The notes below the pieces were generated by a model. The model had not been told where the DNA came from, did not search any database, and saw nothing but the letters and a program-made list of their open reading frames with translations. 42,992 nucleotides of DNA from the IMG/VR virus record IMGVR_UViG_3300022181_000118, positions 1-42,992 of that record; one strand, 5' to 3'. The position numbers and the translations under genes are program-made. Source of the stretch: a virus. Lineage: Duplodnaviria; Caudoviricetes. This document shows positions 1 through 42,992 of this stretch, piece by piece (position 1 is the stretch's first letter; each line of letters starts with the position of its first letter).

Positions 1-66
1 CTAGTCTTTAAATGAGTTTTTACCTACATTAAAATTGGCTATCATCTCAAGTGGCTTTCTATAGGG

Positions 67-141
67 TGTTTTCCAAAAGTACATGGAAAATATGTACATT
101 TACACATAAATGTTTTCCAAATGTTTTACATGTTTTCCAAA
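67..141. repeat. TGTTTTCCAAA direct repeats, likely integrase arm-type sites of attL
   Basis: TGTTTTCCAAA at 67-77, 111-121 and 131-141; partial TGTTTTACA at 122-130; inverted TGGAAAATA at 84-92; all directly upstream of the integrase. Confidence 0.6.
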
Positions 142-158
142 AATAATAGGATTGAAAT

Positions 159-1364
159 ATGATTACTCTTAAAATGGTAATTCGCCCGGATCGCCAAAAG
201 AAGGATGGAACCTGGCCAGTAAATTTAAGAATTTCTTATCAAAGAAAGACTACATATATTTCAACTCCATATTATGTGGTAAAGTCTCAAATAAATAAGG
301 CGTTTGAGATTAAAGATAAATTCCTCCAGATGCAGGTTGATGAGGATTTGAATAAAGCTCGAAGAGAAGTCGCTCATTCTTTCGAAAAGCTTGCTGATAT
401 GAATACTATTCATGTAGGAGAGTACTTATCGGATTTCCTATATTCAAAAAAGAAGGATAACATAAATTTCTTTGAGTTTGCCAAAACGCATATTGCTAGA
501 ATGGAGGAAAACAACCAAGCTTCCAGGGGAAATTACGGGATTTCAGTGAGGAAAATTCAAGCATACGTTGGGAGCGAAAACTTATCGTTCAATGACATCA
601 CATTTAATTTTCTTGGTAACTTCGACAATTGGCTTAAAAATAACGGAGTTGGAACAAGAGGAAGATCCCTTTACTTATCGAATTTGAGGGCTATATTTAA
701 CGCTGCAGTTAGAGAGTATAATGATGATGATAACGACATCATACGAATCACTAGAAATCCTTTTAAACGCTTTTCTTTACCTAAAGTGGAGGTACCGGAA
801 AAACGTGCATTATCTCTAGACCAGTTAAGAGCCTTTATTGCTTACCAACCTCAAAGAGAAACGGTGCAATTCGCTCAAGATGTTTTCATGCTTTCATTCT
901 ATTTAGTAGGAATGAATACAGTTGACCTTTACCAGGCATCAAAAATTTCCGATGACCGGATTACTTATAAAAGAGCAAAAACTAGAAGTGTTCGAGCTGA
1001 TGGTGCAGAGATCTCTATAAAAATTGAACCTGAAGCAGTACCATTAATTGAAAAGTATCGAGACAAACAAAATGAGAGAATTTTCAATTTTCATTATAGA
1101 TATGCTACTGCAGCTGGATTCAATTCTGCAGTCAATGAATATCTCAAGGAAATTGGAAAGGCAATAGGGGTTGATGAGCTGGATTTTTACGCAGCTAGGC
1201 ATACCTGGGCTACTTTGTTTGTTAATGATTGTGAAGGTTCTGAGTCAGAAGCTGCATTTTGCTTGAACCACGTTTCAGAACACAAGATCACCTCTGGGTA
1301 TATTAAAAAAGATTTCGCAAGAATTGATCGTGCAAACCGTAAAGTAATAGATATATTATATTAA
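159..1364 (+). CDS. int: Tyrosine recombinase/integrase (Arm-binding + SAM-like + catalytic domains)
   Basis: N-terminal KKDGTWPVNLRISY arm domain; SFYLVGMN..DL, YAARHTWAT, LNH and C-terminal GY motifs typical of Bacteroidota integrases. Confidence 0.92.
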   Translation: MITLKMVIRPDRQKKDGTWPVNLRISYQRKTTYISTPYYVVKSQINKAFEIKDKFLQMQVDEDLNKARREVAHSFEKLADMNTIHVGEYLSDFLYSKKKDNINFFEFAKTHIARMEENNQASRGNYGISVRKIQAYVGSENLSFNDITFNFLGNFDNWLKNNGVGTRGRSLYLSNLRAIFNAAVREYNDDDNDIIRITRNPFKRFSLPKVEVPEKRALSLDQLRAFIAYQPQRETVQFAQDVFMLSFYLVGMNTVDLYQASKISDDRITYKRAKTRSVRADGAEISIKIEPEAVPLIEKYRDKQNERIFNFHYRYATAAGFNSAVNEYLKEIGKAIGVDELDFYAARHTWATLFVNDCEGSESEAAFCLNHVSEHKITSGYIKKDFARIDRANRKVIDILY

Positions 1365-1466
1365 AATAATTCGTTATTTTATCATTCAAACTATAATCTT
1401 ATCACATTTTAAAAATAACGTATCGATAGAATGTTTAACAATAATTTTTTTACCAAATTTTAATTG

Positions 1467-1474
1467 TAATTTTG
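1467..1474 (+). promoter_or_regulatory. Bacteroidota -7 box (TAATTTTG) upstream of the RM gene
   Basis: Matches TAnnTTTG, ending about 21 nt before the ORF. Confidence 0.5.
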
Positions 1475-1495
1475 TAATGTGTTAATCTTAAAAAA

Positions 1496-4084
1496 TTGAA
1501 TAACAGAGATATGCAATATAGTACTTTATTTAAACTGAGTATCAACGAATTGTCAACAGAAGCCGAAGTTGAAACTCGGCTGTTGTCCAAAATTTTTAAT
1601 GATTTGGGTTATCCCTCAGCCTCTATTATACCGAAAAAGCATGTTGAGTCCCTGATTATTAGCGATGGAGTAAAAAAAACAAAGAAAACAGTTGATTTTA
1701 TTCTAATGGGGAGTAATAACCTGGCTAAGGTTATCGTTGAAGCAAAGGATCCAACAATAAATGTGCAGGATGCATGGGGTCAAGCTGCTAGTTATGCTTT
1801 AAGTTATAACAAGAATAAGGATAACAATAGCAAAATTCAATGGCTACTTATTAGTAATGGCCATATAACTTCACTATTTAAGCATGATAGTATAGTCCCT
1901 ATTGTAACTCTTCGGCTTTCAGATTTTGCTAGTGGCTCACCTCCTTATGTGAATTTACGTTCATATATTAAATTTAAGACTGCAGATGAATCATTATCTG
2001 GAGGCTTGGCATTTGAAGTAATTGCAGCTGATAAGCTAAATCTGCTTTTTGAAGAGTGCCATAATATGATTTGGAAAAAAGAGAAGTTGAATCCTACTGA
2101 TGCATTCTTTGAGTTCTGCAAATTTATTTTTATTAAAATTAGAGAAGATAAAAAAAGAGAGCGAATAATGTCTTCAGAACAAGTATACAAGTTACCTCTT
2201 ACTACTGAATGGCTAATTGCTCAGGATACTACATCAAAACACCCAGTGAGAGATATATTATTCAGACAACTACATCAAGATTTAGAAACAGCAATAAATA
2301 AGGATAAGAAGAAAAGAATATTTGATAAAGATGAGACATTAAAGCTTAGCGCCTCAACATGCAAAGAGCTTATCAAGAGATTTCAAACGATAAATTTGAG
2401 TTCGATTGATGAAGATTTAAATGGAAGAATGTTTGAGGTTTTTCTGAATGCGGCAGTTAGAGGCAGAGGCCTCGGTCAATACTTCACCCCGAGACCTGTG
2501 GTGGACTTTATGACTAGAATTGCTCTTTTAAGACCAGATTTTAATGTTACTAATCCTCCTAGAACAATTGATGCATGTTCAGGAACCGCCGGATTTTTAA
2601 TTGAAATAATGGCATATCTACTTTCAGGTTTGAGAGACGATTCAAGATTTAATGATAAGGAAAAGCAGCAAATTAAAGAACTAATTTGTAATGAAAGGTT
2701 ATTTGGTATAGAAGCTAATGAAAGAGTAGCCAGGATTGCAAGAATTAATATGTTTTTACATGGAGATGGAGGAAGTCATATATTTTTCGGAGATGGTCTA
2801 GATAATGATCCTGTAACAGAAGATGACATGACGGATGAAAGAGCAGCTGAAGTAATTGATCACTCAATCAAGATTAAGGCAAATAGTTTTGATTTAGTAC
2901 TAAGCAATCCTCCTTTTAGTATGACATATAAAAGTTCTAATGATTCAGAAGAACGAATATTAAAACAGAGAGATTTATCGGTTAATGCCACATCAGTCAA
3001 GTCAAACATTTTATTTTTAGATAGATATCTAGAGTTATTAAAGCCTGGTGGAGAAATGCTAATAGTTCTTGACGATACAATTTTGAATGGCGCAACTTGT
3101 ATTGAAATTAGAAAATGGTTGCTTGCAAATTTTGTTTTAATTGGAGTTCACTCATTACCATTTAATGCCTTTTTTAAAGCAAAAGCAAATATTAAAACTT
3201 CAATTCTGCATCTTAGAAAAAAATCTGGGGATAATGATAACCAAGGGCATGTAATAATGTCAATAAGTAATAATATTGGGCACAATAATGCACTTGCAGA
3301 TACACCCGAGAAGAATAATTTGAATGATATTTTCTCTACCTATGTTGAATGGCAAAGAACAGGTGTTTTTTATCAAGTGTTAAAAGAAAATCAGGATCAA
3401 AATGAAAACTTAGAATGTCCTGAACAAATATGGATTGTACCTCCATCAACTATTAATTATAAAAGATTGGATGCTTATTATTATTCGATTGAACTTTCTC
3501 AAATTAGAACCCAGTTAATTCAGTTGAAAAATGAAAATCAAATTGACATTAAGCATGGCAAAGATTTTAAATTAGCAAATAAGCTTTCTAAACAAGATAA
3601 GATTGATCTAATAAATTCAAATGAAAGATTAAAATATATTGAAATTGGCGATGTGACAGATTATGGATTGATTTTAAAGTCTTTAAACGGAACATTTGAT
3701 CAACTACCTACAAGGGGGGAATATCGCGTTAAAAAAGGGGATATTTTAGTAGCATTGAATATTAGTTCGAGAGGCACAGTTGTTTTAGTTCCAGAAGAGT
3801 TTGAAGGCGCAATATGTACCAGTGGTTTCCTAGTGATTCGCCCAAGGAATGAAGATGAAGGATATTTGCTTTGGTATTCTTTAAGAAGTGAATATTGTCG
3901 AAAACAGATTTATTATTTATCCCAAACAGCTAGTCAGCCAGAACTAAAAAGAAATGCTTGGTTAGAGGAATTCATTATACCATTTCCGAATAATAAGGAT
4001 GAAACAATTAGAAACGCAAAAGACTTTCAAAATTCACTACACGCGTTATTAAACGCAGATGATTTCAGATTTAAAATTGTCTAG
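1496..4084 (+). CDS. Single-chain restriction-modification enzyme (Type IIG-like: PD-(D/E)xK nuclease + gamma-class N6-adenine MTase + target recognition domain); possible start at ATG 1511
   Basis: EAEVE..DLGY..DFIL..VEAK nuclease motif; GQYFTPR; DACSGTAGFL (SAM binding); NPPF catalytic motif; C-terminal HsdS-like region (KGDILV..ICTSGFLVIR..SQPEL). Confidence 0.85.
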   Translation: MNNRDMQYSTLFKLSINELSTEAEVETRLLSKIFNDLGYPSASIIPKKHVESLIISDGVKKTKKTVDFILMGSNNLAKVIVEAKDPTINVQDAWGQAASYALSYNKNKDNNSKIQWLLISNGHITSLFKHDSIVPIVTLRLSDFASGSPPYVNLRSYIKFKTADESLSGGLAFEVIAADKLNLLFEECHNMIWKKEKLNPTDAFFEFCKFIFIKIREDKKRERIMSSEQVYKLPLTTEWLIAQDTTSKHPVRDILFRQLHQDLETAINKDKKKRIFDKDETLKLSASTCKELIKRFQTINLSSIDEDLNGRMFEVFLNAAVRGRGLGQYFTPRPVVDFMTRIALLRPDFNVTNPPRTIDACSGTAGFLIEIMAYLLSGLRDDSRFNDKEKQQIKELICNERLFGIEANERVARIARINMFLHGDGGSHIFFGDGLDNDPVTEDDMTDERAAEVIDHSIKIKANSFDLVLSNPPFSMTYKSSNDSEERILKQRDLSVNATSVKSNILFLDRYLELLKPGGEMLIVLDDTILNGATCIEIRKWLLANFVLIGVHSLPFNAFFKAKANIKTSILHLRKKSGDNDNQGHVIMSISNNIGHNNALADTPEKNNLNDIFSTYVEWQRTGVFYQVLKENQDQNENLECPEQIWIVPPSTINYKRLDAYYYSIELSQIRTQLIQLKNENQIDIKHGKDFKLANKLSKQDKIDLINSNERLKYIEIGDVTDYGLILKSLNGTFDQLPTRGEYRVKKGDILVALNISSRGTVVLVPEEFEGAICTSGFLVIRPRNEDEGYLLWYSLRSEYCRKQIYYLSQTASQPELKRNAWLEEFIIPFPNNKDETIRNAKDFQNSLHALLNADDFRFKIV

Positions 4085-4094
4085 AAACATCAAT

Positions 4095-4331
4095 TTAACC
4101 TTTAGGTGGAAATGGATCACTACTTTTTGGAAAAGTTCTTTCTTCCTGAAAATTGCCATCTTTTTTATGGATTGTAACTGAAGATGCACCCTGTCTCTTG
4201 GCTAGATCAATTGTTTGCTTTACCACTACTTCTTTAGTCGGGCCGGTTACTGATGCTCTGACTGCTCCTTCAGCTTTACCTATCCAACCATTTTCTGTTT
4301 TTGTTACGTGATATTTTTTTCTGTCTGTCAT
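4095..4331 (-). CDS. DUF2188-like small protein
   Basis: YHV....GW....GA.RAS....TK...IH..DG..QEERT...DP.PP.G pattern. Confidence 0.75.
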   Translation of the reverse strand: MTDRKKYHVTKTENGWIGKAEGAVRASVTGPTKEVVVKQTIDLAKRQGASSVTIHKKDGNFQEERTFPKSSDPFPPKG

Positions 4332-4351
4332 GATTTTAAATATTAGTTTTA

Positions 4352-5101
4352 TTATATATCATTAATTATTAAATATTTGTCGAAATCATTTAAAATGCCA
4401 GAAGATTGAATAAATGAAGAAAAAATACCAACTGAATCTTTCCAAGTAATCCATCCGGAATTAAGATCCATTATGTCATGTTGATATTTAATCTTAATTT
4501 TTGCATTCTCAAGTTTTTCATTTGTAATGTTATTCATATTAATAATGTCAAGCTTTTCACTGTTATTCAGACTTATTTGAAGTTTAACATTGAGCTTATA
4601 CAGTTTAATAAAATCATTACGAATATTTTCAAATTGAGAAACAATTGTTCCCATTTTATTACAGATATCCTCATTAAGCAATTTCTTAGAAATCAATTCA
4701 GAATCCCTAAGTTGATTTAAGTGTTCAGTAAGTTGGCTGTTAAAAACTTCTAGACGATCTGATTTATAAACATCTGATATAATTTCTGTTTTAGTGCTAA
4801 CTAATGAATTTGCTTCGATAATGGATTGAAATACTTTGTACCTTTTATCAAACAATTGTGTCTTTAAATTGTGTTTTTGCAACTCATTTCCTCTTTCTCC
4901 AATTGAATAGGTGACCTCAATCAGTAATAGAGTGGTAATTATTGGTAGAATCAGTTGTAATGTATCTTTTGAAAAGTTAATTGGAATATTAAGTATATCA
5001 CACAATGAATCTCCCAACCTGATTGAAAAATATGCAGCACTAACTATAAATGTATATTTAAGAAATTTCAATAATAGTCTATTATTCATTTTAAGTAGCA
5101 T
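4352..5101 (-). CDS. Hypothetical membrane protein (two N-terminal TM helices, helical C-terminus)
   Basis: 249-aa AT-rich ORF with two hydrophobic N-terminal segments; packed directly after the nuclease gene. Confidence 0.65.
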   Translation of the reverse strand: MLLKMNNRLLLKFLKYTFIVSAAYFSIRLGDSLCDILNIPINFSKDTLQLILPIITTLLLIEVTYSIGERGNELQKHNLKTQLFDKRYKVFQSIIEANSLVSTKTEIISDVYKSDRLEVFNSQLTEHLNQLRDSELISKKLLNEDICNKMGTIVSQFENIRNDFIKLYKLNVKLQISLNNSEKLDIINMNNITNEKLENAKIKIKYQHDIMDLNSGWITWKDSVGIFSSFIQSSGILNDFDKYLIINDI

Positions 5102-5104
5102 TTT

Positions 5105-5563
5105 TCATTTCTTAATTCTTCTAAAAATCCATGGAGCAATAGGTTCTGGATCTACCCATAAACCAAGTTTGCTGTTTTTAGCCTGGAGTTCCATTTCTGA
5201 TAGTCGGGGCTCTTTATTGTATTGTTTGTAATGCCATGCATATCCTGCCTTCAGGAGCTCATAGTTGAGTGTGTCCTGGCCAATAACGATTAATCCAAGA
5301 GATCTGCCATATCTGTCTTTACCATGGGAAATGAGGATAGCTTGTTTTCCAAAACAAAAATCGGAAGTGAATTGCTTTGCTCGCTGGCCGAATGCTTGAT
5401 GAGACTCCGGACAGTCTATCCCATCCAGGCGAACTTTTATTTGGGTCTTATCCTCTGTTAAGAGTATGACTGTATCTCCATCAGAAACACCCACAATTTT
5501 TCCGGTAATTATATCATTAACCGGGCTTATCAGTAGAAATAAAAAGAATAATAAGCTTTTCAT
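5105..5563 (-). CDS. Exported thermonuclease (staphylococcal nuclease family)
   Basis: Signal peptide; VSDGDT, VRLDGIDCPE, DRYGR, GYAW, A...KLGLW motifs. Confidence 0.92.
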   Translation of the reverse strand: MKSLLFFLFLLISPVNDIITGKIVGVSDGDTVILLTEDKTQIKVRLDGIDCPESHQAFGQRAKQFTSDFCFGKQAILISHGKDRYGRSLGLIVIGQDTLNYELLKAGYAWHYKQYNKEPRLSEMELQAKNSKLGLWVDPEPIAPWIFRRIKK

Positions 5564-5988
5564 TTTTTCTTTACATATACCTTCTTGCCACTTGAATTGA
5601 TATAGTACTTGCCTCCTCTTGGCCCAGTGTGAATAGTCCGTCCGGTTGATGTTGTAGAACTTGATGAAGTGCTTTTTGTTACAGAAGTGCTTGATGTAGG
5701 CTCGTAAGTTTTTTTATGTTGCCAACAGTAATCACTTCCAGGCTCAGCGTTTCTTGAGCACTGAGTGCCGGCATTAGTGATTGCAATACATCGTTTTGTT
5801 TCAGAAGCACTAGGAGTTGCCGTAGTGTTTTTATACTTTGGAAGTGAGTCAAACTGTATTGCAATAATTCTTTCAAGAGTTTCTACTCTTAATCTTAGGT
5901 CTTGAATTTCTTTTGTCAAACTTTGTATGTCTTGTCCAAAGACCCAGTTTGACATTACCATTAAAAGAATCGTTAAAATTTTTTTCAT
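5560..5988 (-). CDS. Exported protein with coiled coil, C-C-C-H finger (DUF5763-like) and basic TGPRGGKYYIN tail
   Basis: Signal peptide; CIAITNAGTQCSRNA..YCWQH; Ser/Thr linker; C-terminal IHTGPRGGKYYINSSGKKVY; 4-nt overlap with the nuclease gene. Confidence 0.75.
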   Translation of the reverse strand: MKKILTILLMVMSNWVFGQDIQSLTKEIQDLRLRVETLERIIAIQFDSLPKYKNTTATPSASETKRCIAITNAGTQCSRNAEPGSDYCWQHKKTYEPTSSTSVTKSTSSSSTTSTGRTIHTGPRGGKYYINSSGKKVYVKKK

Positions 5989-6002
5989 AGTTAAGCTTTG
6001 AA

Positions 6003-6236
6003 TTATAAAACGACAATGATAATTAGCAGGTTAATCATAAAAATAAAGGTTAATACAACAAGGCATCCACTATTCTCAGGGGTGTAGTTTGTTTTTTTTG
6101 AAGTAGTTTTTCTTGACCTCCTTTTCGGTTTGCCAAGAGCTGCAGTTAGGCCTGCTTTTACAAAACTATCAAATATCTTTGCCCCTCCTTTGTATCCAGA
6201 CATCCCTTTGTAACCTCTTTGATTTCCTCTAGGCAT
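6003..6236 (-). CDS. Small basic protein with C-terminal TM anchor
   Basis: 77 aa, K/R-rich, ends GCLVVLTFIFMINLLIIIVVL; tightly packed in the operon. Confidence 0.6.
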   Translation of the reverse strand: MPRGNQRGYKGMSGYKGGAKIFDSFVKAGLTAALGKPKRRSRKTTSKKTNYTPENSGCLVVLTFIFMINLLIIIVVL

Positions 6237-6250
6237 ATTTTTGTTGAATA

Positions 6251-6679
6251 TTAATTATACAAAGCATCCTTAGGTACACTCCTCTTTGTCTTGAACATGG
6301 CTTTTACCTCTTCTAGCTCTTCAGGAGAAAGGTATTTTATATCAAGCTTCAGAAGCCAGTGGTAAACATTTTGGTTTTGAACAGTTACAACATATGCCTG
6401 GACAAATTCCCATCCCTGGCCTCCCATCCAGTTCATAGCATCAACCATTGAGTTGAAAACTATTACTTTCCCTGTTTCATCTCTAAGCCTGGTATCTTCC
6501 CCAAACCTGGTGTTTTGGCCAAAGTCAACATTGACGGTAACCTTGTTGCTTAGGAATTTTTGAGTACCGAGGATCTCACAATATATGTAAGCCTCTCCGT
6601 TTTTACTGGGTTGATTTTCTTGAGAGAATAATAATTGTGAAGAGAGTGCAATAAGTGCTAGTAAAATGAATTTTTTCAT
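6251..6679 (-). CDS. Exported hypothetical protein (DUF4177-like N..G.QGWE.V motif)
   Basis: Signal peptide MKKFILLALIA; FNSMVDAMNWMGGQGWEFVQAY. Confidence 0.7.
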   Translation of the reverse strand: MKKFILLALIALSSQLLFSQENQPSKNGEAYIYCEILGTQKFLSNKVTVNVDFGQNTRFGEDTRLRDETGKVIVFNSMVDAMNWMGGQGWEFVQAYVVTVQNQNVYHWLLKLDIKYLSPEELEEVKAMFKTKRSVPKDALYN

Positions 6680-6708
6680 AGGGTATAGTTTTTGGGTAAT
6701 GCTTATTT

Positions 6709-7779
6709 TTAAATTAATAGCTTGCTCAATTCAACTTCATCAATCAGGACTATATCATATCCCTCTGCCTGAAGTACTGCCACTTTATTTAGTTTTGCCG
6801 GGCCGAAACCTTCTCCGTAAATAACAATATTGGTTTTCTTAGAAATTGAAGTACAGACATCGGCTCCCATCTCTTTGAGTTTTAGTGCAAGATCTTCTCT
6901 AATAGGGAATGTTTCAAATACTCCTGTAATTACAACCTTTTTATTATAGAAGTAGTTGTCTGGGTTGGAAACTGAGCTGAGGTCTTGCTTAAGAGCTTCT
7001 GAGGATATAGTCCTTGAGGCTGGTTTGAAATATGCAGAATTCTTCTCTTTTCTGGCTTGACTATTTTCTTTAACCTTTAGGCTTTTTAGGGAGTTAATGA
7101 CTTTGAGATGATGGATAAAAATTCTAGCACAAGCCCTGGCATCTTCAAGAGCATCATGGTGGTTTCTAAGTTCAATATTGTATAAGGCACAAGTGTCAGG
7201 AAGAGTGAGATTGTTGTGAATTTGGCAAGTGCAAAAAGTGGTTAGCTCTGGTAAGGAAAGATTGTAGTAGGTGCAATTTGTTTTAAGAACATCAATGTCA
7301 AATGCGGCATTATGAGCCACAACAGGAGTGTCATTAAAGTAATGCTTTATCTCAGGCCATAGGTCTCTAAATGTTGGACTATTTTTAGTTATTGAAGGAT
7401 TTATGCCATGTACATTCAAGCATCCTGAATCATAATAGTTATTTGGAGGTTGTATCAAATAAATCATTTCCTCAACAATCTGGAGGTTCTCAACTTTTAC
7501 TATGCCCAGCTGGCATGCCATTCTTTTGTATGTGGCTGTTTCAAAGTCTATAGCAATAAAACTAGTTATGCTTAATGGATTAATGTCAGAATTTAGTGAT
7601 TTTGTTGTTTTTATCTCTTTTCTGAGCTCCTTAATTTCAATAGATTGTCTTTGAATTTTATCCTTAAATAGGATTGCAAGTTTTTGAAGATCATGGAGAG
7701 GGATAGCATTTATATTTTCATCACTTACTGTTCTGGATATTTCGTATATCCTAAGATCGGCTTCAAAATTATCATCCAT
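6709..7779 (-). CDS. DEDDh 3'-5' exonuclease (DnaQ/epsilon-like) with C-terminal BRCT domain
   Basis: FIAIDFETA, VAHNAAFD, HHDALEDA; BRCT KKVVITG..GA....SISKKTNIVI.G..GPAKL. Confidence 0.88.
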   Translation of the reverse strand: MDDNFEADLRIYEISRTVSDENINAIPLHDLQKLAILFKDKIQRQSIEIKELRKEIKTTKSLNSDINPLSITSFIAIDFETATYKRMACQLGIVKVENLQIVEEMIYLIQPPNNYYDSGCLNVHGINPSITKNSPTFRDLWPEIKHYFNDTPVVAHNAAFDIDVLKTNCTYYNLSLPELTTFCTCQIHNNLTLPDTCALYNIELRNHHDALEDARACARIFIHHLKVINSLKSLKVKENSQARKEKNSAYFKPASRTISSEALKQDLSSVSNPDNYFYNKKVVITGVFETFPIREDLALKLKEMGADVCTSISKKTNIVIYGEGFGPAKLNKVAVLQAEGYDIVLIDEVELSKLLI

Positions 7780-7969
7780 ATAGTTTGATAACTATGTTAG
7801 TTAAATATTAATATGTTTTTTAAACTGTAAGAACTGATTTAAGCCAAGTAAAAAGCAATACCGACCTGATCCTAAATCACAGGAGCTATGTGGAGCAAAA
7901 ATTTGGGGCTAATAGGAAATGTTCAATTGCCTTTTAGGCAGGAGCAAATGGCTGTTAAAGCCAGTGGGA

Positions 7970-8668
7970 CTATAATTGGTTTCTACGTATTCTGCCTTTA
8001 ACGATATACATAGAGAGGATATCTTCCTTGTTTATCCTGGTGTCACCGGCAAATTCTGGGTTTGCTGCACGTAGGATAACCTTGGACTCATCACTACAGT
8101 AATGTACATCTTTTATGGTGCGTAAGTTATTTGCATTATCGTTTGTAATTACAAGGTAGGTTTCACCCCATAGAAGGGTGTCCAGATTCCGGATCTGCTT
8201 AACTGCTACAATCTCTCCGGCTGGGTATTTTGGATGCATACTGTCTCCCACTACCGGGAGGTAAGCATCACAATCATTAAAGTGTTTGTAATTGATCATG
8301 AATGTTGCCTCTTCCTTATAATCATGGAAAGAGGTGATGACAGATGCTGTCACATCAAGATCTTCATAGTAAGGGACACCTGAAGTCCTGTATTCTGGTC
8401 GAGATTCATCACGAAGCTGAGCTTGTTCGCTAATTTTCTTTATGAGTTCTCCTTCACCTGTTAAGATCCAGTCAGAATTTATGTCAGGATGTAAAGAAGA
8501 AAGAGATTCTATAAACTTTTTTGGAATTGGAACATGCCCATTTAATATCTGGGAGAAGGCAGATTTATTCTTATAGCCCATTAAAGTAGCAATGGCTCCT
8601 TGATTTGCAGCAACGCCAGAGCTTACAAGCCATTGAATTACAATTTTAATGCGGTCTAAATCAGACAT
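7970..8668 (-). CDS. cI: CI-like repressor (HTH + S24 autopeptidase)
   Basis: N-terminal HTH (QGAIATLMGY..SAFSQILNG); VVGDSMHP catalytic Ser and RTIK Lys; divergent from the cro-like gene. Confidence 0.9.
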   Translation of the reverse strand: MSDLDRIKIVIQWLVSSGVAANQGAIATLMGYKNKSAFSQILNGHVPIPKKFIESLSSLHPDINSDWILTGEGELIKKISEQAQLRDESRPEYRTSGVPYYEDLDVTASVITSFHDYKEEATFMINYKHFNDCDAYLPVVGDSMHPKYPAGEIVAVKQIRNLDTLLWGETYLVITNDNANNLRTIKDVHYCSDESKVILRAANPEFAGDTRINKEDILSMYIVKGRIRRNQL

Positions 8669-8690
8669 TTAAGAGTATATTAAATTATAA

Positions 8691-8764
8691 AATATAAAAT
8701 AGTTTATATTTTATTTGTAGTTAATATAAATAAGTTTATATTTGTACTGCGATAAGTTTATATT
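8691..8764. promoter_or_regulatory. CI/Cro operators AATATAAA-N4-TTTATATT overlapping the rightward lytic promoter
   Basis: Inverted-repeat sites at 8691-8710 and 8723-8742, half site at 8753-8764; TTTG (8714-8717), 19-nt spacer, TATATTTG (8737-8744) is a canonical Bacteroidota -33/-7 promoter. Confidence 0.8.
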
Positions 8765-8833
8765 GCATCGCAAAACAAAAGTAACGCATAAAGCTATAAA
8801 AAAAATAGCACAAAAATGCTAAAACGCCACATT

Positions 8834-9049
8834 ATGAGTGAATTTTCTTTTCAAAGGGGCTGGGGACAGGTTACTGTAGGCCAGGCAAAAGAGGTAAAAG
8901 CAGAGATTATGAAAAAACTCGGCATCACTACCAACAGCAACTGGTTGCAACGCCTGAAAGGAAGAGTAGAGCCCAAGGTTTCGGAGGCCAAGGCTATTGA
9001 AACTGTCTTCAAAAAATATGGTATAACCAATATCTGGGGAGAAAAGTAA
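8834..9049 (+). CDS. Cro-like HTH protein
   Basis: First gene divergent from cI; LGITTNSNWLQRLKG..EP HTH; ATG 8834 preferred over 8816. Confidence 0.75.
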   Translation: MSEFSFQRGWGQVTVGQAKEVKAEIMKKLGITTNSNWLQRLKGRVEPKVSEAKAIETVFKKYGITNIWGEK

Positions 9050-9050
9050 G

Positions 9051-9458
9051 ATGAGCGCAACTGTAAAACTCACAAAACGCGAAGAGCAGATAGCAGAATT
9101 GCTTGCTTGGGGAGCTGCAAAGAAGGAGGTTCCGGATCTTCTGCCGGTTAAACCCGGAAGAGGACCTATCGCAATCCAAACTGTTGAGAATACAGTGCGC
9201 AATATCTATGAAAAACTGGGTATTCAGAAAGTGAACGAGCTTTCAGCCTGGTATTTCGTGACTCATTTCTCTATACCGGCATCGCTATCACCTCTTAAAA
9301 GGAAGGTTATTTCCATTGTATTACTGCTGATTATCCTGCCAAGTGAATTCTCTTCTCTAAGTTACTTCATTCGCCCTGGATCTAGCAGAAGCAGAATCTG
9401 CAGATCATTCTCGGCCAGGATAAGACGTAAAGACGAATCAACCTTTGAATTAATCTGA
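9051..9458 (+). CDS. LuxR-type HTH regulator with hydrophobic C-terminal segment
   Basis: LTKREEQIAELLAWG....E...TVEN....IYEKLGI. Confidence 0.8.
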   Translation: MSATVKLTKREEQIAELLAWGAAKKEVPDLLPVKPGRGPIAIQTVENTVRNIYEKLGIQKVNELSAWYFVTHFSIPASLSPLKRKVISIVLLLIILPSEFSSLSYFIRPGSSRSRICRSFSARIRRKDESTFELI

Positions 9459-9461
9459 GTT

Positions 9462-9791
9462 ATGACAATCAAGAACAACATAATCACAATGGAGCGACTG
9501 GAGCTTGTGAACATTATGGCAGATGCTTTTGCCATAGGTGCACAGAAGGTGCTGATTGAGACTATGCAGTTAAAACCTTATTTGTCAAAATCAGAAGCTT
9601 ATAAACTTTATGGACGTCGCCTGGTGGACCGGTGGCTGAAGGAAGGTCTCATCAAGCAGATCAAGGATGGCGATTCTAATCATTCCATCCGCATTGACCG
9701 CCTGCAGTTGGAGTCAGTTGCCTCAGCAAGTAACAGAATCTCATTTTATAGACAGAAGGAGTTATGCGAGGAGCAAGGGAGCAAAGGTTAA
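9462..9791 (+). CDS. Excisionase-like winged-HTH DNA-binding protein
   Basis: YLSKSEAYKLYGRRLVDRWLKEGLI; early-operon position. Confidence 0.6.
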   Translation: MTIKNNIITMERLELVNIMADAFAIGAQKVLIETMQLKPYLSKSEAYKLYGRRLVDRWLKEGLIKQIKDGDSNHSIRIDRLQLESVASASNRISFYRQKELCEEQGSKG

Positions 9792-10081
9792 AACTAAGGG
9801 AGTTGTGTTTCTCCTACAAAAACGAACTCTCTCAAGTGGTTAGTCTGCAAGACCAGTACAATCTGATTTATGATGTCCAGCAGCGCGCCAGGGAGGAGTT
9901 CAAAAAGAAGCTTAAGACAAGAGATCTGCTGTATGAGATAGGGAAGATTTTCGGAGTAAGTACTCAGACAATATACCGGGCAAGGGCTGCTGTAAACGCC
10001 TCCAGAACCGGATTGGCACCAAAGAAATATGCAGCAAGAACATTCAGCAATATCAAATACAATAAAAAACGAAGCTTATGA
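9764..10081 (+). CDS. Hypothetical HTH protein
   Basis: EIGKIFGVSTQTIYRA HTH. Confidence 0.6.
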   Translation: MRGAREQRLKLRELCFSYKNELSQVVSLQDQYNLIYDVQQRAREEFKKKLKTRDLLYEIGKIFGVSTQTIYRARAAVNASRTGLAPKKYAARTFSNIKYNKKRSL

Positions 10082-10275
10082 AAACTAAGATTTCAAAAAA
10101 GGCTCTGATGACAATGATTGTAATGCTTTGCATCGCTTTGTCAGTATATGTTCTGAATCAGTGGAGTGGTGAAAACAAGATCACTGCAGGGATGGTATTT
10201 GTGAGCCTGCTGATTCACGTGGCCATCCCTTCATTTTTTGCCTGGACAGTAATCTATAAGAAACTTACAGTTTAA
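10078..10275 (+). CDS. Small two-TM membrane protein
   Basis: Two hydrophobic helices; ATGA overlap with the upstream gene. Confidence 0.65.
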   Translation: MKTKISKKALMTMIVMLCIALSVYVLNQWSGENKITAGMVFVSLLIHVAIPSFFAWTVIYKKLTV

Positions 10276-10285
10276 TTGAAGCCAT

Positions 10286-10543
10286 ATGAAACCAATAAAC
10301 TTTAAAGAGGCTAATACAACTCTTGTGAGACCAAGCACGAGAACTCCAGATGAGTGCTCTCCTCTTCCAGTATTCACAGATGGCCAGCAGACAATATCTT
10401 GTTGGAACCTTTCCTTCAGAGAGAGAATGACAGCTCTTTTGACTGGTAGGGTATGGCTTAGCGTAAAATATGGTGATGTTCAGCCACCGGTAGTTCTTAA
10501 ATGCTCAAAATCATTTTTTAAAACCAATCAACATGGACAGTAA
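10286..10543 (+). CDS. Hypothetical phage protein
   Basis: 85-aa ORF in operon (MKPINF.EAN..C..LPV..ISCW..SFRER..GRVWL pattern). Confidence 0.7.
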   Translation: MKPINFKEANTTLVRPSTRTPDECSPLPVFTDGQQTISCWNLSFRERMTALLTGRVWLSVKYGDVQPPVVLKCSKSFFKTNQHGQ

Positions 10544-10730
10544 ATCTCAACTTAAAATCATTGAATTCGGATTTACAATAATACGAACAGATGATTTTCC
10601 CAACATCAGGATTAAGTATAAGGATGAAGATCACAAAGATTGGTGCACACTAGAGGTGTTTCCCACTAAATCAGCAAGAGATAAGGCTTTTAACGAACTT
10701 CTCGAACAACCACATTTTATCCAGGATTAG
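10533..10730 (+). CDS. Hypothetical phage protein
   Basis: 65-aa ORF overlapping the previous gene. Confidence 0.65.
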   Translation: MDSKSQLKIIEFGFTIIRTDDFPNIRIKYKDEDHKDWCTLEVFPTKSARDKAFNELLEQPHFIQD

Positions 10731-10765
10731 GTCCTTTAATGATGAACAATCAACTATCATTTTTG
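10731..10765 (+). promoter_or_regulatory. GTCCTT-N21-nAnnTTTG promoter, copy 1
   Basis: GTCCTTT at 10731, CATTTTTG at 10758-10765; 35-nt span identical to four other copies. Confidence 0.7.
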
Positions 10766-10769
10766 CAAA

Positions 10770-10837
10770 ACAGGAGATCCGCGAGGACCGGGATGAAAGC
10801 AGACATGTCAGTAACCCCGGCCCCCGGTCTTTATCCC
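10770..10837 (+). ncRNA. Putative structured small RNA or leader upstream of the antirepressor
   Basis: GC-rich island: TCC-GCGA-GGA hairpin; GACCGGG/CCCGGTC stem followed by TTT; alternative GGGATGAAAG/CTTTATCCC pairing. Confidence 0.4.
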
Positions 10838-10855
10838 ATATAAACTTATAAGATT

Positions 10856-11650
10856 ATGAATCAGAAGTACAATTATGATGGGAATGACGTTACCTTCTAT
10901 TTTGGGAATGGTGACGTTATGATTAACGCAACAGAGATGGCCCGGCCATTTGGTAAGCGTGCCGGTGAGTGGCTTAGACTGCCCTCAACAATGAACTTTC
11001 TCTCCGCCTTGGAAGCTATGGGAAAATCCCATAGGTCCAATTTAGTGTCCACAGAGAACGGAATTGGAACCTGGATGCATGAGGATGTCGCGCTTGAATT
11101 TGCCCGATGGCTCTCTCCGATGTTTGCCATCTGGTGTAATGATCGAATCAAGGAGCTGGCCAAGTACGGATTTACAGCCTCTGAGACAAAGATTGAACAG
11201 CTAGTTTCCAATCCGGAGCTGCTGATATCTCTTGCTACTCAGCTGCAGAACGAGAGAAGAGAAAAAAATATGATGCTCCAGCAGAATATGGAGCTAAAAG
11301 AGGTTATTCATTCACAGCAGCCAAGGGTAAGGTTCTCTGAAGCAGTAGAAGCATCATCTACATCAGTATTGGTGAGTGATTTAGCTAAAATTCTCACACA
11401 AAAAGGTGTTGAAATAGGCCAGAACAGACTCTTCAAGATCCTTCGTAGTCGAGGGTATTTACTTAGTAAGGGCGATTATTGGAATCAGCCATCTCAAAAA
11501 GCTATGGAGCAGGGGTTATTCCAGATTAAAAAGCAAACAATTCTAAAACCTGACGGATCTACATTGACTACATCAACGCCAATGGTTACGGGTCGTGGTC
11601 AGGTTTATTTCATTAATAAATTCCTTAAAGAAAACTTTATCACAGTATGA
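10856..11650 (+). CDS. KilA-N domain phage antirepressor with KilAC/ANT C-terminus
   Basis: INATEMARPFGK..WL, GTWMHEDVALEFARWLSP (KilA-N); LAKIL.Q.G..IGQNRLF..VTGRGQVYF (ANT). Confidence 0.92.
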   Translation: MNQKYNYDGNDVTFYFGNGDVMINATEMARPFGKRAGEWLRLPSTMNFLSALEAMGKSHRSNLVSTENGIGTWMHEDVALEFARWLSPMFAIWCNDRIKELAKYGFTASETKIEQLVSNPELLISLATQLQNERREKNMMLQQNMELKEVIHSQQPRVRFSEAVEASSTSVLVSDLAKILTQKGVEIGQNRLFKILRSRGYLLSKGDYWNQPSQKAMEQGLFQIKKQTILKPDGSTLTTSTPMVTGRGQVYFINKFLKENFITV

Positions 11651-11922
11651 GTCCTGTTGTCGCAATAGTGCTAATGATTGGAATCTGCTGGATAACACTT
11701 GCATTAACATGTTTTATGAATACAAAGAAAAGCAGAGTAAGAAGAGAGCTGAAAGAGGCGCTTGAAAATTGCTGGTTTGTGTCAGATAGTGACAAAGACA
11801 AGGCGATAGAGTTGGTTAAATCAAAATTCCCGAGAACAAAATTCTCATTCAAAACTGATTGGCAGCGAACTCAAAAAAACACGATTACGTACGCCAGAGT
11901 AAAGGCGATTATTAATCAATAA
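11647..11922 (+). CDS. Hypothetical protein with N-terminal TM helix
   Basis: 91 aa; ATGA overlap. Confidence 0.6.
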   Translation: MSPVVAIVLMIGICWITLALTCFMNTKKSRVRRELKEALENCWFVSDSDKDKAIELVKSKFPRTKFSFKTDWQRTQKNTITYARVKAIINQ

Positions 11923-11943
11923 TTAACTAAAAACAACTTTAAA

Positions 11944-12186
11944 ATGGAAATTAAACTAGGTGAAAAAGTAAAAGACATCGTTACCGGAATGGAAGGAATT
12001 GCAACAGCAAGAGTTGAATATTTAAACGGTTGTGTTCAATACTGCGTTAGACCTCCTATAGATAAGGATGGAAAACTTCAGGAGTGTATGTACATAGATG
12101 TTCAACAACTTGAAGTCATTGGAGAAGGTGTTACAGTTGGGTCTGTTAGCACAGGTGGCCCTCAAAGAGACTGTCCAAAAGTATAA
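11944..12186 (+). CDS. Hypothetical phage protein (small beta-barrel-like)
   Basis: LGEKVKD..TG..GIA.AR..YLNGC.QY.V.P pattern. Confidence 0.7.
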   Translation: MEIKLGEKVKDIVTGMEGIATARVEYLNGCVQYCVRPPIDKDGKLQECMYIDVQQLEVIGEGVTVGSVSTGGPQRDCPKV

Positions 12187-12205
12187 AGTACTTTGGATAA
12201 ATAAT

Positions 12206-12307
12206 GGAGAGAGTGATGAAACTGGTAGCCATGCCTATGTTGAATAGGTGAAGGAAATAATTCTAGGTAGAAATACTTCGTGCAGGTTCGACTCCTGTCT
12301 CTCTCCC
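12206..12307 (+). tRNA. Non-canonical or degenerate tRNA-like gene (class II-like; anticodon ambiguous, TTG or TGA)
   Basis: GGAGAGAG/CTCTCTCC acceptor stem; D-arm ATG-AAACTGGTAGC-CAT; CCTAT/ATAGG anticodon stem; ~30-nt variable arm; GCAGG-TTCGACT-CCTGT T-arm. Confidence 0.75.
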
Positions 12308-12334
12308 AAATTTTTCATAAATGCCGATTATAAT

Positions 12335-12538
12335 ATGAGAGATATTAAAACAACAATGTACATAATCGTTGATAAGCGTGGTACAGGATATTTGCCAACG
12401 CTAAACTACAAAAGAGGCGATTGTATATCTGGGTTTCTCAGAGACTCTAAGGCAAGCTGGAGTGAGGCAAAAAAATCAGGTTGGAAGTGCAAAAAAGTAG
12501 ATGTAACAATATCCTCTGCTACTCATTATTGGCAGTAA
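12335..12538 (+). CDS. Hypothetical protein (67 aa; start revised from 12248)
   Basis: In-frame ATG at 12335 lies downstream of the tRNA-like element. Confidence 0.55.
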   Translation: MRDIKTTMYIIVDKRGTGYLPTLNYKRGDCISGFLRDSKASWSEAKKSGWKCKKVDVTISSATHYWQ

Positions 12539-12585
12539 TAAGTGTGTAATAATGAATTTTTTAAGAAATCAATAAGAACAAAGCT

Positions 12586-12930
12586 ATGAAGACTTTAGAA
12601 TCAATAAAATCTCAGATTGTTGAGATTGAGAAAAAGTATTTGTTGACAAAAGATAAAAAAGAGCAGAGGGCTTTCTTAAGTGCTCACTCAAAGCTTAAGC
12701 CTGTTTTACTAATCCTTTCAACAGGAATTTCTGAAGAGTCACTAAGAAGGCAGCTTTCCAATGAAGATCAGCGATTAAGTGTTTTCAAACAGAGAATTGA
12801 AAACGAGATAGGTGGACTACCTGAAGGGAAGACATTTTTAAGCTATGAAATTCGCAAAAGGCTTGAGAATGAATACAACATCAAAGATATTGAGTCAAGG
12901 ATTGAGCAATTAAGGGACATTCTGAACTAG
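12586..12930 (+). CDS. Hypothetical coiled-coil protein
   Basis: 114-aa ORF immediately before rep. Confidence 0.65.
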   Translation: MKTLESIKSQIVEIEKKYLLTKDKKEQRAFLSAHSKLKPVLLILSTGISEESLRRQLSNEDQRLSVFKQRIENEIGGLPEGKTFLSYEIRKRLENEYNIKDIESRIEQLRDILN

Positions 12931-12936
12931 TTTATT

Positions 12937-14310
12937 ATGACAATACATTTACCATTTATTGATACAGACAATCATTTTGCAGCTATTATGGCTCTATATG
13001 ATGCGAAATCGGCCGATTACAACGGTATTGTGGCTATTGAGAGGGATAATGGGGATAAGACCAGGAACTTCCTTAAAAGTGCTCACAGAGAGCTTTACCG
13101 GGAGCTGATTTTTTCTCTGAAAGCAAAGATGACTTCAGCCAGGTACATTATGCGAGACGCTCCGGAACTGCTTAAAATGGAGGCTTTTTCGCCCCTTGTG
13201 TTGAACACAAACCGCAAAAGGATGTCTGAGTTCACTAAGAAGTCCGAAGCTACCATTTACCGCCTTACAGAACGTTTAATTGATGCCAAGATTATTCTTG
13301 AGAAGGTAAATCATGGCACTCAGAGAGATTACGAGCTCTTCCTAAATCCCGAAATGGTGCCGGTTTCTGATCATAAAAACGAGGATTTTAATCCACTGCT
13401 CTACATTTTGAAAAACTCAATAGATACAACGATTCAGCAGACATTGCGTTCAATTTGCACGCCATGTTCTAGTAACTTGAACAATCTTAATAAAAAAGTA
13501 ATCACAGGGAACTTTCAGGAACACGAAGAGGTATCGGCTCCGCCGATTGATTTCAATGAACAGACTGGAACTCTCTACGGGAACACAGGAGATCCGCGAG
13601 GGTCGCTCGAGGAGCTCCTCGCCCTGAACATGGCAAAAATTAACACATCGGAAAGTAAGGGAGTGACAACAAACGCTTTCGGAGTGCAGATTTTGCCAAA
13701 AGAGTGTGCAAAAATTAACACATTGGACGAATATGGCCAGAAGATAGAGGCACTTCGAAGGAAGGAAGAGGAGAGAACCAGACGTTATGCCATTATGTTG
13801 GTTGAATTTGTGATATCTGTGCTCTTTAACAGCAGATCTATTTACAAATCAGAGAGGAATAAAGCCTACAAATTTGCAGAATACTACTTCGATAAATTCA
13901 ATTCTGAAACGGATTGTGCAAAAGCCCTGGAACAATACCGGCAACGCGTCCGGTTAGTTGAGCGATATCTTGAAAACAACAAAGCTTTCTCATTCGACAA
14001 CATCTGGCCGGCCAGGTACATGGATCCTGAAAATTATACATCCGGTTTTATCATGACTCAGAAATGGATGAAGAAGCATCAGGACTACCTGGAGCTGCAG
14101 TATAAAACTCGCAAGATCCGGACAGAGCAGCAGATACTTGCATACGCATTGAAACGCTTTGAGCAGAAATATAGAAACGAATCGGCATTTACCTACTGGA
14201 GATCTTATCTGCTGAATAAAGCTCCGGGAAAGATCCAGGAATATGAGCACGCTGCAGTAGCAATATTGCAACAAAAGTCAAGAAAATCGCATAAAACGTC
14301 AATTAATTAG
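12937..14310 (+). CDS. Putative phage replication initiator (winged helix)
   Basis: NRKRMSEFTKKSEATIYRLTERLIDAKII..NHG..YEL wHTH; central linker carrying DNA repeats, as in lambda O. Confidence 0.6.
   Translation: MTIHLPFIDTDNHFAAIMALYDAKSADYNGIVAIERDNGDKTRNFLKSAHRELYRELIFSLKAKMTSARYIMRDAPELLKMEAFSPLVLNTNRKRMSEFTKKSEATIYRLTERLIDAKIILEKVNHGTQRDYELFLNPEMVPVSDHKNEDFNPLLYILKNSIDTTIQQTLRSICTPCSSNLNNLNKKVITGNFQEHEEVSAPPIDFNEQTGTLYGNTGDPRGSLEELLALNMAKINTSESKGVTTNAFGVQILPKECAKINTLDEYGQKIEALRRKEEERTRRYAIMLVEFVISVLFNSRSIYKSERNKAYKFAEYYFDKFNSETDCAKALEQYRQRVRLVERYLENNKAFSFDNIWPARYMDPENYTSGFIMTQKWMKKHQDYLELQYKTRKIRTEQQILAYALKRFEQKYRNESAFTYWRSYLLNKAPGKIQEYEHAAVAILQQKSRKSHKTSIN
13585..13727. repeat. Putative replication origin inside rep
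   Basis: 17-mer ACAGGAGATCCGCGAGG (13585-13601); perfect palindrome CGAGGAGCTCCTCG (13608-13621); direct repeats GCAAAAATTAACACAT at 13633-13648 and 13708-13723. Confidence 0.5.
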
Positions 14311-14327
14311 CCTAAAACGGAAATAAT

Positions 14328-14576
14328 ATGTCAAACTTCGGAAACGAGCAATCAAAATTTAAGATGGTCATTTACATGAAATCAGGGGATCGGCATACAT
14401 TTTATTCCCTTATCAACGAAGAGAAAAAGAGTAATGAAGTGGCATTAAGGGGAATGAAACGCCGGCTTCTTGAGAATAGGTTCAAGGGTAAGTATCAAAC
14501 TGCTTTAATCTATGACAGATTTGCAGATAAGCTTTTAGAAAAATTTATAAACGGTAAAATGGAGGTAGCTTTATGA
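14328..14576 (+). CDS. Hypothetical protein
   Basis: 82-aa ORF coupled to the next gene. Confidence 0.65.
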   Translation: MSNFGNEQSKFKMVIYMKSGDRHTFYSLINEEKKSNEVALRGMKRRLLENRFKGKYQTALIYDRFADKLLEKFINGKMEVAL

Positions 14577-15052
14577 TTACAACAAAGATTCAGATTCTGC
14601 AGCATCTAGCTGAGTACATCATCGGTAAGTATGGTGCCAGGATGAATAATCCGGTTTCTTTACCTGATAACATTCCATTGTATCATTTCGTATGGGATAT
14701 AATGAGTAAGAGACCAGATGACAAGCAGATTGATTCTGGTAATGTTGAGCTTGTTTTGCCGGATAGGAGAGAGGGTAAGAATCCTCGTGTTTACAACTAT
14801 ATATCAGATCGGGGAGTAAGAGTCATACAATACAAGATAGCTACAATGTTGTGGACTGAGCTTCATGAAGATTTGGACCATAATAAGCATCGTTTGGGAA
14901 TTGAATACATCGATACTGTGCATATCTTCTGCAACAAGTATAATATCACCGGTATAAGTGAAGATGCCATGTTAAAGAACTATTACAGGTGGAGAAATGC
15001 AACCAGGCGCAGAAATAAGGAAAAACGAAATTACTTCCGCCAAAATTCTTAA
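14573..15052 (+). CDS. Hypothetical basic protein, candidate late-gene activator
   Basis: Last early gene before the structural module; C-terminal FCNKYNI..ISEDAMLKNYYRWR HTH-like segment; function is a positional inference. Confidence 0.5.
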   Translation: MITTKIQILQHLAEYIIGKYGARMNNPVSLPDNIPLYHFVWDIMSKRPDDKQIDSGNVELVLPDRREGKNPRVYNYISDRGVRVIQYKIATMLWTELHEDLDHNKHRLGIEYIDTVHIFCNKYNITGISEDAMLKNYYRWRNATRRRNKEKRNYFRQNS

Positions 15053-15098
15053 AAAATATTTGTACGACTTGGTGTATCATTTTGTCCGTTTTGAGTGA

Positions 15099-15131
15099 CA
15101 AAACTGCATCAAAACTGCATCAAAAGTGCAC
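15099..15131. repeat. Three tandem 11-bp repeats (CAAAACTGCAT, CAAAACTGCAT, CAAAAGTGCAC)
   Basis: Read directly at 15099, 15110 and 15121. Confidence 0.8.
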
Positions 15132-15153
15132 ACTCTTTAAAAATCAGATAGTT

Positions 15154-15540
15154 ATGAATGAAAATTTTGACCAATTAGGCAATAAAATATCAATTGTACC
15201 CCTAAGAGATGTTCAAAGTATCTCTGGGAACAATTTCACCTTATCAACTTATCAGAACTTAAGATCATATTTTACAATGAATGATCTGAACCTGGATCAA
15301 AAATCAAATCCAACAGATGCCGGAGATCTTTACCTCCAGAATTTAACTGCCATCGTAAAAAAAAATGATGAATTATTGAGGTTTAGAGGTCAGGACCTGA
15401 TGATCATCCTCTATTCACTAAAAGATAAAACTTTTGTTTGGGGATCAAAAGAATTCCCGGTAAAATGCAAAATAACCCCTCAGGTTTCAACTTCTAGTGT
15501 TGAGCTGACAAGATCCTCTCCATTCCCTTTGGAATTTTAG
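15154..15540 (+). CDS. Small tail-tube-like paralogue (128 aa; start revised from 15082)
   Basis: In-frame ATG at 15154; visible similarity to the core of 18598..19572. Confidence 0.55.
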   Translation: MNENFDQLGNKISIVPLRDVQSISGNNFTLSTYQNLRSYFTMNDLNLDQKSNPTDAGDLYLQNLTAIVKKNDELLRFRGQDLMIILYSLKDKTFVWGSKEFPVKCKITPQVSTSSVELTRSSPFPLEF

Positions 15541-15545
15541 ATTCA

Positions 15546-15580
15546 GTCCTTTACACATATATATGAGTGCAGCATATTTG
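15546..15580 (+). promoter_or_regulatory. GTCCTT-N21-nAnnTTTG promoter, copy 2 (head genes)
   Basis: GTCCTTT at 15546, CATATTTG at 15573-15580. Confidence 0.75.
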
Positions 15581-15594
15581 TAAAAACAACAGAT

Positions 15595-16506
15595 ATGCTG
15601 CAATCGTATTTGGACCAAACGCTCAGCTTCTTTCGCTTAGCGCCTTTAATAATTTCTAAAGACTCTTTCGACGAGTTTCTAGTAAGGTTTGATTGTTTCG
15701 TGAAAAACAACTCAGAACCGGAGAAGTATTCAGAATTTGTCAACGAACAGATTAAATCATACCAGGAGAATAATGAATCAATCTTCATAACATCAGATTA
15801 TGAAGATAGATCTATACCCGAAAGTATAGCAGTTCATTTCATTGATGGTTTCATAGCCCATGATAAAAACTGGTGGTACTGTTCAACAGAGCAGTTGCTT
15901 GAGGATATAGAGACGGCAGAGGAAAATGAAAAGATCATCGCTCATGTTTTAATCATCAATTCTCCAGGAGGCGAAAGCTACGGACTTGAGAAGGTAAATG
16001 AGAGATTGCGTTCTCTGGATAAACCCATCCTGGTTGCAGTCAAGAAAATCATGGCCAGTGCAGGTGTTTACATAGGATCTGCCGGTGACAGAGTTTATTG
16101 CCTTAATAAGTTTGACATAGTAGGATCAATTGGAACAATGATCTCTTATTGGGATAGCAAGAAGGCTCTCGAACAGTATGGTTATATTCTGAGAGAGGCC
16201 TATGCAACAAAGAGTACTCATAAGAATAAGCTTACTAATGACGTGAGCGAAGGCAAAACAGAGGAATTCATTAAACGGTTTCTGGATCCGGTGCAAGAAG
16301 AATTTGAAAAAGCCATTCGAGCATCCCGACCAAACACATCCAAGGCTCCTGAAGAGTCACATCTCTTCAATGGAGAGATCTACTACGCTGAAGAAGCAAT
16401 GCAATATGGACTCATTGATGGGATCAAGAACATTGATGAAATTCTTCAGGAAGCATTTAAACTCGGTAAAGAGTATCAGACAAGAAGCAAAATTTCAATC
16501 ACTTAA
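15595..16506 (+). CDS. S49 (SppA/ClpP-like) prohead protease
   Basis: INSPGG, MASAGVYIGS, VGSIG motifs; directly upstream of the capsid gene. Confidence 0.88.
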   Translation: MLQSYLDQTLSFFRLAPLIISKDSFDEFLVRFDCFVKNNSEPEKYSEFVNEQIKSYQENNESIFITSDYEDRSIPESIAVHFIDGFIAHDKNWWYCSTEQLLEDIETAEENEKIIAHVLIINSPGGESYGLEKVNERLRSLDKPILVAVKKIMASAGVYIGSAGDRVYCLNKFDIVGSIGTMISYWDSKKALEQYGYILREAYATKSTHKNKLTNDVSEGKTEEFIKRFLDPVQEEFEKAIRASRPNTSKAPEESHLFNGEIYYAEEAMQYGLIDGIKNIDEILQEAFKLGKEYQTRSKISIT

Positions 16507-16517
16507 TTTCTAAAGAC

Positions 16518-18512
16518 ATGTTTAAAAAGAATTTTCAAAAGGTTCTGAAAGCCCTGGGCTTGATGGACAAAGCCAAGAGCAAAACTCTCTCGAAAGAGGA
16601 CTGGACCAAGATTCAGGCTTCCTATAAGGAAACCTTTGGTCGTGATTTTTACGCTGATGCCAATGAGGACAGCGAGGATGCAGACAAAGCTAAAGCTTAC
16701 GATTATGCAATGGAAATCATTTCATCTGCAGATGTAGATCCGGAAGATGAGGATGAGAACAATGAAGGAGATGAAGAGGGAGACGACACAAACGCCGACT
16801 CAGATGAGGATGGTGATAAAGAAGATCAGCCAAAAAAGAAAACCAAGAACCTTGGTAAAATTGTCAAGAAGATTGTGAGCAGCAATAAGAAACTTACAGA
16901 GCAGGTGCAATCACTTGTCTCAAAAGCTACTCCTGATCAACCTCTTGACACAAGAAGGGTTGCAATCGTTGGATTAGGTGGTTTCCATACACCAAAATAT
17001 GCTTTCGGTATCGAGCATCCGATGTTCGCTGCAGAGAAACGCTGGAACCAGATTCTTATGCATGGAAAAAACATCTCCCTGCAGTCAGATCCGGACGAGG
17101 AGTCATTCGAAAGCTTCCAGAAGGAATTTAAATCCTATGGTAAGGATATTTGTAAGAGGATGCAGGAGCTCAAGAAAAATGGCCTTCTTAACGTTAAATC
17201 TCTCAATACAGATGGTTCAATTGACTATTCTGGTCTTGCTGATGCAGGTCTTGGTACTCAGTTCCTGGTAAGAAGACAGGATGCCCTTATCGCAAGGATT
17301 ATTGCATTGCCGAATGTATTTAACGTATTCCCTCTTCGCTCCAATATTCAGGATGGTGATATAATCACTAATGCATTCTTTGGTGAATTCTCACAGGCTT
17401 ACCAGGAAGGCGAGATTTCAAAAGGTGGAATGGATCTGGTTCCTGAAAAGGCAAAGGTTCATGACGTGATGTTCAAGACCCTCTTCAAATCAATGAAGTG
17501 GATTGAGACTCAGTATATCGGTTATCTTAACACTGCCGGCAGTGACCCTATAAAATGGCAGATGATTGAGTGGATGATCCTTAACATCGCTACTGTTCTC
17601 AATAATGAGCGCAATGTGAGAACTGTTATGGGTCATAGAATTGAGCCAACAGTAGGAGTTAAAGGTCATTATCTTAACTCATCAACCGGTGTTATTCACA
17701 GGCTGTTGTCGTATATCGAAAACAACCAGATCCTTCCATTTGATGATTCAGATTTTGCATCTTATACTGCACAGACAATGGTTTCCGTTGTTGAATCATT
17801 TGCAGAAGAGGTAAACCAGCTTCTTCCAAATCTGTTGGGTAAAGCAATTTACCTCAACCTGAAGCACAGACCTTGGTATCTTCAGAGTTATCGTGCCACT
17901 TATGGCAAGGATATGGACTTTGCCGGTCCGGATGAGATGAAGCTGATGAACTACGATATTCCAATCGTATGGGTTCCAAACATGGGCAATCTGAAGTTCA
18001 TGTGGATTACTGAACTTGGTAACGTTCAGGCACTGGAAAACATCCCTGGTGAGATGTACAACACATATTTTGAGCGTCGTCTGGAGAGTGTGTGGGGATT
18101 CTCAACATGGAAAGAAGGTACAGCTGCTGCTTATGCAGGCAAACCATATGCTACACAAGCAGCTCTCTTGGCTGCAGGAAGAAAAGAACAGGCCATCTTC
18201 ATTAACAAGCCGGTGACTACGCTTGCTGCTGATGCAACAACTGTTGATGGCTCGAAGAACATATGGTTCCTTACTCAAGCCAATACTGCTGATGTTGAGC
18301 CTGCAAACCTCTCAATCACCGACATAATAAATCCTGAAGAGGGTGTTGTGTACAAAATTGAGATTGGTTCAGCCGACAATCCTCAGCATATTGCCAAGGC
18401 TGGCAAGTTCTCTCTTATCTCTGAGGCATGGGAGCCTACAGAAGTTGGTGAGTGGATCAAACTGATCTACGATAAGGCAAACTCAAAGTTCCTTGAGGTT
18501 GCTCGCGGATAA
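16518..18512 (+). CDS. Major capsid protein with N-terminal scaffold-like region and C-terminal accessory domain
   Basis: Follows the protease and is followed by a terminator; acidic/coiled-coil N-terminus; capsid-like core (SQAYQEG..KGG). Confidence 0.75.
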   Translation: MFKKNFQKVLKALGLMDKAKSKTLSKEDWTKIQASYKETFGRDFYADANEDSEDADKAKAYDYAMEIISSADVDPEDEDENNEGDEEGDDTNADSDEDGDKEDQPKKKTKNLGKIVKKIVSSNKKLTEQVQSLVSKATPDQPLDTRRVAIVGLGGFHTPKYAFGIEHPMFAAEKRWNQILMHGKNISLQSDPDEESFESFQKEFKSYGKDICKRMQELKKNGLLNVKSLNTDGSIDYSGLADAGLGTQFLVRRQDALIARIIALPNVFNVFPLRSNIQDGDIITNAFFGEFSQAYQEGEISKGGMDLVPEKAKVHDVMFKTLFKSMKWIETQYIGYLNTAGSDPIKWQMIEWMILNIATVLNNERNVRTVMGHRIEPTVGVKGHYLNSSTGVIHRLLSYIENNQILPFDDSDFASYTAQTMVSVVESFAEEVNQLLPNLLGKAIYLNLKHRPWYLQSYRATYGKDMDFAGPDEMKLMNYDIPIVWVPNMGNLKFMWITELGNVQALENIPGEMYNTYFERRLESVWGFSTWKEGTAAAYAGKPYATQAALLAAGRKEQAIFINKPVTTLAADATTVDGSKNIWFLTQANTADVEPANLSITDIINPEEGVVYKIEIGSADNPQHIAKAGKFSLISEAWEPTEVGEWIKLIYDKANSKFLEVARG

Positions 18513-18527
18513 CACTTGAAACAATCC

Positions 18528-18553
18528 GGCAGGGGCTCCGGTCCCTGCCTTTT
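18528..18553 (+). terminator. Intrinsic terminator after the capsid gene
   Basis: GGCAGGGGC-TCCG-GTCCCTGCC-TTTT. Confidence 0.75.
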
Positions 18554-18597
18554 GTTATCAAATCAATACATTTTCAATAGAGTAAATATTATTTCAT

Positions 18598-19572
18598 ATG
18601 AAAAAGTTTAAACAGAAATTTAATAAAAGGCTAGCGCTGATATCTTCTCTGATAATTGCGCTCATTGGCCTTTTCATTTTTTCCATGGCCGTAGATTCAG
18701 GCATGGGTGTTCTTGAAAGCATAGGCATTACCGGTTCAGGAGTGACTTATTGCGTTATGGCTGCTGTTGGCAACATCGGCAGAGTAACCGATAGAGAGAC
18801 TGCTGGAGCTCAGATATCATCACGAATTTGGCTAATTGCTTTGGATCAGGTTGATGATACGGTTCAGTTTCCGAGGCCAAATGCTAATGGTGAAGTAGGA
18901 ACTGTTCCGCTTAAGGCCGGAGAATATATGCATTACTTTGAAGCTATTGATGACTCTCTTGATGATAAATCTACTGGCAGTAAAGGAGATATAACTACTG
19001 CAGTGACAAATTCATTTACCTTTATTATGGGTGGGTACAGAAGATCGCTGCAGAAATTTATGGAGGATCACGCTGGAGACAGGTTTATAATCATCTATCA
19101 GATGGCAAGTGATGCTCAGTATCACATTGTAGGTAATGAGCTCAAGCCAATGATTCTAAAATCCTTTGATAGAACAAATAATAAAGAGTCCAGAAGTGTT
19201 TCCTTCACTTTTGAGAACAACAGTTTCCTTCAGCCACAGAAATATGTTGGAGCAATTGTAAAAGAAGCACCGGCAGCCATTGCTGCTAATGCCACCGAGC
19301 TTGCTTTCACCTCGGCCAACCAGTACATCACAAGTGCTGCTAATGCTGCAGCGACAACAATCGCTACTATCTCAGGGTTAGCTGCTGCTGATGAAGGTAG
19401 GATTATCGAAATTGTCGGAGGAGGTGGTGCCAATCCAACACACATAGACTCTATTGCTGCTATTGTCCTCAAGAGTGATGCAACCTGGATTGCAAATGCA
19501 GGAAGCAGATTAACTCTTAAAGTGCTCGATTCAGAGACATTGGTAGAGGGGTCAAGAGTTCAGACAGCGTAA
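18598..19572 (+). CDS. Putative major tail (tube) protein with N-terminal signal/TM leader and C-terminal accessory domain
   Basis: Beta-rich core following the capsid gene; basic-hydrophobic N-terminus; alternative ATG at 18757. Confidence 0.6.
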   Translation: MKKFKQKFNKRLALISSLIIALIGLFIFSMAVDSGMGVLESIGITGSGVTYCVMAAVGNIGRVTDRETAGAQISSRIWLIALDQVDDTVQFPRPNANGEVGTVPLKAGEYMHYFEAIDDSLDDKSTGSKGDITTAVTNSFTFIMGGYRRSLQKFMEDHAGDRFIIIYQMASDAQYHIVGNELKPMILKSFDRTNNKESRSVSFTFENNSFLQPQKYVGAIVKEAPAAIAANATELAFTSANQYITSAANAAATTIATISGLAAADEGRIIEIVGGGGANPTHIDSIAAIVLKSDATWIANAGSRLTLKVLDSETLVEGSRVQTA

Positions 19573-19597
19573 AGTTTCGTTTTTAGGTTAATTATTT

Positions 19598-19632
19598 AAA
19601 AGCTGCCGGCAGTGATGTCCGCAGCTTTTTTT
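19598..19632 (+). terminator. Intrinsic terminator (possibly bidirectional)
   Basis: AAAAGCTGC...GCAGCTTTTTTT. Confidence 0.75.
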
Positions 19633-19636
19633 CTTT

Positions 19637-19671
19637 GTCCTTCGGCTACGGGTAAAGGATAGATAAGTTTG
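19637..19671 (+). promoter_or_regulatory. GTCCTT-N21-nAnnTTTG promoter, copy 3 (packaging operon)
   Basis: GTCCTTC at 19637, TAAGTTTG at 19664-19671; directly after a terminator. Confidence 0.75.
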
Positions 19672-19705
19672 CATTGCAAGGTTGTAAAAATTAAAATTTC
19701 AAGTC

Positions 19706-20131
19706 ATGAGTTTAAGTTTTCGAGAGAAGAATTCAATAGCTAAGGAGCTGGCTAACGATATTCATATTGACAAAGACAAGCAGTTATTGCGTAAGCATCT
19801 CCCTGCAGACAAACTTCTGTTGCGTTCTGTCGGCCCATCCCGGCCGGATCTATCTTTCGATATTCTTTATCTGCTTCTTGATTTTGAGTCAAGAGAAAGC
19901 ATTATTTCTCACCGGAAATCAAGCTCAACAGAAAAGACTCCCGAGCCGGTTGCGAAGCAAAAGCAGAAAGTCTCAAAAGACGAAAAAAAAAAGTTACAAA
20001 AGAGGAAGAGTACCCCAATATCAGGTGGACAAAACTTGAAAGTCAAGACATCAGAGATGCTCACACAGTGTATTCAGACCGGGTCTACAGCTATCGCCGG
20101 ATGTGCGAATTGGATAAAGCGCTTGAAGTAG
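19706..20131 (+). CDS. Hypothetical protein, zero-frame product of a frameshifted pair
   Basis: 141 aa; contains GAA AAA AAA AAG at 19982-19993. Confidence 0.7.
   Translation: MSLSFREKNSIAKELANDIHIDKDKQLLRKHLPADKLLLRSVGPSRPDLSFDILYLLLDFESRESIISHRKSSSTEKTPEPVAKQKQKVSKDEKKKLQKRKSTPISGGQNLKVKTSEMLTQCIQTGSTAIAGCANWIKRLK
19987..19993 (+). other. -1 frameshift slippery heptamer A_AAA_AAG (inside an A10 run)
   Basis: In the correct register; the -1 frame is open from 19993 to 20487. Confidence 0.75.
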
Positions 20132-20487
20132 AGCCAACTACATCCAGGATAATTGAAATGGTTGAACTCGGCATCAGAAACAGAATTTGTTTCAAAGAGC
20201 TTGAGTATTTCAATAAAAATGGCCGGTTCCTATATGAGCACCCATTGATTCAAAAGAATACGCTTCGTTCCACTTTGGTTGCCCTGATGAAAAGTGACCC
20301 ACAGGCATTCCTGGAAGAACATAAAAATGTATCGAACAATGTATCCAGGTATAAATCGTTTCTGAACCGGAAGAAAGCCAAAGAGGCAGACAAAAATAAA
20401 TGGCAGAGCCAATTAAATAAACACACAGAAAAGCTCGCCTTAATGGCCGAGATAATGCAAGAACTAAACAATGGAAAGAACTATTAG
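19993..20487 (+). CDS. -1 frame extension, giving a ~260-aa fusion with the 19706 ORF
   Basis: Reads VTKEEEYPNIRWTKLESQDIRDAHTV into the ORF-track product of 20068..20487, which begins only at a GTG. Confidence 0.7.
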   Translation, partial: VTKEEEYPNIRWTKLESQDIRDAHTVYSDRVYSYRRMCELDKALEVEPTTSRIIEMVELGIRNRICFKELEYFNKNGRFLYEHPLIQKNTLRSTLVALMKSDPQAFLEEHKNVSNNVSRYKSFLNRKKAKEADKNKWQSQLNKHTEKLALMAEIMQELNNGKNY

Positions 20488-21763
20488 AGTATTTAATCTG
20501 GGGAACCTCCCTGTTTGCGATTTTGAAGAGTTTTATGACCTTCAAGAAGATTTTAAGATACATGATCCGGAACTGAATAAAAAGCTCCAGAATCTTATCA
20601 TTACGCGCGGCTTTAAGTATTCTTTTCTTGTCTGGGTTGATGAAGATGGAAAGAAATGGATTATTGATGCTCATCAAAGGAAAAAGGCACTTGCTGAACT
20701 AAGAAGCCAGGGATTTGTTGTCCCTCCAATTCCTTACGAGTCAATTTATGCCGAGGACAAAAGAGATGCTGTCGCAGAGATTGCTGCTCAGAACTCCATT
20801 TTTGCACAACGGAATCCGGATACAATTCTTTTTGACAAATACGAAATTTCAGATGAAGATCTATCTGTGTTTAATCTTGACATGGCTCCAGTCAACATGG
20901 ATTTTTCAAGCATGCTTTCTGATGAACCAGAGCTGAAGGCTGAACAGGATGACTATGAAGAGCCGGAAGATCTGGCGACGGATATTGTTCTTGGCGATAT
21001 CATCGAATTTTCCCTGGGAAATCTCAAACACCGCCTTCTTTGTGGTGATAGTACAAGTTCTGAAGATGTGGCTAAGCTATTAGCCGGAGCCAAGCCCATG
21101 CTGATGGTAACAGATCCTCCTTACGGAGTGAATTATGATCCAAGCTGGAGAGCTAAAGTTGGAGGGAAAATTAAGTCTGTTAGCAAAGTCACAAATGATG
21201 ATAATCCTTCATGGTTTAACGCATATGTTCTCTTCCCAGGTAATGTAGTATACATATGGCATGGGGCTCTTTTTACACATGTCTTTGCCACTGATATTGA
21301 GGAAGCCGGTTTCAGCCTGATATCTCAAATAATCTGGAACAAAAATACTTGTGCCATGTCCAGAGGAGACATCCATTGGAAGCATGAATCGTGTTGGTAT
21401 GGAGTGAAAAAGGGTCAGAGACATAACTGGCAAGGTGCAAGAAATGTAATGTCAGTATGGGATATCCAAAACCTTTCATCAAAAAGCGTGCGGGAGAGGG
21501 AAGGCGTTTCTGGTCATGGTACTCAGAAACCCATTGAATGTATGGCCAGGCCAATAATGAATAACTCAGCAATAAACGACTCAGTTTATGATCCATTCAT
21601 TGGATCCGGGACGACAATGGTGGCAGCTCATCAGCTTCACAGAAATTGCTATGCAATGGAGATCACTCCAAAACATTGTCAGATGGTAGTTGACAGAATG
21701 AAGAGGTTTGATTCAAATATTCAGGTAACAATAAATGGTAAAGAGTATAATGGCAACATATGA
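20471..21763 (+). CDS. ParB-like N-terminal domain + beta-class amino (N6A/N4C) DNA methyltransferase
   Basis: WIIDAHQRKKAL (ParB-like); HRLLCGDS, TDPPYGV, HGTQKP, YDPFIGSGTT. Confidence 0.9.
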   Translation: MERTIRVFNLGNLPVCDFEEFYDLQEDFKIHDPELNKKLQNLIITRGFKYSFLVWVDEDGKKWIIDAHQRKKALAELRSQGFVVPPIPYESIYAEDKRDAVAEIAAQNSIFAQRNPDTILFDKYEISDEDLSVFNLDMAPVNMDFSSMLSDEPELKAEQDDYEEPEDLATDIVLGDIIEFSLGNLKHRLLCGDSTSSEDVAKLLAGAKPMLMVTDPPYGVNYDPSWRAKVGGKIKSVSKVTNDDNPSWFNAYVLFPGNVVYIWHGALFTHVFATDIEEAGFSLISQIIWNKNTCAMSRGDIHWKHESCWYGVKKGQRHNWQGARNVMSVWDIQNLSSKSVREREGVSGHGTQKPIECMARPIMNNSAINDSVYDPFIGSGTTMVAAHQLHRNCYAMEITPKHCQMVVDRMKRFDSNIQVTINGKEYNGNI

Positions 21764-22061
21764 CAACCATATTCTTGTAAAGGTTAGAAACTGGGCTTCT
21801 TTGAAGTATTCTCCTTCCCGGATAGTTACCCTGCTGGATCTGCCAAAAGAAGAAGCGCAGATTTTTCTGGACGATATCGAGACAGATGATCATCCTCTGA
21901 AAAAGATGTATGAAATGGGATCTGCCATTGGCGATTACAACATGGATGTATCCCTTGTAAAAGAGGCTGAAGGAGGTAATATGGATGCAGAGCTGCAGTT
22001 GAGAGACAGGCAAAGGACGCGCAAAATTAATGAACTCAAAAACGACTTATTTGGAGTATGA
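21750..22061 (+). CDS. Possible terminase small subunit / HTH protein
   Basis: Helical ~103 aa with AEGGNMDA motif; upstream of terL; start may be 21735. Confidence 0.45.
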   Translation: MATYDNHILVKVRNWASLKYSPSRIVTLLDLPKEEAQIFLDDIETDDHPLKKMYEMGSAIGDYNMDVSLVKEAEGGNMDAELQLRDRQRTRKINELKNDLFGV

Positions 22062-22690
22062 ATAAACTAGAGAGATTACAGACACTTGATCCTGATGTTT
22101 TGCAGAACTTCCTGAAGACGCGCAGAAGTGCAGCGCTCCCGGAAGATCTGCAGGAATATATTATCAAGATTGATGCTGTACCCTCAATAGTACATCATGT
22201 TGGAGCTAACATGACAAGGGTCGTGCGATCTCTCCAGAAGCAGTTTCCTCATCTCAATTTCAGCACAGCAAGAGAGATCTACTACGACGCAATGAACTTC
22301 TTTCATATCGATGATAGTATTACTGTAGATGCCTGGGATAACTATTATGCAGATAAGATGGAGGATCTGGCTCGCTTAAGTATTGCAATGGATAAGATTG
22401 ATTCTGCTAAAAGATGTTACGATAAGGCGCACGAATTCAGAACCAAAGCTGCAGAGAGGATTAAAGTGACAGACTGGCAAGTGCCGGTATTCATAATAAC
22501 AAACAAAGTCAAGCATACTGATCTTGGATTTGAGAAGAAGAGCCTTCATGACATTGTGCGAAAAGATGAAGATGGATTCTACATCAATCTTATCAACTCT
22601 CTTGAGACGACTGATAAAGAAAAGAAGAGACTCATCCGGGAAGCAAACATTGTTGATGTTGAACACGAGGAGGTAATGGAAGATGAATAA
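22058..22690 (+). CDS. Hypothetical packaging-operon protein (alternative TerS candidate)
   Basis: 210 aa; overlaps the terL start; acidic C-terminal tail. Confidence 0.55.
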   Translation: MNKLERLQTLDPDVLQNFLKTRRSAALPEDLQEYIIKIDAVPSIVHHVGANMTRVVRSLQKQFPHLNFSTAREIYYDAMNFFHIDDSITVDAWDNYYADKMEDLARLSIAMDKIDSAKRCYDKAHEFRTKAAERIKVTDWQVPVFIITNKVKHTDLGFEKKSLHDIVRKDEDGFYINLINSLETTDKEKKRLIREANIVDVEHEEVMEDE

Positions 22691-24389
22691 TGAACTGGAA
22701 TATAATAGCTTCGAAGAGCTGTATCTAAACAACATGCAGATGCTGGTTCAGATTGTGGACTGTAACACTGTAATTGTTGAAGCCGGTCGGGGTACCGGTA
22801 AGACTGAAGGTGTGACAAGTCGCAGGACAATCAGTGTTGCCAAGGATCTCCCCAGGGAAACATCAGTCCTGGCACATAAGTCCTATGTTGCTTTGCTGGC
22901 CAACGTAGTTCCAAACATTATTGCTTTCTATTCTGAACCCAGGGGAGAAGAACAGAAGCCTCTACTGAGAGAAGGAATTGACTATGTAGTTGGAGAGAGA
23001 ACTTTACCAGGACACTTTCAAAAACCTCGCTATGCACCGGAGCATCCGGAACATACCATTTTCTTTGCCAATGGCCATAATATACGCCTGGTCGCAACTG
23101 ATCAGCAGGAGTCTATCGCCGGGTCCAACATAGTGCATATCTTTTTGGAAGAGATGAAACTTAACAAAGGAGCCAAATTAAAAAGCCGGCTTATCCCTGC
23201 AATGCGCGTTGGCAGGCTCACAAAGAATATCTCTCAAACACAGGCATCTATTTATTATCAGGGAGTAACAGGTGTCTCAGATACTGCTAGAGTATCCCTA
23301 GGAGAAGACTCTTGGTTTCAGGAATATGAGGAGAATATGAATGAAGAGCTTATTGCTGAAATTGTAACTCTTTCATTGTACGTAAACGAGGCTCTGTATA
23401 ACATTCATATTGGAAAGAATGTAGATGCAATGCAAAAACGCCTGGCAAAATATACACCCATCTTAAGCCGGGCGCGTAAGGCAGCAACATACTATATGCG
23501 CGTTTCAACCTTCATTAACCGGGAGGTACTTGGCCCCCAATATTTTGCTACACAAAAGAAGTTGCTCACTCCATCTGAGTTTCTGACATCAATATGTTCT
23601 GTCCGGGAGAAGAAAGCTGAGAACATGTTTGTTGCCAATTTTGATGAGCTAATACACACATTTGATGATTCATATAAATATGAGTCGATAATGAAGTTTA
23701 ATCTTAAGGACAACTTCAGGATTACTTCAGAATATCTGAAACACTACAATCCAGATGAAAAATTAGAGTTGGGGTTTGACCCCGGTTCCTTTGCTTCATT
23801 TGTTGTTGCCCAAGAAAACAGAAAAACAAACGAATACAGGATTTTGAAAGAACACTATGTTTTTTCTCCAAAAGACCTCCCAGAATTAGCCAGGGAGTTT
23901 AATCAGTTTTGGTGCAACCGCAGAAACAGAAACATAGACTTGTATTATGACCGGGCCGGCAACCAACGAAAGCCACAAAAACGACAGCACGAAACAGATG
24001 CAAAAGAGTTAAAGCACGAACTGGAGAAGTATGGCTGGAGGGTGCGTTTGATGAGTCTGAACCAAAGAACCATTTTCCACTGGGAGCTCTATAAGTTGAT
24101 GCTAAAACTGTTTGCACCTGATGATAAGACTATTCCAAAAATTATGATTGATGCCAATGAATGTCCTAACCTTATTTCTTCAATTTATTCAGCACCAATT
24201 AAAAAAGGTTCTAATCCGATTGAGCTTGATAAGTCGAGCGAAGTTAAGTTGCCACTAAACCTTCAGGCCGGTTTATCCACTCAGATACCTTCAGGAATGT
24301 TTTATCTGCTTTGGGGCAAATTTGAAAAATTCCTGATTATGGCAAAAGGTGGAAATTTCGGCAATATTCCAAGCAATATGACAGCCTAA
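22683..24389 (+). CDS. terL: Terminase large subunit
   Basis: Walker A AGRGTGKT; Walker B HIFLEE; nuclease motifs LGFDPG and YYDRAGN. Confidence 0.88.
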   Translation: MNNELEYNSFEELYLNNMQMLVQIVDCNTVIVEAGRGTGKTEGVTSRRTISVAKDLPRETSVLAHKSYVALLANVVPNIIAFYSEPRGEEQKPLLREGIDYVVGERTLPGHFQKPRYAPEHPEHTIFFANGHNIRLVATDQQESIAGSNIVHIFLEEMKLNKGAKLKSRLIPAMRVGRLTKNISQTQASIYYQGVTGVSDTARVSLGEDSWFQEYEENMNEELIAEIVTLSLYVNEALYNIHIGKNVDAMQKRLAKYTPILSRARKAATYYMRVSTFINREVLGPQYFATQKKLLTPSEFLTSICSVREKKAENMFVANFDELIHTFDDSYKYESIMKFNLKDNFRITSEYLKHYNPDEKLELGFDPGSFASFVVAQENRKTNEYRILKEHYVFSPKDLPELAREFNQFWCNRRNRNIDLYYDRAGNQRKPQKRQHETDAKELKHELEKYGWRVRLMSLNQRTIFHWELYKLMLKLFAPDDKTIPKIMIDANECPNLISSIYSAPIKKGSNPIELDKSSEVKLPLNLQAGLSTQIPSGMFYLLWGKFEKFLIMAKGGNFGNIPSNMTA

Positions 24390-24644
24390 AACATATAAAA
24401 TGGGGGTGTTTAGACATAAAAACAATATTTAATTAATTGATAGACAGAATTTATATAGTGAAACAGCGAAAAAGGGTTTTGTTTTTCCGGTTCCGAATAC
24501 CGGCACGCTGATTTTCGGAAATGCGATGCAAGAAGTGAAAATGTCGGGATATATGATGGGGCGCGGGATGTAGAAGATAGACATGTTCTATTAGGTAGAT
24601 ACAATTCTTAAAAAGAAATTCATACAGTAGTTCTTGCAATGCAT

Positions 24645-24679
24645 GTCCTTTATCGACAGAGATTACAATGAGATATTTG
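24645..24679 (+). promoter_or_regulatory. GTCCTT-N21-nAnnTTTG promoter, copy 4 (portal/tail operon)
   Basis: GTCCTTT at 24645, GATATTTG at 24672-24679; only 4 nt separate it from the ATG. Confidence 0.75.
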
Positions 24680-24683
24680 AACT

Positions 24684-25004
24684 ATGGAAACGATTGATGG
24701 ATACAAAGCACTTAAAACTCTGGAGGATATAACCAGGGCAGGGGGGACGTTCACTATCTCATTCTTTAAGTGCTCTCGCTCAAAGAGAGAAGCTTCAACA
24801 AAGCTGAGGACTATATCAGGGTGCAGGACCAGAGCTCAGATGCCTCATGAGAAGTGGAATATTGATGGGGACAACTACTTCCTATTTGAGTGTTCTGAAG
24901 GGAATAAGGCATGTTATAAGTACCTAATCAGGTACATCGGCTTCCCCAGTGACAACTATAGATTAAAGAAAGTTAAATGGTTTAATAATGAAGAAGGGAA
25001 CTAA
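24684..25004 (+). CDS. Hypothetical protein preceding the portal
   Basis: 106 aa; overlaps the portal start. Confidence 0.7.
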   Translation: METIDGYKALKTLEDITRAGGTFTISFFKCSRSKREASTKLRTISGCRTRAQMPHEKWNIDGDNYFLFECSEGNKACYKYLIRYIGFPSDNYRLKKVKWFNNEEGN

Positions 25005-26472
25005 GTATGAATTGAACAGTCTGGGTTACGTTAAGGCCGGGCCGGACACATTCACCTATCAGATAGGTGAAACACTACATGAGGCACAGGAGCTCTTCTC
25101 TGACTCTATACAGAGCACAGGTAGAAGTAATGTGCAGCTTGTTAAGGTAGACAAGTTTAAGGTCTACCCTGCAGGTGCAAATAACCTTGAGCCTAATGAG
25201 CAGAAGGAGATGATTGCTTCTAACAGACTACTACCAGAACTTATTGAGAAGCAGATCCGCATGCTATATGGTACTGGTCCGGTTCTCTACATTACCAGGC
25301 GAAAGGGTAAGGATGTATGGAAGGAGTTTGTGGACCATACAGATATTCAGGACTGGCTTGATTCATGGCTGGAGAATGGCATGGCTGATGATTATAAAAC
25401 ATACTTTAATAAAGCCATTAGATCCTATTATTACGATGAGGGGGTATTCTCTAAATGGAGACTCTCTGCAGGTATAAGAATTGGGATTAAAAAGATTGCC
25501 GGATTGGAGCATGTTTCAAACTTAAGAGCAAGGCTTGCCACTACTGCTGATACAATTAACAGAGTGGATTTTGAAGACAATGAATTTAAGCACGTTATTA
25601 TAGGCAACTGGACACAACCAGGTAAGGAATATAAGGTCTACAATCGTTTCGATTATACAGATCCATTTGCTCATACAACTGCAGTCAGCTATTCGAAAAA
25701 CCCTAGTCATGGAGAAGAAATCTATGCATTTAACGTGTTTTTCAGAGGAATTAAAGCTTGGGTGATAGGCTCAAACAGAACTCCGGAATACATCAACAGT
25801 TTCCTTGAAAATGCTATATCTGCGAGGCTTCACATTATAATTCCAAATGCATGGGTACAGTCTAAGATAGAGATGCTTAAGGATATGTGTAATACAAATT
25901 CAGAGAGAAAAGCAGATAATCAATCTCTACTTGTGATTAAGTTTTCAGATACGGACGTGATGGATGTCGGCACTGAATACCATGAGGGTTTGATAGCTGA
26001 ATACACAACAAAAGAACTGCGTAAACTGGCCAACTATCTATCCGGAGCCGGCAAGAACCAGGGTAAATTGTATGCTTCATACAGCTTTACAAATAGTGAA
26101 GGTCAAGAGGAGCGTTGGAAAATTGAAGAGATTCCCAACAAATCCAAGGAGTATATTGAAGCTCATACAACCTATGATAAAAGAGCTGATGAGGTAATTA
26201 CTTCTGCAAAGGGTATTGATTCCTCAATTTCTAATATCTCGAAGGATGGAGTTATCAGCAAGTCCGGATCTGATGCGCATTACAATTACATGATATACCT
26301 GAATGGGCTTACCATTCCGGAGGATGTTGTTTGCCGGGACATCAATTTTGCCATTAAACTGAACTTTCCGGAAGCTTATAAAGCCGGTATCCGACTTGGT
26401 TTTTATCGCTCTGCAATTGAAAAACAACAGAATGTATCTGAAGATAACAGACTTACTAATACACAAGTATAG
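24988..26472 (+). CDS. Portal protein
   Basis: 494 aa after terL; G.NNLEP, LYGTGP, L.GAGKNQGK, KSGSD patterns; size and position. Confidence 0.7.
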   Translation: MKKGTKYELNSLGYVKAGPDTFTYQIGETLHEAQELFSDSIQSTGRSNVQLVKVDKFKVYPAGANNLEPNEQKEMIASNRLLPELIEKQIRMLYGTGPVLYITRRKGKDVWKEFVDHTDIQDWLDSWLENGMADDYKTYFNKAIRSYYYDEGVFSKWRLSAGIRIGIKKIAGLEHVSNLRARLATTADTINRVDFEDNEFKHVIIGNWTQPGKEYKVYNRFDYTDPFAHTTAVSYSKNPSHGEEIYAFNVFFRGIKAWVIGSNRTPEYINSFLENAISARLHIIIPNAWVQSKIEMLKDMCNTNSERKADNQSLLVIKFSDTDVMDVGTEYHEGLIAEYTTKELRKLANYLSGAGKNQGKLYASYSFTNSEGQEERWKIEEIPNKSKEYIEAHTTYDKRADEVITSAKGIDSSISNISKDGVISKSGSDAHYNYMIYLNGLTIPEDVVCRDINFAIKLNFPEAYKAGIRLGFYRSAIEKQQNVSEDNRLTNTQV

Positions 26473-26474
26473 AT

Positions 26475-27344
26475 ATGAACGCAATTGACTTTTTCGATAA
26501 TATTGACGACTTCAGATCTTTCGCACCAGGTGTTGATGGTACCTTACAGTTGGATTCATTATATCCATCGTTTTTACCATCAAAAAAGCGAATTCAGGAT
26601 GTAATCACTGTAGGGGTGTATGACGCAATTAATGAAGACTGTGCTTTGGAACAACCGCAACACCTCATAGCAATTTTAGCTATCAAATCTGCCATTGCTA
26701 ACTACACAATGTATAAGTACAAGATTTTTGATGCTGTCAGTAAAAACGGCAGCGAGCAGAAACTGTACAAGTATCAGCTAGATGAGATAAAGGAAGAGTA
26801 CATAACCATGTTTTGGGCATCAATGGATGAGCTTCTGAGGTATCTGGAGAGTCATGAAGATCTTGGTTCATGGAAGGATTCTGATCAGTATAAGCAAAGG
26901 GCTGAGTTGCCAATTAAGGATGCCAGGGAGTTTAACAGTTACTTTGGAATTGATAATTCGCCATACTTCTTCTCAAAGGTTCAGTTTTTAATTAAAAAGA
27001 TCAACCAGGATCAAATTATTCCAAGGGTCGGAGATCTCGCTTCCCTCACTAATGAAAAGCTTAAGGATAAGTGCAAAAGAGCCCTTTGCAGTCACGTTAT
27101 GGCAGATGCTGCTGTTCTTTTTGATATTACTGAACTTCCAAAAAGCATAAGAAACGATGTTGCACATGAATTCACAAAGGGAGGGACTGCTGTTCAGGTT
27201 AGAGAGAAGCTAAATGCCATTATCATGAAGGATGTTTTGTCATACTATTCCGACATAGAGAGGGCAAAGAGTGTCTCATCCGGAGTAACTGAAAATATCG
27301 TTAATAATAATCGTGAAAACGATAAAATATATGTTATGTCATGA
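26475..27344 (+). CDS. Putative head-tail adaptor
   Basis: Directly follows the portal; helical; positional inference. Confidence 0.5.
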   Translation: MNAIDFFDNIDDFRSFAPGVDGTLQLDSLYPSFLPSKKRIQDVITVGVYDAINEDCALEQPQHLIAILAIKSAIANYTMYKYKIFDAVSKNGSEQKLYKYQLDEIKEEYITMFWASMDELLRYLESHEDLGSWKDSDQYKQRAELPIKDAREFNSYFGIDNSPYFFSKVQFLIKKINQDQIIPRVGDLASLTNEKLKDKCKRALCSHVMADAAVLFDITELPKSIRNDVAHEFTKGGTAVQVREKLNAIIMKDVLSYYSDIERAKSVSSGVTENIVNNNRENDKIYVMS

Positions 27345-28339
27345 TTACAAAACTTGAAAAAAGGCTCCTTGGAGCTTCAAATAACGTGAAATTCCCCAAC
27401 TCATGGGAAGAACTGGATCCTGTCCAGTTTGTAACTGTCATATGCATCCTTCTTGAGTATAAAGCAAAAAAGTTTGATGTGAGAGAGCTTCAATTGAGGC
27501 TTTACACAGAGCTTTCGAACATTAATTCTCGCAGGATCCTCAGACATGACTATGAATGGTTTGAAAAAGAGATTTTTCGCAATCTAGACAAGATGAACTT
27601 CTGCTTTAAGTTCGTCTATGATGATCCCCGATTCAAGAACCTGGATCCAAAGATGCAGGAGCGACTTAGAAAGACCAATCCAGAGAAGATTGTGGATGAA
27701 CCTGAGGCAGTTATTGCCTCAAAGTTTCAACGAACTGTCGAAATTGATGCTTCTATCTGCAAACAGCTTATCCCAAATCTTTTTGTTGGATTAAAAAAGT
27801 ATCCTGGTTATTTATTTGATCGCAGGGGAGATATCGTTAATACCTCGATAACAGCTGAACAGTTCATAGATACACTGACAATATTGTCTTTGATAGCATC
27901 TCAGGGGCCGGATGAATATATTGATTTGCTATTGGCAACTCTATACTGCCCTGGTAGCTACACCTCACAAAAAGCCAAAGAACTCTCTCCAAAGTTTAAA
28001 AAACTCAATCCGGCAATAAAATTCGCTGTTGTATTCAATTTTGAATCAATACTGTCATGGTTGACTTCTGAAACCAAATATGTGATTCTTTTTAACAAGA
28101 ATAAGCCGAAAAAGCAGGACAAACAGTCCCTAGGATTCAATTCAATAGTCTATACAATGACAGAAAAAGGATATGGAAACATTAGGGAGATCTCTAGCCT
28201 GAATCTGATTGAATTCTTTGAGTTGATGTATAAGAACCTGGTTGATTCAATTCACCAGCTCAATGATTCGAAAATGAATAAGCAGGAGATCGCCAAGAAG
28301 CTAAAACTTACTGTTGAACAAATAAATCAATTCGTATGA
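27341..28339 (+). CDS. Hypothetical morphogenesis protein (possible tail assembly chaperone)
   Basis: FPNSWEEL N-terminal motif; between adaptor and tape measure. Confidence 0.5.
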   Translation: MITKLEKRLLGASNNVKFPNSWEELDPVQFVTVICILLEYKAKKFDVRELQLRLYTELSNINSRRILRHDYEWFEKEIFRNLDKMNFCFKFVYDDPRFKNLDPKMQERLRKTNPEKIVDEPEAVIASKFQRTVEIDASICKQLIPNLFVGLKKYPGYLFDRRGDIVNTSITAEQFIDTLTILSLIASQGPDEYIDLLLATLYCPGSYTSQKAKELSPKFKKLNPAIKFAVVFNFESILSWLTSETKYVILFNKNKPKKQDKQSLGFNSIVYTMTEKGYGNIREISSLNLIEFFELMYKNLVDSIHQLNDSKMNKQEIAKKLKLTVEQINQFV

Positions 28340-28875
28340 TACTAGAGAATACCTTCTTATTTTTTGCAAGGTATCCGGATCATGCCGGAGTGATGAAGAA
28401 CTTCAATAAAAAATCTCTTGCAGAAAATTATAATGCCTTTAAATCAAAAGCAGAGGCCTTATCTGTAAAATCAAAGTATCCGGAGATTGCAGACTATGTA
28501 TTTGGAGTGTCTGATGATGCTGTTAAAAAGAGAATAACTGCCATTACTGGTTTATATCTTTTTGTTGATTATGGCAACATTAGAACAACTGAAAATCAAC
28601 TAAAAGTCAAGAAAGATAACTTCGATTTATCAGTCACTATTGCCAAGCCTTTTTCATCCAACCTTGGTATGGACTCAATTGAAGAAATTGTGATAATTGA
28701 CAGAACTCTTGAGCTCCTTAAGCTCATCAGAAATGACATTATGGCCATTAAGGATGACCCATTTGTCAAGATGCTGACTCTTCCAACTGATATAATTCCA
28801 TTTTCATCCAGAGAACTGAATAATAGTTATGGTTTCAGCATGATATTTCAACTTGAAGGAATTGATATGATTTAG
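28336..28875 (+). CDS. Putative tail completion/terminator protein
   Basis: 179 aa alpha/beta ending YGFSMIF; positional inference. Confidence 0.45.
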   Translation: MILENTFLFFARYPDHAGVMKNFNKKSLAENYNAFKSKAEALSVKSKYPEIADYVFGVSDDAVKKRITAITGLYLFVDYGNIRTTENQLKVKKDNFDLSVTIAKPFSSNLGMDSIEEIVIIDRTLELLKLIRNDIMAIKDDPFVKMLTLPTDIIPFSSRELNNSYGFSMIFQLEGIDMI

Positions 28876-29210
28876 TGATGGGAAAGAAGATTGGTTTTGC
28901 TGCTCGGAATGATGAGCCGGCTGATGAGGTTGGAGAAAAGGATAAAAGACCAAGGAAGGAGCCGGATCCATTGAGCTTTGAACTATTGGACAGCTTTTGT
29001 AGGAAATATATCCCTGCGGAGGATATTAAGCATGCAACCAACCAATTTACTACAGAGGAGATCACCAGGGCGATATCAATTTTTACAAGTGACAAATACA
29101 TTTCAAGTGGCCACGTTAAGAATGCAATGCTTCAAAAGGGATACAAGTATACTGTTGAAATAGAGTCTTTCAGGCTTGTTTTTAAATGGATTGTAAAGGA
29201 GAGATTATGA
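28875..29210 (+). CDS. Hypothetical protein
   Basis: 111 aa; coupled to genes on both sides. Confidence 0.6.
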   Translation: MMGKKIGFAARNDEPADEVGEKDKRPRKEPDPLSFELLDSFCRKYIPAEDIKHATNQFTTEEITRAISIFTSDKYISSGHVKNAMLQKGYKYTVEIESFRLVFKWIVKERL

Positions 29211-29599
29211 TATCAGGTGGTGCGATAAAAACTCAATATGTCCGGGAGATCCTTGAGAGGGATGCTAAGTTTATCAATGAAACTCAAGGTAAGGTTATCT
29301 CTGAGAATTTAAGGAGAGTATCAGGTCGCTTACTAAGGTCCATTTACAGAAAAGACTTCCAGATCCAGGCTGATGATAACAGAATGATGCTCCAATTTAA
29401 TTATTTGAGATATCTCCGTTTTCTGGACATTAAGAGCTCAATGGATAAATTTAAGAATAAGGAACTGCGTTCAAAATTGGCTCTTTATAACCGGGTAATT
29501 TATGGCCGACTGTATAATGAAACTCGCTCTGACATAAAGTATGGTTTGACAGAGCAGGTAAAGGAAAGGATAAGAACTGAACTCGAAAAAGCAATATGA
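29207..29599 (+). CDS. Putative neck/tail-completion protein (basic)
   Basis: ATGA overlap at 29207; SGRLLRSI and YLRFLD motifs; directly before the tape measure. Confidence 0.55.
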   Translation: MISGGAIKTQYVREILERDAKFINETQGKVISENLRRVSGRLLRSIYRKDFQIQADDNRMMLQFNYLRYLRFLDIKSSMDKFKNKELRSKLALYNRVIYGRLYNETRSDIKYGLTEQVKERIRTELEKAI

Positions 29600-29600
29600 T

Positions 29601-32600
29601 ATGGGTAAGCTAAGAGATGATGAAATAAAGTTTATACTGAACCTGGAAGCAAAAGGACTCCAGGCAGAGATTGGTAAGTCTTCAGCTGCAGTTAAAAAGT
29701 TTGCCCAGGAGAATAAAGCCCTTCAGGCAGAAATGGATCTTGCTAACAAATACCTGAAGGGAACTGAACGACAAATGAAGTCCCTGGAGAGAGCCGGTAA
29801 AACAAACACATCTGCTTATCAAGAACTAAAGGCAACTTATGAAACAACCAAAAACGAAATTGCTGATTACAATGAAAGAATCATTGAGAACAGCTCCCTT
29901 ATTGATAAGAATAACGAGGTTATAGAGAGGTCTTTAAAGCAGCTAAAGCTTGAGGAAATGACAATGTCACAACTCAAAAACCGGGCAAAGGATCTGCAGA
30001 AACAGTTGGATAATACTTCACTGGCGACAGATCCTGAAGAGTACACGAAGCTTCAAAAAGAATTGACACAAGTTGACAATAGAATGTGGCAGTTAAAAAA
30101 TACCGGAAAAGGGATGATGTCTCAACTAAGCTCAATTCCAGGTCCTGCTGGCCAGGCAGTTCAAAGTTTGATGGGGATGGGTAAGGCAATGATGGCTCTT
30201 GTTGCCAATCCTGTAGGAGCAGTAATAGCAGCTATTGTGTTAGTGTTTATGGCATTTAAGAAAGCAATCAACTCTTCTGAAGAAGCCACATTCAAACTCA
30301 ATCAGATACTTGCTCCTTTGACAAAATTCCTTCAATTCTTGCTGAAGATCCTGCAGGATCTGGTCATTGGTTTTTTGAATTTTGCTGAAGCTGCGTTTTC
30401 CGGCATTTCAAAATTGCTTGAAAAGCTACCATTTGTCGGTGAAAAAATGAAAGAAATCAATGATACTGCACGTGACGCAATAAAATTAGAAAAGGAAAAA
30501 CAGGCATTACAGCGACAAGAAAGGGAGTGGATTGTAGGAAGGGCTCAGCTTGAAAATGAGGTAGCAAAAAATAGGGATAAGGCTTATCAAAGAGACAAAT
30601 ATTCAGTCCAGGAAAGACTCGGATTTCTTGATGCTGCACTTACTGCAGAGAAAAAAATATCGGAAGAATCAGTTCGCCAGGCTAAAGAGAAATTGAGAAT
30701 CGCCCGAATTGAAGCTGCCCGAGCAGGAAATACATCTGAAGTAGAGAAAAACCTTAAAGAACTTGAAGCTGCTGTGATACAGTCGGAAACCGAAATGTAT
30801 GAAAAAACAAGAGGAATACAGGAAAAGAAAAATGCATTTATAGCAGAGGAAAGGCGTAATGCCCAGGAAGCAGCAAAAGAGGCAATTCAGAGGCAGAAAG
30901 ATGCACTTGATACACAATTGAACAATCTGGAGACAAACTATAATAACAGGGTTTCTGTAATCAAAAAGAATGGTATTCTGATGGGACAAACAGATAACGA
31001 AATAAATCTTCTGACAGCACGCCAGGATAAAAAATTCTTCCAGGACAGAATACAGTCACTTAAGGAATATTTGAAAAAAGTCAAAGATGAAAAGCTCAGA
31101 AGCGAAATATTAAAGAAGATCTCAGACGATGAACTAGCTATTGTGGAATCGCAAAAAAATTCAGACAATATTAAGCTGGGGATAATAAAAGATGGCTTAG
31201 ACAAAAACCTGAAGCTCCTGGACAATGCATACAGTGTTCAGAAGTTGACATTTGATAATGCATTGGCCGATCGAAAAATCTCTCAAGAGCAATATGATAC
31301 ACTAATGCTTCAGTTAGATGAGCATACTGCAGATAGCAGGGTGTTGATTGTTCAGGGTTATAAAGATGATGTTGTTGCGCTGGAGCTTGAGACAGGCGCA
31401 TTAAAAGAGCAGGCTGTTATCGATGCAAATACACTAGTTATCCAGGCAGAAACTGAGGCAGCGGATAAGAGGAAAGCCATATATGAGACTATAACTAATT
31501 CAACGCTTGACTTCAAGCAACAATTTGGATTACTGACCTACGATGAAGAGATAAAGCTGCAGACAAAAATTCTTGAAGATGTCTACAAGGCTAAGAAGGA
31601 ATTTCTTGAAAAAGAGGGTGCGGATACGAGTGCTCTCACTGCAGCCTACGAGCAGGCAAAGACAAACATTGCTTTAAATTCTGAACAGGACAGATTTAAT
31701 TTAAGAAAGTCATTAAACATATCAAATTGGGCTGAAGAGTTTGAGATGCAAAAGCTGCAACTAGATCAGTTGCATAAAGCCGGGATGCTCTCTGAAGAGG
31801 AGTATCAGGCAGCTCTCAAAAATATGAAAATGTCTCAGGCAAAGGAGTACTTTGATTATTATCTTGGGCTGGGCAAAAATGCAGTTAGCGCTTTTATGGA
31901 CGCTGAAATATCCACTATGGAGGCAACATATGATGAGAAGATTGCTGCAGCAGGAGATAATAATGAAGAGGTTGAGAGGCTTGAAAAAGAAAAGGCTCAA
32001 AAGAAGCTTGATATTGAAAAGAAATATGCCGATGTCAATTTCGCAATTAAGGTTGCAGAGATTATTGCAAATACTGCAGTTGCTATTATGCAGGGTTTTG
32101 CTCAGCTTGGACCAATTGGAGGTGCTATTGCTGCTGTACTGATGGGCGCGACTGGTGTGGCCCAGGTGATATCGGCAAATGCTGAAAGGAGAAAAGTAAA
32201 AGCAATGACCCTTGATAGCGCAGGATCTTCTTCTCCTCCTCAACAAAGAGTAGTTACCGGTAAAGAAGATGGAGGATATATTAATGTTACAAGAGAACAA
32301 GACAAGAAGCGTTTCTGGGCCAAAAAGTCAAAAAAATCAAAAGGATATTTTAACGAACCAAGCCTACTGGTGTCAGAAGGAGGTACTGAATTTGTTGCCA
32401 ATGCTGCAGCTGTATCAAACAAAAGCATCAAGCCATTTTTGGACTTGATAAATAATGCCCAGGAGGGAGGATATGTAGAGCAGCTTAATATGGATGCTAT
32501 ACTTAGTGCTGTTAAACCATCCGGAAAGGGGTATGAATCTGGAGGATACGTACAGCCACAACAGACTGCTCCGGTAATTCCCAATTTTGGGAATCAAATT

Positions 32601-32741
32601 GATCATGATTTACTTACTGAACTCATTTCTCTTCTTCAATATTTAAAAAGAAATGGAGTAAAAGCAAAGGTGGTGCTCTCAGAACTGCAGGAGCAAACAG
32701 AACTTCAAGAATCAAGTAATAACCTAGCTTCAAAATCATGA
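29601..32741 (+). CDS. Tail tape measure protein
   Basis: 1046-aa coiled coil; ANPVGAVIAAIV and LGPIGGAIAA hydrophobic segments; G.E.GGY motifs. Confidence 0.9.
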   Translation: MGKLRDDEIKFILNLEAKGLQAEIGKSSAAVKKFAQENKALQAEMDLANKYLKGTERQMKSLERAGKTNTSAYQELKATYETTKNEIADYNERIIENSSLIDKNNEVIERSLKQLKLEEMTMSQLKNRAKDLQKQLDNTSLATDPEEYTKLQKELTQVDNRMWQLKNTGKGMMSQLSSIPGPAGQAVQSLMGMGKAMMALVANPVGAVIAAIVLVFMAFKKAINSSEEATFKLNQILAPLTKFLQFLLKILQDLVIGFLNFAEAAFSGISKLLEKLPFVGEKMKEINDTARDAIKLEKEKQALQRQEREWIVGRAQLENEVAKNRDKAYQRDKYSVQERLGFLDAALTAEKKISEESVRQAKEKLRIARIEAARAGNTSEVEKNLKELEAAVIQSETEMYEKTRGIQEKKNAFIAEERRNAQEAAKEAIQRQKDALDTQLNNLETNYNNRVSVIKKNGILMGQTDNEINLLTARQDKKFFQDRIQSLKEYLKKVKDEKLRSEILKKISDDELAIVESQKNSDNIKLGIIKDGLDKNLKLLDNAYSVQKLTFDNALADRKISQEQYDTLMLQLDEHTADSRVLIVQGYKDDVVALELETGALKEQAVIDANTLVIQAETEAADKRKAIYETITNSTLDFKQQFGLLTYDEEIKLQTKILEDVYKAKKEFLEKEGADTSALTAAYEQAKTNIALNSEQDRFNLRKSLNISNWAEEFEMQKLQLDQLHKAGMLSEEEYQAALKNMKMSQAKEYFDYYLGLGKNAVSAFMDAEISTMEATYDEKIAAAGDNNEEVERLEKEKAQKKLDIEKKYADVNFAIKVAEIIANTAVAIMQGFAQLGPIGGAIAAVLMGATGVAQVISANAERRKVKAMTLDSAGSSSPPQQRVVTGKEDGGYINVTREQDKKRFWAKKSKKSKGYFNEPSLLVSEGGTEFVANAAAVSNKSIKPFLDLINNAQEGGYVEQLNMDAILSAVKPSGKGYESGGYVQPQQTAPVIPNFGNQIDHDLLTELISLLQYLKRNGVKAKVVLSELQEQTELQESSNNLASKS

Positions 32742-34750
32742 GGATAATAACCGATAAAGGACAGTATGATCTGCCGGCCAATTTTGTACTTGAGATTGAG
32801 AGGAAAAATCCATTCTTTTCCAAGATTGGAGAAAAGAGCATTCCGGTTACTCTGCCAATTACTCCTAATAACTTAAAGATAATTGGTTATAATAAATTGG
32901 ATTCGAAGAACAAGCCAGTGACCTCTTTGGATGTACTCATTGAGGATGGAGTGACCAGACTATTCGCTAAGCAAGTAATCCATAAAACATCAAAAGAGGG
33001 GATATCCACAACATTTTATCCAAACATAGGAGCATTCTGGACAAAAATTAAGGATAAGAAGCTCAAGGATGTAATGGCCCAGTACACATATACAAGCGAG
33101 ACGTTGATGGCGGACCTTCAGAATTCGATGAAATCTACAGCTGGTTATGATTTCGTAGTCTTCCCCGTTGCATGTAATAATGGAAGTGATGACTATTTTA
33201 TATTGAATCAGACTGAAAATGTAGACTCCGGAGGAACTCCTTATCTAATTGGGCGCAAAGCCAGAACAATTAAAGAGGGTGATAAGGATACTGTTGTCCC
33301 GATTAACTATGGTATTACTCCGTTCTTAAGGCTACATTCGGCGTTGACAATGGTAGTGTCGCACTTTGGTTACTCAATTGATAATAACTTTCTATCAGGA
33401 TCTGCATTTAAAAATTTGTGTTTACTGAATAACTCTGCAGATACTGTCGTAATTAATAGAATTGAATATTCGCAGATTGTTCCAAATTTAAGTGTTCAGG
33501 ACCTTCTGGATGTGATTAGAGCAGCTTTTGGATGCGAATTTATTCCTGATGAGGCCAATAAAACTATTTCTATCTCATTTTTTAAGGATCAATTATCACA
33601 TATCCCATCAATTGATCTCTCAGGAGTAAAGGCAGGAGAGTTTGATTATGACTTACCATCTTTCGCTCAACTAGTCATAAATCAAGATGCCTCTATAGAA
33701 AACGCAGCTCCTGAGACAGATACTCTTGAAAAGTTTATTGATAAGTATAAATCAGTAGGAGCTGTAAATGAAGTTGAATGGGCAGACCAAGCCATTATCA
33801 GTAGATATAGTGCTGTTTTAAGACTCGCTGAAGGTCGCTTTTACTCAATAGAATTTGATGGCATAAACACCAGGAGAGAGCCGGTTAGCTCATCCTTTTT
33901 TAACTATAACAAAGGAGGTGATCTTACTTCTCAGGAGATTCAACTTAAAAACACAGCTGTACCGGTAGTTCAGGTTGGATCTATTCTTATGCCATTTGTT
34001 GGTAATATACTTCATGTCAATACAGCAATAAAAGAGAAGTCAGGTGAGACCAAAGAGGAGAAAAAAGACTCCTCAAAATTTGCTATGCTGTGTTTTGCGA
34101 AATTCGGGACAATAGGTAGCCTTCAGTACTCTTACGGTTCTCCATTTAATTACGATGACAAGGGAGTTAGGGATGGAGATTACAGTCTTCAGACATGGGG
34201 AGCAGATGGTATATTCCATAGGTTCTATAAGCAGATGGATTCATTTTATCGTCATTCTAATATGATTGTCTCTGTTGATATCCTTTTGACAGAAGCACAG
34301 AAAAATAATGTTTCTGAAATACAACCACTGCTTATTAAAAACCAGCTCTTACTTCCGGATTCAATAGCATATACAATTGGACGGAGGCTGCAAAAAAAGT
34401 GCTTGTTCAGGACTGTCAAGTTCTATGAGCCATATAATTTACAGGAGGAGCAATCAATTCCGTCCTTAATAACTGATCATACTTCATCAATTTTCTTTTG
34501 GGAGTATAATGATGATAGTGCAGCTGTGGTGCCTCAGACTCAAGGTTTGGATGAATACATATTTAGGCTGAATGGAGAAATAGTGCAGCCAGTAGCATCT
34601 CCAACTGCTCAGCAGTATGCGGATAGCCAAGATGGAGTCAAGTTTTATGAAAATACTGTATCAATAATTATTGAGCATTATGTGATGAGTAACTTCTTGG
34701 ATGAGTTTGAGAGAACGCTCTCTTACTGGTATACTGTAGCAGAAAAATAA
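32738..34750 (+). CDS. Tail tip/hub protein
   Basis: 670 aa, beta-rich, translationally coupled to the tape measure. Confidence 0.65.
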   Translation: MRIITDKGQYDLPANFVLEIERKNPFFSKIGEKSIPVTLPITPNNLKIIGYNKLDSKNKPVTSLDVLIEDGVTRLFAKQVIHKTSKEGISTTFYPNIGAFWTKIKDKKLKDVMAQYTYTSETLMADLQNSMKSTAGYDFVVFPVACNNGSDDYFILNQTENVDSGGTPYLIGRKARTIKEGDKDTVVPINYGITPFLRLHSALTMVVSHFGYSIDNNFLSGSAFKNLCLLNNSADTVVINRIEYSQIVPNLSVQDLLDVIRAAFGCEFIPDEANKTISISFFKDQLSHIPSIDLSGVKAGEFDYDLPSFAQLVINQDASIENAAPETDTLEKFIDKYKSVGAVNEVEWADQAIISRYSAVLRLAEGRFYSIEFDGINTRREPVSSSFFNYNKGGDLTSQEIQLKNTAVPVVQVGSILMPFVGNILHVNTAIKEKSGETKEEKKDSSKFAMLCFAKFGTIGSLQYSYGSPFNYDDKGVRDGDYSLQTWGADGIFHRFYKQMDSFYRHSNMIVSVDILLTEAQKNNVSEIQPLLIKNQLLLPDSIAYTIGRRLQKKCLFRTVKFYEPYNLQEEQSIPSLITDHTSSIFFWEYNDDSAAVVPQTQGLDEYIFRLNGEIVQPVASPTAQQYADSQDGVKFYENTVSIIIEHYVMSNFLDEFERTLSYWYTVAEK

Positions 34751-34751
34751 T

Positions 34752-34786
34752 GTCCTTTTAGAACGAGATTTCATTTGTGATTTTTG
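34752..34786 (+). promoter_or_regulatory. GTCCTT-N21-nAnnTTTG promoter, copy 5 (fibre/lysis genes)
   Basis: GTCCTTT at 34752, GATTTTTG at 34779-34786. Confidence 0.75.
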
Positions 34787-34795
34787 TATAGAAAT

Positions 34796-37700
34796 ATGGC
34801 AACAATAATACAACAACCAGATCAATATAGTTTCGCAGGCAATTTGAAAAACATTGTCGTGACTACTGAAGCAAGAATCACTTTCAAGTTGAAATATGGT
34901 TCTGAAGTCTTGATTGAGTCTTCATATGATCCAGATCTAAATGATAAGGTAGAGATAGATATTAAAAAAATCATTCAGGATACCTTAACATCATCAATAC
35001 CTGTCACTAGTTCTATTGCTGTTAAGGACTTTCCTTCTTTCAGCTTCTCTGTAGATCAAGGCGCTGAGTTCGTATTTTATGCTTTTGAGGGTGGGGTTGA
35101 TGCGATTATTGCATCTACTTGGTTCGCCGGCAATTTCCTCACTTGGCAGCCTCAGACATCATATGTCACCTGGAATCAACCTCAATTTTTAAGCTATATT
35201 GCCCTTGCAGCTTGCAATCTAAAAGTAAAGGGATACTTTGCGGATGGAACAAATCAGACAATATTATTTGGAGCGCTAGCAGCAAACAAAGTCAATACAG
35301 CAAACCTTCAATATTCCTCCATTCCGGCAAAATTTTCTGATAAGCAACCTACTTATATAGATGTGTGGACTGAAAATGAATCCGGGCAGAGGCTATCATA
35401 TATTCAAAGATTTGTATTGAAAAATACTACTTCAGATGATAATTGTTTTCTATTTAAAAACTCTCTTGGAGGTTGGGATTCAGTTATTTTTACAGGTACT
35501 ATAAAGAATGAGGCATCATCGGATGTAAAGACATTTTCCCAGGAAGACACAACCAATGAGTACCAGGTAGATCTTGCTGAAAAGTATTCAAAGAATACAG
35601 GCTATTTCATCAGTGACAAACATAGAATTTGGATTGCTGAATTCTTTAAAACAAGTGAGAGATACTTTCTCTCTCACAGAGGATATTTTGAAAAGCTTAC
35701 AGTGTTGTCTTCAACTATTAATTCGCAGAAAAGCAATCCGAGCTCGTATAACTTTACCTTCAGTTTATCTCTGTCAACAAAATATCTCAATCTTCCGAGG
35801 GTCGAGGCCCCTGAAGCACCACTTGAAATTGTAGATCCTGCCGGTGAACTTTTTTTTTTAGCCCCCCGTCTCTCTGAGTTTCCTTCAGCTGAGTTCGTAG
35901 ATGAGTTTATCCTGCCGGTGCAGTCTCCGTATCTTCAGGAATGGAAGAAAATTAGTCTAGGGGTTGTCAAGGGAGCAATCCTGGATTATATAAGATCTCA
36001 GTCACCAGGTATTCCACAATCCCTCCTTGACTTGAGTGATATTGATCCATCATTAGCAACTGCAAATGTGGGAGTGTCGCTTGTTAAGCTTGCAACAGGC
36101 AAATGGGGCCCAGGATCTGTATCAATTGACTTATCAAACTATTTTAATAAGAGTGAATCAGATGAGAGATATGCTTTTAAATCTCACTCTCATGACTATG
36201 TCCCTACTGCTACATTTAATTCCCATGCCGGTGACTCTATAAAACACACTACTCAGGAAGAGAAAGCAAAGATCAATGAAGCCTATAATGACAAGCATAC
36301 TCATAACAACAAGGCCAATCTTGATAGTATTAATCAGAACCTATCTCAGACATCTAATGTTAAGTTCAATGATATCATCGCAGATGGTTCTATTGCCTTT
36401 TACGGTGGTGTCGGGAGCGGTTCCACTCCGGTGGCATCCCTGCTAGACCTGTCAGACATTGATGCCTCAATTTCCGCAGCAGCAACCGGTACTCCTCTTG
36501 TGAAACTTGCATCCGGCAAGTGGGGCCCAGGATCTGTATCAATTGACTTATCAAACTATTTTAATAAGAGTGAATCAGATGATAGATATGCTTTCAAATC
36601 TCATTCACATGATTATGTCCCTATCGCTACATTTAATTCACATACTGCCGATTCTGAAAAGCATATTACTTCCGGAGAAAGAACAGCATGGAACGCCAAG
36701 GAACCGAGTCTGAGTAATCCTGATACAGACGGAAAGATTCTTGCCTCTACTGCAGGCGGTGTCCGTTCATGGGTAAACAGGTATGTTCTTCCTATTGCAG
36801 CTGCAGCAATGTTAGGCGGAGTGATGATAGGGGCAAACGTCAATGTTGATGCGCAGGGCCGAATCTCTGTCGCTGCACCTTACTCGCACCCTGCCACTCA
36901 CCCGGCATCAATGATTGATGAGTCCGCCACACGCAGATTTTTGACCGATGCCGAGAGGGCAAATTGGAATGACTCTTACGACAAAAGGCACACCCACGGA
37001 AATAAGGCCAACCTTGACAGCATAAATCAGAACCTTTCGCAGACATCAAATGTCAAGTTTAATGATGTGATTGCTGACGGCTCAGTTGGCTTCTACGGCG
37101 GAGTCGGGAGCGGTTCCACACCAGTGGCATCGTTGCTTGACCTGTCAGACATTGATGCCTCAATCTCTGGAGCAGCAACCGGTACTCCTCTTGTAAAACT
37201 TGCAACTGGTAAGTGGGGAGCCGGTTCTGTATCAATTGACTTATCAAACTATTTTAATAAGAGTGAATCAGATGAGAGATATGCTTTTAAATCTCACTCT
37301 CATGACTATGTCCCTACTGCTACATTTAATGGGCACACTCACGCATCTTTTTATAACACTTCATATTACGGTGGTAACGTTAATGATTTAATTCAGGACT
37401 ATAGATTAGTCTACACGCACTGTGTTATATCATCAAGTACCAACTTATTTCCTATCTCTAATAATGCTAATGCGATTTTATCAATAGCGACACATGGAGG
37501 AGGTTATAATCATCAATTAGGGTTTTCTTCTAACGGAAATATATATTCAAGACGTTTTTCTGCCGGAACGCCAGGAAGTTGGAAGACACTATTAGATTCA
37601 GAGAATTTCTCCTCTTATGCACTACCATTGTCGGGAGGGACCATAAATGGTAATGTTGTCAGTCCATTGATTATATCCTCAACGGCTTCTGATAACTACC

Positions 37701-38794
37701 TCACATTTGCAATCGGGGGTTATTCTAAGAGTTATTTTGGATGGTATTCTTTTCTAGGAACCTTTCTACAAAATAATCAAGGTAATCAGGCAACTATTGG
37801 AATTCTTGATGACAATACACCATATTATTCGCCAAACGCTGGATTTTCAAAATATACCTTAGTTCATGCAGGTAATATTGGTTCACAGTCTGTAAATTAT
37901 GCTGTAAGCGCAGGTAATGCTGCAAAATTAAAATCGTCAGATACGGATGGAGTCGTTGATTTAAACACCTTTCTTTCAGGAGGTGGGTCGTGGTGGAATT
38001 ATGGACAAGGAGCAATTATATCTAATCAGCCGAGTTGGTTTCAGTATGGCTCAGTATATCAGTTGAATTCTGCATATGATTCTCTAGCCCTTCAAATCGC
38101 AACCACTACTTTACATAATACCACGACTCCAACCTATAAGATTGGTTGGCGAATGTCTAATAATCTAGGGTTTCAGAATGATTGGAAAGAGATTTACCAT
38201 TCAGGCAACCTCACTCAAAATTTAGCGAGCGGCTATCTCACTTATTGGGATGGGAGTAGTTTAGCTAATAGTCCAATAAAAACAGATGGAACAAATATAA
38301 ATATAGTAAGAACTGTTTATGCAACAGGGGCACTCGTTTCAAATATAGAGACATATTCAACATACCCATCAAGTTATCTAATCTCTGCAATCCGAACTTA
38401 CAATAAAGATGAATTTTGGCAAGGAGAGTTGGCATTCTTTACTACAACTTATGGTTATGCAAACAGTCTCTCGGAAGCAATGCGTATTCACTATGGGCAA
38501 AATGTTTCAATAGGTTATACTACAGATTTAGGCTATAAACTTGCCGTTAATGGCTCAACATATTATAATGGGCCATCTACTATCAACGGTTCCCTAGCTA
38601 TTGCGGGAGCATTTACCGGCGCAACCACAATGGTCGCCTCTTCATACATCCAGGCAGCCTACTACAAACTCGGCACATGGGAAATCAAGCAAAACGCTTC
38701 CGAAGAGCTTGAATTCATCCTTTCCGGCTCGCTAAAATTCAAAATAACATCAGCAGGAATTGTCAGCTCTGGTGGAGTGGCATTCTACTCATAA
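34796..38794 (+). CDS. Tail structural domain fused to a repeat-rich tail fibre / receptor-binding protein
   Basis: ATG 34796 preferred; HxH motifs, LGGVMIG, ALPLSGGT, WKEIYHSGN fibre motifs; internal repeats. Confidence 0.8.
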   Translation: MATIIQQPDQYSFAGNLKNIVVTTEARITFKLKYGSEVLIESSYDPDLNDKVEIDIKKIIQDTLTSSIPVTSSIAVKDFPSFSFSVDQGAEFVFYAFEGGVDAIIASTWFAGNFLTWQPQTSYVTWNQPQFLSYIALAACNLKVKGYFADGTNQTILFGALAANKVNTANLQYSSIPAKFSDKQPTYIDVWTENESGQRLSYIQRFVLKNTTSDDNCFLFKNSLGGWDSVIFTGTIKNEASSDVKTFSQEDTTNEYQVDLAEKYSKNTGYFISDKHRIWIAEFFKTSERYFLSHRGYFEKLTVLSSTINSQKSNPSSYNFTFSLSLSTKYLNLPRVEAPEAPLEIVDPAGELFFLAPRLSEFPSAEFVDEFILPVQSPYLQEWKKISLGVVKGAILDYIRSQSPGIPQSLLDLSDIDPSLATANVGVSLVKLATGKWGPGSVSIDLSNYFNKSESDERYAFKSHSHDYVPTATFNSHAGDSIKHTTQEEKAKINEAYNDKHTHNNKANLDSINQNLSQTSNVKFNDIIADGSIAFYGGVGSGSTPVASLLDLSDIDASISAAATGTPLVKLASGKWGPGSVSIDLSNYFNKSESDDRYAFKSHSHDYVPIATFNSHTADSEKHITSGERTAWNAKEPSLSNPDTDGKILASTAGGVRSWVNRYVLPIAAAAMLGGVMIGANVNVDAQGRISVAAPYSHPATHPASMIDESATRRFLTDAERANWNDSYDKRHTHGNKANLDSINQNLSQTSNVKFNDVIADGSVGFYGGVGSGSTPVASLLDLSDIDASISGAATGTPLVKLATGKWGAGSVSIDLSNYFNKSESDERYAFKSHSHDYVPTATFNGHTHASFYNTSYYGGNVNDLIQDYRLVYTHCVISSSTNLFPISNNANAILSIATHGGGYNHQLGFSSNGNIYSRRFSAGTPGSWKTLLDSENFSSYALPLSGGTINGNVVSPLIISSTASDNYLTFAIGGYSKSYFGWYSFLGTFLQNNQGNQATIGILDDNTPYYSPNAGFSKYTLVHAGNIGSQSVNYAVSAGNAAKLKSSDTDGVVDLNTFLSGGGSWWNYGQGAIISNQPSWFQYGSVYQLNSAYDSLALQIATTTLHNTTTPTYKIGWRMSNNLGFQNDWKEIYHSGNLTQNLASGYLTYWDGSSLANSPIKTDGTNINIVRTVYATGALVSNIETYSTYPSSYLISAIRTYNKDEFWQGELAFFTTTYGYANSLSEAMRIHYGQNVSIGYTTDLGYKLAVNGSTYYNGPSTINGSLAIAGAFTGATTMVASSYIQAAYYKLGTWEIKQNASEELEFILSGSLKFKITSAGIVSSGGVAFYS
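36020..37330 (+). repeat. Intragenic fibre repeats: module A x3 (36020-36220, 36437-36637, 37130-37330) and module B x2 (36308-36436, 37001-37129)
   Basis: Repeated SLLDLSDID..KWG.GSVSIDLSNYFNKSESD and NKANLDSINQNLSQTSNVKFND; 36116-36220 is identical to 37226-37330. Confidence 0.9.
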
Positions 38795-38806
38795 TATTAT
38801 TAAGAC

Positions 38807-39955
38807 ATGGCAGTACACGAAGTTATAACAGATAAGTATGTAGAGCTTGAAGCATATTGTGGATTCACTCCGGCACAGATTGTAGAAAGAGCAACACAGG
38901 TGGGCGGGTATCCGAAGTATGACCACTCTTCTTCATATAATAAAGTAAGAGCTTCACGAGGTAGTCTTCCTCTTATACAGTCAATGATTGGTTACTCACC
39001 CAACGATGCCGGAAGATTATTTAGGCAGCGAGTAGGAGGCAACCCGTCAGCTGCATGGAGCGAGTCGGAAAGTGCGTTTGACGAAACAACCGGAGTGCTC
39101 AAATCTGGGGAGTTCCCTCGCTGGAATATCTGGTCCGGGTTTTCTCCTGGCGAGTGGATCCGCTCCGGAATCAATTTGATTTTCCGATTTCCGCGCAGTG
39201 CCGGTTTGGTAACTAACCCATTAAAGGACTATATCATTTTTGCTGATAGATTTTTTGGGTACAACCATCAGGCGGTTAAGCCTGAACTTATCATTGACGG
39301 TCCCATTCCGCTTGGGTATGAAAATTCGGGCTATTATAATGTTCAGTGCGGCATTGAACTAGGTGAGCTCAAGTGGCAACAGATAACCGGTTATAGCGAG
39401 TGTTGGGCATTTATCAAAGAGGTAAAACTTGGAGCAACGAAAGTTAATATAGATGATACATCATCAATAGGGACCGTACTCTGGGGCGGTGATATAAATT
39501 TTATCATCAATAAATCTCTCCTGCAGATCGGGAACAACGTAGTTGATATAACAGTGGCAATTGCAGACACATTTGCCAGGAATAACTCTCAGCAATATGC
39601 GATATTTAATAAGCAGATTACCCTCATTGTGCTTAAGAAGCCATACTTCACTAATGCAATAGAGCAGGTTGATGTGATGTTTGAGGAGCTTGCACTTAAT
39701 AATACGATCGGCAATATTGCGGGTAACCCTCCATACTCATACGCGACACTTTCAATTGACTTTACTGTTCAGTTTTCAACGCAACAGTATGTTAATGTAT
39801 TCCTCAATAGTCCTCACGGGCAGGTTGCACTATGGAGCTGGTATGACATCAACTCAGGCAACGTTAATACCCCAATCCGTTTCCAGCAGAGCCTTAACTG
39901 TCCGTGGTCGCTCAATGATGGAGACGCACTATATATAAGCATTCAAGAAGTTTAA
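38807..39955 (+). CDS. Hypothetical tail-associated protein (candidate receptor-binding accessory)
   Basis: 382 aa, beta-rich, after the fibre; N.WS and F.GYNH.A motifs. Confidence 0.6.
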   Translation: MAVHEVITDKYVELEAYCGFTPAQIVERATQVGGYPKYDHSSSYNKVRASRGSLPLIQSMIGYSPNDAGRLFRQRVGGNPSAAWSESESAFDETTGVLKSGEFPRWNIWSGFSPGEWIRSGINLIFRFPRSAGLVTNPLKDYIIFADRFFGYNHQAVKPELIIDGPIPLGYENSGYYNVQCGIELGELKWQQITGYSECWAFIKEVKLGATKVNIDDTSSIGTVLWGGDINFIINKSLLQIGNNVVDITVAIADTFARNNSQQYAIFNKQITLIVLKKPYFTNAIEQVDVMFEELALNNTIGNIAGNPPYSYATLSIDFTVQFSTQQYVNVFLNSPHGQVALWSWYDINSGNVNTPIRFQQSLNCPWSLNDGDALYISIQEV

Positions 39956-39971
39956 TTTAAAATATTAAGAC

Positions 39972-40121
39972 ATGGTTAAGTATTTAATTATCGCACTCAC
40001 AGCAATCGGAATAGGATATCTGGTTGCAAAGCGCAAAAGAGCTCCAAAACGCACTACAAAGCCGGGCGGAGCAGACGAACCTGTAAAAGGCCCAAAGCGT
40101 CCTATTGATTACGAATCTTAA
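39972..40121 (+). CDS. Small membrane-anchored protein (49 aa, absent from the ORF track)
   Basis: MVKYLIIALTAIGIGYLVAKRKRAPK...; fills the gap; same start context as 38807. Confidence 0.6.
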   Translation: MVKYLIIALTAIGIGYLVAKRKRAPKRTTKPGGADEPVKGPKRPIDYES

Positions 40122-40136
40122 AAATTATAAGTAGTT

Positions 40137-40472
40137 ATGACACAAGAAAAACTAAACATTGCCGAGGGTATTGAAGTAGCAAAAGCTACAATAAACCTCA
40201 ATTTAAGCGACATGTCTCTTTTCGTAAGAGGCATACAGAACTTTACACTTGCATCAGGCAAAGTGGTACAACCGGCACAGAATGACGTAGAAGTATCTGC
40301 AATACGCCTGAAAGACATGATTATGCAGCTTGAGAATGCCTCTGCCGAGAAAAAAACAATCCTTGAGGCTAAGATCGCTGCTGCAGAAGCTTGTATTAAT
40401 GCAATCGCATCAGCTGTACAGTCGTATATGCAGACAGAGTTTAACCTTAATAATCCGGAGGAGGAAGTGTAA
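40137..40472 (+). CDS. Hypothetical protein
   Basis: 111 aa in operon. Confidence 0.65.
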   Translation: MTQEKLNIAEGIEVAKATINLNLSDMSLFVRGIQNFTLASGKVVQPAQNDVEVSAIRLKDMIMQLENASAEKKTILEAKIAAAEACINAIASAVQSYMQTEFNLNNPEEEV

Positions 40473-40473
40473 T

Positions 40474-40896
40474 ATGGTAACGAATGAGCAATTACACAAA
40501 CTGCAGGATTTGCTTGCAAAACTTAAGACACGCGCACTCGGACTTGATGATTTTGAGTCGCTTGTTGAGCAGAAGAGGCTAGTTAAGAAACTGATTGAGG
40601 AGAATCAGGAATTTGTCAAGGAGTTGTTTGATCAGCACTCTGTCAAGCTGAATGAGGAAGATCCTCGCTTTTTTGATTCCGCCTGCAAAGAGGAAGACAC
40701 AAGAGCGGTCAATGAGAAGCTTGCTGAATTCAATAAGAAAGAGGTTGCGCTGAAGAAGTTTCTTGACAAGAAAAAACTTCAACAGCTCAAGCACGAGAAT
40801 GACCTCACTATTGAGGAGTACGAGTTGCTGACAGAAGCGTTTTTTGTTGAGACAAAAGAGAAAGAGCCGAAGGAGGCTAAGACTAAGAAAAAGTAA
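40474..40896 (+). CDS. Hypothetical charged coiled-coil protein (start revised from 40330)
   Basis: In-frame ATG 1 nt after the upstream stop. Confidence 0.65.
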   Translation: MVTNEQLHKLQDLLAKLKTRALGLDDFESLVEQKRLVKKLIEENQEFVKELFDQHSVKLNEEDPRFFDSACKEEDTRAVNEKLAEFNKKEVALKKFLDKKKLQQLKHENDLTIEEYELLTEAFFVETKEKEPKEAKTKKK

Positions 40897-40905
40897 TATA
40901 AACCG

Positions 40906-40930
40906 GTGCCTGTTAAATAAGGGCAGGCAC
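40906..40930 (+). terminator. Hairpin before the lysis cassette (weak terminator or attenuator)
   Basis: GTGCCTGTT/GGCAGGCAC stem with a poor U tract. Confidence 0.4.
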
Positions 40931-40944
40931 TTAATTCTACTGCT

Positions 40945-41394
40945 ATGGACTGGATAAACGCAATATTGCCAGGAATAATTGGGCTATTTGGAGTAGGAAT
41001 TGGGGGTACTTTTTTGAGGTATCTCATATTCCCTCGCATCACAAAAAGAACAGAACAAGCAGGGGCTGATTCATCTGTCCTTAATAATCTTGAAAAGGTA
41101 TCAGAACTACAAGGGAAAGCTCTTGTTAAAGCAACTGAAGAGAAAATGGCTCTGTCTGAAGTAAACTCGCAGCTGCTATCTGAAAATTATAACTTGAAGA
41201 GCAAACTGTCAGAGTATGATTTTGAGATATCGAATATTAAGAGGGTTCAAACTGGGCTCCAGAAGGCACAAAATGCAATTGTTTCTCAATTAAAGTATGC
41301 TCAAAACCATATTTGCCTGAATTTGCCATGTCAAGAACGAATACCAACATTAGGAACTTATAAAGAAATTGAACATGAAAAGGAAGGTGTGTGA
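40945..41394 (+). CDS. Putative holin-like protein (N-terminal TM + coiled coil)
   Basis: One TM helix; immediately upstream of the endolysin. Confidence 0.55.
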   Translation: MDWINAILPGIIGLFGVGIGGTFLRYLIFPRITKRTEQAGADSSVLNNLEKVSELQGKALVKATEEKMALSEVNSQLLSENYNLKSKLSEYDFEISNIKRVQTGLQKAQNAIVSQLKYAQNHICLNLPCQERIPTLGTYKEIEHEKEGV

Positions 41395-41800
41395 GGGTGT
41401 AATTACATCTAAGTTTGGAAATCGTATCCATCCGGTGACTGGCCAGCCGTCATCATTCCATAATGGAGTAGACATTGCTTGTCCTCGAAATACCCCTGTA
41501 TATTCCCCTGTACGGGCAAAGATTGAAAAAGTATACATGCATGAGCTTGGAGGGTTGACAGTCGTTCTCAGAGATCTGCGAAATAATGATCGATATGCTT
41601 TTTGTCACCTTAATGAAGCATGTTATAATGCTGGTCAAACAGTTGCTCAGGGAATCCAAATCGCCAAATCAGGGAACACCGGCCAGAGTACTGGCCCTCA
41701 TCTCCATTTTTCTTATGCATCCGGGGGAACATGGTCCGGAGGCATATGTTCGGGATTTACTTATTCAGATCCAACAAATAAAATTGAATTCGATGATTAG
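41375..41800 (+). CDS. M23 peptidase endolysin
   Basis: ITSKFG.R.HP, HNGVD, FCHL, STGPHLHF. Confidence 0.9.
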   Translation: MKRKVCEGVITSKFGNRIHPVTGQPSSFHNGVDIACPRNTPVYSPVRAKIEKVYMHELGGLTVVLRDLRNNDRYAFCHLNEACYNAGQTVAQGIQIAKSGNTGQSTGPHLHFSYASGGTWSGGICSGFTYSDPTNKIEFDD

Positions 41801-42290
41801 AACAGTAGTATTAAGCATTGCTCTGATAATTGTAATGCTCATCCCGTCCTGTGCACCTACAAAAAAAGTGACGAAAACAGATTTAAGCACATCTGTTGAG
41901 ACTACAATAAAAAAGATTGACACATCGAAAACTGAAGCTGCCTGGCAGAGTGTTATAAACAATGTTATTTCCCAGGTAGATCTCTCAAAAATCAAAATTG
42001 TAACCTACTATCCTACTTCTGACAGTTCCGGAAAACAAGCAATAAAAGAGGACATTACTATTGAGAAGAATATCACTACAACAACTCAAAACTCTTCGAC
42101 TGAAAATGCTACCTTAACAGAGGATAAGGGAATAAAAGAAGACAGTTCTCAAAAATTTCAAAACCGAGATATCGAAAAAGTTAACGAGAAAAAGTCAGGA
42201 ATTCCAATCAAATATTACCTCATAGGATTTATTGTATTGGCAGGAATCGGCTATCTAGCGTATAAATTATTAAGGCATCAGTTCTTTTAA
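41793..42290 (+). CDS. Putative unimolecular spanin (start revised from 41586)
   Basis: Lipoprotein signal MIRTVVLSIALIIVMLIPS-C plus a C-terminal TM helix; follows the endolysin. Confidence 0.7.
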   Translation: MIRTVVLSIALIIVMLIPSCAPTKKVTKTDLSTSVETTIKKIDTSKTEAAWQSVINNVISQVDLSKIKIVTYYPTSDSSGKQAIKEDITIEKNITTTTQNSSTENATLTEDKGIKEDSSQKFQNRDIEKVNEKKSGIPIKYYLIGFIVLAGIGYLAYKLLRHQFF

Positions 42291-42317
42291 CCACTAAATA
42301 ATTATATTTTGCTATCT

Positions 42318-42354
42318 AAGAGGGCGACTTTACTTTTTAGTCACCCTCTTTTTT
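42318..42354 (+). terminator. Intrinsic terminator ending the late operon
   Basis: AAGAGGGCGACT/AGTCACCCTCTT followed by a T tract. Confidence 0.7.
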
Positions 42355-42440
42355 ATCCATATTTCATATTAATTATTACCTCTTATCTATAAAAATTTTT
42401 ATAAAAAGTAAAAAATAATTTTTTGCTTTATAAAAAAATG

Positions 42441-42448
42441 TATATTTG
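42441..42448 (+). promoter_or_regulatory. Bacteroidota -7 box TATATTTG for the right-end cassette
   Basis: Exact TAnnTTTG match in AT-rich context. Confidence 0.55.
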
Positions 42449-42534
42449 AGCGCCTAAATTAGTCATGTAGGTTATGTGTTAAACCTAATAACCGCAACTA
42501 TTGGAACAATTTTAGCCAAATTGACCAATGACTT

Positions 42535-42573
42535 AAAAAAGAAGCCCATCCTACCTGTAACGATGGGCTTCTT
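42535..42573 (-). terminator. Strong hairpin, terminator-like on the minus strand
   Basis: AAGAAGCCCATC/GATGGGCTTCTT with A6 on the left (U tract on the minus strand). Confidence 0.6.
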
Positions 42574-42664
42574 ACTTTGTGTAGGATCCAGGAAGGCCCT
42601 GGTGAAATCACATAGGGGGTCGCTATAAACCTCAACAATAATTGTAGCATAATACTTAATTTAT

Positions 42665-42808
42665 ATGAGTAATTTAGGCAAAACGCCTCCCGATGGCTAC
42701 GTGGAGATTTTCTGTAAATTCATAAAAGCTAAGGATGGTACGATTAGGTATCCTAAAAATGCCGAATACTTTCACTTTTATGTTAAGAGCGACAAGCAAA
42801 GAGCATAA
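42665..42808 (+). CDS. Small basic protein, 47 aa (absent from the ORF track)
   Basis: MSNLGKTPPDGYVEIFCKFIKAKDGTIRYPKNAEYFHFYVKSDKQRA; AT-rich start context; terminator downstream. Confidence 0.65.
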   Translation: MSNLGKTPPDGYVEIFCKFIKAKDGTIRYPKNAEYFHFYVKSDKQRA

Positions 42809-42852
42809 TCTGACGCTTTGGCCTTAGATCTCCATTTCGGAGGGTAGTTTAT

Positions 42853-42874
42853 GGCGCTGACAGGGGCGCCTTTT
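42853..42874 (+). terminator. Intrinsic terminator after the small ORF
   Basis: GGCGC-N8-GCGCC-TTTT. Confidence 0.55.
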
Positions 42875-42992
42875 ACTATTAAAACTCCTTACTCTTCGTT
42901 TTTATCTCTTCCTGAGCTACTGCGTTCCTTTTAACGGCATAAATTGATGTATTGGAGAGAGAACAGTGATTTGCTATGAAAGTCTTTTTCAT

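Follow-up and report, generated by a model that had tools for sequence, protein, structure and literature searches.

Five copies of a short motif in a 42,992-nucleotide phage sequence (hereafter the window) raise the question of how temperate phages of the Bacteroidota turn on their late genes, a step for which searches of the open-access literature found no description. The analysis presented here provides a consensus for the promoters, a family of candidate activators and natural variants in specificity. We consider it probable that the five sites, a conserved fixed-spacing signal at operon starts, are phage-activated promoters, and that their box is bound by the helix-turn-helix (HTH) of a 159-residue protein encoded at 14573-15052; this protein would bring in host RNA polymerase containing the primary σ.

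Five sites with invariant spacing

The hexamer GTCCTT is found 8 times on the + strand of the window and 6 times on the - strand, and the pattern GTCCTT-N21-nAnnTTTG (that is, with TTTG at gap 25) occurs exactly five times, always on the + strand, at 10731, 15546, 19637, 24645 and 34752. These are the same five copies listed in a preliminary description of this DNA, each with its TTTG ending 34 nt after the first G, and the spacing is invariant as that description had claimed; widening the gap to 20-22 leaves the number of matches at 5, every one of them at 21. Shuffled sequences contained a mean of 0.14 such matches and 0 of 100 shuffles reached 5, a post hoc comparison for which the sites in related phages provide the independent test. 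All five sites lie between long + strand ORFs, in agreement with their earlier placement as intergenic: 10731 is the base right after the stop of ORF 10533-10730, 15546 begins 6 nt past ORF 15082-15540, and 34752 begins 2 nt past ORF 32738-34750.

The first site (10731..10765, + strand, -7 octamer CATTTTTG) precedes a gene for a KilA-N/ANT antirepressor and is likely a middle promoter for an operon that runs from the antirepressor to the candidate activator. The second (15546..15580, + strand, CATATTTG) is likely a late promoter for the head operon, whose S49 protease is encoded at 15595-16506, and the third (19637..19671, + strand, TAAGTTTG), which is preceded by a hairpin and a T run, is likely a late promoter for a packaging block that includes a methyltransferase and a terminase homologue (22683-24389). 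The fourth (24645..24679, + strand, GATATTTG) precedes a block that shares synteny with portal-tail genes. The ATG of ORF 24684-25004 lies only 4 nt after this box, so the transcript is likely leaderless. The fifth (34752..34786, + strand, GATTTTTG) is likely a late promoter for a block containing a tail protein and, further on, an M23 lysin; the ORF listed as 34784, with a TTG start, overlaps this box, and translation more probably begins at the in-frame ATG at 34796. The earlier labels 'replication' (12937-14310) and 'portal' (24988-26472) rest on position, as neither has a named family match.

Promoters of the Bacteroidota primary σ contain a -33 TTTG and a -7 TAnnTTTG separated by a spacer of variable length (PMC7366714). 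The phage sites resemble these promoters in the TTTG core of the -7 box and in their position just ahead of a gene, but differ in lacking the -33 TTTG (0 of 5 window sites when searched 17-23 nt upstream of the -7 box), in seldom having the full -7 TAnnTTTG (1 of 5 window sites and 42 of 120 sites in relatives, the TTTG core being part of the search pattern) and in a spacer that is invariant. In these two elements, the five sites do not match the host primary-σ promoter. The window contains an internal control, a host-type promoter without GTCCTT (TTTG-N19-TATATTTG, 8714..8744, + strand) that precedes the early rightward operon and is the only 1 of the window's 32 TAnnTTTG boxes with TTTG 17-23 nt upstream.

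The signal in related phages

Relatives were analyzed as 76 dereplicated loci picked by presence of the candidate gene, which is therefore present in them by construction; L086, near-identical to the window, was removed from the initial 77 groups. On the coding strand of these loci, TTTG is at gap 25 in 120 of 248 occurrences of GTCCTT, compared with 1 at gap 24 and 0 at gap 26, and on the opposite strand this is the case for 1 of 347. The -7 box falls inside a + strand ORF at 11 of the 120 gap-25 sites vs 51 of the 128 other GTCCTT occurrences. Of 65 relative loci, 59 have a relaxed box ahead of the head protease (0-1 in controls), and of the 53 loci that extend at least 7 kb upstream, 24 have a box ahead of the candidate gene, compared with 2 at gap 24 and 0 at gap 26. 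Homologues of 24684-25004 are preceded by 14 relative sites, and an ATG occurs no more than 9 nt after the box in 22 of 120. The signal thus precedes the corresponding genes in a large number of related phages from gut, oral and aquatic sources.

The consensus of the signal can be written as GTCYTTY-N20-(weak -7 box), and base frequencies across the 120 sites contain no second half-site of a dyad. The first position of the -7 octamer is T in 68% of these sites and the second is A in 66%. Therefore, the absence of the first T from four of five boxes describes the window but is not a family rule, and the A of nAnnTTTG, once thought invariant, is present in only 79 of 120 relative sites.

This system, with the box or a variant of it, is common to the Nixviridae (P. 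gingivalis), BT-TP2, Duneviridae (6H, laban6-1, Ingeline) and Helgolandviridae (Leef_1), groups which share terminase homology with the window; close relatives also share the gene order candidate-(152 aa)-protease-capsid. FCL-2 and two Mu-like phages of P. gingivalis have neither the gene nor the exact box. The gp8 protein of BT-TP2 carries the label 'transcriptional regulator', for which no support is given.

Divergent clades have a box or spacing of their own, used consistently within each phage. A GTCACA box is found at 5 and 3 sites in laban6-1 and L355, GTCYTAA, mostly at gap 24, at 4 and 3 sites in 6H and L360, and GTCCTTT at gap 24 at 4 sites each in G034 and G038. A de novo 5-mer scan demanded TTTG[CT] and so missed the flavobacterial variants, which were spotted by eye and then counted; the variant counts are therefore post hoc, those of L355 and L360 excepted, as these two were selected by protein alone. 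Gap-26 sites are present in G116 and G058. Residue 138 of the candidate covaries with the box, in that Y138 occurs with GTCCTTT in 23 of 25 cases and Q138 with GTCCTTC in 28 of 30 (together 51 of 55, with four exceptions), but a residue-base code was rejected because all Q138 rows form one clade in a quick protease tree and so represent a single event.

The preliminary description had called this promoter class phage-specific and had proposed a comparison of motif frequency with host genomes, which revealed no excess outside prophages. Among 73 gap-25 matches in five lysogen genomes, 25 are on the candidate's strand between -6 and +28 kb from it and 1 more is on the other strand; the 47 found elsewhere compare with 64 at gap 24 and 40 at gap 26. 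Strict matches in 121 Bacteroidales genomes numbered 42 vs 33, and the four similar matches in G128 each precede ORFs that look phage-like by eye. These data argue against a host factor alone reading the sites, be it an alternative or ECF σ, a host activator or the primary σ accepting a variant -33, an explanation which we consider unlikely. It would account for the host-type -7 half and for a box near-identical across several host families, as fits a conserved host protein, and ECF σs are numerous in the Bacteroidota, with motifs that are unknown (PMC7366714). However, there is no sign of a host regulon, two Flavobacterium phages differ from each other in their box, and the box is absent from Mu-like phages that infect the same host species. 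The sites have a phage-restricted upstream box with fixed spacing ahead of operon starts, one feature expected of a phage activator-dependent promoter class, and the site, relative and host counts together bear out the earlier view of a fixed-spacing element at the -33 position followed by weak -7 boxes.

A candidate activator

The gene at 14573..15052 (+ strand) has homologues in 579 clusters at E<=0.001. In the predicted model of its 159-aa product (pLDDT 91.9), residues 90-154 form a C-terminal three-helix HTH-like domain that aligns with many HTH DNA-binding domains (generic, best Z 5.2) and includes the conserved F119, K135 and R139, and the N-terminal domain had no match in fold searches. 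Pfam and PHROG assign no family to the candidate or to 56 homologues, and PDB sequence and Atlas searches with the candidate returned nothing named. Searches for σ regions 2 and 4 in the candidate gave no σ Pfam match, and its likeness to σ28 region 4 is that of a generic HTH (Z 4.2). Two other assignments were rejected: a ribbon-helix-helix N-terminus, prompted by the order strand-helix-helix and by weak matches to DndE (E 4-5), reached only Z 3.7 with VIA-align, and a T4 gp33-like coactivator was matched at E 1.6 (1 of 56 members at E 0.09). A model of the G001 prophage homologue bound to region 4 of the primary σ of its host scored 0.00 and is counted neither way. RNA data from four runs, all contigs and from at most 2 samples, cover parts of the head region, and contigs cannot show transcript starts.

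The association of this gene with the box was also examined from the DNA side, using 121 loci picked by the box alone, from which 39 on long contigs were chosen and 35 of these records analyzed (22 of the 35 re-searched locally). The candidate gene is present in 29 of these 35 records (weakly in one), about 11 of the 35 looking like one phage group with identical frame length, and in 16 of 17 that are near-complete. Three multi-box records without the gene, which are 51-88% complete, also lack the 152-aa neighbour and the protease. Contig G003:C59, noticed through its boxes, contains the candidate at E 4e-66. In the reverse test, six distant homologues came from an even genome sample, and for 5 of the 6 the first late gene is preceded by GTCCTTT at gap 25. 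The earlier choice of 14573..15052 as best candidate is thus strengthened by co-occurrence from the DNA side, the predicted HTH and the clade-specific boxes.

Co-occurrence does not single out the candidate among the core genes, as whole clades share all genes and the conserved 152-aa neighbour (15082..15540, + strand) is found in 73 of 76 loci. Activation by another phage gene or a pair of proteins, for example with the neighbour acting alone or as cofactor, is quite unlikely, although the neighbour is almost as widespread and lies upstream of the window's first late box, and T4 offers a two-protein precedent in MotA and AsiA. The neighbour is likely a virion protein and possibly a cofactor, with tail-tube families as its nearest named Atlas clusters (0.84, a weak lead), and the window's other early genes occur in no more than 16 of 76 loci, many of which lack the whole early region.

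Proposed mechanism

Upon induction, early genes would be transcribed from the canonical host promoter (8714-8744), and read-through would yield the first activator. This protein would bind the asymmetric box, which occupies roughly -39 to -33, the place of the host -33 TTTG, and could compensate for the missing -33 and weak -7 box, with the rigid spacing fitting a stereospecific contact with σ region 4 or the flap. The 10731 site, upstream of the activator gene, may provide positive feedback, which is not universal because the corresponding box is found in only 24 of 53 loci. The other four sites would turn on the head, packaging, portal-tail and tail-lysis operons together, and without activator these operons would stay silent in the lysogen. 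It is conceivable, though doubtful, that the 159-aa protein is the founding member of a class of single-protein σ appropriators spanning the phylum, in which the HTH replaces σ region 4 at -33 while the N-terminal domain docks on Bacteroidota polymerase, and that hundreds of gut, oral and marine phages use a re-programmable promoter code of this type (GTCCTTY, GTCACA, GTCYTAA).

An HTH tells nothing of regulatory sign, and a protein atop the -33 position could block σ region 4, so the box might be an operator through which the 159-aa protein represses late promoters until late infection. This is very unlikely, since sites without a -33 TTTG and with mostly weak -7 boxes leave little to repress, one exact spacing is rarely needed by repressors, and the candidate gene is at the end of a lytic early/middle operon. 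It is also highly improbable that the 159-aa protein is loaded at the box to act on elongation by antitermination, like λ Q, or that the motif acts as RNA. The candidate gene is in the position of Q, last before the late genes, and a possibly structured leader follows the 10731 site, but there are five putative promoters, some with an ATG 4 nt after the box that leaves no room for a pause and terminator, and a spacer free in sequence and fixed in length is as expected for contact with one face of the DNA helix. The LuxR-like gene at 9051..9458 (+ strand), earlier named as an alternative activator, is a true HTH match (GerE, E 3e-5) with LuxR-like counterparts in flavobacterial relatives, but it is extremely unlikely to be the reader, being found in 10 of 24 candidate-bearing records and undetected in 14, including BT-TP2, phage016a and phage032a, all of which have boxes.

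Comparison with known phage activators

Activation of the five promoters by the 159-aa protein would have parallels in other phages. At T4 middle promoters, the MotA box is read by MotA/AsiA and the host σ is used. The window's sites are similar in that an asymmetric phage box replaces the host upstream element, at a fixed spacing from a host-type downstream element (use of the host σ being proposed here), and differ in serving the late genes plus one middle operon of a temperate phage and in having a Bacteroidota -7 box, and no co-activator was found for them. No match of the candidate to MotA or AsiA was found in Pfam, PHROG or PDB sequence searches, and both are absent among the fold-search matches listed.

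Mu Mor/C and P2 Ogr/P4 Delta are small phage activators of several dispersed late promoters that have no good counterpart of the -35 element; in Mor/C the HTH is C-terminal, and ogr itself is read from a late transcript. The small candidate and the dispersed putative late promoters resemble these systems, but Mor/C and Ogr/Delta bind dyad sites upstream of -35, whereas the window's box has no symmetry and lies over the -33 position. Pfam and PHROG contain no Mor or Ogr family match to the candidate (nor, for Mor, to the 56 homologues), fold searches gave a generic HTH at 90-154 with Mor absent among the matches listed, and the candidate, which has one cysteine and no conserved cysteine, lacks an Ogr-type four-cysteine zinc finger. 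Its mode of action is likely to be like that of T4 MotA, Mu Mor/C or P2 Ogr, although kinship to them was undetected.

If this proposal is true, the box would mark operon starts in largely unannotated genomes, serve as a marker of prophage induction and equip Bacteroides genetics with orthogonal activator-promoter pairs. B. thetaiotaomicron has a phage that is in culture and inducible with mitomycin (PMC12694917).

The leader downstream of the 10731 site

Directly after the 10731 promoter is a conserved, possibly structured leader (10769..10836, + strand) that has no Rfam match and a single-sequence z of -1.32. It is kept in 7 aligned sequences whose downstream genes differ, and 7 of its 18 predicted pairs have changed on both sides.

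A spaced box in the phage genome and its relatives

Five of the 14 GTCCTT hexamers in the window (at 10731, 15546, 19637, 24645 and 34752) are followed by N21-nAnnTTTG, so that TTTG stands after a gap of 25 nt; all five are intergenic and on the plus strand, where 0.14 such sites are expected, and the observation made in the preliminary description is real. A TTTG at -33 is absent from each of them, and the sole canonical TTTG-N19-TATATTTG arrangement among the 32 TAnnTTTG boxes of the window, at 8714-8744, precedes the early operon and has no GTCCTT.

Conservation was analyzed in 153 loci retrieved with a profile of the gene at 14573-15052 (plus strand), which encodes a proposed 159-aa activator (the candidate); these formed 77 groups, and removal of one near-identical to the window left an independent set of 76 loci (1.31 Mb). 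In this set TTTG occurs at gap 25 after 120 of 248 coding-strand GTCCTT hexamers, at gap 24 after one and at gap 26 after none, compared with 1 of 347 at gap 25 on the opposite strand, and the exact site is present in 57 of the 76 loci. The sole enriched box variant is GTCTTT (16 at gap 25 versus 0-2 at other gaps), a pyrimidine (C or T) follows the hexamer as seventh base in 96%, and the spacer sequence is free. The earlier nAnnTTTG pattern is too narrow as a general rule, since the -7 octamer has A second in 79/120 relative sites and begins TA in 42/120. The -7 box lies within a coding-strand ORF at 11/120 sites, versus 51/128 other GTCCTT hexamers. The S49 head protease gene (15595-16506 in the window) is downstream of 38/120 sites and a small pre-portal gene of 14/120; of 65 loci, 59 have a relaxed box ahead of the protease gene (0-1 in controls), and a near variant is visible by eye in five of the other six.

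Host genomes also bear on the proposal that the motif is phage-specific. Five lysogen genomes contain 73 gap-25 matches, 25 of them on the candidate's strand from -6 to +28 kb of it and one further match on the opposite strand of that range; the remaining 47 compare with 64 at gap 24 and 40 at gap 26, and across 121 Bacteroidales genomes the strict pattern has 42 matches versus 33 with a spacer one longer. The matches show no excess outside prophages, which supports the proposal. The spacer of host promoters is described as variable in the part of PMC7366714 consulted. Taken as a whole, the sites are very probably phage-specific promoters.

GTCCTT plus TAnnTTTG at gap 26 was seen in two bacterial genomes (G116:C8, C10 and C35, three similar copies; G058:C38, two copies), and no candidate homologue was found in the pieces examined around these sites.

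Variation of the box between phages

The box TGTCCTTT is retained in Leef_1 (six sites) and Ingeline (five), and Yong924-1 has CTGTCCTT (five sites); the -7 box here often contains CTTG, ATTG or TTCG. Private boxes occur at operon starts in laban6-1 (ATGTCACA, five) and 6H (ATGTCTTAA, four, mostly one base closer), and are shared, at three sites each, by their relatives L355 and L360, which were picked by protein at 56-57% identity. Gap 24 is used at four sites each in G034 and G038. Since the box shifts at all sites of a phage together, and phages infecting the same host genus have different ones, its reader is probably encoded by the phage. Each member of this variant-box set has a distant candidate homologue (E 6e-10 to 4e-4 before iteration); the clades have all genes in common, so box variation does not single out the candidate. 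A match between residue Y/Q138 and the seventh box base was rejected as evidence because it falls on a single branch.

The 'Microcystis phage' Yong924-1 (L295, MZ447863.1) likely has a Bacteroidota host, judging from its Bacteroidota-type TTTG boxes, GTCCTT box and related terminase. Six loci in MAGs labelled Clostridiaceae, Lachnospiraceae, Clostridium, Christensenella or Staphylococcus (L086, near-identical to the window, L101, L105, L111, L127 and L151) are likely mis-binned Bacteroidota phage contigs.

Candidate readers of the box

A scan for the box using DNA only found 121 stretches (~760 estimated in total), of which 39 were taken on and 35 records searched. The family profile of the candidate matched 25 of these, and four more came from searching 22 records locally, giving 29/35 (one weakly; ~11 of the 35 seem to be one phage group) and 16/17 near-complete records. 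The six others comprise three fragments that also lack the neighbouring gene and protease, and three records with one convincing site each. In the reverse direction, the candidate gene is present in 7/121 genomes; six distant copies all lie upstream of a homologue of the neighbour or protease, with GTCCTTT at gap 25 beside five and a variant seen by eye at one. Neither the exact site nor the candidate is present in FCL-2 or in a closely related pair of Mu-like P. gingivalis phages.

A less likely reader of the box is the product of that neighbour, a 152-aa protein (15082-15540) that is equally widespread (73/76 loci) but tends weakly towards tail-tube families. The LuxR-HTH gene (9051-9458), suggested earlier as an alternative reader, is an unlikely one. 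A profile search, with some of its seeds taken from the 24 candidate carriers examined, detected it in 10 of these and not in BT-TP2, phage016a or phage032a.

The candidate has 62 close homologues and a wider family of 579 clusters (E<=0.001), with no named family in Pfam/PHROG, PDB sequence or Atlas searches. Its structure is predicted with high confidence (pLDDT 91.9). Structural alignment matches residues 90-154 to numerous HTH DNA-binding domains (Z 4-5.2, a generic match), and the N-terminal part has no fold match. The one significant fold match is a 157-aa Leef_1 protein (TM 0.70, E 3e-4) corresponding to gp39 by length, profile match and position.

A proposed model for promoter activation

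Given that the Bacteroidota -7 box is centred at -7, according to the part of PMC7366714 consulted, GTCCTT would be placed near -39 to -33, over the host -33 element. In the simplest model, an activator bound there would touch the primary-sigma holoenzyme, and the 10731 site, upstream of the candidate gene, would add positive feedback; a box precedes this gene in 24/53 loci. The whole model, with the candidate as activator, is favoured with rather less assurance than the promoters themselves.

Phage activator promoter systems include T4 MotA boxes, Mu Mor/C and P2 Ogr, to which the window sites may be likened. Kinship of the candidate to MotA, Mor/C or Ogr was not detected, and the site, unlike those of Mor/C and Ogr, is not a dyad. 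No account of these promoters was found in listings of open-access literature; the word 'promoter' is absent from the main text of PMC10367356 and PMC12694917.

At the 24645 site an ATG follows the -7 box by 4 nt (24679-24684), as also in relatives, so the mRNA of the small pre-portal gene is likely leaderless; an ATG lies within 9 nt at 22/120 relative sites. A conserved leader starting ACAGGAGA (10769-10836) follows the putative middle promoter at 10731 and is kept in seven sequences with differing next genes; a long stem is predicted in it, with both sides changed at some pairs. No Rfam family matches this leader, which is possibly an attenuator or small RNA.

Relatives and other genes of the phage

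The window is a whole virus record (42,992 bases) with an integrase, S24 repressor, KilA-N/ANT antirepressor, S49 head protease, tape measure and M23 lysin. Its gene order parallels that of P. gingivalis phages 016a-032a, whose terminases are 44-46% identical to its own; BT-TP2, Duneviridae and Helgolandviridae are farther relatives. By our mapping, phages 016a-032a seem to correspond to the 17 strains that PMC10367356 groups as Nixviridae.

A fused HsdR-N and N6-methyltransferase gene adjoining the integrase (1496-4084) is type IIG-like restriction-modification cargo, and a cargo block behind the repressor (4095-7779, minus strand) encodes DUF2188, a staphylococcal-nuclease homologue, a PBCV basic-adaptor protein and an exonuclease-BRCT fusion. 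The likely major tail and capsid proteins (18598-19572 and 16518-18512) both have extra N-terminal parts, comprising a hydrophobic signal-like stretch and an acidic scaffold-like region; signal peptides are recorded in Nixviridae virion genes in PMC10367356.
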